DNA from: Candidatus Woesearchaeota archaeon
GTDB lineage: Archaea > Nanobdellota > Nanobdellia > Woesearchaeales > UBA583
Length of the DNA stretch: 64,000 bases
Direction: 5' to 3'
NCBI GenBank assembly: GCA_965205335.1
Contig: OZ242164.1
Span: 128,001 to 192,000, forward strand
This document shows, piece by piece, positions 1 to 64,000 of the stretch. The notes under the pieces were generated by a model. The model was not told where the DNA came from. It ran no database searches and worked only from the letters and a program-made list of their open reading frames with translations. A program made the position numbers and the translations under genes. Within the stretch, counting starts at the first letter, position 1. The number at the start of each line of letters is the position of its first letter.

Positions 1-1815
1 TCTAATAAAAATTTAGTTATTGGTAAAAATAATTCAGGAAAGTCAAATTTTTTGGAGTGTATAGGGATGATGTTAAAACCAGGTCGGAGTGGAATGAATT
101 TGCCAGCATTTAATTCCGAATTAAATCATGAATCAAAGTATTTGAATCCAAAGGAACCAATAGAGATAGAGGTTAGGTTTGATATAACAGATAGTCTAGC
201 AAACTTACCTGAAGAAGTAAAAGTTTATTCATTTCAGGAGGTAGGAAGAACTTTCTTAGTACTTTCATTAGAAAAAAAAATAAATGAAGATGGTTTCTTT
301 TATATTGGTAATACTAATGTTACTTTTCCAGAATATGTAAAAACTTCAAGGTATATTTATTTTAATTGTATTATTGTTGATACAGATAGAAAGTTTGATA
401 AAAATATAAATTCTGATACTTGTTCTTCTATATTTGGAACAATTCTTTCGAATATGATTGGAGCCTTTATTGAAGCAAATAAAGGAAAACTACTTGATAT
501 TTCTAAGGAGAGTGATGAAAATTTCTCAAATAATTTTTGTAAAATGCTAACTTTATGGTTTGAAAAACAAATTATTGTTGATTCTACTTTTGATGAGGTA
601 AGAAGAGTTTTATTTAAGCATAAACATTGTATTAAGTGCGAGACATTAGATTTTATTAACAATGGATTTATAACTTTTGATTATTTGGAAAAGATCCTTA
701 AGAAATTATCAATCTTAATGGATGATGGTAATTTGCAAGAAATAAATCTAAAGGGAATGGGAATTCAAAGTACATTTTTGATTAGTCTAATATTAAAGTG
801 TAATATGTTTTTTAGAGTTCCTCCAATCATCTGTATTGATGAAGTTGAACTTCATTTACATCCTCAAGCTCAGAGAAGATTCAATTCAATATTAAATGAT
901 CTTTCTTCAAAAAATCAGTTAATACTCACAACTCACTCTCCAATTTTTATAACTGAGACAGATATCTTTAAGTTAATACTATTTAAGAAAGAAGAGTATA
1001 CTTCTTTATCTCAGGTCGGAAATAGAGAGAATTTAAATGAGGACATAGTAAAAAGGGAATTAAATGAGTTTAATTCTGAAATGTTTTTTGCAAGCGCAGT
1101 TATGTTGGTCGAAGGTTTAACAGATAAATTATTTTTTAGATATATTGCTAATAATTGTCTAAGTCAAGAATATAATTTTGATAAAAATAATATTTCAGTT
1201 ATTCCTATTGGGAGTAAAGATAATGGTAGAATATATTTACAGATTCTAAATGAATTTAATATTCCATACTTTGTTCTTTTAGATAAAGGTGGAGAGAATC
1301 AAATTAAGAAGTTAGAAAGAATTAATAGATACAGTAATAATTTGGTTTCTCTAAAAAAAGGAGAGATTGAAGATTATTATTCAGAGGAATTGATTATAAA
1401 GATAAAGTTGAAAGAAGTTCCAAATGTTAAAGATCTTCTAGCAGACAAATTAAATAATAAACCGAATAAAAAGACAATTGAGAAAGCTTGGAAAAAGATG
1501 ATCTTAGATCATTTGGAAGATTTTCCTAAAAACAGATTTAAGGAATTGAGTAAAGAAGATCAAAACAGATTGAATAAAGATATATCAAAATGGTTCTCCA
1601 AGGCTTTGAATGAACTAGTGGCAGATAAAGATTTTGAAGTAGAACCTAGAAGAAAGTATCAAATATTAGCCTCAATATTTGGCTCAATAGGAAAACCGAG
1701 GTTAGCACTTACTTTATTAAATTATATGGAAGATGAGAAGTATCTCGATAGTGAGATCATAGATATTATAGTTAGAGTGGTTGATTTAAGTAAACATCAA
1801 AGATCAAAGGGTTAG
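1..1815 (+). CDS. OLD-family ATP-dependent endonuclease (ABC ATPase + TOPRIM), 5' end outside the window
   Basis: Frame is open from base 1 with Walker A GKNNSGKS; IDEVELHLHPQAQ, TTHSP and TOPRIM LVEGLTD...LDK motifs. Confidence 0.85.
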   Translation, partial: SNKNLVIGKNNSGKSNFLECIGMMLKPGRSGMNLPAFNSELNHESKYLNPKEPIEIEVRFDITDSLANLPEEVKVYSFQEVGRTFLVLSLEKKINEDGFFYIGNTNVTFPEYVKTSRYIYFNCIIVDTDRKFDKNINSDTCSSIFGTILSNMIGAFIEANKGKLLDISKESDENFSNNFCKMLTLWFEKQIIVDSTFDEVRRVLFKHKHCIKCETLDFINNGFITFDYLEKILKKLSILMDDGNLQEINLKGMGIQSTFLISLILKCNMFFRVPPIICIDEVELHLHPQAQRRFNSILNDLSSKNQLILTTHSPIFITETDIFKLILFKKEEYTSLSQVGNRENLNEDIVKRELNEFNSEMFFASAVMLVEGLTDKLFFRYIANNCLSQEYNFDKNNISVIPIGSKDNGRIYLQILNEFNIPYFVLLDKGGENQIKKLERINRYSNNLVSLKKGEIEDYYSEELIIKIKLKEVPNVKDLLADKLNNKPNKKTIEKAWKKMILDHLEDFPKNRFKELSKEDQNRLNKDISKWFSKALNELVADKDFEVEPRRKYQILASIFGSIGKPRLALTLLNYMEDEKYLDSEIIDIIVRVVDLSKHQRSKG

Positions 1816-1920
1816 TGTTGCTGGAACTTAGGTACTCCTATGTATAAAATTTCTTTTATGAATATAGGATTATACCTATAAAAGAGAAGGTGCTTATTAC
1901 AGCAGATGTGGAAGAGGCTC

Positions 1921-2095
1921 TGTAATAAATTCGGATGTTTAATTAAATTTTGTATTATTTAATTGATAAGAAGGGAAACAAATACTCTATTCATTTTGTA
2001 ACTATTTTTCTTAATTCTGTCACAATATCGACCATTGCCATTGTATCTAATTCACAATACTCTTTGAGTGCTTTTCTTATTTTCTTAATTTCTAC
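1921..2095 (-). pseudogene. Remnant of the 3' end of a DUF2779 gene
   Basis: Similar to 36760-36925 (..EYCELDTMAMVDIVTELRK and downstream sequence). Confidence 0.65.
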
Positions 2096-2238
2096 TAGTG
2101 TGAATGAGATAGTTTTTTGAGGAGATAACATCTTTGATTTCTCTGTACTTTTACTTTTGGTTTTAATCATAAAATCTGTAGTCAGGTAAACAAAAAGTTA
2201 AGTTTTTTTATCCCTCCTTTATCTTTATGAAGCACATT

Positions 2239-2484
2239 CTATTCTTTTATGTTCCAATATCCACCCTTATCAGGTCCTATCCTTTCAATAATACCTTTCC
2301 TTTTCAGTTTATCTAATTGAAATTTAACCCCATCTTCACTAATTCCTACTAATTGAGATAATTCTCTCCTACTAACTTTAGGATTTTTCATAATCAAAGT
2401 AACTATTTTTCTAGTAGTTTTGTGAGTGATTTTCTGGGTAGTTTTCTGGGTAGTTTTCTGGGCAGTTTTCTGGGTAGTTTTCAT
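2239..2484 (-). CDS. Winged-HTH fragment (C-terminus of an AlbA/HATPase-HTH-type regulator) with 12-bp repeats
   Basis: NPKVSRRELSQLVGISEDGVKFQL...IERIGPDKGGYW; KTTQ repeats; near-identical copy at 25309-25530. Confidence 0.65.
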   Translation of the reverse strand: MKTTQKTAQKTTQKTTQKITHKTTRKIVTLIMKNPKVSRRELSQLVGISEDGVKFQLDKLKRKGIIERIGPDKGGYWNIKE

Positions 2485-2545
2485 TTGTCAAAAATTACTT
2501 TATTTATATAACACTTTAAGTTCTCTTGACTTTCCGGACAGAGCC
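2485..2545. mobile_element. Half of a family-1 MITE
   Basis: Ends in TTTCCGGACAGAGCC; interior matches the complete MITE at 61848-61974. Confidence 0.85.
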
Positions 2546-2637
2546 GAATACTCCAAAAATTTATAAATCTTTAAATAAATATATTAAAATAGTTGAGTCT
2601 ATTTTAGAAGTCTATGGATAAGAGAGGGAAGATTTAA

Positions 2638-3993
2638 ATGAAAAATACAATTAAGATAAACCCAAAAAAACTTAATTATCTAATTAGGTTGTTCCAATTT
2701 ACTCCAGAAAGCTTTTTAGAAGAGTTTAACAGAGGAAGAAAAAGAATAAAACTAACTAAAGACTTGTTAGATAAAATTTTACAATCTACTGAATTTAATT
2801 TAAAAGAAGATATTTTAAAACAAATAGATAAATTTTTTGAAAGAGGAATTTCATATTATACCGATTTTTTAACAGAGAAAGTTGTAAGCAAGGAAAAATT
2901 AGAAGAGGAATTAAAAGATAATGTTTTCTTTAGAAAAGATAAATTTAATTCAAATTTGAATTTAGCAAGTAAGAAGAAAGTAATTTATTATAATGAATTA
3001 AAAAGAAGGATAATAACTCTAACGAAAAACATTAATTTCGATTTAGAAAGGAAATTGAAAAATAGTTATTCAGTAAATGATAATCCAAGAGATGTTGCCT
3101 TAGACTTTAGAAAAAAATTTGTTGAAATAGAAAAAAAATTAAAAGAGTGGGGAGAGTTAAGGAATCCTGTCTTAATAGGAGAGAATAAAAGAATTAAGAA
3201 AGAGAGTAAATATCAGAAACAAAAAGAATTCTTAGAAAATCTTATCAGGGTTATTGAAGATTTTAATATTTTTGTATTTGAATTTGTTGAAAGAACAAAT
3301 TTAAAAGATGAAAATAAAATCAATTTTAATGGTCTTTATTTAGAACCTAACATTATTGTAATTAAAAGAAATCAAAAATATTTCAAAAGAGAAATATTTA
3401 CACTTCTTCATGAGTTTGCTCATTATATTTTAAAGAAAGAAGAAATTGACGATGAAACAGATTCAAATTTGATTGAAGATACAGAAAAGTATAAAATTGA
3501 AAAATGGTGTAATGATTTCACTTTCTATTTTTTAGATGAAAATGATTTTAAAAACAAAATAAAAAACTGCAAGATAGATTCTTATAAAAGTAAATTGGAA
3601 GAATTTTCAAGAGATTCATTTTTAAGTATTTATTCCTATTATATCAAATTAGAGGAAAGTGGAAAGATATCAAAAGAAGAGTGTAAACGAAAGATAAAGG
3701 AATTTGAGGAAAATAGGATTAAAAAAGAAGAAGAAGATAGGAGAAAAAATAAAGAAGAGGAAAGAGAGAAGATTATTAAAAAACTTGAGGATTCAAGAGT
3801 AGAACCAACAGAAGAGAATATTAAAAAGCATGCAAAAGGAGGATTCGGTATTCCAAAACCTATTGAAAGTAATTTATATACAAAGATAGCTGAGATTAAT
3901 TTTTCTGCTGGAAATATTGATGAGACAGATTTGTGTGGATTGTTATCCTTAAAAGAAAAAGACCTAAAAGAAAGAGGGGTTTTATTGGAATGA
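2638..3993 (+). CDS. ImmA/IrrE-family Zn metallopeptidase (putative antitoxin/regulator)
   Basis: REIFTLLHEFAH (HExxH) followed by IEKWCNDF; ATGA overlap with the downstream PIN-like gene. Confidence 0.85.
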   Translation: MKNTIKINPKKLNYLIRLFQFTPESFLEEFNRGRKRIKLTKDLLDKILQSTEFNLKEDILKQIDKFFERGISYYTDFLTEKVVSKEKLEEELKDNVFFRKDKFNSNLNLASKKKVIYYNELKRRIITLTKNINFDLERKLKNSYSVNDNPRDVALDFRKKFVEIEKKLKEWGELRNPVLIGENKRIKKESKYQKQKEFLENLIRVIEDFNIFVFEFVERTNLKDENKINFNGLYLEPNIIVIKRNQKYFKREIFTLLHEFAHYILKKEEIDDETDSNLIEDTEKYKIEKWCNDFTFYFLDENDFKNKIKNCKIDSYKSKLEEFSRDSFLSIYSYYIKLEESGKISKEECKRKIKEFEENRIKKEEEDRRKNKEEEREKIIKKLEDSRVEPTEENIKKHAKGGFGIPKPIESNLYTKIAEINFSAGNIDETDLCGLLSLKEKDLKERGVLLE

Positions 3994-4592
3994 GAATAAT
4001 AATTGATACAAGTAGTTTAATTTTCTTAAACAAGCATTTTTATTTTGATAAGTATAATATCAATAATAATTTTAATATTTTGTTAAATTTTATTAAATCT
4101 AAAATTGAAAACCATGAAATAGTTATAATTGATAAGGTTTTAAAAGAATTAGAAAGATTTCAAGGGAAAAATAATATAATTAATTATTTGAAGATTAATA
4201 ATGTTTGTGAAGTAAATGGTAAAGATATTGATTCCTTAATACATCAAAATTATTTAATAAAAAATGAGCAGAATTGTGGAGATATAGAAGAGGAGTTAAG
4301 AAGTTATAAATGGGAGAATGTAAATCAAAAAGGAGAAGAAATTAAAGGAAAATCAAACTATGCAGATTTGTTTTTAGTAAAGAAAGGGTTGGAATTTAAA
4401 AATAAAAGTAAAGAAGTTTTCATCATAACAGAGGAAAGTAAAAAGGATGATACAAAAATAATTGATAAAATACCAAATATTTGCCAAAAATATAAAATTA
4501 AATGTAAAAATCTGTCTTATTTGTTATTTGAAATTTATAAAGAAGAATTAGGATTTAAAGTAAGTATTAAGGCAGGAGAAAAAGGCAAGTAA
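3990..4592 (+). CDS. DUF4411-like PIN-fold protein
   Basis: IIDTSSLI, ADLFLV, IITEE..KIPNICQKY motifs; start placed at the ATG overlapping the ImmA stop. Confidence 0.8.
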   Translation: MRIIIDTSSLIFLNKHFYFDKYNINNNFNILLNFIKSKIENHEIVIIDKVLKELERFQGKNNIINYLKINNVCEVNGKDIDSLIHQNYLIKNEQNCGDIEEELRSYKWENVNQKGEEIKGKSNYADLFLVKKGLEFKNKSKEVFIITEESKKDDTKIIDKIPNICQKYKIKCKNLSYLLFEIYKEELGFKVSIKAGEKGK

Positions 4593-4632
4593 AAAAGAAC
4601 TAAAAAACAAAGAACTAATTTAAATCACTCTG

Positions 4633-6468
4633 TTAGAGATTAGAATCATTACAACAAGAACACATTCCACAATTGTCTTTCTCATAATCTTCTTCAAAGT
4701 ATTTTAAAATCTTTTTCCTTATACAACCTTCACTTGTAACACATTCTACAAGCAAATCCAATCTTTCCAAATTATTTTTTAAGATAGTATCAAATTTATC
4801 AAGTAAAGGAGAGTAATCAAAATCCAAAATGTTTTTTTCTCTTAAAACAAGAGTCTTATATTTGGGTTTAGAAAATTTCAGACTTCCTTTTTTTCTCAAG
4901 TAGTTGAAAATTTCTTTGATTCTAAAATAATTTAAATTTGTCTCATTCATAATAAGTTGTAGATTTATATATTTTCTTCTACTATTTTTAAAAAATTCAC
5001 AATTTCCTATTTTTTCTAATTCCTCTCTATATTGTGGATTTTCCTTAATTATTTCAGAAAAATTTTTTCTAAACCCAGAATTAGGTTCAAATTGATAAAG
5101 AATATTATGATATGCTTTTATAATACCAACTTCTTCTAATCTATGTAAAATCAAGTTACTTGCAATCTCATTAACTTCAGATTTATGAGAAATATCCTTT
5201 GCAGATGTGAAAAAATATTTATCACCTTTACTTTCCAAATATGAAAGTATATCTTTTAGTTGATCTTCATTAGGCCACCCTCTTTTTAATAATTTCCTAA
5301 TCTTAGACTTATCGCTATCATCAAACAAAAAAATACACTTGGAATCTTTACCATCCCTTCCTGCTCTCCCAATTTCTTGATAATAATTTTCTACTGAATG
5401 AGGGATATTGTAGTGAATAACTTTTCTAATATCTGATTTGTCTATACCCATTCCAAAGGCTATAGTTGCAACAATTATATTTCTATTCCCATTCATAAAG
5501 TCATTTTGTGTTTTTTCTCTTTGTTCTAATGGTAATCCAGCATGATAGTAAGAACATTTTATACCCTCCTGACTTAAAGCTAATGCAATATCTTTTGCTG
5601 TTTCTCTATAACTTACATAAATTATAACTGATTCTTCTAAATTCTTTTTCAATATTTTAATTAGAAAATCTTTTTTCAAATCATCTTCCATTGGATAAAA
5701 TTTTATGTCTAAATTAGGTCTATCAAAAGATGTTTTGAAAACTTTGAATTTACTTTTAAACGTTTTTTCAATATCTTTTTCCACTTTTTCTGTAGCAGTT
5801 GCTGTAAGTCCTAAAACTTTTGGATTATTTAACTCTTCAATAATTTCAGGAATTCTCAAGTAATCAGGTCTAAAATCTTGTCCCCAAGTTGAAATACAAT
5901 GTGCTTCATCAACTACAAATAGATTAATATTTACTTCTTTTAATACCTCCAACAATCTTTCTGTTTTTAGAAACTCTGGTGAAATATATAATAAATCTAC
6001 TTTTCCTTTTTTAACTAAATCTAAAATTTCCTCTTTTATGTTCTCTGGAAGTGTTGAATTTATAAAAAATGCACTATAAATGTCTTTTTTGTTTAAGTTA
6101 TCAATTTGATCCTTCATCAAAGCAATTAGAGGACTTACAACAATAGTTAAACCTTCTTTAACTAACATTGGAATTTGAAAACATAAAGATTTTCCCCCTC
6201 CTGTTGGCATAATCCCCAATATTCTCTTATCTTCCTCATTGAGGATATTATTAATGATTTCCTTTTGTTGTGGCTTGAAATCATTATATCCAAATACTCT
6301 TTCAAGAATATAATCTGGAGAGTAATTCTGATATGAAGCAGAAGAATTCCTTCTACACTTCTCAATTAAATCTAATATTCCATCTTCATATTTTTTATTG
6401 TCAGTTGTAAATCCTTTTCTCTTCCTTTCTTCTTTAATTTCCTCAATAAATCTTTCTGCTTCATCCAT
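4633..6468 (-). CDS. recQ: RecQ-family ATP-dependent DNA helicase
   Basis: MPTGGGKSLCFQ, DEAHCISTWGQDFRPDY, ATIAFGMGIDK, QEIGRAGRDG and C-terminal Zn motif CIR...CGMCSCC. Confidence 0.93.
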   Translation of the reverse strand: MDEAERFIEEIKEERKRKGFTTDNKKYEDGILDLIEKCRRNSSASYQNYSPDYILERVFGYNDFKPQQKEIINNILNEEDKRILGIMPTGGGKSLCFQIPMLVKEGLTIVVSPLIALMKDQIDNLNKKDIYSAFFINSTLPENIKEEILDLVKKGKVDLLYISPEFLKTERLLEVLKEVNINLFVVDEAHCISTWGQDFRPDYLRIPEIIEELNNPKVLGLTATATEKVEKDIEKTFKSKFKVFKTSFDRPNLDIKFYPMEDDLKKDFLIKILKKNLEESVIIYVSYRETAKDIALALSQEGIKCSYYHAGLPLEQREKTQNDFMNGNRNIIVATIAFGMGIDKSDIRKVIHYNIPHSVENYYQEIGRAGRDGKDSKCIFLFDDSDKSKIRKLLKRGWPNEDQLKDILSYLESKGDKYFFTSAKDISHKSEVNEIASNLILHRLEEVGIIKAYHNILYQFEPNSGFRKNFSEIIKENPQYREELEKIGNCEFFKNSRRKYINLQLIMNETNLNYFRIKEIFNYLRKKGSLKFSKPKYKTLVLREKNILDFDYSPLLDKFDTILKNNLERLDLLVECVTSEGCIRKKILKYFEEDYEKDNCGMCSCCNDSNL

Positions 6469-6507
6469 ATCATTAATTAATAATCAGAAAATTTTTAAAA
6501 CTTTGTG

Positions 6508-7314
6508 TTAAAAAGGTTTTTGAGTCTTCTCTTTAAACCATCTTATGAAATTTTTTGTTTTTAAAGAATTTGCTGGAGGAGCAGGTAATTGCAAAAGTTT
6601 CCCATGGCGACAAAAATAGATAGAAATTGTCTTTATTTCTAAATATTTATCTGCTTCATCAATTCCTCCTATGAGGGAAAGAATATAGTAACCTATTAGT
6701 TGGTGAAAGTCTTCTTTTTTGAGTTTGAGGTTTTTAGTTGTTTTGAAATCTATAATTTGGTTATCTAGAATAATATCTGCATCTGCTCCTCCAACCAACC
6801 TAGATGCTTTACCAAAAGTTGGGTTAAGCAAACATATTTTGTTGGCGGTAAATAAATTCTTGTCAACTAAGTTAATTAAATTTCTTAAGTCTTGAATATC
6901 TCCTTCATCAACCTTGTCAATGTTTGGATCAATATAACCAGCTCTATAAATTAGATCTATTTTTGCTAATAAAATAGTTGTTTTTAAAACATCATCAGAT
7001 AAGACTCCATTTTCAAGATACTTCAGATAGACTTTCTTAGCGTTATCTACTGTCTTTTTCAGTTTGTTTTTTAAAACATCACCAGGGATTCTACTTAGGG
7101 CATTTTCTGCTACCCATTCTTTGGTTATTGCGTTTGGATTACTCCGTTTGATGTAAAAACGGAGTAAATAATCAAAAGCTGTTCCAACCAAACCATAATG
7201 TTTAGTGATAGGGGGTGCTTTTAATTCTGCTTTAAGTTCAATTTTAGGCAGTGGAAATGTTTCTACAAATTTCTTTCTCACATCAGGATTTTTTATGAAT
7301 GAAGTTAAACTCAT
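6508..7314 (-). CDS. PD-(D/E)XK nuclease-like protein
   Basis: GTAFDY; ADADIILDNQIIDFKT; QLIGY. Confidence 0.7.
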   Translation of the reverse strand: MSLTSFIKNPDVRKKFVETFPLPKIELKAELKAPPITKHYGLVGTAFDYLLRFYIKRSNPNAITKEWVAENALSRIPGDVLKNKLKKTVDNAKKVYLKYLENGVLSDDVLKTTILLAKIDLIYRAGYIDPNIDKVDEGDIQDLRNLINLVDKNLFTANKICLLNPTFGKASRLVGGADADIILDNQIIDFKTTKNLKLKKEDFHQLIGYYILSLIGGIDEADKYLEIKTISIYFCRHGKLLQLPAPPANSLKTKNFIRWFKEKTQKPF

Positions 7315-7649
7315 AACATTTTGTTAATGAGGAATTTTATATAAAGGTTTGTGAAGTTGATTGATTTGTCTAACTTATTGTTCTTATTTTGATATTTGTA
7401 AGAATAGATAAATCAAATTTATAGAGAACGCTAAATATTTATTATCCCACCATCTAAGTACTAAATAAATTAGATAAAAATTAAATAATAATCCAATTGA
7501 AACAAACTTAAAAAATAAAATGTCTGATAAAAATACTTGAAAAACAAAAAAATTAGAAGAAAAGAAAAAAATTATTCATCAAAAATTGCTCTATTTCTTG
7601 AATTTCTGAACGGAGTTTATAGTTGAAGATTATACTATAGTGAGGATTA

Positions 7650-8576
7650 TTAATCTTTATATTTTCCAAATACTTTACTAAACTTCTCGGATGTGACCAT
7701 TAACCATTCCAAATGATAATCCCTATTATAATCAGTTATTATAAAATTTTCTTTAGTTGCTTTAATTCTTGATGCTTTTTTACCTTCTAATTGCATCCAT
7801 TCTAATTTCATATCTAATTCTTTTTCTATCTTATCTTTATTACATTCAAATTTGTAATATAAATCCTTTGAGTCAGGAATATAAATCTCAGTTCCTATTT
7901 GGTTTGTTTGTGAATTAATAGTTAATGCAATATGACTTTCCGAGCTTCCATAACTTAGATCTAACCAATGTTGAGGATGTGCTTTTCTAAATCTTAGCTT
8001 AGAACCTTTTTCCTTACAATATTCTTTTAGTTTATTCCAAAACTCTAATTGCATTAATTGGGTATCAGAGTACCCTCCTTTTCTCTGAGAGGTTTTAATT
8101 GCTTTAGCCCATGAGTTAGGTTTTGAGATTACTTCAAATTTAGGTGCAAAATCAGAATTTCCAATTTGCCATAGTTCCATTTTAATTGCAAAGAAATTTA
8201 ATTTTTCATCGGTGTGTTCATTTAACCAATCAATGGCCTGTTTGTGTTCATCTCTTACATTTTTAACTAGCCAAATAACAATTTCAGCATCATGTCCTGA
8301 AGCATAAGTAATAATTTTACCTAAATGATCATGGTTTGTATTTTCTAATTGATTTTCAATGATTATTTTTCTACCTGTGATTTCTTCTTCTGCTAGAATA
8401 TCCACATTATATCTTCCAACACTTGCTTCTGTTTCTATTACTTTAATTCCTACATCTATTTCTTCACTTAGAATTGCCAGATTCTCTTCTTCAACTAGCC
8501 AGTTTGTGAAATCTAATGCTTCATTTTCCCATGCTTTTCTCAAATCTATTTTTTTCAACTTGCTCAATTTTACCAT
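7650..8576 (-). CDS. DUF4268-domain protein with N-terminal nuclease-like domain
   Basis: EALDFTNWL, VDILA, IIIENQLENTNHDHLGKIITYA; C-terminal QLEFW...PQHW. Confidence 0.85.
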   Translation of the reverse strand: MVKLSKLKKIDLRKAWENEALDFTNWLVEEENLAILSEEIDVGIKVIETEASVGRYNVDILAEEEITGRKIIIENQLENTNHDHLGKIITYASGHDAEIVIWLVKNVRDEHKQAIDWLNEHTDEKLNFFAIKMELWQIGNSDFAPKFEVISKPNSWAKAIKTSQRKGGYSDTQLMQLEFWNKLKEYCKEKGSKLRFRKAHPQHWLDLSYGSSESHIALTINSQTNQIGTEIYIPDSKDLYYKFECNKDKIEKELDMKLEWMQLEGKKASRIKATKENFIITDYNRDYHLEWLMVTSEKFSKVFGKYKD

Positions 8577-9119
8577 AAGGTATTATTAATTTAATTCTTT
8601 ATAAAGGTTTCTTTGCTTCTTCAAATTTTGAATAGTACTTTTTCATTTTTTTCATAATAAACTCGTTTTTAATCTATGAGATAGTTAAATCATTTAGAAA
8701 GAATTCAAGAAAAATTTAGAGTTCCTGTTTCTGTTATTTCTACTTTAACTCATTTATCTTCCTCCAATTGTTCCTACTTTTGACATTACAAAATCATATT
8801 TATTGAGTTCAAATTTCTTTTTATACTCTAAAATTAATTCTCTAATTTCTTCAGCTGACTTTTCATTAAAAACAAACTCTGAATTCTCACTTTTTAAAAC
8901 ACCTTCTTCATCTTCTATAAGATGACCTAACATATTCCTTTTTTCTAAAACTTCTTCGTAAAACTCACTTTCTTCAAATTCAATACTTAATCCTAATTTC
9001 TGTATTTTTCTTAAATTTTAGAAGAAACTTTATATGAAACTGAAGTAACTAATAAAAGAAGAAGGGTTGATAATTATAGAACACTATAAGTCTATACAAC
9101 TTCAACCATATAATCAACC

Positions 9120-9170
9120 ACACCAATTATTGGCAAAATCATACCAATTATTGGCATATATTTATAAATA
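9120..9170 (+). promoter_or_regulatory. Tandem palindromic operator (CCAATTATTGG x2) followed by a TATA box
   Basis: caccaattattggc-aaaat-cataccaattattggc then tatttataaata; related orphan copy at ~35083-35130. Confidence 0.6.
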
Positions 9171-9189
9171 AAAAAAACCATTTACTTTT

Positions 9190-9339
9190 ATGAGTGAAAC
9201 AGAAAACAGGATTTTTGAAGTATTCTTTGAAACAAAGCAGGAAAAAATTTATTTTAATGAACTTCGTAAACTGACAAAATCATCTAACTCCTCCCTTCAG
9301 AATGCTTTAAATAAACTTGAGAAAGAAAAAACAAATTAA
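9190..9339 (+). pseudogene. Truncated HTH-nucleotidyltransferase antitoxin (5' fragment)
   Basis: MSETENRIFEVFFETKQEKIYFNELRKLT.. resembles the N-terminus of 21709-22326. Confidence 0.6.
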
Positions 9340-9476
9340 AAACATTATATTAATGATTAAAAGAAATAAGAATAAATTCTTAACAGAACCTTATTTTTGG
9401 GTTCTGTTTGTTTTTGGAGACCTGAGATATTCTTGAATTTCTGGATAAAGCCTCTCTTAATCATTGTTTAAGATTT

Positions 9477-10061
9477 TTAACTTAGTTTTGAATTTTCAAA
9501 GTCTTCTTTTTTAATTAAAACTTGTTTTAAAACACACTGTGACAATTCGTTTGAACGGGAAAAATCAGAATTTCTTTTTTTATCATAATATGTATATAGT
9601 ATAGTTTTTACGTTTTCACTGTCAATGTCTTTGATTACTGGTACAAAATCACTATCACAAGCAATTAATATTATTTTTTTTATATCAGAGAATTTGTAGG
9701 GTGTTTTTGATAAATCCATAGTTAAATGAGTATCTACACCTTTTTGAGTATATACAAATTTTCTATTCTTTTTCACTCTTTGGACTCTTCCCTCTCTAAT
9801 TGTAATGTTATTTCCAAGAGATAATTTGTGTACAAATTTATCATAGTTCTCTTTCTTTATGCTTTGTTCTCTAGTTGGTTTGCTTGAGATAAATGGAGGG
9901 GCTGTATAGTAAAATATATGTTCAACTTTTAATCTTTCTTTTTTTGCAAAGATTTCTGCTAATCTGAATATGTCATATTTTAAATATTTACCATTTCCAT
10001 AGTGTAAAGCTAATTTTGATAGAAATCCTGCATCAATAAAAATTAGAGTTTTTTCTGACAT
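9477..10061 (-). CDS. NYN-domain (LabA/DUF88, PIN-like) ribonuclease, class 1
   Basis: IFIDAGFL, FYYTAPP, QKGVDTHL, IACDSDFVP. Confidence 0.9.
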   Translation of the reverse strand: MSEKTLIFIDAGFLSKLALHYGNGKYLKYDIFRLAEIFAKKERLKVEHIFYYTAPPFISSKPTREQSIKKENYDKFVHKLSLGNNITIREGRVQRVKKNRKFVYTQKGVDTHLTMDLSKTPYKFSDIKKIILIACDSDFVPVIKDIDSENVKTILYTYYDKKRNSDFSRSNELSQCVLKQVLIKKEDFENSKLS

Positions 10062-10101
10062 AGAAATTCAACGTTAGAATTATTTATAAAGTTTTTCAGA
10101 A

Positions 10102-10154
10102 GAGGTGTAGAACTCATCTAGAAACCCCACCTCAAGATCTCTAGGGTGCATGTT
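10102..10154 (-). ncRNA. Putative pseudoknot sRNA upstream of NYN (class 1, copy 1)
   Basis: S1 CUAGAGAUCU/GGGUUUCUAG, S2 GAGGUG/CACCUC; own TATA box at ~10175-10184; covaries with the copy at 18039-18093. Confidence 0.65.
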
Positions 10155-10250
10155 AATTATTGTAATAATTCTATATTTATATAGTTTTCTATGTTTTCTT
10201 ACTTTTCTAAACTTTCTATACTGACTTAGGGTGTTAGGTGGATATTTTGC

Positions 10251-10836
10251 TCAGTTTCTTGTTCCCTCAAATTCCATTGAAAAGATTCTAGTGTAGATTG
10301 TAACTTTTACTCCTTTTTTTCCTTTAGTGAATAAATTTAAGGTTCTATCGTCTATGTAGTTGTCTATTAGTTTTATTGATTTTTTGGCATTTCTTATTAG
10401 GTCTGAGATAAATTTGTGTGCATCAAATAGTTGTCCTTCAAAGAATATTCCTTTTTGGGGTTTTATGTCAGGGTTTTTAAGTAGTGAGAATATTTTGTTG
10501 AAGTTGGTGTCATAGTCCAATAATTTGTTCTCAATAACATTTAATCTATATAGCATATCTTGATTTTCAGAAATAAATTTTTTCATTTCTATGAATGCAT
10601 TTATTATCTGAATGCTTATTTTGATTGCGGTTTTGCTGTGGAGTACTGCTGAGAGCATTGAAACTCCTTGTTCTGTAAAGACGTAAGGTAATTTTCTTCT
10701 CCCTCCATGTTCATAACTTGAAGTCACAATTTGTGACGTCAAGATTTCATATTCATGTTTAGTCATTTGGAACATAAATTCCTTTGGAAATCTCTCAATA
10801 TTTCTTTTTACTGCCTGATTTAGCACTTTTGTTTCA
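10251..10836 (-). pseudogene. 5'-truncated ORF6N-domain gene
   Basis: Near-identical to the 3' part of 18182-18868 but lacks the N-terminus. Confidence 0.8.
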
Positions 10837-10854
10837 TATAATGCAGTGTCCCTT

Positions 10855-11551
10855 TAGAGAATTCTTTCTTCTTCTGAAGGCACTTCAATTTCTTTTTTGC
10901 CATTTTCTTCATTTTTAGATTTATTAGAAACAAATTTTATTGAATATAAATATTTTTTTAAGGAAGTAATATTTCTAGGAATGAATAATTCCATAATGTA
11001 TTTTATTTTGGACAGTAGCAAAGAAATTTTTTGTCTGTACGGAGTTTTTGTCATAATCAATTGAAGTTGAGTAAATATCAGTTATTTTCTGGTAGAAATT
11101 CCTTTCACTTGTTCTTATGTCTCTTATTCGCTCAATTAGTTCGTCAAAATAGTTTTTGTCTAAGTCTCTGCCCTGTTTTAATTGTTTGTCATCTAAGACA
11201 AAGCCTTTTATGATGAATTCTTTTAAGTGTTTTGTTGCCCAGATTCTAAATGCAGTTGCTTTTTTTGAATTTACTCTGTAACCTACTGAAATTATAGCGT
11301 CAAGATTGTAGAATCTGACCTGATAAGTTTTGCCATCACTGGCAGTTATCCGATAATATTGGATAACTGAATTTTCTTTTAGTTCTCCACTTTCAAAGAT
11401 GTTTTTTAGGTGATGATTGATAGTTCTAATGTCCACTTCAAAGAGTTGTGCCATTAATCTTTGGGAAAGCCAGATGTTTTCATCTTTAAAGAAAACTTCA
11501 ATTCTGATTTCTTCATTTTTTCTATTGAATAAGACAAAATCTCTTGCTCAT
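10855..11551 (-). pseudogene. RhuM-family protein, frameshifted and truncated
   Basis: YNLDAIISVGYRVNSKKATAFRIWAT, ERIRDIRTSERNFYQKITD; broken 5' and 3' frames. Confidence 0.8.
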
Positions 11552-11753
11552 TTTTAATTAAATCATTTCTAAAACTTCTTTTATTTTGTTTTCTATAATT
11601 TCAATTAATAATTCATTTTGTTTTTTAATCTCTTCTTCTTTTTCAACTTCTGCAACAAATTCAGTTGCTTTTTACCTTAAATATGAATATTGTTTATAAT
11701 TTGTAGAGTTTCTGGAGTTTATAAGAATAGATGAATTAAATTTATAGAAAATA

Positions 11754-12722
11754 TTAAATAATTGTTGTAGATGAATTACAATATGGGCACTTTGCGATGG
11801 TGTAAGGTTTACCATAGATTATCTTATTACATTCAACACATCTCACTTCCTTTTCAGAATTATTTCCTTCAAATAATGATTTTGCTCTAGTTTTGGTTAA
11901 ATCTAATCCAAATAAGGATGCTGAATCAGATTTAAATTCAGGAATTGAATCTATAAATTTTGGTGTTAAAAAAAGAGTTTTTAGAGGTCTAGATATAGAA
12001 TTTTGATAATTTTCTTCTTCAAGTATTTGATCATCAGTAATTTTCTTGGTTTTAAATTCTTCTCTGAAAAATCTTGAGAGAGATTTGTAAAGTTTAATGT
12101 TAGATTTTTTTTTCTTTTTCCATTCTTTTTTCAGAAAAGAATTAATATTATCATCATTTAAGTTAGATATAAAATCTTTATCTACAGTAATAAGAATTAA
12201 CTCCTTACCATTATCTACATTTTCTAGGAGAATAAGCCAATTAATACAATCTCCATAAGAGTTATTTTTTCCAGGGGGATTTCCTTTCTTATATCTTTCT
12301 TCAGCTAAAGTTATAATTTTTCCATCAATTTTTATTATTGAATTTTTCTTAAATAACTTGCTAAAAGACTTATCTATAGTTAATTTTTCATTTGATGAAT
12401 CCTTTAATAATTTAGGATGTACCTTTTTAGCAAATTTATTAATTTCTTTAATTCTTTTTTCAATAGCTTTAATACTTTTATTATTTTTACAAAAAGATGG
12501 TGTACTAAATGATTTTTTTTCAAGATCTTTAATGCTTTTTAATGAGGCTTCTAATTTAGCTTCTCTATTTCTATAAAATTCATCAATTACTTGCTCTGTC
12601 AAATATAATTTTATTTTCTTAGTCTCAATTTTTTTAATTAATTCTTCCAACAAATTTGGATGGTCGTCAGTTAAACTATAAATTCTTAAAAATATATTTG
12701 CATCAATAAAAATATGCTTCAT
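11754..12722 (-). CDS. PIN-domain protein (DUF4935-like) with C-terminal Zn ribbon
   Basis: IFIDANIFL, PPGKNNSYGDCINW, ITVDKDF; CVEC...CPYC. Confidence 0.8.
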   Translation of the reverse strand: MKHIFIDANIFLRIYSLTDDHPNLLEELIKKIETKKIKLYLTEQVIDEFYRNREAKLEASLKSIKDLEKKSFSTPSFCKNNKSIKAIEKRIKEINKFAKKVHPKLLKDSSNEKLTIDKSFSKLFKKNSIIKIDGKIITLAEERYKKGNPPGKNNSYGDCINWLILLENVDNGKELILITVDKDFISNLNDDNINSFLKKEWKKKKKSNIKLYKSLSRFFREEFKTKKITDDQILEEENYQNSISRPLKTLFLTPKFIDSIPEFKSDSASLFGLDLTKTRAKSLFEGNNSEKEVRCVECNKIIYGKPYTIAKCPYCNSSTTII

Positions 12723-12771
12723 ATTTTTTTATATCTTCTTAAATTTAAATATTTTTTTTTCTTTAATGGTG

Positions 12772-13050
12772 TGTAGTGCCATAACATATGTCACCACCTT
12801 AACTTTCTCTGAAAGTTGTCAAACTCATAAGAAGAAGTTTGATTAAATAAACTCTCATAGTCTCTAAAAATATTGTGCCTCATACCTAAATAACTATAGA
12901 TATGCTTTTCACAGAGTATTTTCTTGCATTTAGAATAAGAGTTTCGCCTAACTCTTAATTTTATGAAAACTATTCTAATTTCGCCTTTTTACATAAATTT
13001 AACAAAAATTGTTAATTTTTAGACTGGTGACATATGTCATGATACTAACA
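12772..13050. mobile_element. Family-2 MITE/IS remnant with TGTAGTGCCATGACATATGTCACCA-type ends
   Basis: Imperfect terminal inverted repeats at both ends; related ends at ~20684-20755 and ~50108-50170. Confidence 0.7.
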
Positions 13051-13082
13051 CTTCTTTCATATTATAAATTATCATATGCTTT

Positions 13083-15686
13083 TTAATCCTCATAAACTAT
13101 CCAATAATTAAAATTTTTCTTCCGCCCATCCTTAAGTTCAATTTCCTCTGGAAATTCAAATGTGCCCATCTTTTCATTTAAACTAAATCTTTTTCTAACA
13201 TACAACCCAACTAAAGATGGATCTTTTGAAATTGAAGGAAGGAGATGGAATTTTTCAGATTTTTTCATTTCTAAAATCCTCTCAGGAGGAATTAGCTCAT
13301 TTGAATTAATATTTATTAATTTAGAGAACAATCTTGAAATTATAAACTGTTCAAATGGCTTATACTTATCTAAATCGTGTCCTCTAAACATAATCGGCAC
13401 GAGGAAAACATAACAGGTATCTTCTGTTACAGGATGTTTGTATGGATAATAGTAGCTAATCACTGGAAATTCATCTAAGATTTTAGGTCGACTGTGCATA
13501 AGAGAATAATTATAAATTTCATGAAACAAATCTTCAACTTTTTTTGGGTAAGAAGATATTCCTCTTGAATCAATTACATAACCTCTTGGCAAAGAATCTG
13601 GTTTTTCATATATTAAACTATATAATTTCGTTAAAACTGCATCAGGGCTTCTTCCAAAGAATTCTTGTGATATTTCCGGCTTACTTCTTATCATTAATTT
13701 CAATTCATCCAAATATTTATCATATAAAGAAATTAATCTATTTACATCCTCATCACTCCACGGAGAGTTAAGAATTGAAAACTTTGTTTCTTGTTCCAAG
13801 AAAGGCTCGAAAAGACCATATTTCTTAAAAAGTCTTTTTACTTCAGTAGGACTTGCTTCTCTTAAAAATTTTTTAAATGTCTCGGAGAGTGAAAAAATAT
13901 CTTTATTCTCTTCTTTATATTTTGAAATACTTAAATAGTAAGATTTGTATGGACCTTCAGAACTCCTTTTAATAATTGTTTGACAAATATTCTCTATTTT
14001 CTCTGTTTCATATTCACGTAATCTGTCTTTGTATAAACCAAGTTCAACTAATTGAGGCAATATCTCTTCCATATTAGGATTCTTTCCCTCCCACTTGAAT
14101 CCAAGCAAACTAAATAAACCTATATTTGATACAATGAATTTTTTATTAATTTCCTCAATATTACCAATTTTGGAGAAAACTTTCTTAAACGTCTTAGATC
14201 CTAAAAAAATACTTTTATTGTCTTCTTTATATTTTGAAATACTTAAATAGTAAGATTTGTATCCACCACCTTCAGAATTCCTCTTAATAATTGTTTGACA
14301 AATATTCTCTCTTTTCTCTGTTTCATATTCATTTAATCTGTCTTTGTATAAACCAAGTTCAACTAATTGAGGCAATATCTCTTCCATATTAGGATGCCTT
14401 CCCTCCCAAGTAAATTCAAGCAAATTAAATAAACTTTTATTTGGTTCAATGAATTCATTCTTAATTTCCTCAATATTACCAGTTTTGGAGGAAGCTTCAT
14501 TCTTATATTCGTTAAATGTCTTAGATCCTAAAAAAATACTTTTATTGTCTTCTTTATATTTTGAAATACTTAAATAGTAAGATTTGTATGAACCCTCAGA
14601 AGTCCTGTTGATAATTGTTTGACAAATATTCTCTCTTTTCTCTGTTTCATATTCATTTAATCTGTCTTTGTATAAACCAAGTTCAACTAATTGAGGCAAT
14701 ATCTCTTCCATATTAGGATCCTCTCTCTTCCAAGTAAATTCAAGCAAATTAAATAAACTTTTATTTTTTCGAATGAATTCAGCCTTAATTTCTTCAATAT
14801 TACCAATTTTGGAGAAAGCTTCATTCTTAAATTCGTTAAATGTCTTAGATCCTAAAAAAATACTTTTATTGTCTTCTTTATATTTTGAAATACTTAAATA
14901 GTAAGATTTGTAATTACTTTCAGAAGTCCTGTTGATAATTGTTTGACAAATATTCTCTCTTTTCTCTGTTTCATATTCACGTAATCTGTCTTTGTATAAA
15001 CCAAGTTCAACTAATTGAGGCAATATCTCTTCTATTGTAGGATTCTGTCGCTCCCACTTGAATCCAAGCAAATTAAATAAACTTTTATTTGATACAATGA
15101 ATTCATTCTTAATTTCCTCAATATTACCAGTTTTGGAGAAAGCTTCATTCTTATATTCGTTAAATGTCTTAGATTCTAAAAAAATACTTTTATTGTCTTC
15201 TTTATATTTTGAAATACTTAAATAGTAAGATTTGTATGGACCTTCAGAACTCCTTTTAATAATTGTTTGACAAATATTCTCTATTTCCTCTGTTTCATAT
15301 TCACGTAATCTGTCTTTGTATAAACCAAGTTCAACTAATTGAGGCAATATCTCTTCCCTAATAGGATGCTTTTCCTCCCACTTGAATCCAAGCAAACTAA
15401 ATAAACCATTATTTGATACAATGAATTTAGCCTTAATTTCCTCAATATTTTCTGGTAAAAATAATTGTTTGGAATGTAAAAATCCTCTCGTTTTCCAAGG
15501 TCCTACAAATCTAAATAAAGTATTAAGCAATTCCATTGAATGTTTGAGTTTTTCAAAGTTTGATTCTCCTGTCTCAGCTTTAAAATAATTTTCCTTTAAA
15601 TAGTTTACATATGCAATAAAATTATCCTTGTTGATGTTATCTTTTTTAGATACTAGTACTCCTTTAATGTCTTCAAAACGACTCAT
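13083..15686 (-). CDS. Hypothetical protein with ~5 x 108-aa tandem repeats and a Myb/SANT-like domain
   Basis: Repeated core EEILPQLVELGLYKDRL...KSYYLSISKYKE; PWSDEDVNRL...FGRSPDAV motif. Confidence 0.8.
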   Translation of the reverse strand: MSRFEDIKGVLVSKKDNINKDNFIAYVNYLKENYFKAETGESNFEKLKHSMELLNTLFRFVGPWKTRGFLHSKQLFLPENIEEIKAKFIVSNNGLFSLLGFKWEEKHPIREEILPQLVELGLYKDRLREYETEEIENICQTIIKRSSEGPYKSYYLSISKYKEDNKSIFLESKTFNEYKNEAFSKTGNIEEIKNEFIVSNKSLFNLLGFKWERQNPTIEEILPQLVELGLYKDRLREYETEKRENICQTIINRTSESNYKSYYLSISKYKEDNKSIFLGSKTFNEFKNEAFSKIGNIEEIKAEFIRKNKSLFNLLEFTWKREDPNMEEILPQLVELGLYKDRLNEYETEKRENICQTIINRTSEGSYKSYYLSISKYKEDNKSIFLGSKTFNEYKNEASSKTGNIEEIKNEFIEPNKSLFNLLEFTWEGRHPNMEEILPQLVELGLYKDRLNEYETEKRENICQTIIKRNSEGGGYKSYYLSISKYKEDNKSIFLGSKTFKKVFSKIGNIEEINKKFIVSNIGLFSLLGFKWEGKNPNMEEILPQLVELGLYKDRLREYETEKIENICQTIIKRSSEGPYKSYYLSISKYKEENKDIFSLSETFKKFLREASPTEVKRLFKKYGLFEPFLEQETKFSILNSPWSDEDVNRLISLYDKYLDELKLMIRSKPEISQEFFGRSPDAVLTKLYSLIYEKPDSLPRGYVIDSRGISSYPKKVEDLFHEIYNYSLMHSRPKILDEFPVISYYYPYKHPVTEDTCYVFLVPIMFRGHDLDKYKPFEQFIISRLFSKLININSNELIPPERILEMKKSEKFHLLPSISKDPSLVGLYVRKRFSLNEKMGTFEFPEEIELKDGRKKNFNYWIVYED
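13860..15450 (-). repeat. ~324-bp tandem repeat, about 5 units (approximate bounds)
   Basis: Recurrent ttaatttc(c/t)tcaatatt spaced ~324 bp; one unit is 315 bp. Confidence 0.9.
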
Positions 15687-15835
15687 TTTATATTAATGAA
15701 CAACTAATAGTTTTTATAAATATAACTTTTTTAAGGTACTAATTAATCTGGAATACTGACTGTCAATATCAATCTTAATCTGAAATACATGTTTATAACC
15801 ACTAAGATTTTTATATCTTATTGGATTTTTCCTGA

Positions 15836-16594
15836 CTAAATTAAGTTTATCTGAAATCCTCCAAAATACTCTAACAAACCAATTCTAACTGGACTTCTAC
15901 CCAAATACTTCCTCATAAAATAATTCAACCTATTCCCAATAATAGTATTTGCTACCTCAACAAATCTTCTAGGATATACAAATATATCACCATCAAAAGT
16001 TTCTCCTAAGGGACCGAATCTACCTGATAGATAGGATTTGGCATTCCTCAAATCTAAGGAATAACTTCCTGTTGCAATTATTCCAACTCCCTCACCTATC
16101 TTTCCTCTATCTACCAAATTTTTAAGTGCCATTGGCCAACCATTGTAAAATGTGACTTCATCTAGGATAATAATTAAGGGTTTGTGTTCATTAAACTTCT
16201 CAAGGAGTGCTTCAATCAACTCTTGCAAATTCTTCTTTGAATTTAAAACACCAAGTAGCTTTTCATTATCTAAAGAAAAATAAAGTAAAGACTTAGGTGA
16301 AACTCCTTCTTCAATTAGTTTCTTAGTAATGAATTTCAACATTGAAGTTTTTCCAATTCTCCTAGGACCTCTAATTACAACCATCCCAAATTTATTCCTC
16401 TCATTAAAATGTCTATCAAAAAAATTTTCTTTCAAATAAAAATATACTTTTGGGGGTTCATCACTAAGTCCCAAATTTTCAGCATCAACAATATACCTCA
16501 ATGCTTCATCTTCCTTGTACCAGTCTTCATTAGTAATCCAAGGACTTTCCTGCAAAACTAGATCTACTAAATCATCAATCTCCTTTCTTTCCAT
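15836..16594 (-). CDS. AAA+ ATPase (COG1373/AAA_14-like), probably 3'-truncated
   Basis: GPRRIGKT, IIILDEV, ATGS...LSGR; ends early for this family. Confidence 0.75.
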   Translation of the reverse strand: MERKEIDDLVDLVLQESPWITNEDWYKEDEALRYIVDAENLGLSDEPPKVYFYLKENFFDRHFNERNKFGMVVIRGPRRIGKTSMLKFITKKLIEEGVSPKSLLYFSLDNEKLLGVLNSKKNLQELIEALLEKFNEHKPLIIILDEVTFYNGWPMALKNLVDRGKIGEGVGIIATGSYSLDLRNAKSYLSGRFGPLGETFDGDIFVYPRRFVEVANTIIGNRLNYFMRKYLGRSPVRIGLLEYFGGFQINLI

Positions 16595-16684
16595 AATTAA
16601 TTACCTTCTTTTCTAATAAATTCTTGGAATAAGATCCAAAACTATTCTTGCTATTCAAACTCGTTCCCATATAATTTCTTTTCT

Positions 16685-17035
16685 TCAAATTCTTAGATTC
16701 CTCTTTTGCAAAACTTTGGAATATATGTTCTCAATCCTCTTATTCATTAGGTTCATTCTATTTGTGTTGTTGTGAATTTGCCTCTGCAAGTCTGAAATTT
16801 TTCTTGATATTTCTTTACTCTCTGTGCTTGAGGCTTCTTCATCTCTCTCAGCATTCTCTCCTCTTGATTTCTCAATATAATTCTTTATAGATTGAACTAT
16901 AAATTTTGATTTTGAAATATCTTCTTCTGAGACAACTGATTCCATTTCCCTTAACAATTCATTGTCTATTCTGAAACTAAGTTTATGTCCTTTGTTGAGT
17001 TTATTTTTTATAGGTTTGTTTAAGTTGTCTGACAT
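16685..17035 (-). CDS. Ribbon-helix-helix + coiled-coil protein
   Basis: LSFRIDNELLREM...SKSKFIVQSI. Confidence 0.65.
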   Translation of the reverse strand: MSDNLNKPIKNKLNKGHKLSFRIDNELLREMESVVSEEDISKSKFIVQSIKNYIEKSRGENAERDEEASSTESKEISRKISDLQRQIHNNTNRMNLMNKRIENIYSKVLQKRNLRI

Positions 17036-17192
17036 AATAATACAATGTGAGACATTATTTATAAACTTTGTTATTGTATGCCCTGAAACAGAATCTATGT
17101 TTCTTATTGGGTTTGTCTTTTATAGGTTTGTTTAAGTTGTCTGACATAATAATACAATGTGAGACATTATGTATAAACTTTGATATTGTATG
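17008..17192. repeat. ~75-bp direct duplication of the RHH gene promoter and start
   Basis: ttttataggtttgtttaagttgtctgacat...tattgtatg occurs twice. Confidence 0.85.
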
Positions 17193-17319
17193 GCTCTGTC
17201 CGGAAACTGTTTTCTCCAAAATCTATGCTAACTATATTCAATCAAAGAAAAAAATTATTTGTTAAAAATTACTTTATTGATACAATATTTTAAGTTCTCT
17301 TGAATTTCCAGACAGAGCC
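17192..17319. mobile_element. Family-1 MITE (complete)
   Basis: GGCTCTGTCCGGAAACT...AATTTCCAGACAGAGCC, 128 bp. Confidence 0.9.
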
Positions 17320-17425
17320 TAAAAGATAGTTCTAATCAAAATTTATCTGTAATTCATTCTTGTGACTCACATTCTTAGCACTATTTTCAAATCTCTTTAA
17401 AATCTCTTCCTTGGGTTCATTTCTT

Positions 17426-17998
17426 TCAATTTTCAAAGTCTTCTTTTTTAATTAAAACATATTTTTCCACATTCTGTAATAATTCATTTGACCTTGAAAA
17501 ATTAGTATTTCTGTCTCTATTAAAATAAGTGTAAAGAATTGTTTTAACTCCCTTTTTGTAAGCATTGTTTATCGCAGGAATAAAATCAGTATCACATGCA
17601 ATTAGAATTACATTTTTTATATTTGGATATTTAGCAGAAGTCTCAATTAAATCAATAGTTAGCAAAGTATCAACTCCTTTTTGAGAAAACTTGTACCTAT
17701 TACCCTCTTTTACTCTTTGACACCTTCCTTCTCTTATAGTAATTATTGAATTTTTCTTAAGTTTTAGAAGAAATTTATCATAATTTTCTTTTCTTCTGTT
17801 TTCATCTTCTGTTGGTCTATTTGAAACAAATGGTGGGGCAGTATAATAAAAAATCCTTTCAATCTTAAAATTTTCTTTTTTAGCAAAAATATTTAGTAAA
17901 CTAGTTATATCAAATTTCAGATATTTTCCATTTCCCAAGTATTGAGAGAGTTTTGAAAGAAATCCAGCATCAACTAGTATAAGTGTTCTCCTATTCAT
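17426..17998 (-). CDS. NYN-domain ribonuclease, class 1
   Basis: ILVDAGFL, FYYTAPP, QKGVDTLL, IACDTDFIP. Confidence 0.9.
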   Translation of the reverse strand: MNRRTLILVDAGFLSKLSQYLGNGKYLKFDITSLLNIFAKKENFKIERIFYYTAPPFVSNRPTEDENRRKENYDKFLLKLKKNSIITIREGRCQRVKEGNRYKFSQKGVDTLLTIDLIETSAKYPNIKNVILIACDTDFIPAINNAYKKGVKTILYTYFNRDRNTNFSRSNELLQNVEKYVLIKKEDFEN

Positions 17999-18038
17999 TA
18001 AGAATTCTTAGAAGAAATACTTTATAAATTTTATCTAA

Positions 18039-18093
18039 GGGGGTGTAGAACATCATCTAGAAACCCCACCCCGAGATCTCTAGGGTGCATGTT
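18039..18093 (-). ncRNA. Putative pseudoknot sRNA upstream of NYN (class 1, copy 2)
   Basis: S1 CUAGAGAUCU/GGGUUUCUAG, S2 GGGGUG/CACCCC; own TATA box upstream. Confidence 0.65.
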
Positions 18094-18181
18094 AGTTTAT
18101 TCTAAGACTTCTTTATTTATATAGTTTTCTATGTTTTCTAAACTTTCTATACTGACTTAGGGTGTTAGGTGGATATTTTGC

Positions 18182-18868
18182 TCAGTTTCTTGTTCCCTCA
18201 AATTCCATTGAAAAGATTCTAGTGTAGATTGTAACTTTTACTCCTTTTTTTCCTTTAGTGAATAAATTTAAGGTTCTATCGTCTATGTAGTTGTCTATTA
18301 GTTTTATTGATTTTTTGGCATTTCTTATTAGGTCTGAGATAAATTTGTGTGCATCAAATAGTTGTCCTTCAAAGAATATTCCTTTTTGGGGTTTTATGTC
18401 TGGGTTTTTAAGTAGTGAGAATATTTTGTTGAAGTTGGTGTCATAGTCCAATAATTTGTTCTCAATAACATTTAATCTATATAGCATATCTTGATTTTCA
18501 GAAATAAATTTTTTCATTTCTATGAATGCATTTATTATCTGAATGCTTATTTTGATTGCGGTTTTGCTGTGGAGTACTGCTGAGAGCATTGAAACTCCTT
18601 GTTCTGTAAAGACGTAAGGTAATTTTCTCCTTCCTCCATGTTTATGACTTGAAGTCACAATTTGTGACATCAAGTTTTCATATTCTTGTTTGATCATTTG
18701 AAACATAAATTCTTTTGGGAATCTTTCAATATTTCTTTTTACTGCTTGATTTAGCACTTTTGTTTCAACTTGGTAGAATTTAGCCAAATCAGAATCAAGC
18801 ATGACTTGAACTCCTCTAATGATATGAATTTTGTTTTTTATGTTTTTGATTAATTCAGCTCTTTCCAT
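18182..18868 (-). CDS. ORF6N-domain DNA-binding protein
   Basis: IRGVQVMLDSDLAKFYQVETKVLNQAVKRNIERFP; PYVFTEQGVSMLS. Confidence 0.9.
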   Translation of the reverse strand: MERAELIKNIKNKIHIIRGVQVMLDSDLAKFYQVETKVLNQAVKRNIERFPKEFMFQMIKQEYENLMSQIVTSSHKHGGRRKLPYVFTEQGVSMLSAVLHSKTAIKISIQIINAFIEMKKFISENQDMLYRLNVIENKLLDYDTNFNKIFSLLKNPDIKPQKGIFFEGQLFDAHKFISDLIRNAKKSIKLIDNYIDDRTLNLFTKGKKGVKVTIYTRIFSMEFEGTRN

Positions 18869-19066
18869 TTAAATCACCTTCAATTTTCACTAATATCTCT
18901 TTAATAGTGAATTTAAAATAAAATTATAGTTTTAATAAATTATCTCCCCTTAATTCCTCTATTTGAATTTATAGACAAATCTGTTTCTTAAAAATCATTG
19001 GGTCTCAAAAAACAACCAGAACCTTTTTTAACAATATTTATAAATTATAAGAAATCTATTATATTT

Positions 19067-19138
19067 GTCCGGGCATCAGGTTCGGGACGGTGGCCTGTCA
19101 AGTTGCTGTCGTTGGGTTCAATTCCCACTGTCCGGACA
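19067..19138 (+). tRNA. Non-canonical tRNA-like gene, anticodon GUC (Asp)
   Basis: Acceptor GTCCGGGCA/TGTCCGGAC, anticodon loop CTGTCAA, T-arm TGGG-TTCAATT-CCCA; upstream TATA and downstream T-tract; weak D-arm. Confidence 0.65.
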
Positions 19139-19139
19139 T

Positions 19140-19160
19140 CTTTTTTTTATCTTTTTTTAA
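19140..19160 (+). terminator. Oligo-T terminator of the tRNA-like gene
   Basis: cttttttttatctttttttaa directly after the gene. Confidence 0.6.
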
Positions 19161-19222
19161 TTGAGAAGAAACTCAATTAATTACCTTATGTATATCACTA
19201 TTTATAAACCTAACGCTTTCAT

Positions 19223-19350
19223 GGCTCTGTCCATAAATTCAAGAGAACTTAAAATATTGTATCAATAAAGCAACTTTTGATAAATAATTTCTTTCTTTGA
19301 TTGAATATATTTAGCATAGATTTTGGAAAAAACAATTTATGGACAGAGCC
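19223..19350. mobile_element. Family-1 MITE (left end of composite transposon 1)
   Basis: Perfect 17-bp TIR GGCTCTGTCCATAAATT, 128 bp. Confidence 0.92.
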
Positions 19351-19472
19351 ACCAATACAATAAATTTATAAATTAGTAGTTAGTTCTTAGTTTAGATATA
19401 GTTGATAAATTTTTATAAATTATTTCTTAGTTAAATTGATTTATAGTTTTTACAGATATATCCTAGTTAAAA

Positions 19473-19604
19473 ATGGAAGATAATAGAGAGAAATATAAAG
19501 TAAAGTGTTCTGAGTGTGATGCTGAAACGGAAGTTCCTTTTAAACCAACGGAAGGGAGACCTGTTTATTGTAAAGAATGTTACAAGAGTAGAAAGAGGTT
19601 TTAA
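19473..19604 (+). CDS. CxxC-x17-CxxC zinc-ribbon protein (43 aa, not in the ORF track)
   Basis: MEDNREKYKVKCSECDAETEVPFKPTEGRPVYCKECYKSRKRF. Confidence 0.88.
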   Translation: MEDNREKYKVKCSECDAETEVPFKPTEGRPVYCKECYKSRKRF

Positions 19605-19654
19605 CCTTAGTAATCAATACTTTCAGGTATTGTAAGTGAATGATATATGTAATA

Positions 19655-20678
19655 GGCTCTGTCCATAAATTAATTTTTTTAAAATAAAAGAGATGAAAAT
19701 ACTATTTGATACTAAAACATTATCATTTTTCTTTTGAAAATTATCCAATTTTCATAGAAGAAAATTACATAAGAAAGTTTTTTTCTAATGTTATACCACA
19801 GAATATTCTATGCCATCTCCCTTTTTTTCATAAAATGTATCCTACTTCTGATATTTAGGCCTTGAACTCTCTTGAGGGATGAAAACACACTCTCGACATT
19901 GTTCCTTTTATTGTATATTTCTTTGTTTTTGAAGTATTTTTGTTTGATTTTCCAATGCTTAAAAGCATTATGCTTGGTTTTTGCATAGTCTTTTGGCGGG
20001 AAAATCAAATCTATATCTTTATCATTTAGAAAATCTAAATGATCAAAGGAAAAATATCCTTTGTCTGCCACAATAACACTCTTCTTTATTTTGAGTCTTT
20101 TGAAAAGTTTGTTTGCAACTTTTGAATCATGCTGATTCTTAACCAAGAAAGAATAAGTCAATTATTTGTTTAGAGCCTTGTACGTCACAAATTATATCTA
20201 ATTTGTGCCAAGGTGATTTGGGTTCAAATCCAATCCGATGTTTGTAATAAGTAGTTTTATGGTCTGCATCAATTCCCGAACCATCAATTGCTACAATGTC
20301 TGGATTAGGATTTTCTAAAGAAAGTCTAATTAGGTTGCGGATAAAACTAACTGAGAAGAACTTTAACCACTTATGAAGTGTTGATTTCTTTGGAAGGCGT
20401 TTTAACTGCAACCAATGTTTCCAAATAGTTAAACTGCCGTCTATGTTGCTTACAAACCTTCTAAAGGATTTTCCTGATTGGATGTATAAGACTATTATAG
20501 AAACTCTTTGATAATTGTTAAAGAGTTTGCAACCTCTCACAAAATTGTGAGGCCTTAACCTTAAACTATGACAAAGTTTAAGTACTTCCATATGTAAACT
20601 ATTAGTAAAGTTGGTGTGTTCTAACATAAAAAACTATCAACTTTACACTTTATTAATTCTTCGATTTGAATCAGTGCC
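19655..20678 (-). mobile_element. IS5-family element, defective copy
   Basis: Near-identical to 45445-46474; 7-bp deletion in the right-hand TIR. Confidence 0.9.
19712..20627 (-). pseudogene. Transposase pseudogene
   Basis: 1-nt insertion near 20157 (frameshift) and TGG->TAG near 19808 relative to the intact copy. Confidence 0.9.
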
Positions 20679-20683
20679 GCTTT

Positions 20684-20756
20684 CATGGCATTACACATCT
20701 TCTTATGAGTTTGACAACTTTCAGAGAAAGTTGAGGTGGTGACATATGCAACACAT
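20684..20756. mobile_element. Family-2 MITE remnant
   Basis: Reverse-complement match to 12772-12840. Confidence 0.6.
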
Positions 20757-20759
20757 CTT

Positions 20760-21302
20760 ATTCTCTGTAAAAAAACTTATTTAGAATTTATTTATTTATT
20801 AAGTGTGTTACTTCAAATTCTTTTAAAAGTTTCTGGGATATGTTTTTTTCAAAATAGCATAATTCTATTTTTTTATTGTTTTCTTTTAGATTCTTAATTA
20901 CTGGGATAAAATCTCCATCACCACTAATTAGAATGAATTTTTCACAAATGTTTTCATAGTTACATTTAAGCATATCAACTGCTAAATTTACATCATCTCC
21001 TTTGATTATATATTGTTCTTTTTCCTCAATTAATCTTTTATGTCTCTTGCATAGGATAATATTGAAATTTTTAATTTTTCTTAATCTTTTAAAAAATTCC
21101 TGTTGTTTTACAAATAAATTTTCAAGACCCTTTAATTTTTTTAGAGAACCATTATAATAAAAGATTTCTACTATAATTTCTTTGTCTCCTATTAAATAAT
21201 TTATATATTTTTCAAAATCAAAACTAATATCAGAATATCTCTTATTTATTGTCCTAACACCATAGAAGAAATTAGCCCCATCTATAAAAAACAAACTTTC
21301 AT
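20760..21302 (-). pseudogene. NYN-domain ribonuclease, class 2, inactivated
   Basis: FIDGANFFYG, KGDDVNLAVD, SGDGDF; 1-nt deletion after codon 3 and premature TAA at 20788 versus the paralogue at 25704. Confidence 0.8.
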
Positions 21303-21369
21303 TTTAAAAACCCATTTGTAAACCAAATGGGATACCTAGCAAGTTTTTTTTAGGAACTCTGAAACCTAC
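21303..21369 (-). ncRNA. Putative pseudoknot + hairpin leader RNA of NYN (class 2, copy A)
   Basis: UAGG-UUUCAGAGUU-CCUA-A7-CUUG, then hairpin CCCAUUUG/CAAAUGGG; TATA at ~21388-21397. Confidence 0.6.
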
Positions 21370-21645
21370 TATAATACTATAATAAGATATTTATAAACAT
21401 ATCTGAAAATTGACTTGACAACAAATGAAGGGAAAAAAAGTTAGAATCTCAATTGAAAAAATTATTTGTCAAAAATTGCTATATTTCTTGAATTTCTGGA
21501 CAAATGTTAGTTATTTTGCCTAATTCAAATAGATACTATTGAGAAAAACTCTTGTAAATGATGCTGTGACTGGAAAGGTCTGTGTAATCTAACACCATAA
21601 TAGTAAAATTTGTAAAAATTCCGAACTTTACGCAAAGTAGTACTA

Positions 21646-21669
21646 TTTTTGTAGTAATTACTACAAAAA
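21646..21669. promoter_or_regulatory. Perfect 24-bp palindrome (probable operator) upstream of the MNT-HEPN operon
   Basis: TTTTTGTAGTAATTACTACAAAAA just upstream of TATA tttataaata. Confidence 0.65.
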
Positions 21670-21708
21670 AAGAAGTAGTTTTATAAATAAACAAAACCTA
21701 GCTCTTTT

Positions 21709-22326
21709 ATGATTAAACCTGAAGAAAAAATATTTTTGGCATTCTTTGAAAGCAGAGAAGATAAACTTTACTTCAATCAACTTCAAAAATTGACTGGATT
21801 AAGCCCTTCTTCATTAAACAATACAATAAAAAGATTAAAACAAAAAAATATACTTAAAGAAACCAAAACGCAATCAAACACCTTCTATTCAATAAAAGAC
21901 AAAGAAACAAAACATATTGAGTTCTCTAAAATTGCATTAAATAAATTCAATTCCCTAAACTACAAGATTACGTCTCCCCTAAAAGAACTTACAAAACACA
22001 TAAACAACATAAACTCTATAATTCTTTTTGGCTCATCTTCAAGAGGAGAGGAAAGAGAAGAGAGTGACATAGATTTGTTATTTATAATAAACTTATACAA
22101 AAATAAAAAACTACAAGAATCATATGAACAGGAAACTAAGAAAATAATAGAATATGCAAAACAGAAAGCAAGTTTACTGAGCATATATCCAATAAGCATA
22201 TTCATTACAGACGAGAATAATTTTATAAAAGCAAAGAAAGATTATTTAATACAAAGTGCTAAAAATACAGGATATCCGATATTTAACAGGGAACAGTACT
22301 ACAAATTAATTGAGAATGAAAATTGA
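21709..22326 (+). CDS. HTH + minimal nucleotidyltransferase (MNT) antitoxin
   Basis: LFGSSSRGEEREESDIDL; N-terminal wHTH. Confidence 0.88.
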   Translation: MIKPEEKIFLAFFESREDKLYFNQLQKLTGLSPSSLNNTIKRLKQKNILKETKTQSNTFYSIKDKETKHIEFSKIALNKFNSLNYKITSPLKELTKHINNINSIILFGSSSRGEEREESDIDLLFIINLYKNKKLQESYEQETKKIIEYAKQKASLLSIYPISIFITDENNFIKAKKDYLIQSAKNTGYPIFNREQYYKLIENEN

Positions 22327-22822
22327 AGAACTAATTGAGGATAAAAAGAAGATTGAAGAACTTTATAAGAACTATTTAAACAAAAAACTAATTATAAAAT
22401 CAAAAGATCATAATTTGCTCAAAAAAACTCATATTGAAAAAGCAAAACATAATCTGGGTTTTGCAGAAAAAATACTAAACTTTGAAGACTATAATGACTG
22501 GATAATAATCTCTCTTTACTACACCCTATATCATAGTTTTCTGGCATTAGTTCAAAAAAAAGGTTACTCTTCCAAAAATCACAATGCAACTCTGACATTT
22601 ATCTTAAAACATTACATTGAATTTGAAAAAGCAGAACTTGAACTATTTGTTAACTTAAAAATATCAGAAGAAGACGCAATATTCTATTCAAGATTAAAAG
22701 AATACAGGACAAAAGCAAGTTACTCAACCAATATTAATTTCAAGAATGAAGACGTAAATGAACTAAACAAAAAAGTAAAAAAACTGCTAATTAAAATAAA
22801 TCATATTATTGAAAATGAATAA
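22316..22822 (+). CDS. HEPN-domain protein
   Basis: AKHNL...WIIISLYYTLYH...SKNH...RTKASY; overlaps the MNT stop. Confidence 0.85.
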   Translation: MKIEELIEDKKKIEELYKNYLNKKLIIKSKDHNLLKKTHIEKAKHNLGFAEKILNFEDYNDWIIISLYYTLYHSFLALVQKKGYSSKNHNATLTFILKHYIEFEKAELELFVNLKISEEDAIFYSRLKEYRTKASYSTNINFKNEDVNELNKKVKKLLIKINHIIENE

Positions 22823-22982
22823 ACACATAAATCTGATTCTTCTCTCCCAAAATTCTTTTTAAGTTCTTTACCGTTTGCGAGTACAAAAATAAAGTAGTTT
22901 CTATTGTTTTTCTTTGAATATTGCAGAAAATCTTCAAAAATTAGCGAAAATTATTTAAATACAGATGAATTATTTTATAATT

Positions 22983-24260
22983 ATGCTAATTAGTTTCAAG
23001 GTTAAAAATTTTTTATCAATAAAAGATGAAGTTGAGTTGAGTTTAGACTCTACATCTAGCAAATCTAATCCTAAGAATTTGTTTAAGGCGGGAGGTTATA
23101 CTTTATTAAATTCCTGTGTAATTTATGGTCCTAATGCTTCAGGTAAGTCAAATATTATCAAAGCAATTTTTTTTGTATGGAATTTAGTTAAAAATTCACT
23201 TAATTTTAACGAGGATGTTAGATTATCAGATCCTCCATTTAATTTGAGGCAATTTAAATTAGATAAAAAGATGTCCCAAATGCCAAGTGAGTTTGAAATT
23301 TATTTTATTAAAAATGATATTGAGTACATATATGGTTTTTCCTGTAATGAAACTAAGATAATTAAGGAGTTTCTGAAGTATAAACCAAAAGGAGAAAATT
23401 TTAAAGAAATTTTTGCAAGAGATGAACAATTCAACGAAGAATTCAAATTTACTCATGATAAAAATAAACAAAGGAAAATTGAGGAATTTACAAATAAAAA
23501 CACATTGTATTTGTCAAAATCAACTCAATTTAATTATGAAAAGATAAAACCTGCTTATGATTTTATTGCTAATGATTTAGTTATTAACTATAGCCCTTCT
23601 TGGAGTGATTATACAATGAAAAAAATCCATGAGGATGTCAAATTTAAAGATAAAGTGGTTGATATACTAGAGAGAGCAGATTTTGGAGGAATTGTTGACT
23701 TGAATGTGAAGAAAAAGAAAGGGAAAGTTAGTGGTTTTGAAGTTAAATTTGAAGGCAAGAGCCCGAGCCTTAAGGAGATTGATGAAGAAGGAGATTTTTA
23801 TGATTTAAAAATATCTCACCCAACTAAGGATGGTAAGGTAGAATATTTTGAGATAAATGAAGAATCAATAGGGACCCAGAAAGTATTTAACATGTTAGGA
23901 CCAATCTTTAATATTTTTGAAACTGGAAAAGTTTTAATTATTGATGAATTAGAATCAAGTTTACATCCCAATATTACTCGTTTTTTAGTAAAGTTATTTA
24001 GTAGCAAGTATAACAAGAAGAATGGGCAAATTATATTTACGACACACGACACAACTTTATTGAAAGAAGAGGAATTATTTAGAAGAGACCAGGTTTACAT
24101 TTGTTCTAAAAGACCTAATGAACAAACAGAGTTATATAGTTTAGTTGATTTTAAGTTAAGAGAAGATATGAACTTTGAGAAAGCCTATTTTGGGGGGAGA
24201 GTTGGAGGACTTCCATTTATTGATGAAACTTTTTTTGATGAAAATGACGAGGAGAAATAG
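22983..24260 (+). CDS. RloA-like AAA_21 ATPase
   Basis: FKVKNFLSI, GPNASGKSN, ESIGT, IDELESSLHP, FTTH, Y..GRVGGLP. Confidence 0.9.
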   Translation: MLISFKVKNFLSIKDEVELSLDSTSSKSNPKNLFKAGGYTLLNSCVIYGPNASGKSNIIKAIFFVWNLVKNSLNFNEDVRLSDPPFNLRQFKLDKKMSQMPSEFEIYFIKNDIEYIYGFSCNETKIIKEFLKYKPKGENFKEIFARDEQFNEEFKFTHDKNKQRKIEEFTNKNTLYLSKSTQFNYEKIKPAYDFIANDLVINYSPSWSDYTMKKIHEDVKFKDKVVDILERADFGGIVDLNVKKKKGKVSGFEVKFEGKSPSLKEIDEEGDFYDLKISHPTKDGKVEYFEINEESIGTQKVFNMLGPIFNIFETGKVLIIDELESSLHPNITRFLVKLFSSKYNKKNGQIIFTTHDTTLLKEEELFRRDQVYICSKRPNEQTELYSLVDFKLREDMNFEKAYFGGRVGGLPFIDETFFDENDEEK

Positions 24261-24471
24261 GAATATTAAAAAATCTACTAGAACTTTATGGATATTTTGT
24301 GAAGGTCATACTGAAGAGAGATATTTTAAGAATTTGAAGTTTAATGAGCGTTTGAGAATCAAATCTAGATTGGCTAGGAGGTCTTCTCCTGATTCAATTG
24401 TTGAAAAAGCAATAAGGTTTTTAGAAAATGGAGGTGAATTTGAGAGCGGAGATTTAATTTGTTGTGTTTAA
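24244..24471 (+). pseudogene. RloB-like TOPRIM protein truncated by a MITE fragment
   Basis: IFCEGHTEERYF; frame is cut at CVF(D) by a MITE end (24468-24506). Confidence 0.8.
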
Positions 24472-24578
24472 CACTTTAAGTTTTCTTGAATTTCCGGACA
24501 GAATCCTAAATCTGAATTCTTTTTAACTCATCAGATCTTTTAAACTTCTGTCCGCAATACCAAATCTAAAAACAAGGC

Positions 24579-24914
24579 TTAACCCTTATATCTAAATTTT
24601 TTATTATATTCCTTGTGATCAATAATTGCAAGAATAAATGCAATAATCTCCACTTCATTTCCCTTTATGGTATAAAGCAGTCTCCAAAAATTTGAAATTT
24701 CAACCCTATATAGATTTTCATATTGTAAATACTCCCTTGGAATCAGATTTTTTCTAATAGGATCTCCAAACTGAGGATTTGTTCTGAGTCTTTCCTTTAC
24801 TTTGTCAATTGATTTTAGAAGTATCCTTGCCTGCTTGTCAGATCTTTTCTTTAATTGAGAATAGTTTTCAATTGCCTCACCAAGCAACCTTACTCTAACT
24901 TCTTTATCAACCAT
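24579..24914 (-). CDS. RelE/ParE-like toxin
   Basis: NPQFGDPI...NLYRVEISNFWRLLYTI. Confidence 0.7.
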   Translation of the reverse strand: MVDKEVRVRLLGEAIENYSQLKKRSDKQARILLKSIDKVKERLRTNPQFGDPIRKNLIPREYLQYENLYRVEISNFWRLLYTIKGNEVEIIAFILAIIDHKEYNKKFRYKG

Positions 24915-24916
24915 CT

Positions 24917-25186
24917 TTACAATTCAATGCTGTTTTTAATTAACTTATCCATCTCCTTTGGATTTGTATAAATCCATTGAACTCCTTTTGGTCCGTAAAT
25001 TATCTTTCCGCTCTCCCACAAATACTCTAAAATAACCTTCAAAGTCTGATGCATAACTTGTCTTGGGAGAGATTTTCTTATTTCTGACACTTTCATCGGA
25101 ACAGAATTATTCTTTTGCAGAAATTCCTCAACCATAAGCACAGTTCCAAGATTAGGGTATCTGCCTTTCTTGAGCATATTTTCCAT
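24917..25186 (-). CDS. Small wHTH protein, putative antitoxin
   Basis: PNLGTVLMVE...LPRQVMHQTLKVILEYL; directly upstream of the RelE-like gene. Confidence 0.65.
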   Translation of the reverse strand: MENMLKKGRYPNLGTVLMVEEFLQKNNSVPMKVSEIRKSLPRQVMHQTLKVILEYLWESGKIIYGPKGVQWIYTNPKEMDKLIKNSIEL

Positions 25187-25308
25187 TTTTATATATGTTA
25201 ATATTAAAAAAGTATTAATAGATATATATAGTTTACATTTACTTATATATAAAACTTTTCATAGTTGGCAACATTCTTAATCACATCTAAGGACTTTTTA
25301 GTGATATT

Positions 25309-25530
25309 TTAATTCTTTATCTTCCAATATCCTCCCCTATCAGGCCCTACCCTTTCAATAATACCTTTCCTTTTCAGTTTATCTAATTGAAATTTAACCC
25401 CATCTTCACTAATTCCTACTAATTGAGATAATTCTCTCCTACTAACTTTAGGATTTTTCATAATCAAAGTAACTATTTTTCTAGTAGTTTTGTGAGTGAT
25501 TTTCTGGGCAGTTTTCTGGGTAGTTTTCAT
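25309..25530 (-). CDS. Winged-HTH fragment, duplicate of 2239-2484
   Basis: Near-identical but with two fewer 12-bp repeats; followed by a half MITE at 25531-25591. Confidence 0.65.
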   Translation of the reverse strand: MKTTQKTAQKITHKTTRKIVTLIMKNPKVSRRELSQLVGISEDGVKFQLDKLKRKGIIERVGPDRGGYWKIKN

Positions 25531-25591
25531 TTGTCAAAAATTACTTTATTTATATAACACTTTAAGTTCTCTTGAATTTCCGGACAGAGCC
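25531..25591. mobile_element. Half of a family-1 MITE
   Basis: Ends in AATTTCCGGACAGAGCC. Confidence 0.85.
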
Positions 25592-25633
25592 GAACTAAAG
25601 AAAAGTTTATAAATATCTATATGTTATATATAT

Positions 25634-25700
25634 TAAGTTTCATGGTCACTTGTAAAAAAACCTGCTTCGTATTCCCTCCCTCATTCGTGATGGAGGTTTT
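25634..25700 (+). ncRNA. Putative pseudoknot + hairpin leader RNA of NYN (class 2, copy B)
   Basis: UAAG-UUUCAUGGUCA-CUUG-UA7-CCUG, then a CCUCC..UUCG..GGAGG hairpin; TATA at 25606-25615. Confidence 0.6.
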
Positions 25701-25703
25701 AAA

Positions 25704-26261
25704 ATGAAAGTTCTTGTTTTTATAGATGGTGCTAATTTCTTTTATGGCATAAGAAGTATTAGATCTAAATATAGTGATTTAAATTTTAATTTTGAAAAAT
25801 ATATAAAAAATGAGATTTTAAAAGAAGCAGATGAATTATTGAACGTTTTCTATTACAATGCTCCATTAAAAAACTTAGGTGGAAATAATAATCTGTATGC
25901 TAAACAACAAAGATTTTTTATAAAATTAGAGAAAACAGAAAAGTTCAAAGTAATTTTGTGTAAAAGGCAGAAGAGATTAAATGAAAGAGGAGAAGAGTTT
26001 CACGTAATTAAAGGTGATGACATTCATTTAGCAGTTGATTTAGTTAGATGTTTATATGAAACAGAAGTTGATAAGATAATTTTAATGAGTGGAGATGGGG
26101 ATTTCAAACCTGCAATCAGATTGGCAAAAGAGAAAGATAAAATTGTAAATCTGTGTTATTTTAAAGATAACATTTCTAAGAATATTTATAATATAACAAA
26201 TCAGAAGTATTTAATAGATAAAAGAATTTTAAATAAATATTTTTATAGATGGAAAAAATGA
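25704..26261 (+). CDS. NYN-domain ribonuclease, class 2 (intact)
   Basis: VFIDGANFFYG, KGDDIHLAVD, SGDGDFKP. Confidence 0.9.
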   Translation: MKVLVFIDGANFFYGIRSIRSKYSDLNFNFEKYIKNEILKEADELLNVFYYNAPLKNLGGNNNLYAKQQRFFIKLEKTEKFKVILCKRQKRLNERGEEFHVIKGDDIHLAVDLVRCLYETEVDKIILMSGDGDFKPAIRLAKEKDKIVNLCYFKDNISKNIYNITNQKYLIDKRILNKYFYRWKK

Positions 26262-26451
26262 AAATAGGAACTGTAATTCCTATGCACAAATCATTAAAAG
26301 TTGGAAGGGATTTATTACTCTGAAAAAATAGATAATTCTGAAAATTGGTTGTTTATTTATGAGTATTCTATTTTGATGGGGAAAAAAGAAGGATTTGATA
26401 AATCACCATTATTTAAAAAGCTAAGAGAAAGAAATATTTCTTTTATAGAAT

Positions 26452-26868
26452 ATGAGAAATTATAATGAATCACTAAATGTTGCTCAAAAGTTGTACACAG
26501 ATAATACTTCAAGTTTGTGGGTAATAGTTAGTAGTTATTATTCTATGTTTTATCTTGCAAATGCAGTGTTATACAAGTTAGGATATAAGGTAGGAGATAA
26601 AATTGCACATAAAATAACATCTGATGCGTTAATAGTTTTAGTTAAAGATAAACTAAGTACTTATATTTTAAATGAGTATGAGATTGCAAGCGAAGAGGCA
26701 TTGTTGATTTCTAATAATTTAATTGAGAATTATGATTTTGAGAGAATAAAAAGGTCTAAATTACAGTATGAATCTACTGAAGAAATTAAAATATCAAAAG
26801 CAAGAACTTCCTTAGATAGAGCAAAAAGGTTTGCTTTGGAGTTAGAAAATTATCTTGAGAAATTATGA
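26452..26868 (+). CDS. HEPN-domain protein (possibly 5'-truncated)
   Basis: WVIVSSYYSMFY...AHKIT...RSKLQY. Confidence 0.75.
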   Translation: MRNYNESLNVAQKLYTDNTSSLWVIVSSYYSMFYLANAVLYKLGYKVGDKIAHKITSDALIVLVKDKLSTYILNEYEIASEEALLISNNLIENYDFERIKRSKLQYESTEEIKISKARTSLDRAKRFALELENYLEKL

Positions 26869-27013
26869 ATTGAAATTGTTTGCCATCTTCTTGCCATTAA
26901 AAGATAATTTGACAATTCAAATAGAAGAAAAAAGATTAGATTCAGGTAGTCAATAAAAGAATTCAATTCATATACATTGACATTCTCAAGCCATATAATG
27001 GGATAATATTCTC

Positions 27014-27082
27014 GGCTCTGTCCAGAAATTGCTTTTTCCAAAATCTATGCTAACTATATTCAATCAAAGAAAAAAATTATTT
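27014..27082. mobile_element. Half of a family-1 MITE
   Basis: Begins GGCTCTGTCCAGAAATT. Confidence 0.8.
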
Positions 27083-27120
27083 GAGCAACATAGGAAAGTA
27101 AGAAGTGTATAATATGTTAT

Positions 27121-27447
27121 TTGAAAAAGGATTTGATGTTAAGGATAAATAAGGTTGAGAAAATTAGTTCTGAGATAGGAAGGATAAAGTATTCAATGAA
27201 GTTGTTTGGTCTTGATGTTAAATTTGAGAGTACTAGGTTTTTCACAGTTATTTTAAGAAGAGTTTCTACCACCCAAGTTACCCCCCAAGTTGAACTTACT
27301 GAGTTGGAGAAAAAAATATTGTTGGATATACAAGCAAATCCTAATATTTCAAGAAATGACTTGGCAATTAATCTAGATATTAGTTCAACAATCAAAGAAT
27401 TAACAAATAAAAGCTTCTATTTCATACAACTCCCATTTTGGGAGTAA
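27121..27447 (+). pseudogene. Fragment of a HATPase-HTH regulator (duplicate of part of 34485-35060)
   Basis: Matches 34707-34965 with substitutions. Confidence 0.75.
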
Positions 27448-27502
27448 GTTTATAAATAAATGAATCACAATAAATATAAATACTAATAAGAAATAATTTA
27501 GA

Positions 27503-28348
27503 GTGGAAACAGACAATCAAGACATCTTAATTGAATCATTAAGAGCATTAGAAGTAATTAGAGAATCTAAATCTTCATCAAAAATTAATTTAGAGACATT
27601 AGAAAAAATCACTCCCTTTTTTATAACTGCTCTTACTGGTTTTTTGAAAAAGAACCCCAATATTAAAATAATCATGCCCAAAAATAATTCCCTCTGTTCT
27701 TATCTGAAAACAATAAAATTTCCACAGACTACTAACTCATTAAATACGAATAAAAAAACATACACACCTTTATATGAATTAAAAACAAGATTAGGTTCTG
27801 ATAGTGAGAATGGTGAAATCATAGATATGATTGAAAAAATCATTGTTGAAAATTTTAATCTGAAAACAAATATTAATATTTTAATGTCTATCTTTGATGA
27901 ATTAATCTGTAATATTCAACAACACTCAAACTCAAACTTTAACTGCATCCAAGCCCAAATGTATGATAACAAATTAGCAATATCACTACTTGATACAGGA
28001 ATTTCAATCCCTCAAAGTTATATAAGAGTAGGATATAAAGACGAAGAAGATATGCAATTATTTAAGTTAGCATTTAATGGGATCTCTACAAAAGATAATA
28101 AAGAAAGAGGAACAGGAATTCCAAATATATATAACTGGGTTTGTAAAGGCTTAAAAGGAAGCATGGTTATAATTTCAAAGAGTTGTGTTTTTAAAAAATT
28201 ACCAAATGAAGAACTGGAATTTATTAACTTAAAATCAAAAGAATTAAATCTTAAATTTGAAGGAACAATAATTAACTTGCTTTTTGAGAAGCCTAAAACA
28301 AAAATAAACATTTACAAGCATATAAAGAACAAAATCCTTACTGAATAA
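27503..28348 (+). CDS. HATPase_c (anti-sigma/kinase-like) protein
   Basis: ELICNIQQHS, DTGISI, GIST..RGTG, GT boxes. Confidence 0.8.
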   Translation: METDNQDILIESLRALEVIRESKSSSKINLETLEKITPFFITALTGFLKKNPNIKIIMPKNNSLCSYLKTIKFPQTTNSLNTNKKTYTPLYELKTRLGSDSENGEIIDMIEKIIVENFNLKTNINILMSIFDELICNIQQHSNSNFNCIQAQMYDNKLAISLLDTGISIPQSYIRVGYKDEEDMQLFKLAFNGISTKDNKERGTGIPNIYNWVCKGLKGSMVIISKSCVFKKLPNEELEFINLKSKELNLKFEGTIINLLFEKPKTKINIYKHIKNKILTE

Positions 28349-28412
28349 ACAATAGCAAAGTTTATAATATTTGTTATATATTAGGTAATTATTAATTAAG
28401 GGGTTATGGTAA

Positions 28413-28709
28413 ATGATTATATTAAATAAAAACTTAGCAACAAGAATGTCAGCTCAAAATTTATTTGAAAAAATTAAAAAAGAGAGTGATTACTCATTAG
28501 ATTTTAAAAATGTAATTATTGCTTCAAGGTCTTTTACAAATGAATTTGTTAATTTAGAAAAGAAACACAAAATAGAAGTTAAAAAGAAGAATATAAAAAA
28601 AGATGTCAAAATGATGTTTGATATAGCAGACAAACCCTTGAATTCAAGCATATTACAACAAGAAAAATACTCAACAGTTTCTATTGACAAATATGCACAC
28701 TTAATATAA
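28413..28709 (+). CDS. STAS-like (DUF4325-type) partner protein
   Basis: LATR...LDFKNVIIASRSFTNE; follows the HATPase gene. Confidence 0.7.
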   Translation: MIILNKNLATRMSAQNLFEKIKKESDYSLDFKNVIIASRSFTNEFVNLEKKHKIEVKKKNIKKDVKMMFDIADKPLNSSILQQEKYSTVSIDKYAHLI

Positions 28710-28754
28710 TTATTATAGACTGAAATTTCATTTGTAAATCTGCCTTCCTTAAAA

Positions 28755-28946
28755 TTATCTTATTTTTATCTCTTTAAATATTGGACCATTTTTTAAACTT
28801 GATAAAATAAATTTGTTGTCTCCCCAAATAAGTTTATTAGTCCATCCTTCTAATTGTCTTCCTTTTTCATTAACCCCAAAATCATCTAATGTTGAAGAAT
28901 TTTCTTTTCGTGGTTCATCAATATGTTCTATTCTTTGAAAAGGCAT
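28755..28946 (-). pseudogene. Fragment of an adenine DNA methyltransferase (type III Mod-like N-terminus)
   Basis: PFQRIEHIDEPR...GWTNKLIWGDNKFILSSL. Confidence 0.7.
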
Positions 28947-29312
28947 AACTACATTTGAAAACTTCTATTTCATTATCTTTTTTCATACCTTGAATTTCGT
29001 CTATAATACTTTCATAGATATTTTTTATAGTTTCTCTTCCTTTGAATTTTTGTTGAATTTCATATTCGATTTCAGTATATTGTTCTCTATCTCTTACCCA
29101 CAAATACATTTCAGGAGAAGTTTGTTGAATTTCTTGCAATAATTCTTTATAATGCCATAATTGAAGTCCATAAGTTTTTTGATGTTTCTTTTTCTTCCCT
29201 TCAAATTTAGCATGATCTTCTTGTTCTAAATCCTTGAAAAGTTTAGCAGATTTAATGTCAATTATATCATAAGAGTAATTTCCAAATTTAGAATTTTTGT
29301 TAGAATTTTTTC

Positions 29313-29552
29313 TTAATAAATCTGGTTTTCCTCTTCTTTATATGCTTCTCTTAATGTCTCCTTACTATAAAGGTTTTCAAGTTCTTCCTGTTCTTGAGAG
29401 GAAATTAATGGGTATCTTGCTTCTCGCAGTTCCTCTCTTACAATCTTTCTGATCATTCTCCCAAGCCTTTCATAATCTATCTTTGCTCTAACACCTCTGT
29501 TACTATCTCCCTTACTCTTAACTTTATTTTCTAATTTTGCACTTTGCACCAT
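29313..29552 (-). CDS. Small hypothetical protein (antitoxin-like)
   Basis: ORF with upstream TATA; IRKIVREEL..P.IS..EQEE. Confidence 0.5.
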   Translation of the reverse strand: MVQSAKLENKVKSKGDSNRGVRAKIDYERLGRMIRKIVREELREARYPLISSQEQEELENLYSKETLREAYKEEENQIY

Positions 29553-30393
29553 AAAAGAATCTCTTCTTTCCCATTTATAAGCCTTGTGGCTATGTTATAG
29601 TACGTTTTAACTTGTTATCCATAAACTTCTTTCACCTATTTGATATTAAATATCTTCCAACACCATCTCCCTTATCTTACTCACTCGTTCTCTAACTTGT
29701 TCGTATTCCATTATTTTGTTTATTCTTTAATTTTAGGATGTTCTTTTAAATATTCTTCTCTTAAAACTATTGCTCCTAATTTAAAAATTAACCATATACT
29801 TATTTTAGGATTTCTATAGAGATAAGTTTGAACTTTTTCAAATTTTGAATTATACATTAAATTATGCATTAATACTATAGATTTCATTTCTACCTGATAT
29901 TTATTTTGTGGTTTTTGTTTATTCAATTCTTTTAGTAAATTATTTTTTTCATCTTTAAGTACTTCATAAAAACTACATTCTTCTAATATCTTTTAACCTA
30001 TTAATAATCTAAGTATAAAGTTAGAAGTTGATAAAGGAATTTTTGTAGAAGAACATTCTAAAGAAAATATTAGATATTGTGCAAAATTTCTTGATTTTTG
30101 AGGTGAGAAACAATTTGATGATAATAAAGTTTGGTATATATATCGTTTTGCTGATGTCAGCAAAATGATTGGAATAGTTAATATTTGTTCTAATTTCTCT
30201 TTTAGAATCAGAGCCTAAACCAACCATTTTCCTGACGTCAGGAAAAAGGTTTAAAACATCATTTCTAATAGTCATGCAAGATTCTTTTGCTTTTTCATTT
30301 ATATTTAGAAAATTACGCAACTACTCATAGTCAGAAGGCACTTTGCTATCATCTCTTCATTTTTAATTTTCTCTAATATCTCTTTTTAATTCC

Positions 30394-31167
30394 TTATATT
30401 TCATTTTTTTTGTATTCAATTAAAAATTTTTCAGGAGTATATTTATCTATTTTATGATTTGCTTTTAACATTGCATAACTTGTATATTTTGCTTGATCAG
30501 GTGTGATTCCATATCTCTTTATACATGGAATTTCTACAAACCTATTATAAGTAGGAACTTCAAGCAATGGACTTAACATTGGATTTTCAAGTATTAATTT
30601 CATCATAAAAAATATTTTTTTGTTTTGATTCAGTCCAGAAAAATTATCAGATTTCTTGATTTTTACAGAGATTTTATCTTCAATATATGATTTTTCAATA
30701 AAACTAAATAATGTGTTCTTATGCATCTCAAACTCTTTAATTTTATCATTGAAAAAATGTTCAAGTAATGAATTTTCATCTAATTTTAATTGATTTTCAA
30801 AAAAATTTAGAATTTTACCTATTATTGAAGTAAAGCCTAAACAGCATTCTAAAAGTTCTTGGGAAGAATTTACAAGTAAAGTAATATGTAAAACTCCATT
30901 ATGGAAGAACTCATTATCTATTTTAGAGATTTCACATTGCAAATGTGGATAGTGATGTTTTTGAGATTTATCGTGTCTTTCAATTGCAATTCTAACATCA
31001 ACTGTAAAATCAATATCTTTACTAACCTCTCCCTTCAAACTAAATTTAAACTCATGATTTTCATCATTACTTGCTTGAAACTCAAATGAAACTCTGTTTT
31101 TTTTGTAAACTGGATTCCTAATTGCCTCTTCAATATCTGTAAAACTTGGGTTTTCTGGATTATTCAT
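30394..31167 (-). CDS. Hypothetical protein
   Basis: 257-aa ORF containing HHYPHLQ. Confidence 0.6.
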   Translation of the reverse strand: MNNPENPSFTDIEEAIRNPVYKKNRVSFEFQASNDENHEFKFSLKGEVSKDIDFTVDVRIAIERHDKSQKHHYPHLQCEISKIDNEFFHNGVLHITLLVNSSQELLECCLGFTSIIGKILNFFENQLKLDENSLLEHFFNDKIKEFEMHKNTLFSFIEKSYIEDKISVKIKKSDNFSGLNQNKKIFFMMKLILENPMLSPLLEVPTYNRFVEIPCIKRYGITPDQAKYTSYAMLKANHKIDKYTPEKFLIEYKKNEI

Positions 31168-31221
31168 TTTTGATACTATTTTTTTTGTTTATTTATTAAT
31201 TGTTACCTTCTTTAAGGTCAT

Positions 31222-32448
31222 CTAAACCTTGTTTGATGCCTTTAAAATAGAGTATTCAATTTCTGCATAAAAAGGATCATTTCGGTTTGCTTTCTTAAGT
31301 CTGAGTAATGCATACTTCTCATTTTTGTTTAAAAGAACCCCTATATTCTGCAAGTCTATAATTCGTGTTCTTGAACTCATATCTACACTAGCCAATCTGT
31401 TCTTACTAATACTACTAAGAGATACATCATTGGTTCTATTTTTTATCAAACCAACTCCTTTCATATTACTAGGGTCTCGATATAAATAAAGAGAATTATC
31501 ACCGCAACTACTAACTTTAATTGTAAAAGAATATAAGCCCTTGCCGATTTGATACATACCATCATTATTGGAGTAGTCAAACTTAATAGTCCCTTTCATT
31601 AATTGAAGTTTAAAAGATTCAATTTTCTCACTAATATCTTTTTCTTTAATATTGTGAGTTAAGTTTAATTTATTTAATTTATATTCCCAATATCCTAACT
31701 TTGAAACTAAGCTATTTGTAATATTACCTTTAATTTTAAAATTCTCCTTTAACAAATTATAAAGAACTGTAAAATAAATAATACATTCTCCAATAATTTC
31801 TCCTTTTTTTAAATCAATTTTATCAGATTCGTTAAATAACATATAAATAATTTTGAAGAATTCATCTAATGAAATTTCTTTCCCATCTCTTGTAATTTTT
31901 TCTAATTTAATATTAAATTGGTACGAGTCGTCAACTGGACTAAATTTATTACAAGAATATTTTATTTTCATATCTAAAAATTCAAATATTTTTGAAGTTC
32001 TTTGATATTTATTAATATCTATGTTAATTAAGTTTTTAGATTTTTCTAAAGAAGTTAAAAAAATATCATTTTCTGCTTTCAATCTATTATTTTCTTGAAT
32101 TAAGCCTAAAATTAATTCTTCATAACTAGAGTTAAATTTATTTAACTTATCTAGAAGTTTCTTAGTCCCATAGGAAAGTTTAATTGAAGATTTTAGGTCA
32201 AATGTAGAAATATTGTTTGAATTTATATATTTATTTATATCTGGAATACTATGAGCTATTCTATTTCTTAATTTAAGATAATCCTTATTTAAATCTGATT
32301 TAGGGTTCTTTGGTTTGATTAAATTAAACATATCATTTAGTAGGAAGGGTATAAATAAATACATATCATCATTATTGAAGTGAATTTTCTCTTCTTTAAT
32401 TCTATCAAGTTCTTTATCCATCTTCATTTCTTTTTTAGTTCTTCTCAT
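31222..32448 (-). CDS. Hypothetical protein with an N-terminal HEPN-like RxxxxH motif
   Basis: LRNRIAH in a 408-aa ORF. Confidence 0.55.
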   Translation of the reverse strand: MRRTKKEMKMDKELDRIKEEKIHFNNDDMYLFIPFLLNDMFNLIKPKNPKSDLNKDYLKLRNRIAHSIPDINKYINSNNISTFDLKSSIKLSYGTKKLLDKLNKFNSSYEELILGLIQENNRLKAENDIFLTSLEKSKNLINIDINKYQRTSKIFEFLDMKIKYSCNKFSPVDDSYQFNIKLEKITRDGKEISLDEFFKIIYMLFNESDKIDLKKGEIIGECIIYFTVLYNLLKENFKIKGNITNSLVSKLGYWEYKLNKLNLTHNIKEKDISEKIESFKLQLMKGTIKFDYSNNDGMYQIGKGLYSFTIKVSSCGDNSLYLYRDPSNMKGVGLIKNRTNDVSLSSISKNRLASVDMSSRTRIIDLQNIGVLLNKNEKYALLRLKKANRNDPFYAEIEYSILKASNKV

Positions 32449-32506
32449 TTTACATTCAGTATACCATGTATATAAGTCATACTTATTTATAAAATTAACT
32501 ATTTAA

Positions 32507-32625
32507 GGGCTTTGTACGAAAAGTAACAATTGCTTTAAAAAAGATTAAAACATTATATTATATATTGATAATTTTAATTATTTCTAATTTATTATTAATT
32601 CTTAATGACTTTTCGTACAAAGCCC
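32507..32625. mobile_element. Family-3 MITE (IS903-like ends)
   Basis: Perfect 18-bp TIR GGGCTTTGTACGAAAAGT around an AT-rich non-coding core, 119 bp. Confidence 0.8.
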
Positions 32626-33069
32626 ATTTTAAGGAAAATTGATACAGTATTTAATAAAGGAATTTCCTTTTACACATTTAAGGAAAATATAGAGAAAATA
32701 CTGGGTTGAGAAATTTAAACAAAATAAATGAAATAGATTATAGAAATAAATTAGATGAAATAGACGAAAATTATAGAGCAGGAATAAAAAGAGAAAAGGG
32801 AGAATTAGAGAGAAAGAAAAAAGAATATGAAATGAGAAATCCAGACAAAACTTTTTTTGTGCCACAAAGAAAAGAATACAAATCTCATTTCCATCAGAAA
32901 TTACTTGAAATAAATTATTTTGAAGATAGAATTGATAGTTAAAAATGAATAAATACATAAACCAGATGCTAAGCGAGGAAAAATTTGAAGCTCATTTCTG
33001 TGAAAAATTAGAAAAAAATATAAACTACAATGCAGATAGTTCATTTAGTGATTACGATTGAGAGGTAAT

Positions 33070-33738
33070 ATGAAAGTGAAGAGAAACATTAAAAAAATCT
33101 TTTTTGACTTTGAAACTACTTATGCCAACCCACTTAAAGCAAATTTGTTTCAAGCGACATTTGTATTTACAGATGGGAACAATGAAATAATTGACGAATT
33201 AAATGAATATATCAAAATAAACGAAAGATACGAAGATTTTAATGAGGAAGAAAAACAAACCTTATTAGATATTCACAAAGTAAGAAATCAAACTGATTTA
33301 GATGAACATAATAAGAAGGGAATAAGTAATGAAGAACTTTTAGATCTTTTTGAAGAAAAAATAACAAATTTTTTTGGAGTGGATAATTTTAAGTATTGTG
33401 AGTTATATGGTTGGAATTGCAATACTTTTGATAACATAATTTTTCAAATTAAATTTAATGAAATTGTAAAGAGAGTTAATTTTAAGTATAGAATTGTTGA
33501 TTTAAAGGACAGATATTTTCTGTTAAAGAATACTATAGGATATATAAATAATGAAAGGTTAGACAAGTTTATTCTTAAAAATGGAGATTCAGTGCGGGCA
33601 AAAAATAGTTTGGAAGTTGTTTATAGATTTCTTATAGAAGATAAAGATTTAGATTTTCATAATTCTGAAACTGATGTGTTAGTTTTATTAGAATTAGATA
33701 GAAAGTTTAATGAAATATTTGAGAGTTTTAGAGAATAA
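33070..33738 (+). CDS. DEDDh 3'-5' exonuclease
   Basis: FFDFETT, GWNCNTFD, FHNSETDV. Confidence 0.8.
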   Translation: MKVKRNIKKIFFDFETTYANPLKANLFQATFVFTDGNNEIIDELNEYIKINERYEDFNEEEKQTLLDIHKVRNQTDLDEHNKKGISNEELLDLFEEKITNFFGVDNFKYCELYGWNCNTFDNIIFQIKFNEIVKRVNFKYRIVDLKDRYFLLKNTIGYINNERLDKFILKNGDSVRAKNSLEVVYRFLIEDKDLDFHNSETDVLVLLELDRKFNEIFESFRE

Positions 33739-33779
33739 GAAATGAAAGAGGTTTAAGATTACCTTTAAATCAAAATGGA

Positions 33780-33990
33780 GAAAGATTAGAAAATTTAAAA
33801 CCTTTAACAGTTATTGCAAATGAAAATTATAAATCTTATGTTGAAAAGTTACAAACTGAGTATGTTGATGATTTTGGCATTGGATCATCAATTCCTGTGA
33901 AAAATGCTAAGAATAGAACAATAATAAAGTTAAAAAAAGTTTTAAGTTAAATGAGAATTTCAAAGAAATTTGGAATAAAATAAACAAATT
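33780..33990 (+). pseudogene. Type III restriction (Res) subunit fragment
   Basis: LTVIANENYKSYVEKLQTEY...FKEIWNKINK in broken frames. Confidence 0.5.
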
Positions 33991-34484
33991 AGGTTTAAAA
34001 GTTTTGAAATTTATAAAAAAGAATTAGAATTTAAAGTAAGTATTAACGCAGGAGAAGAAGGTAAGTAAAAATGACAGATGAAAATTTAATCAATGAATTA
34101 ATGAATAGAATTAAACATGTTAAGAAAGGGGAAGTTATGAGTAATCCAAAAGTTTAAATATAATAACCTCTCAGAAATATATGTGGGAGTTATTACAATG
34201 AATGAATTAAGTACAGAAGTATCTATTTTGAAAAATGAAATACTAGATATGAAGAAGAAAATTATAGACAGAGATTTATATCTTACACCTAAGGAGAAAA
34301 AAGATTTTCTTCAGTCACTAAAAGAATACAATAAAGGAATTAATTTCTCTTTGAATGATATATAAAAAGAAAGACTTTCAGAAAATGTATGAACTTTCAT
34401 TTTCAAATCAAGCAAGGAAGTTTTTATTGAAATTAGATTATTCTGTTTAAAAGTTCTAATGGTTTTTGTATTGTGTAAAATATC

Positions 34485-35060
34485 TTGATTTTTGAAGAGA
34501 GAAAGGAACAACTTGAATTGCCAGAAGAGGCGTTGAGAGAAGCAATTATAAATGCAATAGTTCATAGGGATTATTTTTCCACAGGACATATACAAATAGA
34601 TATTTTTCTTGATAGAATTGAGATAAGCAATCCAGGAGGTCTTGTTAAAGGTTTGGCAGAAAAAGACTTTGGAAAAGTAAGTTTGCCACGTAATCCTTTG
34701 ATAATGGATCTGATGTTAAGGATAAATAAGGTTGAGAAAATTGGTTCAGGGATAGGAAGAATAAAAGATTCAATGAAGTTGTTTGGTCTTGGTGTTAAAT
34801 TTGAGAGCACTGGGTTTTTCACAGTTGTTTTAAGAAGAGTTTCTACCCCCCTAGATACCCCCCAAGTTGAATTTACTGAATTGGAGAAAAAGATGTTGTT
34901 AGAAATACAAACAAATCCCCGGATTTCAAGAAATGAGTTGGCAATTAATTTGGGCATTAGTTCTGATACAGTTAAAGAGCACATTGAGAAGTTGAAGTCT
35001 AAAAATGCGATAAGAAGAATCGAGAAAACAAGTACAGGACATTGGGAGATTTTAAAATAA
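34485..35060 (+). pseudogene. C-terminal HATPase_c_4 + HTH part of an AlbA/RecG-C-like regulator
   Basis: ALREAIINAIVHRDY, ISNPGGL, RNP, EKIGSG; N-terminus missing. Confidence 0.8.
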
Positions 35061-35143
35061 AACTTCAATTATAGAAGTAACTATACCAATAATTGGCAAA
35101 ATCACACCAACAATTGGCATATATTTGTAAACTTTACAGAAGG

Positions 35144-36193
35144 TCATAAACTATCAATATATGAAGAAAGTTCCTCAAAACTCTTCCTAAAATCTTTTAT
35201 ATCAAATAATTTCAAATCCCCATACTTTTCAATATCCTCCCAAACATTAAACCGAGTTCCAGTTGAGAAAAAAAGTTTCCTTACTTCAATTCCATAATTA
35301 TTCTCAATTATCCTAATCTTTCCTAGAAAATTAGTTATATCCTCTTGAGTAATATGGGCTGAGTTTTTGCACTCTATAAACAACAAATTGTTTCTATGTA
35401 TAATAAAAGAACCATCTAACTCAAAATACCCTGTAAGTCCTCGTCTAGGAGAATGTTTAGGATTAACAAATATGAATGGATTTGAATGAATTTTCTCAAC
35501 TCCCATCCTGTCTAACAAAGAATGAACGTAACACTCAAAAGGTTTGTGAAGTTGGTAAGTATAAAAGAAATTATTCAGATGAGAAATTCCTTCTTGTTTT
35601 ACAATTATATAATTTTCATTGTCCGTTTCATAATAACTTCTATCAATTTTATTCAATACCTCTTTAAAAGGTTCTAAAATATCTTCTTTAAAATTAGGAT
35701 TCCTCTTATAATAAGATAATTGATTCAGGAAATAATTTGTCAAATTTGAATAATAAGACTCATTATCGTCCTGAGGCTCTCCTTTAATAAATCCAAATCT
35801 ATGAATTTGGAAAATATCATTCAACTCTTCTTCAATTCCATCAATCTCTGGTTTAGTAATAAATTTATCTCTTTCATCTCTAAGTTTGTCGAAATTAATT
35901 TCTGTATCGAGTCGAGAAAGTCTTATTATAGAGTTTTTATTGAATTGTACAAAGAAATGTTGAATATTAACACATAAAAAATTTCTTACATTAGGATTGC
36001 TAACTATTAAATTGCTAATTTCGTCTTGGTTCTCTAAATCTGTGATAATATGAATTTTATGTCTTGCTGGTAAATTTGGATATTTTTCATCTAAAAAAAA
36101 TAACTTTCTCTCTCCTACTTCTATAGAACTAATAAACTTTTTCAGAGATTTTGGTACTCTTTCAATGTTACTATCAATTTCTCCATTAGGCAT
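35144..36193 (-). CDS. Protein with a C-terminal PD-(D/E)XK restriction-endonuclease-like domain
   Basis: FECYV...FELDG...FIECK. Confidence 0.65.
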   Translation of the reverse strand: MPNGEIDSNIERVPKSLKKFISSIEVGERKLFFLDEKYPNLPARHKIHIITDLENQDEISNLIVSNPNVRNFLCVNIQHFFVQFNKNSIIRLSRLDTEINFDKLRDERDKFITKPEIDGIEEELNDIFQIHRFGFIKGEPQDDNESYYSNLTNYFLNQLSYYKRNPNFKEDILEPFKEVLNKIDRSYYETDNENYIIVKQEGISHLNNFFYTYQLHKPFECYVHSLLDRMGVEKIHSNPFIFVNPKHSPRRGLTGYFELDGSFIIHRNNLLFIECKNSAHITQEDITNFLGKIRIIENNYGIEVRKLFFSTGTRFNVWEDIEKYGDLKLFDIKDFRKSFEELSSYIDSL

Positions 36194-36202
36194 TTTAAAA
36201 AA

Positions 36203-36670
36203 TCAGGACATATACTTTGAGTATACATATTTTTTAATTTCTTTAAGTGGCCTATGATTCCACTTTTCAACGATCTTTTTAGTTTTAGAAGTATAGTCTC
36301 TATACTTTTCTTTTGTTGTAAGTCGTTTGTACATCTCATTTCCTGCACTACTTAATAAATATCTTATTTTCTTCCCTAAATTTCTCTCATCATCTGATAC
36401 AAAGGTCTCTTCTGATACTAAGATTAGATTTTTGTTTTTTAAATCAACAAGTTTGTCGTTCAAATCAAAAGAAAAGGGACCATAATGATATTTTACAAAT
36501 CTAAAACTTAAGTCTAATCCAAATTCCTCTTTTCCCAAGAATATCTCTTTATGTAATTTTGTTCTACCATCAATTTCTTCTGCAACCCCAAGAAATAGGA
36601 CTAATTTTTCTTCTGTTTCATCCAAGTTACTTTCTCCTTCCTGATGTTCTTTCACTTCCATATGTTTCAT
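36203..36670 (-). CDS. Panacea/SocA-like antitoxin-type protein
   Basis: GRTKLHKEIFL...FVKYHYGPFS; upstream of the nuclease-like gene. Confidence 0.65.
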   Translation of the reverse strand: MKHMEVKEHQEGESNLDETEEKLVLFLGVAEEIDGRTKLHKEIFLGKEEFGLDLSFRFVKYHYGPFSFDLNDKLVDLKNKNLILVSEETFVSDDERNLGKKIRYLLSSAGNEMYKRLTTKEKYRDYTSKTKKIVEKWNHRPLKEIKKYVYSKYMS

Positions 36671-36820
36671 TTCCCCTTAATTCCTTATATTTATGTACAA
36701 TGATTATATAGTAACAACAAATAAACCTCTATTTAAATTATTTATGTTCTATTGGTTCTGTAATAAATTCGGCTGTTTTTATTTATTTGATTTTAATCAA
36801 TAAGAAGGAAACTAAATAAT

Positions 36821-38314
36821 CTATTTGTTTTTAACAATTTTTCTTAGTTCTGTAACAATATCTACCATTGCCATTGTATCTAATTCACAATACTCTTTAA
36901 GTGCCGTTCTTATTTTATTAATTTTTACCTGATCTACACATTTATGAATTGAATAATAATACATAACGCTGGCATGCATACCATCTTCAATATCCATACC
37001 TTCATATGATTTATTTGGAACTAATGCTGGTAAAACATTCTTAATTGAGCAACTGCCCAACTGTTTGGGATTATAATAATAGAAATTTCTAAAGATAATT
37101 AACAGGTCTACAAATCTTGTCATTAATGAATTAATCCAATCCTTATACTCGGGTAAAAATTCTGCTACTTTTTTCATAACTCCTTTTTCAAAAACTTCGC
37201 TATAAACAATAATTGAACCAGTATTACCAATACTGTCTTTAACATGTTGTATAAAATCATGTCTTGGGTCTTCTTTACCTTCTGCTAAAAATTCAATATG
37301 TTTTAATTCACTTGTAGGTGTTTCTTGAATGTGCAATGAAAATTGAAAAGGTATTCCTTGATAAGGTCTTACTCCATCATATAAAGGAACAGCAGAACTA
37401 TAAGTTTCAAAGTCAATATAATAAAGTGGATACTCTAATCTATCTAATTCTTTTTGAATGTTTTTTGGTTCAACATGAATGCAACTATCTTGCTCGCATT
37501 TAACTTGAATCTGTTGTTTTTCATCTAAATTATAGTCTTCTGGTATGTCTTTAATTTTAACAATATTTGAATTATACAAATCACTTGATTTCTTTCCGCC
37601 ACGATACAGGTTAAATACTGAATTTTTTGGTAAGAATCCCCAATCAAGTTCAGGCATACGACAAGTTTTAGGACTTTCACAATGTTCACCAAATCTTAAA
37701 CTATCATATTTATCATTATTAATTATTTTTTGAAAAATAGCAATCTTTTTGTTAATTCCGTCCATTGTATCATAGACTTTTTGTGTGATATCTTTTTTAA
37801 TAAAAAATTCTTGTGGATCAATCTCTCCTTGTTTTACATACTGATTATTAACATGTAATAAAAATATTTTTCTAATTCTCAATCCATAGCCTTTGTAACA
37901 ATGAACTTGAAATGATAAATCATGTAAATGTTCATGTTTAACTGATGTTGAACTTTTAACTTCAATTATATCCCATTCATCTTTTCCAACTGGAACTAAA
38001 ATATCTGCTCTACTATAACAATTATCAAATCTAAATCCTGCTTCAAATAATGGTTTTCTTTTTTGTGATAATTCTTGTGATAATTCTAAAGATTTATTAA
38101 AATCACTTTCAGGAATATCAATACCTTCAGGATAAAGTTGTTTTGCTAATTGTCCCACAATATGTCCTTCATCAAACCTATGCTGTGTACTCATATCAAC
38201 GTCAGGTATATTCTCTTTATCATTGCATGAGATCCATAATGAACGGGGACACTGTAATCCAGTCATATATCTTGATTTAGTTAGTAATTTAGGAAATTTG
38301 GTCATTTTAGTCAT
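36821..38314 (-). CDS. DUF2779-domain protein (RecB-like nuclease + RNase H-like domain)
   Basis: KSRYMTGLQCPR, ADIL..EVKSST, IDFET, PFQFSLH, SIKNVLP, YCELDT. Confidence 0.9.
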   Translation of the reverse strand: MTKMTKFPKLLTKSRYMTGLQCPRSLWISCNDKENIPDVDMSTQHRFDEGHIVGQLAKQLYPEGIDIPESDFNKSLELSQELSQKRKPLFEAGFRFDNCYSRADILVPVGKDEWDIIEVKSSTSVKHEHLHDLSFQVHCYKGYGLRIRKIFLLHVNNQYVKQGEIDPQEFFIKKDITQKVYDTMDGINKKIAIFQKIINNDKYDSLRFGEHCESPKTCRMPELDWGFLPKNSVFNLYRGGKKSSDLYNSNIVKIKDIPEDYNLDEKQQIQVKCEQDSCIHVEPKNIQKELDRLEYPLYYIDFETYSSAVPLYDGVRPYQGIPFQFSLHIQETPTSELKHIEFLAEGKEDPRHDFIQHVKDSIGNTGSIIVYSEVFEKGVMKKVAEFLPEYKDWINSLMTRFVDLLIIFRNFYYYNPKQLGSCSIKNVLPALVPNKSYEGMDIEDGMHASVMYYYSIHKCVDQVKINKIRTALKEYCELDTMAMVDIVTELRKIVKNK

Positions 38315-38467
38315 TTATTCTAATCTAATTTAAGAAAATATCAATCAGTTAAAAGAATTTCCTTTTTCATTTGAATAATTTTCCTAAAAATTTACCAAGC
38401 TTACAATTTATTAATCCTTCAACTTGAATTTCTAGAAAAAGCCTCTCTTAATCATTGTTTAAGATTT

Positions 38468-38791
38468 TTAACTTAGTTTTGAATTTTCAAAGTCTTCTTT
38501 TTTAATTAAAACATATTTTTCCACATTCTGTAATAATTCATTTGACCTTGAAAAATTAGTATTTCTGTCTCTATTAAAATAAGTGTAAAGAATTGTTTTA
38601 ACTCCCTTTTTGTAAGCATTGTTTATCGCAGGAATAAAATCAGTATCACATGCAATTAGAATTACATTTTTTATATTTGGATATTTAGCAGAAGTCTCAA
38701 TTAAATCAATAGTTAGCAAAGTATCAACTCCTTTTTGAGAAAACTTGTACCTATTACCCTCTTTTACTCTTTGACACCTTCCTTCTCTTAT
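38468..38791 (-). pseudogene. 3' half of a class-1 NYN gene (chimera of the 17426 and 9477 copies)
   Basis: Body matches 17428-17737; tail and flank match 9449-9490. Confidence 0.85.
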
Positions 38792-39895
38792 GTTATCATC
38801 AAGTCTTTATTTTTCATAAATTTAACTAAAAATTTTGATTTCTTTATTTATAAAAGTTTAATCCATTCTATAAGTTATTAGAAAATTAAGTATTTAAGAA
38901 TAATTCCTTTGCATCTAAATATTAAAAGTAGAAATTCAAATTCCTATTGTCTTACTATCATTGAGTAGAGAAAACTATATAAATAATAATCTCTTATTAT
39001 TTTAAGTATTAAAGAGAGTTTTCACAATAAAACTCTTAAATGTTAAAAGGCATGCATTTAGTTATTTAAGAATCATATAAACTTTATATGATGGTGCAAG
39101 TTTCTTTTTAATTAACAATGGAAACAACAATTAATTTAGAAGAGAGAATAGGAAACCATATATATAATGGAGATTTTATGGGAGGAATAGAAAGTCCTTC
39201 AAAGAGGAATTTTTTAAAGAAACTTGGGGTTGGTTTAGTTAGTTTAGTAGGTTATGCAACATTATGTAGTTCAGAGGCAAATGCGCAGGGCTTACCACCG
39301 GGGATAGCAAACTGCCGTGATAGAGCAATAAGAATATTATATAGAGATCAAGTTGGAGAAGACAGAGGAAGGAGCAGCTATGGAAGCATTAATAATAGGC
39401 TGAATGGTGTAATTGGTGGATTCTTTGACAGTGTATTAGTAGAGGATAAGTCAAAAAGGATTGAGCCGGCATTGTACTTGTTAAGAGAACAAATTAATCA
39501 CAAATACCGTAGTGGGCTTGGTATTACTGTTAGATTGCCGGAGGTTAGGGATGTGCCTCAGATGTTAAATTTTGATAGAGGAATTAAAAATTTTTATATT
39601 TCTTATATTTATCAGTGGGCAGGTCGTTATATCCCGCATGAAAAAAGCATAGGGAGTGAACAGACAAAAAGAGCGACTGAGAGTAATTTTGTCCATTCAA
39701 TAGCATACGCTGCATATTCTGATACTGAAACAGCAGAACAAAAAGCAAAAGAATATTTAGAGTCAGATATGGAAGGAAAAACAAGAGTAGTTATGGACAT
39801 AAAAAAACAATTTGAGGAAATGAGTAATGGAGACAAAGAATCAAGAGACCCAAGAGACCCGTACAACAGAAAACTCGCAGCATCCTGGAGTAGTT
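38782..39895 (+). repeat. Left arm of a ~1.11-kb inverted repeat
   Basis: Reverse complement of 54293-55405 (one 1-nt indel seen). Confidence 0.92.
38952..39117 (+). promoter_or_regulatory. 166-bp conserved cassette leader, copy 1
   Basis: BRE-TATA agaaaactatataaata, several hairpins and a T-tract; six copies in the window. Confidence 0.85.
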
Positions 39896-40035
39896 TTCGG
39901 CTTGAAAGAAGTATTTTTTTTGAACAGAATGGAACAGATAGTGATAGAAATTTATCAATAAATAGACACATAGAAATCCCTCTGAGAGAAGCAGTAGGGT
40001 TCAGAATCAGAGGACCTCCTCACTATAAACTCTAA
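39118..40035 (+). CDS. Putative secreted protein, family B1 (Tat-like signal)
   Basis: SKRNFLKK + hydrophobic stretch + ANA cleavage-like site. Confidence 0.8.
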   Translation: METTINLEERIGNHIYNGDFMGGIESPSKRNFLKKLGVGLVSLVGYATLCSSEANAQGLPPGIANCRDRAIRILYRDQVGEDRGRSSYGSINNRLNGVIGGFFDSVLVEDKSKRIEPALYLLREQINHKYRSGLGITVRLPEVRDVPQMLNFDRGIKNFYISYIYQWAGRYIPHEKSIGSEQTKRATESNFVHSIAYAAYSDTETAEQKAKEYLESDMEGKTRVVMDIKKQFEEMSNGDKESRDPRDPYNRKLAASWSSFRLERSIFFEQNGTDSDRNLSINRHIEIPLREAVGFRIRGPPHYKL

Positions 40036-40322
40036 TCTGCTTCTCCTTTCTCTTCTGTTCTCTGATGACCCTCATCATTTTGTTGTCTTCTGCAATTGTC
40101 TGATGATGTTAAGTAAAATTCTACTAAACCACTCTTACTAAAATTTAATATTTTTTCTGGCTGCTTTTGTCCTTCTACTTCTACTATTCTTTTAGATTCT
40201 AATGTGTATCTTAATGTTAATTTTGGTGGTTCTCTTGTTCCTGTAAAATGTTGTCCTACTTTTTCTGAGAAACTTCCACTTGTATTTAACTCCCTGAATC
40301 TTCCAATTAAGCCATCTGACAA
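40032..40322 (-). CDS. Convergent partner fragment, type A1, variable C-tail
   Basis: Constant to SSDNCRRQQ in three copies, then a unique tail; lacks a clear start. Confidence 0.55.
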   Translation of the reverse strand: MSDGLIGRFRELNTSGSFSEKVGQHFTGTREPPKLTLRYTLESKRIVEVEGQKQPEKILNFSKSGLVEFYLTSSDNCRRQQNDEGHQRTEEKGEAD

Positions 40323-40380
40323 ATTTATTTCTTTTGAGTCAAAATTTTTTAATCCAAGAGATAAATCTTCTATACCACCA

Positions 40381-40546
40381 TTACTATCATTGAGTAGAGA
40401 AAACTATATAAATAATAATCTCTTATTATTTTAAGTATTAAAGAGAGTTTTCACAATAAAACTCTTAAATGTTAAAAGGCATGCATTTAGTTATTTAAGA
40501 ATTATATAAACTTTATATGATGGTGCAAGTTTCTTTTTAATTAACA
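40381..40546 (+). promoter_or_regulatory. 166-bp cassette leader, copy 2
   Basis: Near-identical to 38952-39117. Confidence 0.85.
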
Positions 40547-41440
40547 ATGGAAACAGCAATTAATTTAGAAGAGCGAATAGGAAACCATATAGATAATAGG
40601 AATATAATGGGAGAGATAGAAAATCCTTCAAGAAGGAATTTTTTAAAAGGACTTGGGATTGGTTTAGCGGGTTATGCAATATTTGGTGGTTTAGAGGCAA
40701 ATGCACAAGGCAGATATGATAACATGGAATTATTAAGACAACATTTACCTCCCGGGATATTAAACTGCCGTGACAGAGCAATTAGAATACTATACGCTCA
40801 GGAAGTCTCTGGCCTCTGGGATGACTTTGGTAGGCTTTATTATAGAATGAAAAGTGAATTTAATGGGTACTACGACAGTGTAATAGTAGAACCTTGGTCA
40901 AGAAAGATTGAACCTGCAATGTATTTACTAAGAGAGCAAATTAATTACAAACGTGGAGGAATTTTTGCAGATTGGCGAAAGGTTACAGATGTGCCACAGA
41001 TGTTAGCTTTTGATGAGGGGATAAGATATTTTTATATTGCTTATGTTTATGGTAATGGTAATGAACAGACAAAAAGAACTACTGAAGATAAATTTGTCCA
41101 TTCAATAGCATACGCTGCATATTCTGATACTGAAACAGCAGAACAAAAAGCAAAAGAATATTTAGAGTCAGATATGGAAGGAAAAACAAGAGTAGTTATG
41201 GACATAAAAAAACAATTTGAGGAAATGAGTAATGGAGACAAAGAATCAAGAGACCCAAGAGACCCGTACAACAGAAAATTAATGGCATCTTGGAGTAGTC
41301 TTATGCTTGAACAGAGTTATTTTTTTGAACAGAATAGAACAGATAGTGAGAGGAATCTTTCAATAAACAGACATATAGAGATTCCCCTTAGAGAAGCAGT
41401 AGGGTTCAGAATCAGAGGACCTCCTCATTATAGATATTAA
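40547..41440 (+). CDS. Putative secreted protein, family B1 (Tat signal)
   Basis: SRRNFLKG...EANA; shares a block with 39118. Confidence 0.8.
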   Translation: METAINLEERIGNHIDNRNIMGEIENPSRRNFLKGLGIGLAGYAIFGGLEANAQGRYDNMELLRQHLPPGILNCRDRAIRILYAQEVSGLWDDFGRLYYRMKSEFNGYYDSVIVEPWSRKIEPAMYLLREQINYKRGGIFADWRKVTDVPQMLAFDEGIRYFYIAYVYGNGNEQTKRTTEDKFVHSIAYAAYSDTETAEQKAKEYLESDMEGKTRVVMDIKKQFEEMSNGDKESRDPRDPYNRKLMASWSSLMLEQSYFFEQNRTDSERNLSINRHIEIPLREAVGFRIRGPPHYRY

Positions 41441-41447
41441 TTTAATT

Positions 41448-41735
41448 TTATCCTGCACCAACTCCTTCACTTGTCAGATTATTCCCACTGCTTTGTTGTC
41501 TTCTGCAATTGTCTGATGATGTTAAGTAAAATTCTACTGAACCACTCTTACTAAAATTTAATATTTTTTCTGGCTGCTTTTGTCCTTCTACTTCTACTAT
41601 TCTTTTAGATTCTAATGTGTATCTTAATGTTAATTTTGGTGGTTCTCTTGTTCCTGTAAAATGTTGTCCTACTTTTTCTGAGAAACTTCCACTTGTATTT
41701 AACTCCCTGAATCTTCCAATTAAGCCATCTGACAA
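41448..41735 (-). CDS. Convergent partner fragment, type A1
   Basis: Same constant part; tail QQSSGNNLTSEGVGAG. Confidence 0.55.
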   Translation of the reverse strand: MSDGLIGRFRELNTSGSFSEKVGQHFTGTREPPKLTLRYTLESKRIVEVEGQKQPEKILNFSKSGSVEFYLTSSDNCRRQQSSGNNLTSEGVGAG

Positions 41736-41793
41736 ATTTATTTCTTTTGAGTCAAAATTTTTTAATCCAAGAGATAAATCTTCTATACTACCA

Positions 41794-41959
41794 TTACTAT
41801 CATTGAGTAGAGAAAATTATATAAATAACAATCTCTTATTATTTTAAGTATTAAAGAGAGTTTTCACAATAAAACTCTTAAATGTTAAAAGGCATGCATT
41901 TAGTTATTTAAGAATTATATAAACTTTATATGATGGTGCAAGTTTCTTTTTAATTAACA
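41794..41959 (+). promoter_or_regulatory. 166-bp cassette leader, copy 3
   Basis: Near-identical repeat. Confidence 0.85.
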
Positions 41960-42883
41960 ATGGAAACAACAATTAAATTAGAAAAGCGAATAGGAAACCA
42001 TATATATAATGGAAATTTTATGGAAGAGATAGAAAGTCCTTCAAAGAGGAGATTTTTAAAAGGATTATTAGGTGCGGGGGTTGTTGCAGTTACTCCAAAA
42101 TTAGCATTTGCACAAAGAAAGAAAAGAATCTCAGATGAAGCAAGAAATAGAATATGGGCAAACTACCCAGAAATGCAGGGTGCAATTGATTTGATAAACG
42201 ATGATGTTTTTGAGGGATTAATTGATTATGCAATGTATCCAAGTCAGGGATATTCTGACCCAAGAGGTATTCCCACATCAATAAGAAAAATACCAAGAGA
42301 AGACATTGGCACACCACACTATTGGCTTCTTTTAAAAATTTACGAAGATAATTACAATTATTATGCTGATGAAGGTGGAAATCCAGGAATGGGCGTTCCG
42401 CCTCCCCCCTCCCCACCATCAGGTGTGTGGTATTTTGCAAGAGGTTTGAGAGACAATAGTCCTGACAATGAAAGTGATTTACTTAAAGCATTGTACATAG
42501 GAGCAACAGGCAGTCCACAAGGAGCAGAACCAATAATCAATGGCACATTCATGAATGTACCCAGAGTTAGAGAAAAAGTAAGAGAATGGCGAGAGAGAAA
42601 TCAACTATCTTCAGATTTGGATGAAGAAGAACACTTATTGTTAGCTTATAACTTAAATGTATTAAGGGCAGTTAGATTTAGGGACGAGGAACTTGTTGAG
42701 TTAAGTCTTTTGGCATTAGAGGATTTTTATGATGGAGTTCGTGCTCCTTCAAAGAGTGACATTTATGGAGCGGAGATTATTGCAGATTTAACGAGAAGAG
42801 ACAAATTGCCAAGATATTCCATAATTGAGAGGACTGGTTCAAGTTTTGTTGTAACATCTCCCTTGCCAGTGCTGAGATTTTAA
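41960..42883 (+). CDS. Putative secreted protein, family B2 (Tat signal)
   Basis: SKRRFLKGLLGAGVVAVTPKLAFA. Confidence 0.8.
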   Translation: METTIKLEKRIGNHIYNGNFMEEIESPSKRRFLKGLLGAGVVAVTPKLAFAQRKKRISDEARNRIWANYPEMQGAIDLINDDVFEGLIDYAMYPSQGYSDPRGIPTSIRKIPREDIGTPHYWLLLKIYEDNYNYYADEGGNPGMGVPPPPSPPSGVWYFARGLRDNSPDNESDLLKALYIGATGSPQGAEPIINGTFMNVPRVREKVREWRERNQLSSDLDEEEHLLLAYNLNVLRAVRFRDEELVELSLLALEDFYDGVRAPSKSDIYGAEIIADLTRRDKLPRYSIIERTGSSFVVTSPLPVLRF

Positions 42884-43380
42884 CCTTTTTCTTTCACGCT
42901 TCTTGTATCTTGTACTTCACCACCACTTGTGATTCTGTTATTTGTTCTGGGATCACATTGTCTTATTCTGAATGTTCTTGATATTGTTACCGGTTCTTTA
43001 TTTTTTTTAGAATTTTTATTCTTTTGATGATATGTTAAGTACAGTGTAACTTCTTCTTCAGGTGTTCCCGTAGGAAGTTTATATCCTGACAAGTTTAATT
43101 CTCCTCTATAAAGATTATCTTTATATTCTAGTTCTCTTTCGGAATCTACTTCTACTTCCTTATCATCTCTTTTTACAGTTTTTTTATATTTGAATTTTTT
43201 AAACTTGTTCTTATCACTGTCTCTTCTCTGCTGTGCAAATGAAACTCTATAATCAAAATGTTTTCCATCATTATTTGTAATAGCAACAATTTCTTGTGTA
43301 TTATAATCAAAACCCTTCAAATTACTTACCGCTGAGATTATTACTGGTATGATTAAATCCTGTTCCTCCTCTTTATTTCT
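42880..43380 (-). CDS. Convergent partner fragment, type A2, variable C-tail
   Basis: DYRVSFAQQRRD...LSGYKLPTGTPEEEVTL...FRIRQC + unique tail; 5' end approximate. Confidence 0.55.
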   Translation of the reverse strand, partial: RNKEEEQDLIIPVIISAVSNLKGFDYNTQEIVAITNNDGKHFDYRVSFAQQRRDSDKNKFKKFKYKKTVKRDDKEVEVDSERELEYKDNLYRGELNLSGYKLPTGTPEEEVTLYLTYHQKNKNSKKNKEPVTISRTFRIRQCDPRTNNRITSGGEVQDTRSVKEKG

Positions 43381-43428
43381 TTTGAGTCAAAATTTTTTAA
43401 TCCAAGAGATAAATCTTCTATACTACTA

Positions 43429-43594
43429 TTACTATCATTGAGTAGAGATAACTATATAAATAACAATCTCTTATTATTTTAAGTATTAAAGAGAGTTTTC
43501 ACAATAAAACTCTTAAATGTTAAAAGGCACGCATTTAGTTATTTAAGAATTATATAAACTTTATATGATGGTGCAAGTTTCTTTTTAATTAACA
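43429..43594 (+). promoter_or_regulatory. 166-bp cassette leader, copy 4
   Basis: Near-identical repeat. Confidence 0.85.
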
Positions 43595-44533
43595 ATGGAA
43601 ACAGCAATTAATTTAGAAGAGCGAATAGGAAACCATATAGATAATGGAAATATTATGGAAGAGATAGAAAGTCCTTCAAAGAGGAGATTTTTAAAAGGAT
43701 TATTAGGTGCAGGAGTTATTGCAGTTACTCCAAAATTAGCATTTGCACAAAGAAGGAAGAAAATCTCAGATGAGGCAAGAGATAGGATTTGGAAAAACTA
43801 TCCAGAAATGCGAGATGTAATTAATATGATAAATGCAGGTAAAGGCAGAAATCACCTTGATTATGCACTGTTCCCCAATCAAGAAATATCTAATCTAAGA
43901 AATCTTCCTATAATGACCGACAAGATTCCAAAAGACGACATGGGGACACCGCAATACTGGCTTCTTGTAAGAATTGACAATCCAGGAACACGAAGTTATA
44001 ATCTGCTATTTGATGGCAGGCATGATCACCTTGGTGTTCCTCCACTTTCACCTCATACGGGAGTGTGGTATTTTGCAAGAAGTTTGAAAAGCAGAAGTTC
44101 TACTAACGAAAGTGATTTGCTTAAAGCCTTGTACATAGGAGCAACAGGCAGTCCACAAGGAGCAGAACCAATAATAAATGGTACATTTATGAATGTATCT
44201 GGAGTTAGAGAAAAAGTTAGGGAATGGAGAGAAGAATATGACTTTGCCCCACATTCAGATGAAGGAAATCATCTGTTAGCATATAATCTAAACATTCTCA
44301 GGGAAGCCATTTTCCCCAACACAGAACATTTTAAAGGCAGAGAACTTGTAGAATTAAGTCTTTTGGCACTGGAGGATTTTTATGATGAGGTTTATTCACC
44401 TGAAAAGAGTAATATCTATGGAGGAAGAATAGTTGGGGATTTAACGAAGAAGGATAAGTTGCCTGGATATTTTATGATTGATGAAGCAGGAGCAGAATCT
44501 CCTTTACCTGTGTTAAGATTTCATAGTAGGTAG
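43595..44533 (+). CDS. Putative secreted protein, family B2 (Tat signal)
   Basis: SKRRFLKG...LAFA; ESDLLKALYIGATGSPQGAEPIINGTFMN core. Confidence 0.8.
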   Translation: METAINLEERIGNHIDNGNIMEEIESPSKRRFLKGLLGAGVIAVTPKLAFAQRRKKISDEARDRIWKNYPEMRDVINMINAGKGRNHLDYALFPNQEISNLRNLPIMTDKIPKDDMGTPQYWLLVRIDNPGTRSYNLLFDGRHDHLGVPPLSPHTGVWYFARSLKSRSSTNESDLLKALYIGATGSPQGAEPIINGTFMNVSGVREKVREWREEYDFAPHSDEGNHLLAYNLNILREAIFPNTEHFKGRELVELSLLALEDFYDEVYSPEKSNIYGGRIVGDLTKKDKLPGYFMIDEAGAESPLPVLRFHSR

Positions 44534-44589
44534 CGAGAAAGAGAAATTAAAATTCCATTTATCGGTCTCTGATTGATTATTTCATCTTA

Positions 44590-45276
44590 TTAACTAACCC
44601 CTCCATCTTCTGGAGTTTTTGTTTTTTCTTTCCGTTGAACTCCACCACTTGTGATTCTGTCAATTGTTCTGGGATCACATTGTCTTATTCTGAATGTTCT
44701 TGATATAGTTACTGGTTCTTTATTTTTTTTAGGGTCTTTACTCTTTTGATGATATGTTATATACAGAGTAACTTCTTCTTCAGGAGTTCCTGTTGGAAGT
44801 TTATATCCTGACAAGTTTAATTCTCCTCTATAAAGATTATCTTTATATTCTAGTTCTACTTTTACTTTCTTTTCTCTGCCATTACTATCCTTAATTACAT
44901 TGCCATTATCATCCTTAAGTACAAGATCGAATTTTTTTTCTAACTTGTTCTTCTCATTATCTCTTCTCTGCTGTGCAAATGAAACTCTGTAATCAAAATT
45001 TTTGTTATCATCTCTTTCAATATTCATGATACTCTCATCATCATACTTGAACTTCTCCCAATTACTTACCGCAGAGATTATTACTGGTACAATTAAATCC
45101 TGTTCCTCCTCTTTGTTTCTGACACACAAGCTTTGCTTTTCAAATGGTCTTACTATATCAAATATGAAATTCATATCATCATCTTCTTCATTTTTAACGT
45201 TTGAAGCAACAGTAAATCTGAGTTCAAGTAAATCATTGACATCCACATTTCTTGACACATCTATGTCTTCACCCAT
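44590..45276 (-). CDS. Convergent partner, type A2 (longest copy; frame open upstream to ~45385)
   Basis: 228+ aa; same constant motifs as the copies at 42880 and 52471. Confidence 0.6.
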   Translation of the reverse strand: MGEDIDVSRNVDVNDLLELRFTVASNVKNEEDDDMNFIFDIVRPFEKQSLCVRNKEEEQDLIVPVIISAVSNWEKFKYDDESIMNIERDDNKNFDYRVSFAQQRRDNEKNKLEKKFDLVLKDDNGNVIKDSNGREKKVKVELEYKDNLYRGELNLSGYKLPTGTPEEEVTLYITYHQKSKDPKKNKEPVTISRTFRIRQCDPRTIDRITSGGVQRKEKTKTPEDGGVS

Positions 45277-45444
45277 TATACTATATTTTCTGAAATTATC
45301 TCTTGTTATACTTCCTGCATTGCTTGGTAAAAGTCTTAATAATAATCTACATTTTAATTCAGTAGTTTTATTTGTATTAAGACTTTTTCATAACATATAT
45401 AATTTAATAATAAACCCCCCTTTAAGTTGACAACTCATATAAAC

Positions 45445-46474
45445 GGCTCTGTCCATAAATTAATTTTTTTAAAATAAAAGAGATGAAAATACAATTTGAT
45501 ACTAAAACATTATCATTTTTCTTTTGAAAATTATCCAATTTTCATAGAAGAAAATTACATAAGAAAGTTTTTTTCTAATGTTATACCAAAGAATATTCCA
45601 TGCCATCTCCCTTTTTTTCATAAAATGTATCCTACTTCTGATATTTAGGCCTTGAACTCTCTTGAGTGATGAAAACACACTCTCGACATTGTTCCTTTTA
45701 TTGTATATTTCTTTGTTTTTGAAGTATTTTTGTTTGATTTTCCAATGCTTAAAAGCATTATGCTTGGTTTTTGCATAGTCTTTTGGCGGGAAAATCAAAT
45801 CTATATCTTTATCATTTAGAAAATCTAAATGATCAAAGGAAAAATATCCTTTGTCTGCCACAATAACACTCTTCTTTATTTTGAGTCTTTTGAAAAGTTT
45901 GTTTGCAACTTTTGAATCATGCTGATTCTTAACCAAGAAAGAATAATCAATTATTTGTTTAGAGCCTTGTACGTCACAAATTATATCTAATTTGTGCCAA
46001 GGTGATTTGGGTTCAAATCCAATCCGATGTTTGTAATAAGTAGTTTTATGGTCTGCATCAATTCCCGAACCATCAATTGCTACAAGGTCTGGATTAGGAT
46101 TTTCTAAAGAAAGTCTAATTAGGTTGCGGATAAAACTAACTGAGAAGAACTTTAACCACTTATGAAGTGTTGATTTCTTTGGAAGGCGTTTTAACTGCAA
46201 CCAATGCTTCCATGCGGTTAATGTGCCGTCTAGATTGCTTACAAACCTTCTAAAGGATTTTCCTGATTGGATGTATAAGACTATTATAGAAACTCTTTGA
46301 TAATTGTTAAAGAGTTTGCAACCCCTCACAAAATTGTGAGGCCTTAACCTTAAACTATGACAAAGTTTAAGTACTTCCTTATGTAAACTATTAGTAAAGT
46401 TGGTGTGTTCTAACATAAAAAACTATCAACTTTACACTTTATTAATTCTTCGATTTGAATTTATGGACAGTGCC
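45445..46474 (-). mobile_element. IS5-family insertion sequence, intact (1030 bp)
   Basis: 17-bp TIR GGC(T/A)CTGTCCATAAATT flanking a single transposase. Confidence 0.93.
45502..46416 (-). CDS. DDE transposase (IS5 family)
   Basis: AIDGSG, VADKGY, YNKRNNVESVFSSLKR. Confidence 0.93.
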   Translation of the reverse strand: MLEHTNFTNSLHKEVLKLCHSLRLRPHNFVRGCKLFNNYQRVSIIVLYIQSGKSFRRFVSNLDGTLTAWKHWLQLKRLPKKSTLHKWLKFFSVSFIRNLIRLSLENPNPDLVAIDGSGIDADHKTTYYKHRIGFEPKSPWHKLDIICDVQGSKQIIDYSFLVKNQHDSKVANKLFKRLKIKKSVIVADKGYFSFDHLDFLNDKDIDLIFPPKDYAKTKHNAFKHWKIKQKYFKNKEIYNKRNNVESVFSSLKRVQGLNIRSRIHFMKKREMAWNILWYNIRKKLSYVIFFYENWIIFKRKMIMF

Positions 46475-46522
46475 TACACTTGAATAAATTTATAAATAAA
46501 GAGAAATAAAAATACTTTAACT

Positions 46523-48730
46523 ATGAAGATAAATAAGAGGATACGATTATGTATTATTTTAGTGTCGTTGTTTTTCTTATTAGGAATTACTGGATGTGTG
46601 CAAGAACCAGTAATAGTAGAAGAGAATGGCAATACAACATCCAATATAATCGATACAGATTTTGAATATGAATTGTTTAATCAATCTCTGGAAATAAAAA
46701 ATTTCACATCAGAAACCCAACTTAGCGAATATTTAAAGAAGAATTCACAATCAGGTAGTTTCTATTATTCAGATGATTTTGCAACTTTTGGTACTTTTGA
46801 AGGAGATGTAGTCTTTGAAGCTTCTGCTCAAGCAGATTCTTCTGTCAGTGCAAAATCAATAGAGAGTGTTAGAGCAGATGATTACTCCCAGACAAATATA
46901 CAGGTTGAAGGTGTAGATGAGGCTGATTTTGTTAAAAATGATGGAAAATATATTTATATGATATTGCAGGGAAAATTAGTAATTGTAGATGCTTATCCTC
47001 CAAAAGAAGCGAAAATCATATCAAAAACAGAAATTAAAGGAAATCCTCAAAATTTATATATTAATAAAGATAGAGTTATAGTATTTGCATCAGATTATAA
47101 AAAAGTGCAAAAAATCTCAAGATATGATTTCATTCCAAAAGAAACCTCAGAAAGGCATACAATTGCATACATCTATAATGTTTCAGACAGGAAAAATCCA
47201 AAACTCTTAAAGGAATATTCTGCAACAGGAAATTATTTAGAGTCTCGGATGATTGAAGATTATATTTATTTTATATCAAAAGAATCTATCTATTACTATG
47301 ATGATGTAATCACTTTCCCTGAGGTGAGATTAGATGGGAACTTAATTAGCACCCCAGAAGTTTTTTATTTTGATATTCCAGAAAGCAGATATATATTTCA
47401 CACTTTTACAACTTTTAATATATATGAAGATAAAAAATCTAATGCAAAGACATTTATGCTTGGAGCATCAAACAATGTATATGTATCCCAAGATAATATT
47501 TATATAACTCATAAGAAAACATATCCAAGTTTGTTCTATAAGCAATTAGAAATTGATAAATTCTTCAAGGCAGTTGTCCCATTACTCCCTACCCAAGTTG
47601 CAGATAATATCTCAGAAATTAGAAGGGGGTTAGAGGATAACTCAATAGAATCTTATAATGCAATATGGAATGAAATATCTGTTGTTCTTGAAGATATGTA
47701 TAATTCTATGGAGAAGGATGAAAAATATGAATTAATTGATAAAATTGAAGAATCTTTAATTGAGTATGAAACCGAGATTGAAGATAAGATTTCATCATCT
47801 GTTGTTCATAAAATCTCAATTAATGAAGACGAGATTGAATATTTAACAAACGGAGAGGTCAAGGGAACACTTTTAAATCAGTTTTCAATGGATGAAAAAG
47901 ATGGAAATTTAAGGGTTGCAACAACAACTAACTCTTTTTCACGTCAAAGAGGCAGAGTTATGTATAATAATGTATATGTGTTAGATGAAGATTTAGAAAT
48001 TATCGGAAAAATTGAAAAGATTGCACCTGATGAGAGAATTTATTCAACAAGATTTATGGGAGATAAACTTTATATGGTAACATTTAAACAAATAGACCCG
48101 TTATTTACAATTGATTTGTCTAACCCAGAAGAACCTAAAATAATAGGACAGTTAAAAATTCCCGGATTTTCAAATTATCTTCACCCGTATGATGAGAATC
48201 ATTTAATAGGGATTGGACAGGATACATACGTGAATGATCGTGGGGGGGTTAGAACAAAAGGAGTTAAGATTTCATTATTTGATGTTTCAGATTTTGAGAA
48301 TCCAAGAGAGGTTGATAATGTTATTATCGGAGATGAGGGTTCTTATTCGGAGGTTTTAAATGATCATAAAGCACTTTTGTTTAGCCGTGAAAAGAATTTA
48401 CTTGTACTGCCAATTAGAGAAGTATCTGATAACTATAAAACAGATAGAGGCGGGTATTTTAGAAACAGAGTTTGGAATGGGGCTTATGTGTTTACAGTTA
48501 CGCCTGACGGGTTTAGCGAGCGGGGAAAGATAAAACATTCAGATAAAGAATATGATACATATTATTGGAGTTCACCAAGTTCAGTAAGAAGAGCATTATA
48601 CTTAGATGATAATTTATACACGATTTCAGATGAGTATATTAAAATTAATGATTTAAACACTATTGATGAGATAGGAGATATAAAACTGCCTTATAATGAT
48701 AGATGGTATTATGATTATTGGTATAAATAA
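46523..48730 (+). CDS. Secreted beta-propeller domain protein, probable lipoprotein
   Basis: LLGITGC lipobox-like motif; YSQTNIQVEGVDEADFVKNDG; LLNQFSMDE; VTFKQIDPLF; LKIPGFSNYLHP. Confidence 0.92.
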   Translation: MKINKRIRLCIILVSLFFLLGITGCVQEPVIVEENGNTTSNIIDTDFEYELFNQSLEIKNFTSETQLSEYLKKNSQSGSFYYSDDFATFGTFEGDVVFEASAQADSSVSAKSIESVRADDYSQTNIQVEGVDEADFVKNDGKYIYMILQGKLVIVDAYPPKEAKIISKTEIKGNPQNLYINKDRVIVFASDYKKVQKISRYDFIPKETSERHTIAYIYNVSDRKNPKLLKEYSATGNYLESRMIEDYIYFISKESIYYYDDVITFPEVRLDGNLISTPEVFYFDIPESRYIFHTFTTFNIYEDKKSNAKTFMLGASNNVYVSQDNIYITHKKTYPSLFYKQLEIDKFFKAVVPLLPTQVADNISEIRRGLEDNSIESYNAIWNEISVVLEDMYNSMEKDEKYELIDKIEESLIEYETEIEDKISSSVVHKISINEDEIEYLTNGEVKGTLLNQFSMDEKDGNLRVATTTNSFSRQRGRVMYNNVYVLDEDLEIIGKIEKIAPDERIYSTRFMGDKLYMVTFKQIDPLFTIDLSNPEEPKIIGQLKIPGFSNYLHPYDENHLIGIGQDTYVNDRGGVRTKGVKISLFDVSDFENPREVDNVIIGDEGSYSEVLNDHKALLFSREKNLLVLPIREVSDNYKTDRGGYFRNRVWNGAYVFTVTPDGFSERGKIKHSDKEYDTYYWSSPSSVRRALYLDDNLYTISDEYIKINDLNTIDEIGDIKLPYNDRWYYDYWYK

Positions 48731-48814
48731 ATGTAGATTATAAACTCAGATATGCTTAAAAAATTATACTTTATTTGTATATGTTTATAACTTGAATTTA
48801 TAATTTGCAGTTAC

Positions 48815-48942
48815 GGCTCTGTCCATAAATTCAAAAGAACTTAAAATATTATATAAATAAAGTAATTTTTGACAAATAATCTTTTTCTTTGATTGAATAT
48901 AGTTAGCATAGATTTTGGAGAAAACAATTTATGGACAGAGCC
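48815..48942. mobile_element. Family-1 MITE (right end of composite 2)
   Basis: Perfect TIR GGCTCTGTCCATAAATT, 128 bp. Confidence 0.92.
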
Positions 48943-49308
48943 ATATAAACGATAATTTTATAAATATATTATATAATTAATTGTTTAAACAATTTGCTTA
49001 ATAGCCATATATGGAGAATATGACTATTAGTTTGCTTGGGTTAGGTAACGAATATTAAAATATTCGTATTTGGCTTATTACGCTTATTCTAATATTTGAA
49101 ATAAAACACACGTTGCCTATCCTACTTACTTTAAACGTTTAGATTTTAAATAGTTATCGCTTAATTTTCCAAAGATCTTTAGTGTTCTTTTACTCCTTTT
49201 CAGAAAAGAGAAAAATTTATGAATGAACACCCTTTTTAATTTTTATGGAAGGAATTAATAAATATTTAAAAAACGCTTCTAAGAGTGGAAGGGGGGAGGG
49301 AGGACAAT

Positions 49309-49773
49309 ATGGAAGAAAATATAAAATTTTATTCTGAAATTTACGTTCAAATAATTTATTGCATTAATAAAAAAGGTCTTATAATTAAAGAGAATAAATT
49401 TAATTTTAATAAATTTAAAAAATTAGTCTTAGAATTAAAATCAAAAAATGTGTTTGATTCTATTTTAAATAAGTATAATAAATTTGATGAAAATGAATTA
49501 AAACTAATTCTTATTGGAATTATGAAGATTATTATAAATAGATTTAAAGGAATTGTAGAAGATACTCAAGAAACTTCGCAAAATTATAGTGAAGAATATA
49601 AAGCTGCACTTGCTGATATAAAACATAATTCTTTAAGAGAAATTCAAAAGTTTGAAGAATTAATTTCTAAAAATCAATTTGAAAATATAATATCAGAGAT
49701 AAAGAAAAGCAATATAAGATATGATCCCAAATTTTTTCATTTATTCAGTGAAAGAAATAATAAGAGAACTTAA
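49309..49773 (+). CDS. Hypothetical protein
   Basis: ORF preceded by an SD-like GGAGG. Confidence 0.5.
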   Translation: MEENIKFYSEIYVQIIYCINKKGLIIKENKFNFNKFKKLVLELKSKNVFDSILNKYNKFDENELKLILIGIMKIIINRFKGIVEDTQETSQNYSEEYKAALADIKHNSLREIQKFEELISKNQFENIISEIKKSNIRYDPKFFHLFSERNNKRT

Positions 49774-49821
49774 GAAACTATTGAATCAAACTAAACAAAT
49801 TTTAGAAGAAAACATAATCTA

Positions 49822-49911
49822 CTATTGTAGATATAATACGATATAAATAATAATTATAATTATGCCAATAATAATAAACATACTAATTTGGGATTTCTTT
49901 GCCTTACTCAT
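49822..49911 (-). pseudogene. Class III (pilin-type) signal peptide mini-ORF or remnant
   Basis: MSKAKKSQ-ISMFIIIGIIIIIIYIVLYLQ*. Confidence 0.45.
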
Positions 49912-50107
49912 ATATTCATTACCTAATATTAAATAACACATTTATAATATATGAGGTATGAAAATATTTATAAGTTTATTGAATATGAAAAAAAATTATT
50001 TTTAAATATCAGAATGTGCATATAATATTATGGAAAAAGAACGCAAATGGATGAGTGTTAGTTGGAGGTTTGATAAAAACGGAAATACAATTGGTAAAAA
50101 ACCAGTG

Positions 50108-50170
50108 TGTAGTGCCATGACATATGTCACCAGTCTAAAGATTAACAATTCTTGTTAACTTTCTTAAAAA
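50108..50170. mobile_element. Family-2 MITE end
   Basis: TGTAGTGCCATGACATATGTCACCAGTCTAAA matches the 12995-13050 end in reverse. Confidence 0.65.
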
Positions 50171-50390
50171 ACTTTGAGACAGCCTATCTCCAATAAAAAG
50201 AATAAGAGGGAAAGTATCTGATATTGAAGGGGAAATAGAGTTCAAATAGAGATTAAATCTTCAAGTTAAATATGATATTCATATTTTCTGTTACTTCTTC
50301 GTTTAACTCGTGTAAACCTTCTAACTTCTCTGTTATTTCTTCTTCCGACTTCTTGACCTTAGTTTTCTTCATATTTGTTGATTGACAAAG

Positions 50391-50615
50391 TTATTTATAT
50401 ATATTTTTTCTTAAGCCCAAATATTTGACATAAAGTTCCTTTTCCTCAAAATTAATACTAATTAATGTCCTATGATTTCCAATTTTAAGTTTATAATATT
50501 TATCTCCTTCGTAATGTTCTAAATAATGAAAAGGGTTACTTTCAAGTTTTTTTAACTTAACTTTTGTATCTATTATTAAATAGATTTTAAAAAAGATTTT
50601 CTTGATGAATTTCAA
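50391..50615 (-). CDS. RelE/ParE-like toxin (possibly degenerate)
   Basis: LESNPF...YYKLKIGNHR...LGLRKNIY. Confidence 0.65.
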   Translation of the reverse strand: MKFIKKIFFKIYLIIDTKVKLKKLESNPFHYLEHYEGDKYYKLKIGNHRTLISINFEEKELYVKYLGLRKNIYK

Positions 50616-50638
50616 AAGTAAAAACCAAATGGTAAAAT

Positions 50639-51961
50639 TTACAGAGATTTACCGTTATTAACAATTGAATTAAATTTATCGCTCCTAATGAAAATACTTC
50701 TATTTCCTGCTGATTTCTCAATCAAAAACCCTAAATTTACCAGTTTTTGCAAATCACTTCTAGCAGTTTGTTTTGTAATTACAAATCTCTGTGAGATTTC
50801 TAAAACTGAAAAAATTCTATTCTTATCACTTTCATAAAAACCTAAGATTTGAGCTTGTCTCTCTGTCAAATCCCCATATTTTAAGAACTTCATTGAACTT
50901 CTCTTCTCTTTTAACTTTCTTTCAATATATGCTCTTAAATCATTAAAAGCTAATTCAATTTTATCAACTTTATAATTAATAAAATATGTTAAGTCATTAT
51001 CATCAATTTCTGAATATACGTAAGCTTTAGAATATTGAGAATGACTCTTTATAATAATTCTTGATATACTAATATATTCAAATAGCCAGTAATTATTTGA
51101 GATAAGGTAAAGAAAAAAAATACATCTTGCACATCTTCCGTTTCCATCATAAAATGGATGTATATATCCAAGTAAGAAATGTAATATATTTGCTTTTATA
51201 ATTGGATGTATAAAGAATTTCTGTTCATTATTATAAAAATCACAAAAATCATCTATTAATCTTCCTAATTCTTTCTTACTTGGAGGAATATGATAAACTT
51301 CTCCTGTAATTCTGTCTGCAACTTTGATTTCATCTGTGTTTCTGAATTTTCCTTCGTAATCTACCTTCTCTAACGTTTTGGATGTAATTATCTGATGGAG
51401 TTCCAATAAAATCTCTTTTGTTAGTTTTTCCCCTTTTAAGTCTAAAATTCTTTTCATTGCAAGAAAATTGTTTAAAATCATCTTTTGACTTTTATCTTTA
51501 GGTTTTTTTCTGTTTAGAATCATATCCTTTGCAACTTTTATTGTTGTGCTTGCACCCTCTAACCTTGATGAATTAATTGATTCCTCAATAATTGAATTTA
51601 TTAAAAATCTATCTATTTCATCACTGGGGATTATTCCATTAACTGTTAAACTACCCCCTAAATTTAAGTCAAAATTGTGCAACTTCTCTAAAGTACTACT
51701 TGTTAAGTTAAAACAAAATCTGTACTTTCCAATCTTAATTGATTTTAAATTCTTCATTCTTTCAAGTTTCATCATATGCCAAATATCCTCTCTTGATATA
51801 CCTCTAGGAATATTCTTGTAGTATAATTTCTCCCAATAAATATATTTCTCATTGTATTCTTTGACTAATTCTCTAAATTTTGAATTTGATATGTATGCTT
51901 TAAAAATTCTAGATAAATACTCAGAATCAGCCTTCTTAGGAGGTATTTTTGGAAATCTCAT
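50639..51961 (-). CDS. Fic-domain protein with C-terminal HTH
   Basis: HPFYDGNGRCAR; SSRLEG inhibitory-type motif; TARSDLQKL HTH. Confidence 0.92.
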   Translation of the reverse strand: MRFPKIPPKKADSEYLSRIFKAYISNSKFRELVKEYNEKYIYWEKLYYKNIPRGISREDIWHMMKLERMKNLKSIKIGKYRFCFNLTSSTLEKLHNFDLNLGGSLTVNGIIPSDEIDRFLINSIIEESINSSRLEGASTTIKVAKDMILNRKKPKDKSQKMILNNFLAMKRILDLKGEKLTKEILLELHQIITSKTLEKVDYEGKFRNTDEIKVADRITGEVYHIPPSKKELGRLIDDFCDFYNNEQKFFIHPIIKANILHFLLGYIHPFYDGNGRCARCIFFLYLISNNYWLFEYISISRIIIKSHSQYSKAYVYSEIDDNDLTYFINYKVDKIELAFNDLRAYIERKLKEKRSSMKFLKYGDLTERQAQILGFYESDKNRIFSVLEISQRFVITKQTARSDLQKLVNLGFLIEKSAGNRSIFIRSDKFNSIVNNGKSL

Positions 51962-52054
51962 TCTAATATTAGAATTACTTACTTATTTATAAAATTTGTG
52001 TAAATGGTAAAATTTACAGAAATTTACCATTATTGACAACAGCATTTACATAAA

Positions 52055-52683
52055 GTGAAGAAGAGGTTAAATGAAAGAGGAGATGATGTTTACTGGACAT
52101 GGAATAGTGATGACATTCATTTAGCATTTGATTTAGTTAGACCGTTTGAAAAGCAAAGTGTTTGTGTCAGAAATAAAGAAGAGGAACAAGATCTAAATGT
52201 ATCAGTAATAATCTCTGCGGTAAGTAATTTGAAGGATTTTAAGTATATAATGTAAATATTAAAAACAATGATGTAGATGATGATATAGAAAAAGTTCCTA
52301 ATTATTTTGATTATAGAGTTTCATTTGCACAGCAGAGAAGAGATAGTGATAAGAACAAGTTTAAAAAATTCAAATATAAAAAAACTGTAAAAAGAGGTGA
52401 TAAGGAAGTAGAAGTAGATTCCGAAAGAGAACTAAATTATACAGATAATCTTTATAGTGGAATTTTAAACTTGTCAGGATATAAACTTCCAACAGGAACT
52501 CCTGAAGAGGAAGTTACACTGCATATAACTTATCATAAAAAAGATAAAGAACCAGTAACAATATCAAGAACATTCAGAATAAGACAATGTAATCCTGGAA
52601 TAATTGACAGAACCTCTACAGATGACGGTGATGATCCTAGTATTAAGGGAAGCTCTGGGGGAGATATTCCTAGTCAAGAATAA
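52055..52683 (+). pseudogene. Convergent partner type A2, frameshifted and fused to a NYN fragment
   Basis: KRLNERG..DDIHLAFDLVR (NYN-like) joined to PFEKQSVCVRNKEEEQDL; C-terminal FRIRQC + unique tail. Confidence 0.65.
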
Positions 52684-52690
52684 TTATGAG

Positions 52691-53632
52691 TTAAAATCTT
52701 AATCTTGGTAAAGGATCTCTTACAACATAAATTGAACCATCTCTTTCAATTATAGAATATTCTGGCAACTTTCCTTTTTCTGTTAGGTCTTCAATTACCC
52801 ATGCCCGATAAAGACTTCTCCTTTCAGGAGAATTAGTTCTATCATAAAAATCCGCCAATGTTAAAAGACTTAGTTCTACAAGTTCTTTATCTCTAAAATC
52901 CACGTTCCTGAGAATATTCACATTATATGCTAATAGGTGATTTCCTTCGTCTGAAAATGGAGCAAAGTCATATTTTTCTTTCCATTCTCTTACTTTTTCT
53001 CTAACTCCAGATGCATTCATAAATGTACCATTTATTATTGGTTCTGCTCCTTGTGGACTGCCTGTTGCTCCTACATATAATGATTTAAGTAAATCACTTT
53101 CATTGTCAGGACTATTGTCTCTCAAACCTCTTGCAAAATACCACACACCTGAAGGGGGAGAGGGGGGAGGCGGAACGTCTAACCCTGGATCTCCGTCCTC
53201 ATCGGCAAAGAAATTATAATCATCATCTGCATGAATTTTTAAAAGAAGCCAATAGTGTGGTGTGTCCATATCTTCGCTTGATATTTTATCTATTGATGTA
53301 GGAATACCTCTTGGACTATAATATCCCTGATCTGGATACATTGCATAATCAATTAATACATCATCAACGGATTCATCATTCACATAATTATCATTTATCA
53401 AGTCAATTGCTCCTTGCATTTCTGGGTAGTTTGCCCAAATCCTATTTCTTGCTTCATCTGAGATTTTCTTCCTTCTTTGTGCAAATGCTAATTTTGGAGT
53501 AACTGCAATAACTCCTGCACCTAATAATCCTTTTAAAAATCTCCTCTTTGAAGGACTTTCTATCTCTTCCATAAAATTTCCATTATATATATGGTTTCCT
53601 ATTCGCTTTTCTAATTTAATTGCTGTTTCCAT
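52691..53632 (-). CDS. Putative secreted protein, family B2 (Tat signal)
   Basis: Mosaic of blocks shared with 41960 and 43595. Confidence 0.8.
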   Translation of the reverse strand: METAIKLEKRIGNHIYNGNFMEEIESPSKRRFLKGLLGAGVIAVTPKLAFAQRRKKISDEARNRIWANYPEMQGAIDLINDNYVNDESVDDVLIDYAMYPDQGYYSPRGIPTSIDKISSEDMDTPHYWLLLKIHADDDYNFFADEDGDPGLDVPPPPSPPSGVWYFARGLRDNSPDNESDLLKSLYVGATGSPQGAEPIINGTFMNASGVREKVREWKEKYDFAPFSDEGNHLLAYNVNILRNVDFRDKELVELSLLTLADFYDRTNSPERRSLYRAWVIEDLTEKGKLPEYSIIERDGSIYVVRDPLPRLRF

Positions 53633-53798
53633 TGTTAATTAAAAAGAAACTTGCACCATCATATAAAGTTTATATAATTCTTAAATAACTAAATGCATGC
53701 CTTTTAACATTTAAGAGTTTTATTGTGAAAACTCTCTTTAATACTTAAAATAATAAGAGATTGTTATTTATATAATTTTCTCTACTCAATGATAGTAA
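53633..53798 (-). promoter_or_regulatory. 166-bp cassette leader, copy 5
   Basis: Reverse complement of the leader repeat. Confidence 0.85.
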
Positions 53799-53856
53799 TG
53801 GTGGTATAGAAGATTTATCTCTTGGATTAAAAAATTTTGACTCAAAAGAAATAAAT

Positions 53857-54147
53857 TTGTCAGATGGCTTAATTGGAAGATTCAGGGAGTTAAATACAAG
53901 TGGAAGTTTCTCAGAAAAAGTAGGACAACATTTTACAGGAACAAGAGAACCACCAAAATTAACATTAAGATACACATTAGAATCTAAAAGAATAGTAGAA
54001 GTAGAAGGACAAAAGCAGCCAGAAAAAATATTAAATTTTAGTAAGAGTGGTTTAGTAGAATTTTACTTAACATCATCAGACAATTGCAGAAGACAACAAC
54101 AAGGAGATGTAGGGGGAGTAGGTGATGCCGATGAAGGGGAAATTTAA
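53857..54147 (+). CDS. Convergent partner fragment, type A1
   Basis: Same constant part; tail QQQGDVGGVGDADEGEI. Confidence 0.55.
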   Translation: MSDGLIGRFRELNTSGSFSEKVGQHFTGTREPPKLTLRYTLESKRIVEVEGQKQPEKILNFSKSGLVEFYLTSSDNCRRQQQGDVGGVGDADEGEI

Positions 54148-54149
54148 TG

Positions 54150-55070
54150 TTAATATTTATAATTATAGTGGGGGGGTCCTCTAATCTTAAATCCTACATC
54201 TTCTCTTAATGGTGCTTCTATATTTCTATTTATAAGTAAGCCTATTTCCATTTGATTACCCCTACTAGGGCGATAATTTACTACAAGCCAATAACTACTC
54301 CAGGATGCTGCGAGTTTTCTGTTGTACGGGTCTCTTGGGTCTCTTGATTCTTTGTCTCCATTACTCATTTCCTCAAATTGTTTTTTTATGTCCATAACTA
54401 CTCTTGTTTTTCCTTCCATATCTGACTCTAAATATTCTTTTGCTTTTTGTTCTGCTGTTTCAGTATCAGAATATGCAGCGTATGCTATTGAATGGACAAA
54501 ATTACTCTCAGTCGCTCTTTTTGTCTGTTCACTCCCTATGCTTTTTTCATGCGGGATATAACGACCTGCCCACTGATAAATATAAGAAATATAAAAATTT
54601 TTAATTCCTCTATCAAAATTTAACATCTGAGGCACATCCCTAACCTCCGGCAATCTAACAGTAATACCAAGCCCACTACGGTATTTGTGATTAATTTGTT
54701 CTCTTAACAAGTACAATGCCGGCTCAATCCTTTTTGACTTATCCTCTACTAATACACTGTCAAAGAATCCACCAATTACACCATTCAGCCTATTATTAAT
54801 GCTTCCATAGCTGCTCCTTCCTCTGTCTTCTCCAACTTGATCTCTATATAATATTCTTATTGCTCTATCACGGCAGTTTGCTATCCCCGGTGGTAAGCCC
54901 TGCGCATTTGCCTCTGAACTACATAATGTTGCATAACCTACTAAACTAACTAAACCAACCCCAAGTTTCTTTAAAAAATTCCTCTTTGAAGGACTTTCTA
55001 TTCCTCCCATAAAATCTCCATTATATATATGGTTTCCTATTCTCTCTTCTAAATTAATTGTTGTTTCCAT
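54150..55070 (-). CDS. Putative secreted protein, family B1
   Basis: Identical to 39118 up to AASWSS, then a different C-terminus. Confidence 0.8.
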   Translation of the reverse strand: METTINLEERIGNHIYNGDFMGGIESPSKRNFLKKLGVGLVSLVGYATLCSSEANAQGLPPGIANCRDRAIRILYRDQVGEDRGRSSYGSINNRLNGVIGGFFDSVLVEDKSKRIEPALYLLREQINHKYRSGLGITVRLPEVRDVPQMLNFDRGIKNFYISYIYQWAGRYIPHEKSIGSEQTKRATESNFVHSIAYAAYSDTETAEQKAKEYLESDMEGKTRVVMDIKKQFEEMSNGDKESRDPRDPYNRKLAASWSSYWLVVNYRPSRGNQMEIGLLINRNIEAPLREDVGFKIRGPPHYNYKY

Positions 55071-55405
55071 TGTTAATTAAAAAGAAACTTGCACCATCAT
55101 ATAAAGTTTATATGATTCTTAAATAACTAAATGCATGCCTTTTAACATTTAAGAGTTTTATTGTGAAAACTCTCTTTAATACTTAAAATAATAAGAGATT
55201 ATTATTTATATAGTTTTCTCTACTCAATGATAGTAAGACAATAGGAATTTGAATTTCTACTTTTAATATTTAGATGCAAAGGAATTATTCTTAAATACTT
55301 AATTTCTAATAACTTATAGAATGGATTAAACTTTTATAAATAAAGAAATCAAAATTTTTAGTTAAATTTATGAAAAATAAAGACTTGATGATAACATAAG
55401 AGAAG
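54293..55405 (-). repeat. Right arm of the ~1.11-kb inverted repeat
   Basis: Reverse complement of 38782-39895. Confidence 0.92.
55071..55236 (-). promoter_or_regulatory. 166-bp cassette leader, copy 6
   Basis: Reverse complement of the leader repeat. Confidence 0.85.
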
Positions 55406-55848
55406 TTGTTACCATATCAAAAGAAGAGTATGAGAGTCTTAAGGCAAAAGAGAAATTTGCACAATATGGTTTAGCCCAACTCAAACTTACTTATAGCAGA
55501 ATACGAAAAAAACGGACTTCAAAAAGTCCTATAGTCATCTACTAAAAAATGTTTAAATATCTCTTTGTTTTCTTTAACAAATTTAATTATTTCTTGCCAT
55601 CATAAGCCACTAAAAGTACTTTTTGCGGTTCTATTTTCCAAATATAATCAGTAATAAAGTCTCTTGCTGTCAATAACAACTTTATAATCAACTGAAATAA
55701 TTTTCCGTATATAATTACAATATATTGTACCTTTTTACGTAAATTGCCAAAATAGGGTTCTGTTAAATTTCAGAGACCTGTCAATTTATTTCTTTTAGGT
55801 GATTGAGTAGAGTAAGTGAAAAAACTTTCTGAAAATTTAATAATAAAT

Positions 55849-56001
55849 TTATTCTAATAATTTATTCTTTTTAATGTGTTCTCTAACTGCTTCTTTACAA
55901 AAATCTGCTCTACTTTGATATAGAGGACTTGCATTAATTATCTTATCTACTTCATTCACCATATCCTGAGGAAATGAAACATTTGTATATTTTGAGTTCA
56001 T
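55849..56001 (-). CDS. CopG/ribbon-helix-helix protein (50 aa, not in the ORF track)
   Basis: MNSKYTNVSFPQDMVNEVDKII...YQSRADFCKEAVRE. Confidence 0.75.
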   Translation of the reverse strand: MNSKYTNVSFPQDMVNEVDKIINASPLYQSRADFCKEAVREHIKKNKLLE

Positions 56002-56113
56002 ACCTTTGGAAATGGTATTATAAATAAAATATTTATCTGAGACTTCTATAAGAATTATGTGAGATTTCCTATGAAATATGATCTATAAAGTAAGAGATAT
56101 TATGTATAATAAA

Positions 56114-56249
56114 ATGCCTAAAATAAAGTTTGAAGTAGATGGGTGGTTATTGTTGCAGATGTAATCATAAATGGAAAGCAAGGAAGGTAAACAAGCCTAT
56201 AATATGTCCTAAATGTAAAAGTCCATATGGGGATATTTTGAAAAAATAA
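56114..56249 (+). pseudogene. Small Zn-ribbon protein, frameshifted
   Basis: MPKIKFEVDG / CCRCNHKW...CPKCKSPY split across frames. Confidence 0.55.
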
Positions 56250-56400
56250 AAAAATTTGCTTATTTATTTGTATTACAACCAAGTGCTTAATCAAATTATT
56301 AGAACTTAATTTCTAAATAAGTAATTCTCAAATTCCATGATTATACATCATAATACACTAAATAAAATTAGAAAAAGTAAATTAAAAAATATAAGATAAT

Positions 56401-59058
56401 TTATCCTACATTAACTTGTGAACCTTCTAAGTTGCCAGAACTTAATCTACTAGCAGCAGCTGACGTATCAGCAGCTGACCAACCATATACTAAAACGGAG
56501 TTCACACTCTCAAACAATCTAATCTGACCCTGTCCAGGAGATAAACCTGACGCAACACCCACTGACGGGTATGGAAGGCTAAGTAGTTGAGCCGCAACCC
56601 TGTTAACAGCAGGACCTCCAACAACAATCATATTACTTGTTCCAATAACCTGACTATCTAACAAAGGACCTGAGATTGCAAAAGTAACTGCTCCCTCTCT
56701 CATATCATTAACCTCTACATTTTTGTACATGCTTTCTCCTTTAAGTTCATCAGCTCTCTCTTCAGCCTCTTCCATTGTCATAAATGATTCAGACATAAAC
56801 TCAGTTTTAGCACTATCACCGAATACAACGGAAACTTCTGCTCTTACCTGTTCATCAGGAGTCATAATAGTTATTTTATCATTATCATCATTTACTTCTA
56901 CCATTACACCATACTTAGTAACGAAAGTTTTAAAGTCTGAATCTTCATCATTATCAGCATTATCAGCATTTACCCACTTATCCTCATCTCCCTCAAGTTG
57001 AGGTGTATTAAATTCCAATTCATCATCTGAGTTCCAAATAATAGGTATAGTAATATTCATATCCACATCATTAGGTTTATCATAATTTACATCACCCTTA
57101 TCTAATTTGAAAGTTAATTTTGATGAAGCAGGAGCTACTGCTAAAAAATTAACATTCTCAGCTTCTTCTGTCAATTCTAAAACCATCTCGTTCTCAAATG
57201 GGATTTCATTACCTAATTTTCTTGTGTCAAGTGTAATTTCACCTCTATCATCAATCACAGTTGAAAATGGAGCACCTCTTCCTAAATCTTCAGCCCAGTC
57301 AGCAAGAGGAAGATTATCCACATCATTTCCCCTTAAAAGTTCATTAAAATGAGTCTCATATTCCTCTGCATCTCCTACTTTCCCAATCTCATACAGGAAA
57401 GCATCATTCTTATCTCCAAGTAAGAAACCAAAACCTTCACTATCACTTAATTTAAATGCTACATTATCATTCATTAAATCCACTATATCACCATCTGCAG
57501 TATTCACAAATCCTGGAATATCTGGTAATGATCCTCTGAAAAATATTCTATTATCATCATTATTTCCTACAACATATAAATGAACCCCAGTAATCACCTT
57601 TTCTGAATCCTTCAATACATTTGCATGTAAAAGTGACTTACTAAGACTTTCACCTTCATCTGTTTCTCCAAAGATTTCAATGTCATCATCATTAGCTTCA
57701 AGTTTTAATTCACTATAATCAGGTTCATTAGTTCCTTCATATACCACTTCAAAAGCGTCAAACAGAACATCTGTAAGAGAGTCTCCTTCCTGTAATAGAA
57801 AATGATCATCTACTATGTAATCAATAGTAATTGTTTCTAAACCTTCACCAGAGAATTCTACATTAATATCATATTCTCCCTCGTACATATCACTAAAATC
57901 CTCATTGTTGATTTTAACTCTACCTTTTTCAAGTGTAACCTTATTTCCACCAACAACTAATACTGCATTACCTTTAGTATGTTGTGACCCTGAAACTAAA
58001 TCAGTAACTGCTATCACAAGTCCGCTTACATCTTCAGAATCATATTCATCAATTGACTGTGCGTCACCGTCAACTTCAAGCAGAACTTCGTCATCATCAA
58101 TGTTCAGAACTGTAATTTCATATGTTCTACCTCCAAAAGGAACAGATATAGATCCACCTTCAGGTAAAGCATACCTCTGAGAACCACCAGTTAAAACTAA
58201 CTTAGTTACATTACGATTTTCATCATCCTTCTTTCCATTTCTTGTAATATCAGCAATAGTAAACTCATTTCCCATAATTTCTAACTCGTGACCGATTAAA
58301 TCATCATCAAACTTATCTTCATCAAGAGAAATAGGACTATTCATTTCTAATGTGTAACTTGCAAATATATCACCATCTTTATAGAAAATTCCACTAGTGA
58401 TTTCTTCCACACCATCAACTTCATCACGCAGAGCATAGTTAAATTCTCCACCAAGTAACTCTAATTTTTGTTCATAATCTTCATCAGAAATGTCATTATC
58501 AAATCTTTTATCTTTTAAAACATCAGTATCTGACTCATCAAATCCACTTGTTTCAGTAACTCCATCAGTTATAATTGGGATTTTATTGCCACTAGGAGCA
58601 TGTAATACGAAACCTTTACTATCAACATCAACTGATAATTCTGGGTCATCATTATTATAATCTGTTGGGAAAAGTTTTGCAAGTTCTCCATCTGGACTAT
58701 AATCATCCCTATGTAAATATTTCTTGTCAAAAAAATCTCCAAGATATTCACCATAGTTCAATTCAGTATTAGACCTTACTGCATCTACTGTATCACCGCC
58801 TCCACCTCCTGTGGATTTGATATAAGTAACCTCATATTTCATACTCTCTGTCTTAAGAGAATCAATAATCATGTTAGCTGCAGTTGAATCAGAAGCCTGA
58901 GCCGCTGCACCTACTACAACATTAACTCCTGTATTATTAAAATTATCAGGATAATTGCTTAATCCAGCACCGAAAACCGCTGAACTTGCCATCACAACAG
59001 ATGTTGCCACTGCTGTAATTCTTCTTGTTGCTTTTTTAAAAGCTCTATTTATTACCAT
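56401..59058 (-). CDS. S-layer protein
   Basis: Signal peptide, LSNYPDNF..VVVGAAAQASD N-domain, very acidic body, C-terminal NMIVVGGPAVNRVAA. Confidence 0.88.
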   Translation of the reverse strand: MVINRAFKKATRRITAVATSVVMASSAVFGAGLSNYPDNFNNTGVNVVVGAAAQASDSTAANMIIDSLKTESMKYEVTYIKSTGGGGGDTVDAVRSNTELNYGEYLGDFFDKKYLHRDDYSPDGELAKLFPTDYNNDDPELSVDVDSKGFVLHAPSGNKIPIITDGVTETSGFDESDTDVLKDKRFDNDISDEDYEQKLELLGGEFNYALRDEVDGVEEITSGIFYKDGDIFASYTLEMNSPISLDEDKFDDDLIGHELEIMGNEFTIADITRNGKKDDENRNVTKLVLTGGSQRYALPEGGSISVPFGGRTYEITVLNIDDDEVLLEVDGDAQSIDEYDSEDVSGLVIAVTDLVSGSQHTKGNAVLVVGGNKVTLEKGRVKINNEDFSDMYEGEYDINVEFSGEGLETITIDYIVDDHFLLQEGDSLTDVLFDAFEVVYEGTNEPDYSELKLEANDDDIEIFGETDEGESLSKSLLHANVLKDSEKVITGVHLYVVGNNDDNRIFFRGSLPDIPGFVNTADGDIVDLMNDNVAFKLSDSEGFGFLLGDKNDAFLYEIGKVGDAEEYETHFNELLRGNDVDNLPLADWAEDLGRGAPFSTVIDDRGEITLDTRKLGNEIPFENEMVLELTEEAENVNFLAVAPASSKLTFKLDKGDVNYDKPNDVDMNITIPIIWNSDDELEFNTPQLEGDEDKWVNADNADNDEDSDFKTFVTKYGVMVEVNDDNDKITIMTPDEQVRAEVSVVFGDSAKTEFMSESFMTMEEAEERADELKGESMYKNVEVNDMREGAVTFAISGPLLDSQVIGTSNMIVVGGPAVNRVAAQLLSLPYPSVGVASGLSPGQGQIRLFESVNSVLVYGWSAADTSAAASRLSSGNLEGSQVNVG

Positions 59059-59568
59059 TTTTGTTCATCTCATATAATTCTCATATAAGTCTGACATATA
59101 TACAACATAATTAGCAGACATATATTATATTAAGTAATTTAGTATTATCTCAGTAATAACAAATTTTTTATTGTAACTAATGATATGAAAAGTATGTTTA
59201 TAAACTTTGAATTTTTAATTATTCATCCTAAGTTAGAAGTCAAATAAATTTTGTAGATAGATTTTAAACCTCTCATTTACGGAATAGCCAAGACGTTAAA
59301 CCTAACTGGGGACAATAGATTGGTTCTTTCTTTTACCAACCTATTGTGGTTATTTTAGCAGTATAGGCAGTTTTATCTAATATAGTTTTACCTTTGTGGT
59401 TATAAAAAATTTTAACGTTTCAGATAATTATTATACTAGTCTCAGAGAAATAGTTTATTTATGTTAGAAATATTTATTTCTATATAGTAATAATACGAGG
59501 TCTCTGAAATTTAACAGAACCCCAAAATAGTGAATTTTATAAATGTACCTTTCCTGATAGTAATAAAA

Positions 59569-60621
59569 ATGGTTAAAATATATGGCTCAAGTGGTAGTGA
59601 AAAAAGATTCCTTGACGCAGTTAATTCAAGACTGAAAGGGTGTGAACTGAACTCTCTTGATGAATTTGAAGAATACAAATCAGACCCCTTAAAATGGGAA
59701 AAAGAACTAATAGACGAAAAAGAATTCAGAGTAAAGTCCTGTGAAGATGAGAATGTGTTCCTAAAAAAAGAGAATGTGAGAAATAAGATTAGAATAGAAA
59801 GAATAGTTTCCAAAATAAATCTCAGAAACAAAACAGTATTAAAGAATTTTGGAGAAATCAAAGAAAAAGCTCAAAATAAAGTTGATGAATTAGAATATAA
59901 AAAATCTAAAATAGAAAAAAATCTAAAAAGAAATAGGGATAAGCTTGTACAAAACACAAAAGACACTCAAAACACCAAAAAAGTTGAAATCAAAACAATA
60001 ATGGAGAATTACAAACACAATGCAAAAGAAATCAAACTTATTCAAAAAGACAAAGAACTTTTAAACTTAATAACTAAATCTCACAGTGAAAACCTTGTTA
60101 TAAAGCGTTTTCAGGAGAGTTTCAGATCAGACAATCTCACTTATTTAATTAACGGACTTAATCTGAACATGCTAAATAAAAATTCAAGAAAACCAAACAT
60201 AATAGATCATCTATTTATATCAAAGAAGGGCGTATTCTTATTTGAAATAACGCAACAGATGAAAATTACTCCAAAAGTTAAAGCAGAGATAAGAAAGAGA
60301 TTAGAAAATCTGGGAAAAGCATTTAAAACTAAATTTAAAGACATAGTGAAGATCAATCCAAAAGTTACCTTAATAAGCGCACGAGAAGAAATCAAATTAG
60401 ACGGGTTCAAAACTTTAAATATTGACAATTTAAAAAAATACATATCAGACAGAGAGGAAATACTAAGCAATGATGATTTAACGATAATTCTAAATGAAGT
60501 CCTGAAATATACTCACAGCATCTCTACAATAGACACTTTATCAATCAAAACAAAGAAAGTATTAGTTGATGTTAAAGAATACATTAACAAAAAATTCAAT
60601 GAAATAAGCAATAAACCTTGA
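59569..60621 (+). CDS. Coiled-coil + NERD-like nuclease-related protein
   Basis: IDHLFISKKGVFLFE after a long coiled-coil region. Confidence 0.7.
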   Translation: MVKIYGSSGSEKRFLDAVNSRLKGCELNSLDEFEEYKSDPLKWEKELIDEKEFRVKSCEDENVFLKKENVRNKIRIERIVSKINLRNKTVLKNFGEIKEKAQNKVDELEYKKSKIEKNLKRNRDKLVQNTKDTQNTKKVEIKTIMENYKHNAKEIKLIQKDKELLNLITKSHSENLVIKRFQESFRSDNLTYLINGLNLNMLNKNSRKPNIIDHLFISKKGVFLFEITQQMKITPKVKAEIRKRLENLGKAFKTKFKDIVKINPKVTLISAREEIKLDGFKTLNIDNLKKYISDREEILSNDDLTIILNEVLKYTHSISTIDTLSIKTKKVLVDVKEYINKKFNEISNKP

Positions 60622-60650
60622 TTTAAATTTTCGATTTTTTAATAAAAAAC

Positions 60651-61799
60651 CTATCCTTTCCAATTAATAATTGGTTTAATATGAGAGAGAACTCTAACAC
60701 TCTTTTTCTGAGCATCCATTACATCATAAATATTCTTATATGCCTGTGGAGCTTCATCTAATGTATTCTTATCAATCTTTCCAACAATACCTTTCATCTT
60801 ATCCTCAAACTCTTTCATCTTAATCTTTAACTTTGCCTCTGTCCTGCTTAAAACTCTTCCTGCCCCATGTGATGAACTTTCCAAAAAATCCTTATTTCCC
60901 AAACCTTCAACCAAAAAACATCCCTCCTGCATATTTGCTGGAATAACTCCTTTCTCATTCTTTCTTGCAGGAGTAGCTCCTTTTCTGTGGATATAAAATC
61001 CCCTCTCGAAAATTGCATGATTATGATTCTTATTAGTCCATAACTCAAAATTTAAAGAAGAATCACGTAAAATGTTTCTTAAAACATCCCTGGCCTTATA
61101 CGCCATCTCTAATCTATTTAATAATGCAAACTCCAAACCAAAATTTAAAACATTTAGGTACTCTCTACCTTCCTGAGAGTCAATATCTAAAGAATATGTT
61201 TTCTCATACCCTTTATCACTTCCTGACGCCTTCTTCATATAATGAGTTGCAACTTTGTGACCAATGCCTCTTGAACCACTATGAATTACGAGCCATACCT
61301 CATCACATTTCCCTTTAATAAAACCAAGCTCAATAAAATGATTCCCAGAACCTAGAGAACCTAAATGAGAAACTGCCTGAGTTCTTAAAAACTTGTAAAC
61401 ATCTTTATCATAATCTCTTTTACAAAAGTCTTCTAAAATCACTTTAAAATCTTCCCTTGACTTATCTGAAACATCCTTTAAATGCCCAATCCTCCCCTTC
61501 CCCATTGGAATAACCAAACTAACATCATCAAAAATCCTCTTAGCTTTTTCTCTAACTAAACTTACAATATTCTCTTTCCTGAAAACACATGCAATCACCC
61601 CGCAGCCAATATCATAACCAACCCATGAAGGAATAATTTTATTCCTAGTTTTAAAAACCGAACCTATTGGTGCTACATATCCCTTATGAGCATCAGGCAT
61701 AAGCGAAGCATGAACTACAAAATCCTCACTGCAACAAGAATCAAACTGAGACATAGTGCTCTCATCAAGTCCAATTGCGAAATTAGTTACTTTCTTCAT
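60651..61799 (-). CDS. rtcB: RtcB-family RNA ligase
   Basis: MPDAHKGY, VGYDIGCG, LGSGNHFIE, HSGSRG, HRKGAT, SHGAGR, DEAPQAYK. Confidence 0.95.
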   Translation of the reverse strand: MKKVTNFAIGLDESTMSQFDSCCSEDFVVHASLMPDAHKGYVAPIGSVFKTRNKIIPSWVGYDIGCGVIACVFRKENIVSLVREKAKRIFDDVSLVIPMGKGRIGHLKDVSDKSREDFKVILEDFCKRDYDKDVYKFLRTQAVSHLGSLGSGNHFIELGFIKGKCDEVWLVIHSGSRGIGHKVATHYMKKASGSDKGYEKTYSLDIDSQEGREYLNVLNFGLEFALLNRLEMAYKARDVLRNILRDSSLNFELWTNKNHNHAIFERGFYIHRKGATPARKNEKGVIPANMQEGCFLVEGLGNKDFLESSSHGAGRVLSRTEAKLKIKMKEFEDKMKGIVGKIDKNTLDEAPQAYKNIYDVMDAQKKSVRVLSHIKPIINWKG

Positions 61800-61847
61800 A
61801 TGAATTATAAAAGAATAAGTAAGATATTATAAACTTCTTCTTTTTTA

Positions 61848-61974
61848 GGCTCTGTCCGGAAATTCAAGAGAACTTAAAATATTGTATCAATAAAGCAACT
61901 TTTGACGAATAATTTTTTCTTTGATTGAGTATAGTTAGCATAGATTTTGGAAAAAGCAATTTCCGGACAGAGCC
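61848..61974. mobile_element. Family-1 MITE, stand-alone insertion with 8-bp TSD
   Basis: Perfect TIR GGCTCTGTCCGGAAATT; CTTTTTTA at 61840-61847 and 61975-61982. Confidence 0.95.
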
Positions 61975-62069
61975 CTTTTTTAAGGTAATTAATTAATGTA
62001 ATATAATTCTCTTTAACTCTTGGAGTAGTAACTAAATAATAAATATAATTAGAAGGTGATACAAGTAAA

Positions 62070-62357
62070 ATGGAAGAAAAAAAAACATTTAAATTAAGCG
62101 ATGGAAAAACATTCACAACTCTTAGGGGATTTGCCAAAGCTCTTACAAGAATGCCCTTAGAAGTTTACGAGGCGCATGTCAATCCACAAAAAAATGACTT
62201 TTCCAAATGGATGCATCATTCATTAGGAAAAGAAGAACTTGCAAAAAGAATAGATGGGCAAATCTCAAAAGTAGAACTTGAACTTGAAGTATTAAGGCAT
62301 TTTATACACGAGGTGTCAATTAATAAAAATTCAACTAAAACAAAACATAGATCCTAA
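62070..62357 (+). CDS. DUF5752-like small domain protein
   Basis: FKLSDGK...HVNPQKNDFSKW. Confidence 0.7.
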   Translation: MEEKKTFKLSDGKTFTTLRGFAKALTRMPLEVYEAHVNPQKNDFSKWMHHSLGKEELAKRIDGQISKVELELEVLRHFIHEVSINKNSTKTKHRS

Positions 62358-62360
62358 ATT

Positions 62361-62657
62361 CTATGCTTTCTCTTCAACTTCTTGGGCTTCATCATCCTCA
62401 TTAGAATGAGATGTTCCAAAATCAACATCCTGAACTATTATAATATCACCAAAAGCCCTAAAAAACTTCTGGGGAATAATTACGCCTTTTGCATCTCGTA
62501 CCTTACTTGCTAGAAGAGAACCAGGGACTGCCTTAATCTTCCATGATTTAATTCTATTTTCCTCAATTAAAGCCTCTTCAATCTCTCCGAAGAAGTATCC
62601 TGAATCTGAAAACACCTTCATCTCATAAACATCTGTTAATCTTTTAAACCTTGCCAT
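62361..62657 (-). CDS. PRC-barrel domain protein (CdpB-like)
   Basis: MKVFSDSGYFFGEIEE...IIP..RAFGDIIIV. Confidence 0.85.
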   Translation of the reverse strand: MARFKRLTDVYEMKVFSDSGYFFGEIEEALIEENRIKSWKIKAVPGSLLASKVRDAKGVIIPQKFFRAFGDIIIVQDVDFGTSHSNEDDEAQEVEEKA

Positions 62658-62688
62658 ATTTTATAGTTTCCTTTAATATTTATAAATA

Positions 62689-63267
62689 TTACTCTTCTTT
62701 TTTTGTATCGGAACTTGATTCTTTTTCACTGCTTCCTCTTGAAATCCACACTAAAACCCCTATTATTGCTATAATAAGAAGAACTGTTGCAATATCTTCT
62801 CCTGTGATTGCAATTTTGTCTGTTGATTCAAACAACCAATCCCATACTCCTAAAACAGCAAACAAAATACCTACTGCAACAGCCACTACAATTCCTCCTA
62901 CTGTCCATATAATTCCTTTATTTGGTTTTCCATCCTTATCATGAAACATATGGGTAAAAAAATCTTTCCCGAAAATAAATCCTAAAGCTATTAAAGTTGC
63001 TAAAATGAATACAAGAAATACAACAATATTTACAATCAAACTCTGAATGTATTTAACCGACTGAATTGATGCTATAACAAATAAACCAAAAACAAAAGCA
63101 ACTACTGCATTGACTGTCCTTGAATTTTTCTCACTTCCTTCTTTCTCAAAGATTCCTGATTTTTCAAGAATTGCAAATACTATGGCATAAACTAAAATAA
63201 AAGGCAGAAATATGTCATAGAAACCGATATTTCTCAAATTCTCTATGACATTGTTAAAATCCACCAT
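62689..63267 (-). CDS. Conserved membrane protein
   Basis: GFYDIFLPFILVYAIVFAILEK; multiple hydrophobic helices. Confidence 0.8.
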   Translation of the reverse strand: MVDFNNVIENLRNIGFYDIFLPFILVYAIVFAILEKSGIFEKEGSEKNSRTVNAVVAFVFGLFVIASIQSVKYIQSLIVNIVVFLVFILATLIALGFIFGKDFFTHMFHDKDGKPNKGIIWTVGGIVVAVAVGILFAVLGVWDWLFESTDKIAITGEDIATVLLIIAIIGVLVWISRGSSEKESSSDTKKEE

Positions 63268-63285
63268 TTTTAAAGTAAAAAACTA

Positions 63286-63555
63286 TTAAAGAATATCTTC
63301 TTCAGAGATAACAACAAAGTCTCCTATAGCAATAACTGAGTGAAAAGGTACAAGAAAATCTCCATTCGTATCCTTTTCCAAACTCACATCCTTTACATAT
63401 TTAGTTGGATTGACTATTGTAAAATCAATAATCTCTCCTGTTTTGGTGTCAAAAACAAGATCTCCAACTTCACCAAATTTCTTTCCTCCCTTGCTCACAA
63501 CTACCCTATCTATGAGCCTCTTAGATAGAATTTTCTCATTTGTTTGCTTTGCCAT
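63286..63555 (-). CDS. PRC-barrel domain protein (CdpB-like)
   Basis: GKKFGEVGDLVFDTKTGEI...VPFHSVIAIGDFVVI. Confidence 0.9.
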   Translation of the reverse strand: MAKQTNEKILSKRLIDRVVVSKGGKKFGEVGDLVFDTKTGEIIDFTIVNPTKYVKDVSLEKDTNGDFLVPFHSVIAIGDFVVISEEDIL

Positions 63556-63602
63556 ATTACTAAATTAAACTAAATACTCATTTATATGCTTTTGCTTTTC
63601 GT

Positions 63603-64000
63603 TCAGTTGATTGTATCTCTTTGAGTTTTTTTCATTAATCGAGGAGAAAAAGATTGTACATTAGGTGCATTGAACTCACCAACCTTCTCAAGAGCAGGAA
63701 GATCTAAAGATTTTGCATAAGGTACATACAAATCACCACCAACCATCTCAAGAGCAGGAAGATCTAAAGATTGTGCACAAGGTGCACTCAAATGGTTACC
63801 AACTGTCTTAAGAGCAGAAAAATATAAAGATTGTGCATCAAATGCAAACAAATCTCCACCAATTGTCTTAAGAGCAGGAAGATCTAAAGATTTTACTATA
63901 GGTGTAAACAAATCACCACCAACCTCCTCAAGAGCAGGAAGATATAAAGATTGTGCACAAGGTGCACTCAAATGGTTACCAACTGTCTTAAGAGCAGGAA
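63603..64000 (-). CDS. Leucine-rich/L-domain-like 20-aa repeat protein, 5' end outside the window
   Basis: 60-bp tandem repeats encoding LPALxxVGGDLxAPxAQSLD. Confidence 0.8.
   Translation of the reverse strand, partial: PALKTVGNHLSAPCAQSLYLPALEEVGGDLFTPIVKSLDLPALKTIGGDLFAFDAQSLYFSALKTVGNHLSAPCAQSLDLPALEMVGGDLYVPYAKSLDLPALEKVGEFNAPNVQSFSPRLMKKTQRDTIN

Follow-up and report, generated by a model that had tools for sequence, protein, structure and literature searches.

Two NYN loci and a shared upstream element

In a 64-kb stretch of DNA from a DPANN archaeon (the window, that is, the whole stretch analysed), two intact genes encode class-1 NYN ribonucleases that are only 61% identical, whereas the element of about 50 nt ahead of each gene differs between the loci by three substitutions and one indel, in line with the near-invariance first ascribed to it. 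These loci raise the question of what the element is and how it relates to the nuclease encoded downstream. The initial annotation had read it as a separately promoted pseudoknot sRNA serving as a type III-like antitoxin. The features concerned are given below in window coordinates.

10174–10190, minus strand: first promoter of copy 1, BRE/TATA (agaaaactatataaata), from the window sequence
10102–10151, minus strand: RNA element of copy 1, putative leader (covariance model 50.9 bits, E 7e-7)
10149–10151, minus strand: AUG of the copy 1 element
10135–10144 and 10118–10127, minus strand: 5′ and 3′ arms of helix S1, copy 1
10128–10134, minus strand: loop with the 5′ arm of helix S2, copy 1
10108–10117, minus strand: AUGA and L3, copy 1
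10102–10107, minus strand: 3′ arm of S2, copy 1
10083–10090, minus strand: second TATA-like box of copy 1 (TTTATAAA), 28–29 nt ahead of the NYN ATG
9477–10061, minus strand: class-1 NYN ribonuclease gene, copy 1 (194 aa; Pfam PF01936, 36.1 bits)
18114–18130, minus strand: first promoter of copy 2, BRE/TATA (agaaaactatataaata), within a segment near-identical in both loci
18040–18090, minus strand: RNA element of copy 2, putative leader (covariance model 44.3 bits, E 1.6e-5)
18088–18090, minus strand: AUG of the copy 2 element
18074–18083 and 18057–18066, minus strand: 5′ and 3′ arms of S1, copy 2
18067–18072 and 18040–18045, minus strand: 5′ and 3′ arms of S2, copy 2
18046–18056, minus strand: L3, copy 2
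18021–18028, minus strand: second TATA-like box of copy 2 (TTTATAAA), from the window sequence
17426–17998, minus strand: class-1 NYN ribonuclease gene, copy 2 (190 aa; Pfam PF01936, 42.7 bits)
38483–38794, minus strand: third class-1 NYN copy, 5′-truncated, aligning to copy 2 residues 87–190

The order initially described was found at both loci, with agaaaactatataaata followed by a diverged spacer of 22–23 nt, the element, TTTATAAA and the NYN ORF, all on the minus strand; in copy 1, the TTATAA begins 31 nt ahead of the A of the element AUG. The core pattern of the element occurs twice in the window against an expectation of zero in 100 shuffles, and matches to the pattern or to the covariance model number only two in the whole 1.2-Mb genome. 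The truncated third NYN copy is 99% identical to copy 2 over residues 87–190 and has no covariance-model match to the leader element. Over about 280 bp upstream, from the 3′ half of an ORF6N gene up to and including the first TATA, the two loci are almost the same, a likeness that, as judged from the sequence, results from a recent duplication or conversion. Because of this near-identity, the common first promoter is not independent evidence within the genome, and such evidence is supplied by the relatives. The window NYN loci adjoin PDC-S05 and PIN genes.

The NYN protein family

Both window ORFs match NYN (PF01936) in the Pfam scan, scoring 36.1 and 42.7 bits where the cut-off is 24.2, and at E ≤ 0.01 this was the only family matched by either protein, with no match to ToxN/AbiQ, CptN or TenpN. 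In an alignment of 10 NYN homologues, residues D10, D110, D136 and D138 are invariant; PMC5499597 refers to 'four conserved acidic residues' in NYN. The AlphaFold2 model of copy 2 reached a mean pLDDT of 88, and the fold search against the PDB was uninformative. Among the PADLOC profiles, only NYN and HEC-09 were matched by the two proteins: copy 1 matched the HEC-09 profile, which has no curated cut-off, weakly (E 2.8e-5) with residues 24–193, covering most of the profile, and copy 2 did not match it. Proteins of the PF01936 family are abundant, yet largely uncharacterised; according to a 2017 survey of the PIN superfamily, none had been studied for nuclease function.

Linkage of the element to class-1 NYN genes

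The element was found upstream of all 27 full-length class-1 NYN genes obtained by protein search (28 elements), with one element per gene in 26 of the 27; in G229, two tandem promoter-plus-element units are present, each with its own TATA. A covariance-model search added seven elements in 151 genomes, each directly upstream of an NYN gene, four of which are intact and three degraded. In total, 35 elements were recovered from 28 genomes and one metagenome contig, all 35 on the NYN strand and directly upstream of the gene, and no orphan element without an NYN neighbour was found among them. Within the window's family/genus, the genomes bearing the element are exactly those bearing the gene (4 of 20), and the spread across the phylum is patchy (23 of 401 genomes). 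Additionally, the degraded NYN copies L085 and L083 retain intact hairpins. These data identify a conserved structured RNA that is specifically and exclusively coupled to class-1 NYN genes.

No neighbouring protein conserved across loci was found, which bears out the earlier remark that no protein antitoxin is evident beside the NYN genes. In G014, the element–NYN module adjoins a gene that we read as hsdS by our own inspection, and the module is flanked by a direct repeat of ~133 bp whose sequence is that of the upstream gene's 3′ end.

Helix S1 and the proposed pseudoknot

The core of the element is S1, a 10-bp helix that reads CUAGAGAUCU/GGGUUUCUAG in the window copies. The wider alignments upheld its covariation: across 28 sequences, 97.9% of the 280 cells are paired and double changes occur in 7 of the 10 pairs, a score reached by none of 500 shuffles, while slid controls were paired at 30–47%; in the 37-row alignment, 8 of the 10 pairs have changed on both sides. 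As many as 28 distinct stems occur among the 35 elements. G-U pairs occupy 77 of the 350 stem cells (22%), and therefore the fold works on the sense strand only, as expected of a strand-specific RNA. The general layout comprises seven unpaired nucleotides (AUGAnCC), the 10-bp hairpin, in most cases with a tetraloop of the UNCG or GNRA type, then (G)AUGA and, in most lineages, oligo-U. Nested minimum-free-energy folding of the window copies by a program that does not model pseudoknots was no better than for shuffles (z = -0.18 and -0.97). Rfam 15 gave no match at gathering scores in the 64-kb window, and the 271 nt around copy 1 gave only chance-level hits (E 2.2–8.7; 13–17 bits against cut-offs of 50–70). 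The initial remark that no NYN-plus-pseudoknot system is known to have been described agrees with the absence of the element from Rfam and from the literature searched. The hairpin is a real, previously undescribed RNA and a probable partner or regulator of an NYN nuclease in tiny DPANN archaea.

The H-type pseudoknot originally drawn fared differently in its two helices, since S1 is backed by covariation but S2 is possible in only 4 of the 35 elements, all from the window's genus. In those four sequences, 6 of 6 S2 pairs form and two pairs are compensatory: the change from GAGGUG/CACCUC to GGGGUG/CACCCC is present as reported, and G015 adds GGGGUA/UACCCC. Conservation of S2 across the family was not borne out by the wider alignment, because 28 of the 35 elements have a loop of only 4 nt, with which S2 cannot form; 25 of these were scored so directly, and for three the scoring gave a 9-bp stem and a 2-nt loop. 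The S2 pseudoknot is therefore a real candidate for the G000/G014/G015 lineage only. In the window's genus, the loop would have grown to 7 nt and would pair with the downstream CACCUC, giving a pseudoknot or an alternative helix.

Promoters and transcript layout

A TTATAA lies 28–34 nt ahead of the element AUG in 32 of the 35 loci, and ordinary ORFs in the window have their TATA-to-ATG spacing in the same range. It is inferred from this spacing that transcription from the first TATA probably starts at or beside the conserved AUG. Within 24 nt past the hairpin, a T-run of at least five is found in 24 of the 35 loci and a T4 run in eight; this U-tract persists at loci whose upstream ORF (uORF) has already stopped. 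In both window copies, the longest T-run after the hairpin is T2, and the discrete sRNA initially proposed was not supported, as these copies lack the oligo-U 3′ end that would define one.

A promoter of its own for NYN, as first suggested, is indicated for about 9 of the 35 loci, including those of the window, where a TATA-like box lies 27–31 nt ahead of the NYN ATG, but not for about 25 others, in which the element either sits in the 5′ leader of the gene or has fused with its ORF. This second box, of which comparable versions occur in G014 and G015 and which is absent where the element–NYN spacer measures 7–45 nt, is a candidate promoter for a leaderless NYN mRNA in some lineages only. An NYN mRNA started from it would not carry the hairpin, an arrangement more in keeping with action in trans than in cis. 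Elsewhere, a GGAGG-like Shine-Dalgarno sequence stands between the element and the NYN ATG (13 loci, read by eye), the spacer is only 7–19 nt (about nine loci, read by eye), or the element is fused in frame to the NYN ORF (three loci, with a plain 5′ UTR at about 22). Where a locus has such a Shine-Dalgarno sequence, short spacer or fusion, the element must therefore belong to the NYN mRNA.

Proposed cis regulation and alternative explanations

The explanation that we favour, at a probability of roughly 45%, is that the class-1 NYN transcription unit would begin with the element as its conserved 5′-terminal leader RNA, and that this leader or attenuator would be dedicated to the control of NYN. 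The oligo-U tract would act as an archaeal terminator or attenuator, with most transcripts ending as a hairpin RNA of ~45–55 nt and read-through alone yielding the NYN mRNA. The hairpin and its conserved flanks may form a recognition site at which the NYN RNase, proposed as the binder because it is the only co-inherited protein, binds or cuts its own leader, and this binding or cutting would provide feedback control of a potentially harmful nuclease. The geometry of an attenuator, with a structured element and a U-tract between the predicted start and the NYN ATG, is present in most loci, the window copies being without the U-tract. In the window's genus, the U-tract would have decayed and a second promoter appeared; together with the long loop, these are local elaborations and not the core design. 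Against such a leader, the tandem units of G229 look like dosage of a trans-acting RNA, and the window copies have no T-run and a nested folding energy no better than that of shuffles.

Trans action as an RNA antitoxin or inhibitor is possible, though less likely. Hairpin RNA in excess over NYN mRNA would hold the NYN RNase inactive in a type III-like manner, and loss of the RNA, for instance through infection or transcription shut-off, would free the nuclease. ToxIN has its promoter, RNA, terminator and RNase gene on one strand, and the succession of promoter, RNA, U-tract and RNase gene at the NYN loci is the same layout. This role is also favoured by the solitary NYN gene, which has no conserved protein partner, by the patchy distribution and by the variable or defence-type contexts (the putative hsdS in G014; PDC-S05 and PIN genes in the window), as well as by the intact hairpins of degraded NYN copies; moreover, the second-promoter loci and the tandem RNA units of G229 imply that the RNA can work outside the NYN mRNA. 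However, the element lies inside the NYN ORF at three loci and is simply 5′ UTR at about 22, there is little surface on a bare 10-bp hairpin with which a specific inhibitory complex could be built, and the nearest tested candidate, the weakly matching HEC-09, gave no phage defence in E. coli. In type III systems, the antitoxin is encoded by direct repeats in tandem, with units of ~34–36 nt, whereas Tandem Repeats Finder detected no array at 10102–10151 or 18040–18090. The pseudoknot fold of a type III antitoxin RNA, which its toxin processes and which inhibits that toxin within a closed RNP, is possible in only the four elements already mentioned. The proposed likeness to type III systems breaks down at their defining features, as the nuclease does not belong to the ToxN, CptN or TenpN families and tandem repeats are lacking. 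The layout is compatible with an antitoxin role and equally with a cis-regulatory or autoregulatory leader. Tentatively, the loci might constitute a new DPANN RNA–protein toxin–antitoxin or defence module, in which the stand-alone NYN RNase is checked by a dedicated hairpin RNA of ~50 nt that derives from the 5′ end of the NYN transcription unit and is released by an oligo-U terminator. If so, type III-like logic would here be combined with an unrelated toxin fold and no repeat array, and the pseudoknotted, separately promoted version in the window genome would be a derived form whose RNA is now an independent gene. To our knowledge, no earlier RNA-antitoxin pairing has been described for an NYN nuclease or for archaea.

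It is unlikely that a leaderless mini-ORF accounts for the element, with the 5′-terminal AUG being translated, ribosomes controlling NYN by termination–reinitiation or by melting of the hairpin, and the RNA fold being secondary. The AUG does stand at the canonical position, where leaderless genes start, in 29 of the 35 elements, the frame is open into NYN at three loci (L049, L066 and L067), and in 10 of 25 scored loci the uORF ends no more than 5 nt from where NYN starts (UAAUG or AUGA overlaps, counted without a chance control). However, AUA occupies the canonical position in the other six, four of which have no start codon and two an in-frame AUG/GUG 3 nt upstream, and the length of the uORF varies from 9 to 44 aa; at several loci (L058, L076, L038, L059 and L081) it already ends within the hairpin. 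A loop of 5 or 9 nt changes the reading frame, a frameshifting indel separates the window copies, and the substitutions are base-pair-preserving doubles. Codon periodicity is also lacking, with mean column entropies of 0.74, 0.92 and 1.00 at codon positions 1, 2 and 3, and of 0.67, 0.74 and 0.77 within the stem. The short uORF, considered from the outset as a possible source of the conservation, therefore does not explain it, as neither frame nor stop is conserved and there is no third-position excess. Far less probable is a DNA-level signal, in which the inverted repeat would bind a protein as an operator, serve in recombination or mark where a mobile cassette ends. The module does move between contexts, the ~133 bp direct repeat flanks it in G014, and duplication and conversion have taken place beside the element in the window; nevertheless, the 22% of G-U cells would turn into A-C mismatches in the complementary strand or in a palindromic duplex, the arms covary rather than hold a fixed sequence, the element always lies at a fixed distance downstream of the TATA on the NYN strand, and the insertion boundary in G014 lies 45 nt or more ahead of the TATA and not at the hairpin. 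Finally, the likeness of the two window copies could be merely the tail of a recent duplication without function, given the ~280 bp of near-identical sequence immediately upstream. However, the two loci have diverged in the spacer that separates this segment from the element, and 27 other genomes and one metagenome contig contain homologous elements in which compensatory changes have occurred, on which grounds this explanation was rejected.

Significance and comparison with known systems

The dedicated, covariation-backed RNA of this NYN subfamily gives experimenters a concrete candidate substrate, regulator or inhibitor. On any of the three readings, as an autoregulatory leader, an attenuator or an RNA antitoxin, it would rank among the few defined regulatory RNAs of DPANN archaea, in which gene regulation is almost unknown. 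Should the nuclease be neutralised by the RNA, the principle of RNA antitoxins would reach archaea and a new toxin fold. With 35 sequences from 28 genomes available as a seed, the hairpin motif could also readily be proposed as a new RNA family.

Among known systems, type III toxin–antitoxin systems (ToxIN, CptIN and TenpIN) share with the NYN loci a noncoding RNA immediately upstream of an RNase gene on the same strand, at most loci a putative terminator-like signal between RNA and nuclease, the absence of a protein antitoxin and a patchy, defence-island-like spread, and a pseudoknot is possible in the window's genus. The NYN loci differ in the fold of the nuclease (NYN, PIN-like, against ToxN, AbiQ, CptN and TenpN), in an RNA that is a single simple hairpin in 31 of the 35 elements and often just 5′ UTR or part of an ORF, and in their archaeal host with a leaderless-type start.

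HEC-09 (PADLOC PDLC04163) is presented in its report as an NYN-domain defence candidate embedded in Hma systems, with no defence against the phages tested in E. coli (Payne et al., 10.1101/2024.01.29.577857). Like the window proteins, it is a stand-alone NYN protein found in restriction or defence loci, as with the putative hsdS neighbour in G014, but it has an N-terminal HTH-like part, and the passages of that report consulted here mention no RNA element.

Rae1/YacP, an RNase of the NYN family from Bacillus subtilis, cleaves mRNA within a short ORF that is being translated. An NYN-type RNase and a short ORF are thus common to both cases, the leaderless mini-ORF here overlapping the leader hairpin. 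However, Rae1 belongs to NYN_YacP (PF05991) and not to PF01936, its targets lie elsewhere in the genome, and the mini-ORF of the NYN loci is not conserved as a coding sequence.

Autoregulatory RNase hairpins are known from the E. coli rne 5′ UTR, from the rnc leader and from Regnase-1 (ZC3H12A), a PIN-like RNase with a stem-loop in its own 3′ UTR. As in these cases, the NYN loci place a conserved stem-loop in the RNase's own transcript, where it could be bound or cut to set the level of the enzyme, and the cis arrangement is strictly conserved. In contrast, other enzyme families and other RNA motifs are involved there; the hairpin of the putative NYN leader is at the extreme 5′ end, in an element that begins at the AUG and continues into oligo-U, and some lineages have a second promoter that bypasses it. 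The NYN hairpin also resembles the leader and attenuator motifs of Rfam, which are likewise short, backed by covariation, associated with one gene family and located between promoter and start codon.

Organization of the Two NYN Loci

The source genome consists of one contig of 1.2 Mb and is 95% complete. NYN copies 1 and 2 (minus strand, 9477-10061 and 17426-17998) encode proteins of 194 and 190 aa, respectively, both above the curated cut-off of Pfam NYN. The initial annotation had described a promoter, a spacer, an element, a second box and the NYN ATG for each gene, and these parts were recovered exactly as described at both loci.

Features upstream of the two class-1 NYN genes
Upstream of both NYN copies, minus strand: first promoter, agaaaactatataaata, read in the sequence
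22-23 nt, minus strand: spacer from agaaaactatataaata to the element, diverged between the two loci
10102-10151 and 18040-18090, minus strand: element of ~50 nt, starting with ATG, seen in the sequence
Between the element and the NYN ATG at both loci, minus strand: TTTATAAA box, seen in the sequence

The two elements differ by one indel and three substitutions, and the element core occurs twice in the window, where none would be expected, and no more than twice in the whole genome. Since the loci are near-identical over ~280 bp of upstream sequence, which includes the 3′ half of the ORF6N gene and reaches down to the first TATA, the shared first promoter belongs to a recent duplication or conversion. 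Therefore, taken by themselves, the window copies carry little weight as evidence. On the minus strand, the segments 10174-10450 and 18114-18381 are near-identical save for one 9-bp indel, this identity breaking at the promoter, whereas the adjoining NYN proteins are only 61% identical. The ORF6N copy at 10251-10826 is shorter at its N-terminus and abuts a RhuM fragment. Additionally, a third class-1 NYN copy (38483-38794, minus strand), 5′-truncated and devoid of the leader element, shares 99% identity with residues 87-190 of copy 2, while its C-terminal tail and downstream sequence resemble copy 1, so that it looks like a recombinant remnant.

Coupling of the Element to Class-1 NYN Genes

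Homologue searches were performed with the NYN protein, rather than the element, as query, and matches were obtained in 8 of 401 genomes of the order and in 23 of 401 genomes of the phylum; the related genome G014 was first found by DNA search. A metagenome scan with a 3-protein alignment confirmed at least one locus among the matches listed, the peptide patterns being unselective, so that the figure carries no information on how common the locus is in metagenomes. The element was present upstream, on the same strand, of all 27 full-length close NYN homologues (E ~4e-43 or better), these 27 genes yielding 28 elements because genome G229 carries two in tandem. In the latter locus (L041), the two TATA-plus-element units (674-725 and 765-816) precede a single NYN gene and have identical stems, with U-tracts of 5 and 8 nt. 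Five weaker NYN relatives (L061-L064 and L069; E 1e-16 to 1e-27), like the truncated window copy, were excluded when the elements were aligned and gave no model match where the element was expected, other hairpins preceding the start codon in three of these five relatives.

The 28 elements served to build a covariance model, which was run independently of gene annotation. It recovered the two known copies and nothing else in the window's own genome, matches in 4 of 20 genomes of the family, which were exactly those with the NYN gene, and 16 places spread over 12 of the 151 genomes from the class. All seven places newly found by the model lie directly upstream of an NYN coding sequence, intact in four cases (191-194 aa) and degraded in three, and no element copy apart from NYN genes was detected among the genomes searched. 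Thus, the proposed coupling of a conserved structured RNA to class-1 NYN genes was borne out by 27/27 full-length genes and by 7/7 new model places. Two weak model matches, L063:753-817 (22 bits) and L005:2793-2847 (21 bits), are probably false. BLASTN with the 91-nt element against 60 relatives retrieved G014 only, the remaining matches being AT-rich promoter fragments, which indicates that sequence search by itself badly underestimates the family. A scan of 185,579 species genomes with the 18-nt core returned G014 and five chance matches in bacteria, and viral contigs contained neither the core (0 matches) nor homologues of the NYN protein.

At four loci (L072, L076, L059 and L081), Glu takes the place of the first conserved Asp in the (F/I)IDAG motif (LIES, FIES, LIEA and LTEA). 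The substitution might mean that these nucleases are altered or inactive, although the leader hairpin is retained.

Structure of the Element

The elements share a common order consisting of A(C/A)AUGAnCC, a 10-bp helix (S1) with its loop and return arm, (G)AUGA and a U-rich stretch. In a MAFFT alignment of 28 sequences, S1 pairing was found in 97.9% of 280 cells and two-sided changes in 7 of the 10 pairs (e.g., U-A/C-G, A-U/G-C and A-U/U-A). The covariation score was reached by none of 500 shuffles, and pairing fell to 30-47% when the partner was slid by 1-3 columns. A consistent result, two-sided changes in 8 of 10 pairs, came from the 37 distinct rows of a model-fitted alignment (A5), which is model-leaning and takes in the two doubtful matches at L063 and L005. 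The S1 helix initially drawn from the window is thus well established by covariation in a wider alignment, with 28 distinct stems among 35 elements. The loop measures 4 nt in 25 of these elements, and in effect also in three for which the script scored 2 nt, the others having 5 (two elements), 7 (four) or 9 nt (one). The frequent loops UACG, UUCG and GAAA are stable tetraloop types. Minimum free energy folding of the window copies with a nested-only program gave z-scores of -0.18 and -0.97, that is, no thermodynamic support. C/D-box or k-turn motifs, a bulge-helix-bulge intron, a tRNA fragment or att site, and slippage at the U-tract were all considered and dropped on inspection.

The H-type pseudoknot initially proposed is a candidate fold for a small part of the family: the second helix, S2, can pair, with compensatory changes, in four elements, while the rest of the 35 cannot form it. 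These four are the elements with a 7-nt loop, namely the two window copies and those of G014 and G015. All four come from a single genus, in which G005 has a loop of 5 nt. Within them, all six S2 pairs form, with two-sided changes at pair 2 (A-U/G-C) and pair 6 (G-C/A-U), which is suggestive of pairing, in only four related sequences. The loops of this fold in the window's genus (1 nt, 0 nt and 10-12 nt) seem to fit the geometry of H-type pseudoknots. S1 and S2 might also be alternative helices, since nested folding of copy 1 takes S2 in place of S1. In either case, S2 is a lineage-specific addition and no property of the whole family. Its arms would pair 10128-10133 with 10102-10107 and 18067-18072 with 18040-18045. 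The 5′ arm (GAGGUG or GGGGUG) is Shine-Dalgarno-like and the 3′ arm (CACCUC(C) or CACCCC) resembles the 16S rRNA 3′ end. The conserved AUG within GAUGA follows 10 nt past the Shine-Dalgarno-like arm, in a frame that is not kept between the window copies.

Probable Transcript Ends and Position of the Element Relative to NYN

At 32 of 35 loci, the distance from the start of TTATAA to the A of the element AUG is 28-34 nt (mode 31-32), and TATA-like words with equal spacing precede the first ATG of 44 long ORFs in the window. As the element AUG thus occupies the start position of this organism's leaderless genes, transcription most likely initiates at or beside it. Oligo-T is an archaeal intrinsic termination signal, and a T-run of at least 5 occurs within 24 nt past the hairpin at 24/35 loci, with a run of 4 at 8/35. 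In most lineages, termination at this oligo-T would thus leave many transcripts as a hairpin RNA of ~45-55 nt. The three exceptions include both window copies, where no U-tract delimits a discrete sRNA.

Four layouts were distinguished by eye, rather than counted by script, at the 35 loci. A GGAGG-like Shine-Dalgarno sequence lies 5-10 nt before the NYN ATG and 23-45 nt from the hairpin at 13 loci, and a hairpin-to-ATG gap of 7-19 nt was seen at about 9. The frame from the element start remains open into NYN at three loci (L049, L066 and L067). About 9 loci, including those of the window, G014, G015, G005, G514, G455 and G105, have a spacer of at least 48 nt and a TATA-like box that precedes the NYN ATG by 27-31 nt. 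The separate NYN promoter claimed from the window is thus found in this last group, whereas elsewhere the element is the NYN leader or is fused to the gene. On this reading, the prevailing layout is cis, with the element as the 5′ end of the NYN mRNA, and the separately promoted layout is derived and confined to a minority of loci.

Genomic Neighbourhood

An all-against-all ORF comparison of 34 loci revealed no conserved neighbour besides NYN, in agreement with the earlier remark that no adjacent protein antitoxin is evident. The class-1 NYN gene has a patchy distribution and is often found in variable regions. In G014 (L005), the promoter-element-NYN unit is bracketed by near-identical direct repeats of ~133 bp (~1290-1422 and ~2226-2358) that correspond to the 3′ end of an upstream 384-aa gene. 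This gene is read as hsdS, the specificity subunit of a type I restriction-modification system, and the module looks as if it had been inserted by recombination into that locus.

Neighbours of the NYN loci in the window include an ORF6N protein corresponding to the PADLOC candidate PDC-S05 (E 4.6e-91), a PIN_12 protein, a RhuM fragment and an AAA_14 ATPase. NYN copy 1 itself weakly matched PADLOC HEC-09 (E 2.8e-5), a NYN candidate embedded in defence loci, for which the published test found no protection (10.1101/2024.01.29.577857). A PDB sequence profile search gave 0 matches. Between the two NYN loci lies an 867-aa ORF (13083-15686, minus strand) with a weak PADLOC 'E2' match and 4.8 tandem 324-bp repeats (13892-15449, 90% match).

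Two further NYN genes, with Pfam scores of 69.7 and 60.1 bits, have in common a leader of their own at 21300-21350 (minus strand) and 25655-25706 (plus strand), AAAAAAAC(U/C)UGCU..GUAU(C/U)CC, with a terminal hairpin followed directly by U4-5 and AAAAUG. In other genomes, the distant NYN relatives L063, L064 and L069 carry a 10-bp hairpin and a U-run ahead of the start codon. Leaders with RNA structure may be a general trait of the phylum's NYN genes.

Possible Roles of the Element

The data show a structured RNA element that is found exclusively with class-1 NYN genes, at a fixed promoter distance and under strong pairing constraint. Since it lies within the NYN mRNA in the majority layout and NYN is the sole co-inherited protein, a cis-acting leader or attenuator with feedback via NYN is ranked first, with a probability of about 0.45. 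According to this model, transcription would begin at the element AUG and terminate at the U-tract, leaving a hairpin RNA of ~45-55 nt, and NYN would recognize the leader RNA, giving feedback. A type III-like inhibitor RNA acting in trans, which would agree with the loci with a second promoter, the tandem RNA units of G229, the lack of a partner protein and the mobile, defence-like distribution, is somewhat unlikely: neither the toxin family nor the repeats are those of type III systems, the pseudoknot occurs in only 4/35 elements, and NYN is only a putative toxin. A DNA-level site is very improbable, as G-U pairs occupy 77 of 350 stem cells and limit the fold to the NYN-sense strand, which favours RNA over a duplex DNA site.

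Control centred on the short upstream ORF was also considered. The element AUG is kept in 29/35 elements, and the mini-ORF stop lies no more than 5 nt from the NYN start codon (UAAUG or AUGA) in 10 of 25 scored loci, a count uncorrected for chance, from a script that skipped 6 loci and put the NYN start at the wrong place in L047 and L038. The stop overlaps the NYN start as UAAUG in L046, L051 and L054 and as AUGA in L052, L056 and L083, and termination-reinitiation coupling of the two frames is possible from such overlaps. However, the suggestion that this ORF explains the conservation of the element did not hold with regard to frame, length and periodicity. Four elements have AUA without an alternative start, ORF lengths vary from 9 to 44 codons and stops fall inside the hairpin at several loci. 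Moreover, the frame is shifted by changes in loop length, yet GAUGA and the U-tract persist downstream, and codon periodicity is absent (entropies at codon positions 1-3 of 0.74, 0.92 and 1.00). Control centred on this ORF is accordingly regarded as improbable, and the cis-acting leader remains the preferred reading.

Comparison with Known Systems

Rfam 15, in which a described family might have been recognized, contains no match to the element, and no NYN-plus-RNA module was found in the literature covered by full-text search; the RNA motif is therefore treated as undescribed. According to a 2017 survey of the PIN superfamily, PF01936 members had not been examined for nuclease function (PMC5499597). 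The element-NYN module belongs to neither the RNase-leader nor the type III arrangements, to both of which it is similar in design, as a two-part module consisting of an element and a nuclease gene.

Follow-up and report, generated by a model that had tools for sequence, protein, structure and literature searches.

A folded leader RNA with a small pseudoknot and a hairpin precedes NYN nuclease genes in DPANN archaea

In type III toxin-antitoxin systems (ToxIN, CptIN and TenpIN) a promoter, a pseudoknotted RNA, a terminator and a nuclease gene follow one another in this order, and the antitoxin consists of tandem repeats that the toxin processes. Small H-type pseudoknots are also found in the preQ1-I riboswitch and likewise in the preQ1-II, SAM-II and fluoride riboswitches, and some nucleases control themselves through a leader or stem-loop, among them RNase III with the rnc leader, RNase E with the 5′ UTR of rne, and the NYN-like Regnase-1, which cuts a stem-loop in the mRNA encoding it. 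According to the portion of Matelska et al. 2017 (PMC5499597) available to us, the PF01936 (NYN) clusters include no member studied as a nuclease, and the PADLOC candidate HEC-09, the closest candidate for a defence role, defined as embedded in Hma systems and carrying an extra N-terminal domain, protected against none of the phages assayed in the accessible part of its report (bioRxiv 10.1101/2024.01.29.577857); an associated RNA goes unmentioned in these parts of both sources.

Two NYN genes in the 64-kb stretch of woesearchaeal DNA analysed here (the window) are preceded by leaders that share one promoter, pseudoknot and hairpin layout, at 25634-25703 (+) in copy A and at 21303-21368 (-) in copy B, as read from the sequence and with a covariance model (R1). 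The preliminary description had proposed this layout, and its placing of a pseudoknot and a hairpin between an archaeal promoter and a nuclease ORF was borne out. Model R1 derives from 38 leaders of other genomes and does not encode the pseudoknot. The features of the two copies are as follows.

25606-25615 (+), TATA box of copy A, TTTATAAATA, starting 28 nt 5′ of P1 and separated from it by 18 nt (sequence)
25634-25703 (+), leader RNA of copy A (sequence; R1 match 25628-25706, 17.8 bits, rough E 0.008)
25634-25637 with 25649-25652 (+), P1 of copy A (sequence)
25638-25648 (+), P1 loop of copy A (sequence)
25644-25646 with 25660-25662 (+), pseudoknot of copy A, GGU with ACC (manual placement on family alignment A6)
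25653-25660 (+), A-run or A-rich L3 of copy A (sequence)
25661-25666 (+), CCUGCU of copy A, with the conserved GC at 25664-25665
25669-25672 (+), conserved GUAU motif of copy A
25675-25696 (+), P3 hairpin of copy A, CCUCC 25675-25679 with GGAGG 25692-25696, present in the MFE fold
25697-25700 (+), U-run of copy A, in the UUUUAAA that follows the hairpin, then ATG at 25704
25704-26261 (+), NYN nuclease gene A, 185 aa (PF01936, E 3.1e-16, above the cut-off)
21397-21388 (-), TATA box of copy B, the same 10-mer as in copy A (TTTATAAATA), 19 nt before P1, with 14 bases identical to copy A (alignment A1)
21303-21368 (-), leader RNA of copy B (R1 match 21300-21375, 18.3 bits, rough E 0.006, the window's best)
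21368-21365 with 21354-21351 (-), P1 of copy B, UAGG with CCUA (sequence), present in the MFE fold
21359-21356 with 21344-21341 (-), pseudoknot of copy B, GAGU with ACUU (manual placement on the family alignment)
21350-21344 (-), A-run of copy B, followed by CUUGCU..GUAU
21331-21324 with 21318-21311 (-), P3 hairpin of copy B, present in the MFE fold
21310-21306 (-), U-run of copy B, in the order hairpin, UUUUUAAA, ATG 21302-21300
20788-21294 (-), NYN gene B, a 168-aa ORF from TTG 21294 (PF01936, E 2e-19)

Two copies taken alone would be weak evidence, and single-sequence folding of the two window leaders was no better than that of shuffles (z -0.26 and -1.07). When both strands of the 64 kb were scanned with R1, leaders B and A ranked first and second among 28 listed matches, the next best reaching 13.4 bits against 18.3 and 17.8; the layout exceeds chance because a model built without the window copies ranks both leaders top. 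Both are members of the R1 leader family and its two best matches in the window. As previously described, P1 differs between them by one compensatory pair (A-U in one, G-C in the other) and the loop-to-tail pairing covaries (GGU/ACC in copy A, against AGU/ACU in copy B, read here as GAGU/ACUU). Placed manually on the family alignment, copy A retains three of the four pseudoknot pairs and copy B all four, and both-sided changes relative to the family consensus affect one pseudoknot pair in A and two in B. The CA, GC, GUAU and YCCC motifs are kept in the manual alignment; P2 is missing, and at about 18 bits the scores are modest.

Leaders as long as these, about 68 nt, stand out among window genes. 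By crude counts, a TATA-like box lies 25-39 nt 5′ of the ATG in 21 of 44 window ORFs, and motifs resembling a Shine-Dalgarno (SD) sequence are rare (4/44). The GGAGG said to be buried in the hairpin of copy B belongs instead to the hairpin of the gene at 25704; it occurs in that copy only and relatives do not retain an SD-like 3′ arm, so that no general role of such burial is upheld.

The fold itself is established by comparison. In a plain MAFFT alignment of the 38 leaders, paired cells amounted to 95.2%, against 29-47% when the partners were slid, and the pseudoknot helix was 99.3% paired with both-sided changes in three of its four pairs; across the 83 model-aligned matches described below, it was 95.5% paired with both-sided changes in all four, one pair occurring as GC 49, UA 26, AU 3 and other 1 times. 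Compensatory changes back P1, P2, P3 and the pseudoknot, and RNAalifold recovered P1, P2 and the base of P3 unaided. Frequent G-U pairs identify the NYN sense strand as the folded one. Unpaired bases at the helix junction are invariant: CA precedes the pseudoknot strands, GC follows them and GURU stands 5′ of P3. The family is characterized by P1, whose loop forms a pseudoknot with a strand further 3′, by the motifs GC and GURU, by P3 with YCCC at its base, and by a U-run with the NYN start no more than about 17 nt away. The window leaders are reduced copies of this widespread folded RNA, which has a hairpin 3′ of a small pseudoknot. The A-rich third loop of the preliminary description is present in both window copies, and is specific to those two, most family members having the small hairpin P2 in its place. 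No Rfam 15 family matches the leader, ToxI and preQ1 models included, and our results support a genuine class of structured RNA, previously uncatalogued and linked to an NYN clade.

Both window proteins match PF01936 well above its cut-off (60.6 and 71 bits against 24.2) and no other family above cut-off. Protein A has 103 homologues, and the invariant columns of the family (39 sequences) include D8, N11, D105, D131 and D133, the four acidic residues being present in both window copies. Copy B had been called a broken paralogue, a description that does not clearly apply: the 168-aa ORF from TTG 21294 retains every catalytic motif (IDGAN, KGDD and SGDGDF) and is 51% identical to protein A. The ATG at 21302-21300, which aligns with the start of A, is shifted by one base from the reading frame, within a T-run, and is followed by TAG after six codons; the contigs of the likely source sample carry no indel in this T-run, at a depth of about 5 and not independently of the assembly. 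The sole solved relative is 2qip (E 2e-12 with the family profile), and the PADLOC HEC-09 HMM matches A (E 2.2e-14) and B (E 1.1e-12) over most of its length. By these PF01936, 2qip and HEC-09 matches, the window proteins belong to the same family as the LabA/COG1432 NYN proteins and HEC-09. Their neighbours are other toxin-antitoxin and Abi genes.

The motif was also found upstream of other NYN homologues of this clade (class 2 of the preliminary description). Among 100 loci of the closest NYN relatives, R1 gave 83 matches, every one on the NYN strand; 74 end at the ATG, 78 were read as carrying the pseudoknot domain and 81 precede NYN genes, the other two being orphan copies downstream of NYN genes (L085 and L086). 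When about 290 whole genomes were searched, 13 distinct matches emerged, 12 of which adjoin a same-strand NYN gene, and the thirteenth is a remnant leader whose ORF has been deleted (L179). The leader sits almost only before this kind of nuclease, in tiny DPANN archaea. The geometry is constant: P3 ends 8-17 nt from the ATG (10-13 nt in 61/74), at least four T follow P3 in 55/74 and three or fewer in 19/74, and in 67 of 82 leaders of relatives the start of a TATA-like box lies 26-30 nt 5′ of where P1 begins. From archaeal promoter geometry, this TATA-to-P1 spacing suggests a transcription start at P1 or immediately beside it.

The wider idea of a partnership between NYN genes and RNA also holds, since stable structure (MFE <= -12) was present in the 60 nt before the start of 118/155 NYN homologues compared with 39/296 flanking ORFs, and the leader class tracks the NYN tree. 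The pseudoknot class (77 rows) changes twice on this tree, against a shuffled mean of 50, and RNA and NYN protein are inherited together. Distant NYN clades keep the hairpin module alone, with its YCCC base and apical sequence conserved across clades, and leaders of other clades that share it are detected by R1 through P3 (L097, L102, L077, L075, L078 and L117).

Reading of TATA-like strings alone identified, at six hairpin-only loci (L063, L073, L081, L083, L103 and L136), a second TATA-like box after the hairpin and U-run, about 25-35 nt before the ATG. The class-1 NYN genes of the window have the same arrangement of hairpin, U-run and second TATA-like box. Bacterial NYN relatives, read manually, carry two or three tandem hairpin modules. 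The second boxes and the tandem modules hint at a separately made RNA.

The RNA and NYN unit behaves as an accessory gene, being solitary, patchy, often multi-copy and located in toxin-antitoxin or defence islands. No conserved neighbour gene was found within 1.5 kb in 82 loci, nor any conserved 3′ element of the NYN loci. The NYN protein occurs in one of 19 same-genus genomes and in none of 21 others of the same order, and the RNA in only one of 40 relatives of one carrier. Five carrier genomes hold 30 NYN matches, with up to 10 in about 0.6 Mb, and tandem RNA-NYN units (L047) and the three orphan leaders were also observed. The window neighbours comprise MNT-HEPN, an AbiL-like ATPase with a cut RloB, ParE and wHTH genes. 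In these respects the genomics of the module resemble those of a toxin-antitoxin or defence module.

The locus shares with type III systems the order of promoter, RNA, predicted terminator and nuclease gene, the pseudoknotted RNA, a self-contained module with no protein antitoxin gene nearby, the residence in defence or toxin-antitoxin islands, the patchy distribution and the multiple copies. It differs from them in its nuclease, a LabA-type NYN (PIN-like) protein and not of the ToxN/AbiQ-type fold; in its RNA, a single unit and not a tandem repeat array; and in its archaeal host, the type III literature concerning, in the parts available to us, bacteria and in one case bacteria and viruses. 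Tandem Repeats Finder detected no leader-size repeats in 20700-26300, the sole row in a leader region being an 8-nt unit in 2.2 copies at 21367-21384. Of the toxIN likeness drawn earlier, the order of promoter, pseudoknot RNA, hairpin with U-run and nuclease stands, the pseudoknot itself being backed by covariation, and membership in the toxIN type does not. ToxIN, CptIN and TenpIN membership was rejected on the NYN toxin fold, the single-unit RNA and the lack of an Rfam match.

That RNA and nuclease work as a pair is the most likely interpretation. We favour, with a probability of roughly 45%, a leader that acts as the nuclease's own RNA partner, combining restraint of the type III toxin-antitoxin kind with a translational operator. 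Transcription from the strong BRE/TATA promoter would begin at P1, and the first 30-55 nt would fold into an H-type pseudoknot in which the P1 loop pairs with a downstream 4-nt strand and the third loop is the P2 hairpin or, in this window, an A-run; P3 with its conserved YCCC 5′ base and the U-run would follow, and the NYN start codon about 11-12 nt on. Many transcripts may end before the ORF at P3 and the U-run, and P3 would also occupy the site of the initiating ribosome, so that little nuclease is made. The short leader RNA, in excess, would bind the putatively toxic NYN protein and leave it inactive or occupied, and NYN protein on P3 of the full-length mRNA would repress its own translation. 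Such a module would follow the logic of type III toxin-antitoxin or abortive-infection systems, with another nuclease fold and only one copy of the RNA. Termination may be weak, because the U-run is short in many copies (19/74, as above). In sequence, the proteins (about 45% identity) diverge much more than the pseudoknot domain, which hardly varies among the paralogues of one genome. This pattern departs from that of insulated toxin-antitoxin pairs and better resembles that of an RNA facing a shared ligand or host factor.

The spacing of P3 and ATG fits purely cis regulation equally well, in which the NYN protein would bind or cut P3 on its own mRNA, helped by the pseudoknot, and the RNA would have no antitoxin role. 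P3 ends within the footprint of an initiating ribosome, the linkage to NYN is exclusive and distant NYN clades retain the hairpin module, all of which suits such an operator; a conserved hairpin near the start codon of the nuclease's own mRNA is a plausible feedback site, as in rnc, rne and Regnase-1. Those are single housekeeping genes, whereas the NYN module is an accessory unit that looks mobile and occurs in several copies; it has a pseudoknot domain in addition and, in some clades, an apparent promoter and terminator of its own. We consider an operator of this kind unlikely as the whole explanation; it leaves unaccounted for the second TATA-like box between hairpin with U-run and ORF, the tandem modules of the bacterial relatives and the selfish, patchy, multi-copy genomics.

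A leader that works by structure alone, shielding the mRNA from 5′-to-3′ decay or damping transcription or translation of a dangerous gene independently of any protein, would agree with P1 at the predicted 5′ end, with the hairpin and U-run just 5′ of the ATG and with the leaderless appearance of most window genes, among which any structured leader would cut expression. It is rare for a passive element to conserve unpaired bases without variation, along with a covarying pseudoknot, across orders at about 45% protein identity, and the YCCC base and apical sequence kept across clades suggest recognition by a factor, which makes the purely structural role rather improbable.

A riboswitch, whose aptamer would be the pseudoknot, recognising a small molecule or ion, and whose expression platform, a terminator or a block to translation, would be P3 with the U-run gating the nuclease, is likewise improbable and less likely than the RNA partner. 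It would draw on the compact H-type pseudoknot with invariant unpaired junction bases, on a conservation of the RNA above that of the protein, on the hairpin and U-run directly after the pseudoknot and, in the window copies, on an A-rich third loop as in small pseudoknot riboswitches. The leader resembles preQ1-I and other small H-type riboswitches as a small 5′ mRNA pseudoknot with conserved junction bases, but its only associated gene is that of the NYN nuclease, its third loop is a hairpin in most family members and its pseudoknot 3′ strand contains no ribosome-binding site. Rfam riboswitch models gave no match at E up to 10 in the region or up to 1 in 20 loci; for preQ1 families there was none at E up to 10 (20500-26500), at gathering score (window) or at E up to 1 (20 loci). 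The tie to preQ1-I suggested earlier did not survive, the A-rich L3 being peculiar to the window copies, and a preQ1-I riboswitch was rejected for lack of a covariance-model match and of any association with queuosine/preQ1 genes (12/13 genome and 81/83 locus matches precede NYN). Also against an aptamer are its restriction to a single gene family as partner (12 of 13 whole-genome matches and one remnant), the conservation across clades of P3, the would-be platform, when the would-be aptamer is a clade-specific addition, the replacement of P2 by an A-run and a copy A pseudoknot down to three pairs. No conserved alternative pairing of aptamer and P3 was found, and a candidate loop-to-P3 pairing, read manually, goes uncompensated where the loop G becomes U. 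Least probable is a processing element or self-cleaving ribozyme whose removal would leave a leaderless, translatable NYN mRNA, which accords with the mostly leaderless translation and few SD motifs apparent in the genome, the leader end 8-17 nt 5′ of the ATG and the pseudoknotted fold, but not with the absence of Rfam ribozyme matches or with a helix order that we take to be unlike pistol or HDV-like architectures.

Beyond the window, the RNA partner reading could extend, doubtfully, to a large unrecognised class of RNA-controlled toxin or defence modules formed by the LabA-type NYN proteins of DPANN archaea, and probably of ultra-small bacteria too, each clade being paired with its own neutralising cis-encoded RNA (pseudoknot leader, single hairpin or tandem hairpins). 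If true, these modules would add a fourth family, built on NYN proteins, to those that work in the type III toxin-antitoxin manner, and it would be the first in archaea.

The host genome of the window, a single low-GC contig of 1.2 Mb, contains six matches to PF01936 (NYN), five of which lie within the window. Two of these genes are preceded by leaders sharing the same layout:

25704-26261, + strand: NYN copy A, PF01936 family
20788-21294, - strand: NYN copy B, PF01936 family

The encoded proteins are 51% identical and both contain the IDGAN, KGDD and SGDGDF motifs. Upstream of both copies lies an identical box, TTTATAAATA, separated by 18 or 19 nt from the first leader helix (P1, 4 bp), which is followed in the same order by a 10-11 nt loop, an A-run, CYUGCU and GUAU, and then by a hairpin differing in sequence between the copies, UUUU(U)AAA and ATG. 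Every leader element listed in a preliminary description of this DNA was present at its position in the window sequence. On their own, the two copies are nevertheless weak evidence for a fold, because single-sequence folding alone provided no thermodynamic support for either leader (z of -0.26 and -1.07, not better than shuffles) and because the comparison of A with B alone yields just one or two compensatory pairs.

Leaders were sought among NYN relatives retrieved with their flanks (80 loci of 425 species-genome matches and 80 of 393 metagenome matches), and the 140 nt upstream of each NYN start were inspected. Most close relatives in this set (41-50% identity to copy A) had a strongly conserved leader; the proteins nearest to copy A, at 62-71% identity (P0002-P0008), fall outside the set. 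The leaders of 38 relatives, excluding the window copies, were aligned (alignment A5) and used to build a covariance model, R1. Run on the window with filters off, R1 placed the leader of copy B first (18.3 bits) and that of copy A second (17.8 bits), the next match scoring 13.4 bits. A match at 7008-7122 (12.8 bits, E 0.28), located in apparent coding sequence, was dismissed as chance. Over 100 loci (L007-L106) the model returned 83 matches at E <= 0.01, every one of them on the strand of the NYN gene, so that the leader is indeed found at other class-2 NYN genes, the clade of copies A and B. What had been noticed in two sequences is thus confirmed and generalised, the window leaders being the top two R1 matches in the window and the family extending across relatives. 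As read from the 83 model-aligned matches (alignment A6), 78 contain the pseudoknot domain and five (L097, L102, L077, L075 and L078) are hairpin-only. The match terminates exactly at ATG in 74 of the 83, including L050, in which a small ORF nonetheless separates leader and NYN gene; in L066, L088, L019, L042, L048 and L055 the NYN start lies 3 to ~150 nt beyond the match, and the match in L013 has no clear start codon. The 60 remoter loci (L107-L166) gave two weak matches only.

The consensus begins with a 7-bp P1 closed by a 6-nt loop, CAGGKA, and followed by two A residues. A 3-bp stem, P2, usually capped by UUCG, precedes the 4-nt strand UMCC, which pairs with the P1 loop to form the pseudoknot; some members have two hairpins at the place of P2. 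Next comes GC, without exception, and after a linker of 2-4 nt GURU; the leader ends in the hairpin P3 with a (U)CCC 5' base, a U-run and the start codon. In A5, built with MAFFT, 95.2% of cells are paired, versus 29-47% with slid partners; its pseudoknot helix is 99.3% paired, with both-sides changes at three of four pairs. The pseudoknot is 95.5% paired in A6, with both-sides changes at all four pairs, and this pairing is not biased by R1 because the model cannot encode a pseudoknot. At the clearest pair GC occurs 49 times, UA 26, AU three and other combinations once. Covariation was also detected at P1, P2 and P3 in A6, although this alignment was fitted to those three helices, and RNAalifold independently recovered P1, P2 and the base of P3 from A5. 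G-U pairs are plentiful (UG 47 at one P1 pair, GU 15 at one pseudoknot pair) and would read as A-C mismatches on the opposite strand, which identifies the NYN sense strand as the one that folds. An upstream-ORF reading of the leader was rejected, since a short GURU-started frame exists only in some subtypes, has a variable end and is missing from copy A, and since P3 changes, from our reading of the alignments, are compensatory and not synonymous. Also discarded were an anti-terminator pairing between the P1 loop and the 5' arm of P3, for which GGUA-type loops show no compensation, and a likeness of P1 to the 16S rRNA 3' region, an unsupported 8-nt match.

Set against this family, the window leaders are reduced members, with a P1 of 4 bp and an A-run in place of P2. 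Placed manually on the family alignment, copy A keeps three of four pseudoknot pairs and copy B all four; both partners differ from the consensus at one pair in A and at two in B. Neither copy has lost any of the unpaired motifs CA, GC, GUAU and YCCC. Copies A and B group as sisters in the protein tree (support 97), and their nearest neighbours there are loci of the pseudoknot class whose leaders have diverged, among them the sole same-genus carrier (L007 = L170). Contigs from three runs of one sample, probably the source of the assembly, were compared with 20700-21500 and showed no indel at the T-run of copy B at a depth of ~5, a comparison that neither confirms nor mends the copy-B frameshift. 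Just past the 3' end of copy B, a 50-nt stretch (20699-20748) with an 8-bp palindrome has 12 genome copies at 96-100% identity and a contig depth far above its surroundings; it adjoins an ORF (20139-20627, - strand) weakly matching an IS5-family transposase and is probably an insertion-sequence end.

Linkage of the RNA to NYN genes held in whole-genome searches with R1, which covered 101 relatives of the window genome and five carrier genomes and, further, 151 genomes labelled as the same order and 41 relatives of one carrier. These yielded 13 distinct matches, 12 of which abut a same-strand NYN gene. The thirteenth (L179 1501-1588, G101:C17; 60.7 bits) is a decayed orphan leader with a 6-codon stub, its NYN ORF gone; an MNT/HEPN-like pair lies on the opposite strand of that locus. 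Among the 83 locus matches, the two not ending at ATG that remain besides L013 and the six with a displaced start are weaker orphan leaders downstream of NYN genes (L085 885-971 and L086 2079-2181), and L047 has tandem RNA + NYN units.

A TATA-like box begins 26-30 nt upstream of P1 in 67 of 82 leaders, and since this spacing fits the usual archaeal promoter geometry, we infer that transcription would start at P1. The distance from the end of P3 to ATG is 8-17 nt overall and 10-13 nt in 61 of 74 leaders, a tight spacing that favours a purely cis-acting autoregulatory operator; a T-run of >= 4 directly follows P3 in 55 of 74. By a mechanical and crude count, a TATA-like box stands 25-39 nt upstream of ATG at 21 of 44 window ORFs, and an SD-like motif at only four of 44. 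Long leaders look unusual in the window. Given the scarcity of SD-like motifs, the burial of a GGAGG in the hairpin of copy A is probably incidental; the sequence of relatives at this position is CCGGA or CUGGGA.

Structured leaders are not confined to the pseudoknot class. Remoter NYN genes have the hairpin module only, which combines a short single strand of the UAUAY type with a YCCC base and often a UUGC-UUCG-GCAA apex and is followed by a U-run, and R1 picks up some of these modules through P3. The median fold energy of the 60 nt before the start was -15.0 kcal/mol for 155 NYN homologues vs -5.5 for 296 flanking ORFs, with 118/155 and 39/296, respectively, at or below -12 (Mann-Whitney p ~3e-31). 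In six hairpin-only loci (L063, L073, L081, L083, L103 and L136) a second TATA-like box was read by eye ~25-35 nt before ATG, after the hairpin and U-run. The sixth NYN gene of the host genome, outside the window (L003 1120-1212, G000:C1; 211 aa), likewise has a ~55-nt leader, whose 7-bp hairpin stops 12 nt short of ATG. Read by eye, two to three hairpin modules stand in tandem ~100 nt ahead of the NYN start in bacterial-looking relatives (L135, L137, L140 and L143); their 5' base is CUCC/CCCC, and the final module has a U-run, after which come GGAGG (SD) and ATG. This arrangement resembles a repeat array. On a midpoint-rooted FastTree phylogeny with some long branches, the pseudoknot class is in essence a single NYN clade (two changes vs a shuffled mean of 50). 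Viral contigs contained only remote NYN relatives (<= 39% identity), with no pseudoknot leader in the seven upstream regions inspected. In a single metagenome contig (L155 1-1394), an NYN gene is immediately preceded by a 23S rRNA end and a gene for archaeal RNase P RNA (93 bits).

The other NYN clade of the window, class 1, has a distinct G/C-rich RNA region that is conserved and preceded by a TATA box of its own (18030-18130 and 10100-10200, both - strand), and a further TATA-like box ~30 nt before ATG, as in the hairpin-only loci. From these two boxes, the class-1 RNA appears to be transcribed separately, as a small unit. Both class-1 copies sit within a longer duplicated segment.

The 6 kb around copies A and B form a toxin-antitoxin and defence island comprising an MNT-HEPN pair, a ParE-like toxin, small wHTH genes and an AbiL-like ATPase whose RloB partner is truncated. 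The AbiL-like pair (22965-24471) appears broken, its ATPase being intact (PADLOC AbiLi, E 5e-88) and its RloB-like partner spanning only profile positions 3-72 of 195. A dispersed repeat core, TCTTGAATTTCCGGACA, occurs in the window 10 times at <= 3 mismatches (0.35 expected):

2524, 7596, 9431, 17298, 19228 (-), 21486, 24484, 25570, 48820 (-) and 61853 (-): TCTTGAATTTCCGGACA repeat

Longer versions (24469-24502 and 25555-25588; 34 nt, 97%) and inverted pairs of 63 and 89 nt were also seen. One copy overlaps the promoter of a wHTH gene (25309-25530, - strand) and the RloB-like ORF (24175-24471) ends at the start of another; the repeat may mark cassette boundaries of the island, or be an operator or a MITE-like element there. 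Across 82 loci no conserved neighbour of the RNA + NYN unit was found within 1.5 kb, the biggest flanking cluster comprising three loci, nor was a conserved 3' element of the unit found. Its distribution is patchy. At E <= 1e-10 the NYN protein was detected in one of 19 genomes of the same genus and in none of 21 others of the same order, and the leader RNA in 2 of 100 relatives of the window genome, 1 of 40 relatives of a carrier and 2 of 150 further genomes (one of which belongs to the 100 relatives), counts that exclude the reference genome of each search and were obtained with the stricter filters of those large searches. The five carrier genomes (0.6-1.2 Mb) have 30 NYN matches, with a maximum of 10 per genome. 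The lack of fixed neighbours, the patchiness and the orphan leaders fit an accessory and possibly mobile module, with its RNA 5' of the gene and on the sense strand. Homologous loci come from genomes with the labels Woesearchaeota, Pacearchaeota or Nanoarchaeota, all of them DPANN archaea.

Comparison with Rfam 15 gave no family at gathering score in the whole window, nothing relevant at E <= 10 in 20500-26500 and nothing at E <= 1 on the leaders of 20 loci spanning all leader types. The articles returned by full-text search, represented mostly by their abstracts, describe neither an RNA that accompanies NYN/LabA genes nor a type III system that is archaeal or built on an NYN protein. The leader family thus appears undescribed. 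From the preliminary interpretation, a structured RNA linked to NYN stands, while kinship with preQ1-I riboswitches and membership in toxIN-type families (ToxIN, CptIN or TenpIN) do not, neither finding a match in Rfam 15; the leader + NYN unit may still function similarly to those type III systems. The relevant section of a 2017 catalogue of PF01936 clusters counts ~8,750 COG1432/LabA sequences and notes no member studied as a nuclease by that date (PMC5499597). Both window proteins match PADLOC candidate HEC-09, described in its source as an NYN protein that occurs inside defence systems and that gave no protection against any phage tested (bioRxiv 10.1101/2024.01.29.577857). The sole solved relative is 2qip.

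We tentatively favour, at a rough probability of 0.45, a module similar to type III toxin-antitoxin systems, in which short leader transcripts would keep the NYN protein in check and P3, as an operator or attenuator, would limit NYN synthesis. The leader would be the nuclease's own RNA partner because it is linked to a single gene family, because RNA type and NYN clade are deeply co-inherited, because the common core is the hairpin and not the pseudoknot, because the leader end is terminator-like, because sister clades show signs of separate transcription and because the genomics look selfish. The purely cis-acting operator, suggested by the P3-to-ATG spacing, ranks second and seems unlikely. 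A leader whose structure is passive would be quite improbable. A riboswitch is likewise improbable, and slightly more so: the RNA is associated with one gene family only, P2 is dispensable and no helix conserved for switching was found. A processing element or ribozyme would be very improbable indeed.

As a covariation-backed RNA travelling with NYN genes, the leader would be the first concrete molecular partner for this family; it is absent from Rfam 15, and the present alignments suffice to add an entry. Neutralisation of the nuclease by the RNA, if real, would carry the logic of type III-like toxin-antitoxin or abortive-infection systems to a new nuclease fold and to the archaea; a ligand-sensing leader would instead represent a new archaeal riboswitch class. 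DPANN genomes are only ~1 Mb in size but retain up to ten NYN genes, so the function of the module, whichever it is, is important for organisms that so far resist cultivation on their own.

Follow-up and report, generated by a model that had tools for sequence, protein, structure and literature searches.

An array of predicted exported proteins in a small-genome archaeon, probably a foreign multigene family reshuffled by ordinary homologous recombination

Antigenic variation systems of the Neisseria pilE/pilS and Borrelia vlsE type combine one expression site with promoterless, partial donor copies. Invertible switches and shufflons, such as Hin/Gin/Cin, the R64 shufflon, and the invertible loci of Mycoplasma and Bacteroides, have a serine or tyrosine recombinase in or beside the element, and their inversion changes a promoter link or a protein. 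In polymorphic toxin arrays, a cognate immunity gene lies directly downstream of each toxin body; orphan-cassette arrays of the polymorphic toxin, Rhs, and CDI types have reportedly been described, also for archaea. Part of a study on small-genome Woese- and Pacearchaeota proposes that some of them bind bacterial cell walls (Castelle et al., 2021, PMC8204110). The locus described here is probably a foreign multigene family that owes its amplification and reshuffling to ordinary homologous recombination, and not a programmed switch.

The array lies in a 64-kb window, the whole stretch of DNA analyzed, and coordinates refer to this window unless marked "genome." The genome, assembled as one contig of 1.2 Mb and 95% complete, has an archaeal SSU and belongs to a small-genome DPANN-type archaeon. 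ORF coordinates matched all six cassettes reported in the earlier note (Table 1), and a seventh copy (B7, leader at genome 754808-754973) was located 580 kb away, giving seven in total. Family A has three members (39118, 40547, and 55070) and family B four (41960, 43595, 53632, and the seventh). The ORFs are intact in 7/7 copies, and approximately 10 kb is retained in the genome. The array sits within a defense/TA island rich in IS copies, MITEs, and duplicated stretches of 100% identity. Read evidence came from short Logan contigs; they belong to a single sample, from which the assembly itself may derive.

Table 1. Coordinates of the array and associated features (window positions unless marked genome)
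Feature	Position	Strand	Remarks
Truncated NYN-domain gene copy (3' part)	38478-38791	-	100% identical to 17424-17737; left junction of array
Left repeat arm	38782-39895	+	336 nt upstream region and A1 codons 1-259
Leader/promoter region, 166 nt	38952-39117, 40381-40546, 41794-41959, 43429-43594	+	sequence match
A1	39118-40035	+	family A, 305 aa, predicted exported; N-part as A3, tail A2-like
c96 (96 codons)	40032-40322, 41448-41735	-	convergent ORF after A gene
A2	40547-41440	+	family A, 297 aa
B1	41960-42883	+	family B, 307 aa
d146	42880-43371	-	shorter copy of 3' end of 1838-aa surface-protein gene
B2	43595-44533	+	family B, 312 aa; C-terminal half near-identical to B7
656-nt conversion tract	44159-44814		B2 3' half, spacer, and last 75 codons of d228
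d228	44590-45330	-	copy of last ~246 codons of 1838-aa surface-protein gene
IS transposase (DDE_Tnp_1)	45502-46416	-	Pfam E 6e-21; center of block
Signal-peptide beta-propeller protein (PF09826)	46523-48730	+	between repeat arms
Fic/SoFic-type protein, C-terminal HTH	50639-51961	-	between repeat arms
Third d copy	52109-52620	+	degraded, frame-broken copy of surface-protein 3' end; adjoins B3
B3	52691-53632	-	family B, 313 aa
Leader/promoter region, 166 nt	53633-53798, 55071-55236	-	sequence match
c96 (96 codons)	53857-54147	+	convergent ORF after A gene
A3	54150-55070	-	family A, 306 aa; second tail type (YWLVVNYRPSRGNQ...)
Right repeat arm	54293-55405	-	upstream region and A3 codons 1-259
1838-aa surface-protein gene	genome 755942-761456 (L013:5940-11456)		next to seventh cassette

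The claim that the bodies fall into two families was borne out, and hhalign detected no relationship between A and B (probability 4%). Both bodies comprise approximately 250 residues and are all-helical. Structure comparison, proposed as a check, yielded an all-helical AF2 model for A2 (pLDDT 83.7), no clear PDB sequence or Foldseek match, and in VIA-align only a generic TPR-like/helical-repeat resemblance (Z at most 8). No match to either family was found in Pfam, NCBIfam, PADLOC, or PHROGs, nor any recognizable toxin domain; comparison with the Atlas gave no match, and comparison with lytic transglycosylases gave no sequence or fold similarity. A and B are new protein families. Their profiles matched 0 of 400 further genomes from the phylum, each with a completeness of 90% or more, and family B matched none of 40 relatives, 19 of them of the same genus. 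Homologues with 40-60% identity occur in Binatota and Gammaproteobacteria MAGs, where their occurrence is sporadic too, and family A is fused to PG_binding_1 in two of them (P0049 and P0053). In the two bacterial loci seen, the genes stand alone without c- or d-type neighbors. This distribution, together with the bacterial homologues, suggests that A and B are foreign to the phylum and were horizontally acquired. The GC3 of the A/B genes (0.19-0.26) equals the genome mean (0.247), and their codon usage is host-like, which points to long residence or an AT-rich donor.

The genome-wide leader count that had been called for returned seven matches to the query 40324-40546 over the whole 1.2 Mb. 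All seven copies share a 166-nt core at 97.8-100% identity. This core includes TATA-like tracts as well as a palindrome of 8 bp (AGAGTTTT-N6-AAAACTCT); its RNA fold is unremarkable (z = -1.83). Conversion alone need not explain the near-invariance of the core, which could also stem from selection on a regulatory element. The common N-terminus (MET.I.LE.RIGNHI...) is present in all six window copies, spans approximately 45 codons, and is of the twin-arginine type; B7 has an in-frame 15-codon deletion that retains METTIKLEKRI+EPSRRRF and keeps the signal. The Tat-like reading of this signal agrees with the S/T-R-R-x-F-L-K motif, hydrophobic stretch, and AxA site that were found. A2 (SRRNFLKGLG...ANAQ) scored 16.5 bits on TIGR01409, just below the cut-off of 16.7, and the other copies (KR or RR variants) matched Tat-type models more weakly; Tat-signal models matched 4 of 44 superfamily representatives. 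In family B, RRKK immediately follows the predicted cleavage site. TatC and TatA (PF00902 and PF02416) were not found in the 95%-complete single-contig genome, in which controls matched and SecY is present, and the export of A/B therefore stays predicted. Secreted-type proteins in a symbiont-like archaeon, as the earlier note had it, are consistent with these predicted export signals and the small-genome DPANN-type host.

The ORFs convergent with the cassettes appear to have another origin. The c96 frame starts with TTG and is open for 27 codons further upstream; no full-length copy or parent gene was found in the genome, and no match in Pfam, NCBIfam, PADLOC, or PHROG. It is presumably a 3' gene fragment dragged along by duplication. 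Besides one full-length gene, found in 19/19 same-genus genomes, the surface-protein family comprises three copies in the array that lack the 5' part. In these d copies, hypervariable patches with indels (alignment columns 1500-1700) are set between conserved blocks, and their dN/dS is 0.52-0.67. The matches of relatives to the 1838-aa protein are weakest at the C-terminus. Judged by their sequences, the convergent d ORFs are not partners of A/B; they are 3' fragments carried by segmental duplication.

Mosaicism was evident in both families, as had been proposed. A1 has the N-part of A3 and a tail that is 83% identical to that of A2 and 49% to that of A3, and B3 matches B1 over its N-part and B2 over its mid-C part. 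Along the paralogues, stretches of 98-100% identity border directly on stretches of 35-70% (100% beside 35-70% in the sliding comparison). Recombination detection in the family B quartet found 128 informative sites split 98/15/15 and clustered, with the minority patterns restricted to columns 401-700; the patterns switched 31 times compared with 49.4 ± 3.3 after shuffling, and 0 of 10,000 shuffles were as low. Abrupt near-identical and diverged blocks with clustered discordant patterns, as in concerted evolution, are thus present, and gene conversion among the paralogues is strongly supported by these sequence patterns. The 656-nt tract differs at 3 positions from genome 755508-756163 (B7 plus the 3' terminus of the 1838-aa surface-protein gene, here also called the giant gene). 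With no substitutions in the 1.1-kb tract and 3 differences in the 656-nt tract across 580 kb, the exchange is recent, and it is in this form, visible as blocks and clustered site patterns, that the proposal of gene conversion making mosaic paralogues holds.

Selection and tail distribution indicate the age of the exchanged segments. Converted blocks have a dS of 0, compared with 0.4-1.9 for variable blocks, and dN/dS, where defined, is 0.12-0.82 and below 1 in every A/B segment, which does not support the antigenic-variation reading that this check was to address. The analogy also fails on layout: each of the seven copies has the leader in front of a complete ORF, so that no single expression site stands against silent ones. 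The variable segments are old, deeply diverged alleles that are also found in bacterial homologues. The A3 tail type is present in P0033, which is 86% identical to P0029 in the body and 32% in the variable tail, and the tails of these two each match A1 or A3 at 60%. A third tail type is common to P0024 and the Binatota protein P0038, and P0006 joins the N-half of B3 to a different C-half. These recurrences in bacteria suggest that the breakpoint after ASWSS is a family-wide module boundary.

The near-perfect 1.11-kb inverted repeat was confirmed, with 0 substitutions and one 1-nt indel (A-run at 38882), as was its end inside the gene at AASWSS. A Logan contig over 53745-54633 runs without a mismatch across the inner edge of the right arm. 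The NYN fragment matches the full gene at 17426-17998 over 103 aa at 100% (tblastn), as a direct repeat, and alignment placed the outer edge of the inverted repeat at a shared 10-nt microhomology (CTTCTCTTAT) inside this fragment. An outer edge at a microhomology in a duplicated fragment indicates that the DNA was rearranged recently and does not point to a site dedicated to recombination. Inversion had been proposed as a source of variants; however, because each arm holds the whole upstream region and codons 1-259, a flip alters no protein or promoter. Both tails are predicted to be expressed in either orientation, and both chimeras would exist either way. The large inverted repeat is probably the scar of a recent copying event and does not act as a switch that changes the proteins made.

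The statement that no recombinase is visible in the window was wrong, as an IS transposase of the DDE_Tnp_1 type lies inside the block; three more full-length and several partial copies are present in the genome, and a frameshifted copy occupies 19715-20627. A Pfam scan of 53 window ORFs (18 + 20 + 15), which left out small and antisense ORFs, found DDE transposases only and no serine or tyrosine site-specific recombinase. A diversity-generating retroelement was rejected, as the 53 ORFs contain no RT domain and the differences occur in blocks and are not adenine-specific.

The explanation we favor, and consider probable, would start from a portable module in which a promoter region of ~166-217 nt and a ~45-codon twin-arginine signal drive two unrelated proteins. 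The array would have grown by tandem and inverted segmental duplications, each unit dragging the 3' end of a convergent downstream gene (shown for d, presumed for c96). The leader and signal, conserved internal blocks, and dragged 3' fragments would then serve as homology anchors, at which gene conversion would homogenize some blocks to 98-100% and re-assort old alleles of others. The inverted repeat would be the youngest such tract, a copy of the first 1.1 kb of A3 onto the leftmost cassette (the direction is putative), with its outer junction at the NYN microhomology and its inner junction at the post-ASWSS module boundary. RadA-type recombination could invert the 14.4 kb between the arms, which would leave the protein set unaltered. 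A/B would act outside the cell, possibly on the envelope of a partner cell, and their specificity may lie in the exchangeable segments, chiefly in the A tail.

Other readings were weighed against this one. A role for the d copies as silent donors, from which segmental gene conversion would rewrite the last ~250 residues of the 1838-aa protein while A/B ride along, is unlikely; such a system would be an archaeal counterpart of pilE/pilS or vlsE. One full-length gene with three 5'-truncated copies, the 656-nt tract with 3 differences linking d228 to the giant gene, the hypervariable, indel-bearing patches between conserved d blocks, and the weak C-terminal matches in relatives would fit this role, but one d fragment has decayed, there are only three donors, the d dN/dS of 0.5-0.67 is uninformative, and passengers of segmental duplication are a simpler account. 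Programmed phase or antigenic variation of A/B, by inversion at the 1.1-kb repeat or between other paralogue pairs, is very unlikely. A flip at the main repeat leaves proteins and promoters the same, the 53 scanned ORFs include no invertase, and all copies are complete with a promoter and show dN/dS below 1, even though cassettes lie in both orientations (14 inverted pairs >150 nt), mosaics are present, and a B1 x B3 (713 nt, 98% identical) or B2 x B3 crossover would yield new chimeras. Two contig joints on "opposite strands" fall in near-identical paralogue stretches and hence reflect mapping ambiguity.

Intact ORFs in 7/7 copies, dN/dS of 0.1-0.5 between copies, host-like codon usage, retention of ~10 kb in a 1.2-Mb genome, and the in-frame, signal-retaining deletion of B7 all argue against functionless amplified foreign DNA, unexported without a Tat pathway and persisting by duplication in an IS-rich island. 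The missing TatA and TatC matches, the identical duplications, IS copies, and MITEs of the island, and the absence of A/B matches in relatives agree with such a reading, which we nevertheless regard as highly improbable. A polymorphic effector or toxin array, with a common trafficking N-terminus, toxic bodies, and adjoining protective partners, could account for an N-terminus common to unrelated bodies (including those of the metagenome relatives P0032 and P0007), for the location in a defense/TA island, and for the sporadic distribution, which suggests horizontal transfer. However, the adjoining ORFs are convergent surface-protein 3' fragments, one of them decayed, the bacterial homologues lack partners in the two loci seen, no toxin domain was found with Pfam, NCBIfam, or PADLOC, the common N-terminus is merely a signal peptide, and the bodies are highly conserved rather than hypervariable; this reading is extremely unlikely. 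That the repeat or tandem copies are collapsed or mis-joined paralogues is barely credible: 1.1-kb repeats exceed short reads in length, but the genome is a single 1.2-Mb contig, the copies differ over long unique stretches, and contigs, possibly from the source sample, cover the unique parts and bridge the inner edge of the right arm without mismatches.

As a reshuffled multigene family, the array shares features with several described systems. It resembles pilE/pilS and vlsE, as portrayed in parts of two accounts (PMC11499132, PMC2632889), in its clustered related sequences, conserved flanks, variable blocks, and segmental-conversion mosaics, and also in having truncated d copies beside one full-length surface-protein gene. 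In contrast, 7/7 A/B copies are complete with a promoter and no single expression site, purifying selection acts on the A/B variable blocks, which are old alleles, and evasion of an adaptive immune system does not come into play. Inverted repeats flanking a segment, a repeat end in the coding region, and exchangeable C-termini recall invertible switches and shufflons, but the repeat here is 1.1 kb including the promoter instead of tens of bases, the 53 ORFs hold no site-specific recombinase, and the coding output is the same in both orientations. Polymorphic toxin, Rhs, and CDI arrays likewise combine a constant N-part with alternative bodies in an array, with horizontal spread and recombination at conserved junctions, whereas the constant part here is only a signal peptide, there is no immunity gene or recognizable toxin domain, and the A/B bodies are 40-60% identical across domains of life.

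Parallels also exist in proposed function and in mechanism. The murein-transglycosylase-like proteins of Woese- and Pacearchaeota treated in part of PMC8204110 are likewise exported, of bacterial affinity, and proposed to act on cell walls, to which the PG_binding_1 fusions of family A correspond; A/B differ in having no similarity to lytic transglycosylases and in being ~300 aa in length, not giant. The Mycobacterium tuberculosis PE/PPE genes, as described in a section of PMC13061034, are similar in that interlocus conversion homogenizes and re-assorts paralogues and makes exported-protein diversity hotspots, but here the host is archaeal and two unrelated, phylum-foreign families share one promoter and signal module. 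The recombination mechanism is a variation on the already known concerted evolution and gene conversion; the families themselves are new.

The array is probably a horizontally acquired exported-protein family that has been amplified and is subject to interlocus gene conversion. The earlier note had placed six cassettes in it, and ORFs were found at all six positions; a genome-wide check for further leader copies, which the same note had proposed, yielded a seventh. All seven are intact and belong to one of two uncharacterised protein families, A and B; together they take up approximately 10 kb of a 1.2-Mb, single-contig genome, which is archaeal, small and AT-rich (31% GC; SSU rRNA, 1320 bits with the archaeal model vs. 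1041 bits with the bacterial model). The 166-nt leader, described as the same in every cassette, is 97.8–100% identical across the seven, and the first ~45 codons show 61–86% identity between family A and family B. A structured RNA in the leader was rejected (z = −1.83; 10 of 200 shuffles folded as well), and Rfam and tRNA searches of the window gave no match. An in-frame deletion of 15 codons in the seventh cassette takes out the second Met, which argues that translation starts at the first ATG. Directly upstream of the leader of this cassette lies an rve-type IS integrase, and a ParE-like toxin gene is found near it.

Behind each cassette lies a small ORF in convergent orientation, with the two stop codons overlapping or abutting: c96 after the A genes and d after the B genes. 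The cassettes that stand behind another cassette (units U2–U5) have in common a 57-nt upstream extension derived from c96, and the free-standing copies (U1, U6, and U7) share a different extension of ~50 nt. These extensions support a history of duplication, in which the left arm (A1-c96-A2-c96-B1-d-B2-d) seems to have been expanded from the right arm (A3-c96-B3-d); this direction of copying is an inference.

Coordinates of the features discussed (paired positions are separated by a slash)
Feature	Window	Genome	Remarks
A1, A2, A3	39118 (+), 40547 (+), 55070 (−)		family A genes
B1, B2, B3	41960 (+), 43595 (+), 53632 (−)		family B genes
c96			96-codon ORF after each A gene; three nearly identical copies
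d family			after each B gene; 146 aa, 228 aa, and one frame-broken copy
Inverted repeat	38782–39895 / 54293–55405		
IS transposase, DDE_Tnp_1	45502–46416		centre of block
Beta-propeller protein with signal peptide			centre of block
MITE-like element, 129 nt	48815–48943		centre of block
SoFic-type Fic protein			centre of block
Seventh cassette		754808–755882	
rve-type IS integrase		753827–754690	L013:3828–4691 (L013, genome piece with the seventh cassette)
Giant gene, 1838 aa		755942–761456	L013:5940–11456
S-layer-like protein, 885 aa	56401–59058		adjoins array
70%-identical paralogue and partial third copy of the 885-aa protein		431014–433404 and 510871–511925	
750 nt right of array	about 55750–56500	511829–512577	97% identical
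NYN duplicate	17424–17737 / 38478–38791		97–100% identical
ORF6N-region duplicate	10193–10492 / 18124–18423		97–100% identical
IS duplicate	19647–20457 / 45437–46246		97–100% identical
867-aa ORF	13083–15686		five tandem repeats at 13953–15539

No family in Pfam, NCBIfam, PADLOC, or PHROG was matched by A, B, c96, or d. AlphaFold2 predicted A to be all-helical with confidence (pLDDT 83.7) and gave a weaker helical model for B (pLDDT 62.4). Foldseek searches of PDB and BFVD returned nothing at E ≤ 0.001, and a wide VIA-align search with both models returned only TPR-like rows (Z ≤ 8), which the notes of that tool describe as common for helical models; PDB profile searches gave no match and the ESM Atlas no usable match. 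Remote homology between A and B was rejected (hhalign probability, 4%), and the B HMM matched none of the A-superfamily representatives among 146 stored proteins. By word-indexed search, 30 proteins were homologous to A (three from the source genome) and 22 to B (six from the source genome), on contigs of up to 5.7 Mb. An exhaustive profile search extended A to 102 representative clusters (57 at E ≤ 1e-10 and 18 at E ≤ 1e-30). When 44 A representatives were scanned with Pfam, PG_binding_1 was found in one, Tat-signal models in four, and nothing in 39; the homologue P0049 also carries PG_binding_1 according to its precomputed annotation. These two domain fusions, together with passages of Castelle et al. 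(2021; PMC8204110), provide a hint of a connection between A and peptidoglycan.

The signals of the seven genes are of the twin-arginine type. Judged from their sequences, A and B may be exported, and they may function in the interaction with partner cells. Searches of the 95%-complete single-contig genome for TatC and TatA found neither, with controls matching and SecY present. Tat-type signals in a genome without a detectable Tat pathway therefore raise a puzzle.

The distribution of both families is sporadic. The A and B profiles matched none of 400 other genomes of the phylum, each at least 90% complete, and the B protein was found in none of 40 relatives, 19 of them from the same genus. 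Among named records, A occurs in one MAG of Binatota and one of Gammaproteobacteria. The A gene stands alone in both, adjoining in one of them an IS3-type ORF (read from translation); B was not found in either genome. A is equally sporadic inside the groups of these carriers, with one weak 74-aa match among 242 other genomes of the order of one carrier and none among 250 other genomes of the phylum of the other. The viral and metagenome contigs scanned with B yielded none, and the metagenome contigs scanned with A yielded one distant locus (24% identity). The GC3 of the seven cassette genes (0.19–0.26) is that of the genome (mean, 0.247 ± 0.055). By this distribution and the host-like GC3, the genes are foreign to the lineage but did not arrive recently from a GC-rich source.

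The module boundaries of A and B recur in proteins outside the source genome. P0029 and P0033, two A homologues, are 86% identical in the body and 32% in the variable tail, one tail matching A1 and the other A3 (60% each). A third tail type is common to P0024, whose body is 86% identical to that of A2, and the Binatota protein P0038. On the B side, P0006 joins the N-half of B3 to a different C-half, and P0009–P0018 combine a Cys-rich N-terminus with middle segments matching B1, B2, or B3. The closest outside relatives of A (P0023), B (P0008), and d (P0051) each lie on a contig of 4978 nt, presumably one and the same.

The locus is also present in three sequencing runs of one sample, possibly the source of the assembly, as short Logan contigs of depth 4–10 that confirm its unique stretches and span the right arm's inner edge. 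Two joints on "opposite strands" (42458/53202 and 44330/53021) fall where paralogues are near-identical and were put down to mapping ambiguity, and variants at 44367 and 44509 coincide with differences between U4 (the B2 unit) and U7, which makes cross-mapping of paralogues likely. One contig at depth 23.6 (run X3; archaeon, ~4–10) matches B1 at 95% identity across 284 nt (42155–42438), and its GC-rich 5′ flank encodes ..ISDYARDCI.., the Cys-rich N-terminus type of P0009–P0018. Its depth and flank indicate that another organism in the sample carries a nearly identical B body, which suggests very recent sharing of the body between organisms of different GC content.

The paralogues are mosaics, as the earlier note had described: near-identical and diverged blocks alternate abruptly in both families, and discordant sites are clustered. 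Between U1 and U2 (the A1 and A2 units), identity is 97–100% in the leader, 35–78% in the N-body, 100% over ~180 nt of the core, 80–90% in the tail, and back to 100% in c96. Between U4 and U7, identity is 33–72% in the first half of the gene, but only three sites differ in the 656 nt that run from B2 codon 189 across the spacer and on into the final 75 codons of giant-gene sequence. In family B quartets, 98 of 128 informative sites back (B1,B3|B2,B7), where B7 is the seventh cassette, and the other 30 are discordant and cluster in columns 401–700; the pattern switches 31 times vs. 49.4 ± 3.3 after shuffling, a value reached by none of 10,000 shuffles. The copies appear to be exchanging segments among themselves and with the 3′ end of a giant gene conserved in the genus. 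The dS is 0–0.06 in homogenised blocks and 0.4–1.9 in variable ones. The dN/dS is 0.12–0.82 wherever defined and never above 1; the picture suggested is of old alleles re-assorted under purifying selection, not of rapid positive diversification.

That giant gene lies at the seventh locus. It is an ORF of 1838 aa, with a signal peptide and lacking any Pfam domain, and its final ~246 codons consist of d sequence. The gene is present in all 19 other genomes of the genus (20 including this one), and no usable conservation of its downstream synteny was found in two relatives. The product is a candidate core surface or host-contact protein. Because the same sequence ends this genus-wide ORF, the d ORFs (dN/dS, 0.52–0.67) are, on sequence evidence, 5′-truncated copies of the 3′ end of this native surface-protein gene that were co-duplicated with the leader, B, and downstream DNA. 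As such fragments, they were rejected as immunity partners. The c96 ORF starts with TTG, and its frame is open for 27 codons upstream, into the next leader. A phmmer search of 3,713 genome ORFs with the extended frame found only its own three copies and no parent gene; c96 may be a passenger 3′ gene fragment like d. The two were rejected as one family, since BLASTP gave no alignment between them.

The shared promoter and signal module, the conserved internal blocks, and the co-duplicated 3′ gene fragments would anchor gene conversion among the copies. A competing proposal, raised by the earlier note alongside gene conversion, was that inversion between the arms of the long repeat generates variant proteins. 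The repeat is indeed near-perfect (no substitutions and one 1-nt indel). Each arm, however, comprises 336 nt of upstream DNA and codons 1–259, its inner edge lying just past the codons for ASWSS, so a crossover would flip 14.4 kb and leave the same two genes with the same promoters. At its outer left edge the repeat adjoins 314 nt that match, at 100% identity, the 3′ part of an intact NYN gene located 21 kb away, and the join falls within 10 nt (CTTCTCTTAT) common to that gene and the context of the right arm. The best reading of the repeat is a very recent tract of copying or conversion, probably the youngest exchange tract, and not a switch; a long inverted repeat, however striking, does not have to be one. 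The statement that the window holds no recombinase stands for site-specific enzymes, none of which was found among 53 ORFs (18 of 27 of at least 80 aa in the block, nine antisense or overlapping frames being left out, and those of at least 100 aa outside it), and fails for the DDE_Tnp_1 transposase in the centre of the block.

Defence, toxin–antitoxin, and mobile genes are dense through the window, as noted for 1–38700 and 50639–51961. They include an OLD-like TOPRIM ATPase, M78+DUF4411, a RecQ-like helicase, a PIN protein, RhuM, five NYN genes or fragments, two ORF6N/Rha genes, an MNT-HEPN pair, an AbiEii-like ATPase, ParE, a CARF/PD-(D/E)xK-like protein, a DarG-like fragment, a DUF2779/Cas4-like protein, and SoFic. 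Dispersed NYN, ORF6N-region, and IS duplicates indicate that recombination in the island extends past the cassette array. The tandem repeats of the 867-aa ORF are ~324 nt long and 71–94% identical. The MITE-like element has 17-nt terminal inverted repeats (GGCTCTGTCCATAAATT...) and more than 50 full or partial copies in the 1.2-Mb genome (blastn, 83–97% identity), and contig depth at its site is very high in the runs.

DPANN archaea are reliant on contact with other cells. To our knowledge, almost nothing is known of the exported proteins that mediate this contact or of how they diversify. The array provides concrete candidates for host-interaction factors, as well as a clean natural case, from an archaeon, of gene conversion between loci and of alleles re-assorted as modules. 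A search of listings and abstracts turned up no paper about these families, or about variation of the cassette type in archaea.

In the boldest reading, which we regard as unlikely, the d fragments would act as silent donors from which the giant surface protein receives new C-terminal sequence. The C-terminal ~250 residues of that protein are its weakest-matching part in relatives. In a wider, jointly improbable form, an episymbiotic archaeon would possess a two-layer surface variation system: a portable promoter–signal module with bodies and tails of two foreign families swapped among seven sites, possibly also with co-resident organisms, and truncated d copies rewriting the end of the 1838-aa protein. 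If true, this would be the first cassette system in Archaea resembling pilS and vls, one tuned to host recognition rather than to immune evasion.

Follow-up and report, generated by a model that had tools for sequence, protein, structure and literature searches.

Partial duplications of a convergent gene pair, with divergent islands at its 3' ends, in a Woesearchaeota genome

Six truncated ends of giant surface-protein genes, each lying tail to tail against a small intact gene for an exported protein, are gathered in a 64,000-nucleotide stretch (the window) from a Candidatus Woesearchaeota archaeon, a small DPANN-type archaeon whose genome is represented by one 1.2-Mb contig. We consider it probable (at roughly 0.7) that this region consists of partial segmental duplications of a gene pair ancestral to the genus, homogenised by gene conversion in a way that left old, divergent islands at the 3' ends. 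The pair, genus-wide in distribution, unites a giant surface protein with a small partner that is exported; neither has a named family, and a search at the level of listings and abstracts found no literature on it. For DPANN archaea, which rely on contact with their hosts, large surface proteins are the prime suspects for mediating that contact; to our knowledge, hardly anything has been described of the mode in which these proteins vary.

The small genes are of two types, B1 and B2, and the truncated ends of two corresponding types, A1 and A2. All three B1 genes in the window abut an A1 reading frame and all three B2 genes an A2 frame, always tail to tail, so that the strict pairing reported in a preliminary description of this DNA holds for 6/6 window pairs. 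The same is true of its statement that stop codons overlap or lie within about 10 bp in five of the six, the stop-to-stop distances being -4, +7, +2, -4, +56, and +7 nt (5/6 within 10 nt). A seventh pair, in which a B2 gene faces a full-length 1838-aa gene, lies outside the window at genome positions 754974-761455. The genes and gene fragments of the window are as follows:

39118-40035, + strand: B1 copy 1, intact, 305 aa, exported, twin-arginine-like signal SKRNFLKKLG, cleavage site ANA-Q
40547-41440, + strand: B1 copy 2, intact, 297 aa, signal SRRNFLKGLG
54150-55070, - strand: B1 copy 3, intact, 306 aa
41960-42883, + strand: B2 copy 1, intact, 307 aa, signal SKRRFLKGLL
43595-44533, + strand: B2 copy 2, intact, 312 aa
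52691-53632, - strand: B2 copy 3, intact, 313 aa
40032-40394 (ORF from TTG start, 40032-40322), - strand: A1 copy 1, 5'-truncated 3' end of an A1-type giant surface-protein gene, ~105 homologous codons plus tail
41448-41735, - strand: A1 copy 2, truncated 3' end, tail SSGNNLTSEGVGAG
53785-54147 (ORF 53857-54147), + strand: A1 copy 3, truncated 3' end, tail QGDVGGVGDADEGEI
42880-43392 (ORF 42880-43320), - strand: A2 copy 1, giant-gene 3' end, parent residues ~1668-1826, one in-frame TGA, joined to repeat D1 at ~43380
44590-45369 (ORF 44590-45276), - strand: A2 copy 2, longest of the fragments, frame intact, 78% identical to parent residues 1586-1838
52106-52683 (tail ORF 52471-52683), + strand: A2 copy 3, truncated and frameshifted, pieces 52106-52249 and 52285-52620 in different frames
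45502-46416, - strand: DDE (IS4-type) transposase, adjoining the truncated 5' end of A2 copy 2

The division of the A frames into a constant region and variable tails had been described correctly. Up to ...SDNCRRQQ the three A1 copies are identical in all but 2 of ~320 aligned columns, and they then continue into three mutually unalignable tails of 14-15 aa (15 codons in copy 1); A2 is constant up to ...FRIRQC and ends in tails of 24-30 aa that differ among the three copies. Purines predominate in the tails (A+G 59-79%), and the A frame is open in every one of them while most alternative frames there carry stops, so that they look like former coding sequence rather than random spacer. Each of the six window copies is 5'-truncated. 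The A1 frames are open over 122-123 aa in all three copies; A2 copy 1 carries its in-frame TGA and A2 copy 3 its frameshift, and dN/dS among the A2 copies is 0.37-0.73. No signal peptide and no Pfam match were found in the A frames.

The proposal that these frames are 5'-truncated ends of larger genes was upheld, with a full-length parent found for A2 only. The full-length A2 parent encodes 1838 aa with a signal peptide and lies 583 kb from the window, tail to tail with a fourth B2 gene. No full-length A1 parent exists in this genome, and A1 has no pairwise similarity to the C-terminus of the resident giant protein; it does resemble the C-terminus of the giant-protein orthologue in a relative. 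The 1838-aa protein matches no Pfam family, and a search for relatives of its C-terminus gave no match among proteins of 1010-3217 aa. Orthologues of the whole protein are present in 19/19 genomes of the same genus. In 9 of the 16 such genomes in which the neighbourhood was examined, the giant gene converges at its 3' end on a small B-like gene with a signal sequence, and in 3 more of the 16 a B-like gene lies downstream in the same orientation; a B1 homologue adjoins the giant gene in all four relatives where one is detectable. Among 13 aligned giant-protein C-termini, 11 share a conserved terminal cysteine followed by tails of 0 to ~43 aa, and a variable tail beyond this residue is a genus-wide trait. 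Judged from these comparisons, the A/B pairing is inherited synteny copied by segmental duplication, and its strictness needs no special mechanism.

The duplication structure itself is plain from self-comparison. Repeats of 300-1100 nt at 95-100% identity run through the region, and the repeats and islands on which the argument turns are:

38782-39904, no strand: inverted-repeat left arm, upstream region plus first 262 codons of B1 copy 1, 100% identical to 54284-55405 (I1, 1022 nt, plus I17, 103 nt)
38895-39194, 40324-40623 (+ strand), 41737-42036, 43372-43671: four direct copies of the 300-nt D1 repeat
53532-53798, 54970-55236: inverted copies of D1
39905-40079, no strand: divergence island of unit 1, last ~43 B1 codons plus the 15-codon A1 tail, between identical flanks (joint 39904->40080)
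54100-54283, no strand: divergence island of unit 3, 184 nt, flanks 97-100% identical to units 1 and 2

The other inverted arms measure 572-713 nt at 97-98% identity, and flank identity among units reaches 100% over 1125 nt. D1 begins with ~70 nt of A1 coding sequence, followed by the B promoter/leader and the first ~25 B codons. Since A1 homology thus continues into D1, the units are plain tandem repeats whose boundary falls inside A, and because the copies duplicate one another the pairing within the window is not due to chance. Traces of gene conversion extend to the full-length locus. A tract of ~600 nt, 98-100% identical, is common to that locus and cassette 2 and includes the last ~210 nt of A2 copy 2, which are 98-100% identical to the parent. 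It is the only near-identical tract between the full-length locus and any cassette, and it is centred exactly on both convergent 3' ends. The parent segments beside it are closer to cassettes 1 and 3, such that the nearest copy to the parent changes from segment to segment. Because the tract spans both 3' ends, these moved together at least once. The earlier idea that a single recombination event exchanges both ends is upheld to the extent of this joint exchange and of the recurrence, in the relative G004, of identical flanks around a divergent junction, while the special mechanism attached to it is not needed for the pairing.

The B genes, for their part, are intact in 7/7 cases (six in the window and one at the full-length locus). 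Their C-terminal islands, with pS 0.42-0.69 and dN/dS 0.13-0.46, are old and constrained rather than freshly mutated. B1 copy 3 equals copy 1 over the first 262 codons and is deeply diverged thereafter (pS 0.50 over the last 60 codons), and the C-terminal third of B2 copy 2 is identical in type to that of the B2 gene at the full-length locus. B1 copies 1 and 2 differ little at the C-terminus (pN 0.11 across the final 60 codons) yet face unrelated A1 tails, which speaks against the cognate matching of A tails with B alleles that had been envisaged. In the wider B2 family (29 non-self homologues), 14 pairs combine a core identity of at least 80% with a C-terminal identity of at most 45%, and swapping of C-terminal modules is common across it.

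These observations can be accommodated as follows. The ancestral pair would have comprised a giant (~1700-1840 aa), Sec-exported surface protein and a convergent, exported, alpha-helical partner B of ~300 aa. The cluster consists of six partial duplications of this pair, four tandem and two inverted, each unit of 1.4-1.7 kb retaining B in full, together with its promoter/leader (D1), but only the final 105-260 codons of the giant gene. Because a unit keeps only these codons, the A frames are probably promoterless relics and non-functional by-products rather than genes. Gene conversion, acting among the units as well as between them and the full-length locus at a distance of 583 kb, would homogenise whatever segments are similar enough to pair and would halt at those that are too diverged. 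The most diverged segment would be the junction of the two convergent 3' ends, made up of the C-terminal module of B, a long-standing allele kept under purifying selection, and of the naturally fast-evolving acidic/Gly tail that follows the last conserved cysteine of the giant protein. Conversion that stops at this junction would yield the sharp picture of a constant region followed by a hypervariable one. Selection may also act on the expanded B repertoire.

Plain duplication does not sit easily with everything observed, and its chief competitor draws on the same facts. The parent-cassette tract is centred on the 3' ends, as cassette exchange would predict; the A tails keep their own frame open while other frames are mostly closed; C-terminal modules are shuffled across the wider B2 family; and the island recurs in G004, where flanks at the junction are 100% identical, the island between them is only 44-64% identical, and a 630-aa giant-protein fragment lies directly beside the full-length pair. 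This pattern of identical flanks and divergent junction is independent in G004, and dN/dS of 3.4 in its B island, on only 51 codons, hints at more than passive divergence. The shared tract, the shuffled modules, and the G004 island, together with one full-length A2 gene, three truncated A2 copies with common conserved flanks, and a parent whose segments beside the tract are nearer to other cassettes, favour a silent archive, in which the truncated A ends and B 3' ends serve as donors and one conversion replaces both the giant-protein tail and the B module, thereby varying the surface of an episymbiont. We nonetheless regard such an archive as unlikely. The A1 cassettes have no expression site in the genome and no pairwise resemblance to the C-terminus of the resident giant protein; of the three A2 copies, two are broken; every B copy is a complete gene that brings its own promoter region, which makes an expression site unnecessary; what varies in A is a short, low-complexity tail predicted to be disordered; and the contigs available from the region (short, and from three runs of one sample, none of them RNA) contain no joints beyond those that known paralogues explain. 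Somewhat more doubtful still is a full two-gene system of convergent 3'-end cassettes, whereby tail and B module would be swapped as one unit between an archive in a flexible island and the full-length locus, changing a matched surface pair in one step; B, with its twin-arginine signal in a genus where no Tat translocase was detected, would moreover be exported by a route that is itself novel, perhaps with the host's involvement. Segmental duplication, which the preliminary description itself named as a ground for refutation, does account for the pairing, together with inherited synteny; the A copies are also decaying (two of the three A2 copies broken, A2 dN/dS 0.37-0.73), and a full-length parent exists in the genome for A2 but not for A1.

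The remaining readings fare considerably worse. That the A frames are small functional genes, for instance 96-aa proteins from TTG starts that bind or regulate the B product, or antisense regulators, is very improbable. Their frames are open in three A1 copies and the tails have a coding-like composition, but the A1 copies are near-identical through recent conversion and their open frames therefore carry little information; moreover, homology to the longer protein P0001 extends upstream of the TTG start and into D1, signal peptides and Pfam matches are lacking, and the A2 equivalents are visibly broken. A toxin/immunity-like arrangement was suggested early on by a layout that resembles an orphan array, with the truncated end of a large secreted protein repeatedly placed beside a complete small gene; the C-terminus of the giant protein would then act as a variable effector, against which the cognate B protects. 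This suggestion is largely refuted and its likelihood is slight indeed: the variable part is a 14-30-aa low-complexity acidic/Gly tail with no Pfam match, not a toxin or ligand domain, searches of A, B, and the giant protein gave no toxin or immunity family, B bears an export signal and is convergent rather than co-directional, and the giant protein is a single conserved orthologue in 19/19 genus genomes. Collapse or chimeric joining of repeats in this metagenome-derived genome, which its many 300-1100-nt repeats at 95-100% identity and the origin of all runs with the region in one sample, with short contigs, might lead one to suspect, is scarcely credible given a single 1.2-Mb contig and the same architecture in the independent genome G004. 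In addition, contigs of runs X1 and X2 cover unit-specific junctions, one of them joining 39904 to 41493 via 184 other letters that match unit 3. A diversity-generating retroelement was ruled out, as the genome has no RVT_1 match and the variable segments are mutually unalignable.

Surface families that vary by gene conversion from pseudogene cassettes include Neisseria pilE/pilS, Anaplasma msp2, Borrelia vlsE, and the MgPa repeats of Mycoplasma genitalium. The present region shares with them one full-length gene accompanied by several promoterless, 5'-truncated copies (for A2 only), conserved flanks around divergent cores, mosaic identity, and at least one tract common to the full-length locus. 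It differs in that the cassette covers the 3' ends of two convergent genes, of which B is complete and probably expressed in each copy; in that the large protein varies only in a short terminal tail, the A1 type has no expression site, and no switching has been observed; and in that it occurs in a DPANN-type archaeon rather than in bacterial pathogens. CDI and Rhs polymorphic toxin loci possess orphan CT/immunity modules, their immunity gene being cytoplasmic and placed directly downstream in the same orientation. Here, too, C-terminal ends of a very large secreted protein, displaced and 5'-truncated, have stayed together with a neighbouring small gene, and the G004 fragment directly beside the full-length gene is similar; however, neither a toxin domain nor the conserved demarcation motif of those families is present, the small gene runs convergently and encodes an exported product, and the large protein, far from being a mobile toxin, is a conserved orthologue. 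The concerted evolution of tandem paralogues that retain divergence islands, a general phenomenon exemplified by Plasmodium surface-antigen paralogues (PMC10919680), also sets homogenised flanks beside old, deeply diverged allelic segments in surface-related paralogues, whereas the island described here lies across a convergent gene junction, with a pseudogene tail as part of it.

In at least two species, the abutting 3' ends of the pair recombine as a single unit. A selected variation system is possible, and should the exchange be selected, such archaea would provide their first described case of surface variation by cassettes, in an unusual convergent two-gene geometry. If unselected, it would furnish a clean case of gene conversion and old allelic islands mimicking a designed constant/hypervariable system.

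The B proteins carry a twin-arginine export signal. Their N-termini consist of S-[KR]-R-x-F-L-K, a hydrophobic stretch, and an AxA site, with RR or KR in the motif of 7/7 B genes, and the B genes are the only N-terminal matches to the twin-arginine motif among 1427 open frames of at least 100 aa. Motif, h-region, and cleavage site all resemble those of Tat signal peptides; the difference is that the genus has no detectable TatC (PF00902; 0/20 genus genomes including this one, with controls matching in 11/14), and TatA (PF02416) was not found in this genome. A search with the B2 alignment returned no related loci from genome_contigs, metagenome_contigs, or viral_contigs, and an Rfam search of the window returned no RNA family. 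A scan for bacterial-type promoters and terminators counted 37 sites where 30.5 +/- 4.6 were expected, a result that carries no information in an archaeon. B has no Pfam match, Foldseek against the PDB yielded nothing at E<=0.001, and the best hits of a wide VIA-align comparison, to APC TPR subunits (Z 7.6), fall below the noise level quoted for helical models; in the ESM Atlas the signal peptide alone was recognised. Complex prediction for the C-terminal 279 aa of the parent with the B2 protein of its locus scored 0.00, 0.41, and 0.00, which is evidence neither way. AF2 models the A2 C-terminal region as all-beta, ending in a disordered tail, at a pLDDT of 51 that is too low for fold searching, and B2 copy 1 as all-alpha with a C-terminal hairpin.

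The preliminary description had claimed six convergent gene pairs in the window, each joining a B gene (B1 and B2 being two types of small exported-protein gene, ~300 aa) to an A ORF of the matching type (A1 or A2) that looks like the truncated end of a larger gene. All six are present exactly so in the ORF list:

B genes and A ORFs of the six convergent pairs (window coordinates, ORF list)
39118-40035 (+), B1 gene, copy 1
40547-41440 (+), B1 gene, copy 2
54150-55070 (-), B1 gene, copy 3
40032-40322 (-), A1 ORF, copy 1
41448-41735 (-), A1 ORF, copy 2
53857-54147 (+), A1 ORF, copy 3
41960-42883 (+), B2 gene, copy 1
43595-44533 (+), B2 gene, copy 2
52691-53632 (-), B2 gene, copy 3
42880-43320 (-), A2 ORF, copy 1
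44590-45276 (-), A2 ORF, copy 2
52471-52683 (+), A2 ORF, copy 3

Two of the six pairs have stop codons with a 4-nt overlap, and in the remaining four the stops are separated by 2, 7, 7 and 56 nt. When the DNA of the three B1-A1 junctions is aligned, the A1 part varies in only 2 of ~320 columns, and past the codons for ...CRRQQ the copies switch abruptly to three unalignable stretches of ~45 nt; the B2-A2 junctions make the same abrupt switch past ...FRIRQC. In a genome of ~28% GC these A tails are purine-rich (A+G 59-79%), and every copy of the tail keeps the A frame open, with stops in most of the other two frames, which argues that the tails are former coding sequence rather than random spacer.

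Across the genome, searched as one contig of 1.2 Mb, A2 copy 2 (228 aa) has six matching places, and it is 78% identical to the last part of an unbroken 1838-aa frame (genome 755939-761455) that begins with a signal peptide and has no match in a Pfam search. This frame lies tail to tail, across 56 nt, with a fourth full-length B2 gene (genome 754974-755882), immediately upstream of which is an rve-type integrase gene. The match of the A2 copies to the end of this frame upholds the earlier reading of the A ORFs as 5′-truncated ends of larger genes; A2 is evidently the 3′ end of a gene for a predicted giant secreted protein, and its parent exists. Copy 1 corresponds to parent residues ~1668-1826 with a TGA inside, copy 3 is split between two frames, and copy 2 is intact across residues 1586-1838, everything before these being missing. 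The dN/dS among the A2 copies (0.37-0.73) fits relaxed constraint. The decay for which the A ORFs were to be checked is thus seen in part, copy 2 having kept its frame.

The proposed search for full-length A genes yielded this parent for A2 and none for A1, whose matches in the genome are limited to the three window sites. Among longer proteins in the database A1 has one relative, P0001 (304 aa, 63% identity), the C-terminus of which also reads ...SDNCRRQQ before a different acidic tail. In the same-genus genome G009, the C-terminus of the giant-protein orthologue can be aligned with A1 end to end (E 9e-6), but A1 has no pairwise similarity to the C-terminus of the resident giant protein, which points to A1 as the remnant of a second giant-gene end type, the full-length form of which is absent from this genome. 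Outside the window, a relic at genome 751797-752159 represents the middle part of an A1-type giant gene and is 53% identical to the middle part of P0001 (residues 52-171); it sits 3.8 kb past the resident giant gene on its 3′ side, with B2, the rve integrase gene and two further small ORFs in between, and is consistent with a displaced older giant-gene end.

The pairing of B genes with A ends is inherited. Orthologues of the giant protein, 1670-1730 aa in length, occur in all 19 same-genus genomes, and the DNA flanking the gene on its 3′ side was read in 16 of these. The next gene is convergent in nine of the 16 (G001, G002, G004, G007, G008, G009, G015, G016 and G018), where its product is 265-347 aa long and carries a signal at the N-terminus, in most cases with an RR-[DEN]-F-[LI]-K-K motif, and where its stop is often adjacent to or overlaps that of the giant gene. 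In three more (G011, G012 and G017) a protein with a like N-terminus is encoded downstream in the same orientation as the giant gene, and in four (G005, G013, G014 and G019) the 3′ neighbour is unrelated. A B1 query has homologues in 4 of the 19 genomes, all four adjoining the giant gene, and a B2 query against 60 relatives found none; the partners of the giant gene across the genus are highly divergent and connected by weak all-against-all similarities. Thirteen giant-protein C-termini, when aligned, have a common all-beta architecture, with a terminal Cys in 11 and, past it, a D-, E-, G-, S- and N-rich tail that is 0 to ~43 residues long. A constant domain with a variable tail behind it thus belongs to the protein family as a whole and is not peculiar to the window.

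The identity profiles of the copies are classic gene-conversion mosaics: B1 copies 1 and 3 agree at every position over 1125 nt, are completely different over the next 175-184 nt, and then return to 97-100% identity. Inside such islands, where the convergent 3′ ends meet, the B frame combines near-saturated synonymous divergence with conserved residues (pS 0.42-0.69 and dN/dS 0.13-0.46 over the last 60 codons), which marks the islands as old alleles under purifying selection set in recently homogenised flanks. Genome 755550-756150 matches cassette 2 (the second B2-A2 pair) at 98-100% identity; this stretch takes in the last ~330 nt of the parent-locus B2, the 56-nt spacer and the final ~210 nt of the giant gene. 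The parent at 755150-755400, by contrast, is 76-90% identical to cassettes 1 and 3 versus 62-72% to cassette 2. This identity and its mosaic flank indicate that the full-length locus and the window have exchanged, in one direction or the other, a tract carrying both 3′ ends. In G004 (L035, G004:C6:5000-13700) a second B gene and a 630-aa A fragment come after a complete pair, the flanks of the duplicates being 100% identical and their ~280-nt junction island 44-64%; this pattern arose independently of that in the window. In G015 (L048, G015:C1:48500-57400) the giant gene is in two parts (1460 + 796 aa), and extra A-like genes of 376 and 546 aa have the common end ...CDAETAFTQKW and then differing tails.

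The simplest account, which we put at a probability of roughly 0.68, combines segmental duplication of an ancestral convergent pair with concerted evolution and decay of the truncated A ends. The ancestral pair would have been copied by segmental duplication, concerted evolution among the copies would halt at unalignable sequence, and the truncated A ends would decay. Such a history would account for why the pairing is strict, the boundaries are sharp and A2 copies are broken, and also for the condition of B1 copies 1 and 2, which have nearly the same C-terminus (pN 0.11) yet unrelated A1 tails. The preliminary description had instead envisaged cassettes whose convergent layout lets one recombination event exchange both variable 3′ ends. 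A selected exchange system of this kind would suit the position of the sole near-identical tract between archive and full-length gene, which is centred on the junction, and the recurrence of the junction island in a second species, G004; we nonetheless consider it unlikely. The accompanying likeness to toxin/immunity systems was not borne out, the analogy failing on content.

Duplication is also written in the repeats of the region. D1, a 300-nt repeat, lies upstream of every B gene, in four direct copies (83-100% identity) and two inverted; the outer 1.1 kb (38782-39904) is an inverted match to 54284-55405 at 100% identity, and additional repeat arms of 572-713 nt are 97-98% identical. Since the homology of A1 to P0001 extends 5′ past the TTG start and reaches ~70 nt into D1, and the D1 start occurs four times genome-wide, always within the cassette region, the array is a plain tandem repeat of ~1.4 kb, with a unit boundary that falls within the A reading frame at one end and upstream of the B promoter region at the other. 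At 43372-43392, A2 copy 1 joins the A1-derived D1 start at a short shared stretch, the few bases preceding the joint being identical in A1 and A2, which suggests that B2 units joined the array through microhomology or a homeologous crossover between A2-type and A1-type sequence. The array neighbours are a DDE transposase, a Fic protein, a beta-propeller protein, DUF2779 and NYN proteins and OLD/AbiEii-type ATPases, and the surroundings of the cassettes (window 1-38700 and 45500-52000) look like a flexible island:

Features surrounding the cassettes (window coordinates)
52-1815, OLD-like TOPRIM/AAA protein
4633-6468, RecQ-like helicase
22965-24260, AbiEii-type AAA_21 protein
36821-38314, DUF2779 protein
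38468-38719, truncated NYN ORF
46523-48730, beta-propeller protein, 735 aa
50639-51961, Fic/DOC protein with HTH domain

All seven B genes are intact. B1 and B2 have their leader in common and are elsewhere ~30% identical, and a Pfam search assigned neither to a family. B2 has 34 relatives in a collection of 5.8 billion proteins, five of them from this genome and none named, and B1 has 62 (E<=1e-3) among 1.84 billion representatives. The AF2 model of B2 copy 1 (mean pLDDT 80; mature part mostly 80-98 per 10-residue block) predicts an all-alpha fold with a small C-terminal hairpin; a Foldseek search of the PDB with this model returned nothing, and its best structural likeness, to TPR-type repeats (Z 7.6), is under the noise level for helical models. 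A twin-arginine-like signal stands at the N-terminus of the seven B genes only, out of 1427 open frames of at least 100 aa, one extra match being internal to another frame (position 245). TatC was found in none of 20 genus genomes, controls having matched in 11-12 of 14 genomes, and a search of this genome did not find TatA; the signals look canonical yet these components were not found, which leaves the export route of the B proteins unexplained.

Shuffling of signal, core and C-terminal third between members is seen across the wider B2 family. In several B2 relatives (P0004, P0008, P0013 and others), which are up to 83% identical to B2 copy 1, a Cys-rich leader of Sec type takes the place of the RR leader. 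A contig from X3, a sequencing run of the same sample, has a higher depth (23.6) and is 95% identical to B2 copy 1 across 284 nt (42155-42438), past which it continues into GC-richer sequence encoding a leader of this Cys-rich kind, which suggests that the B2 body was transferred recently between the archaeon and a second organism present in that sample. One database protein, P0024 (470 aa), carries IS1595-type transposase domains (PF12760, PF12762) together with a segment that shares 73% identity with part of B2, a hint that B2 fragments may travel with insertion sequences.
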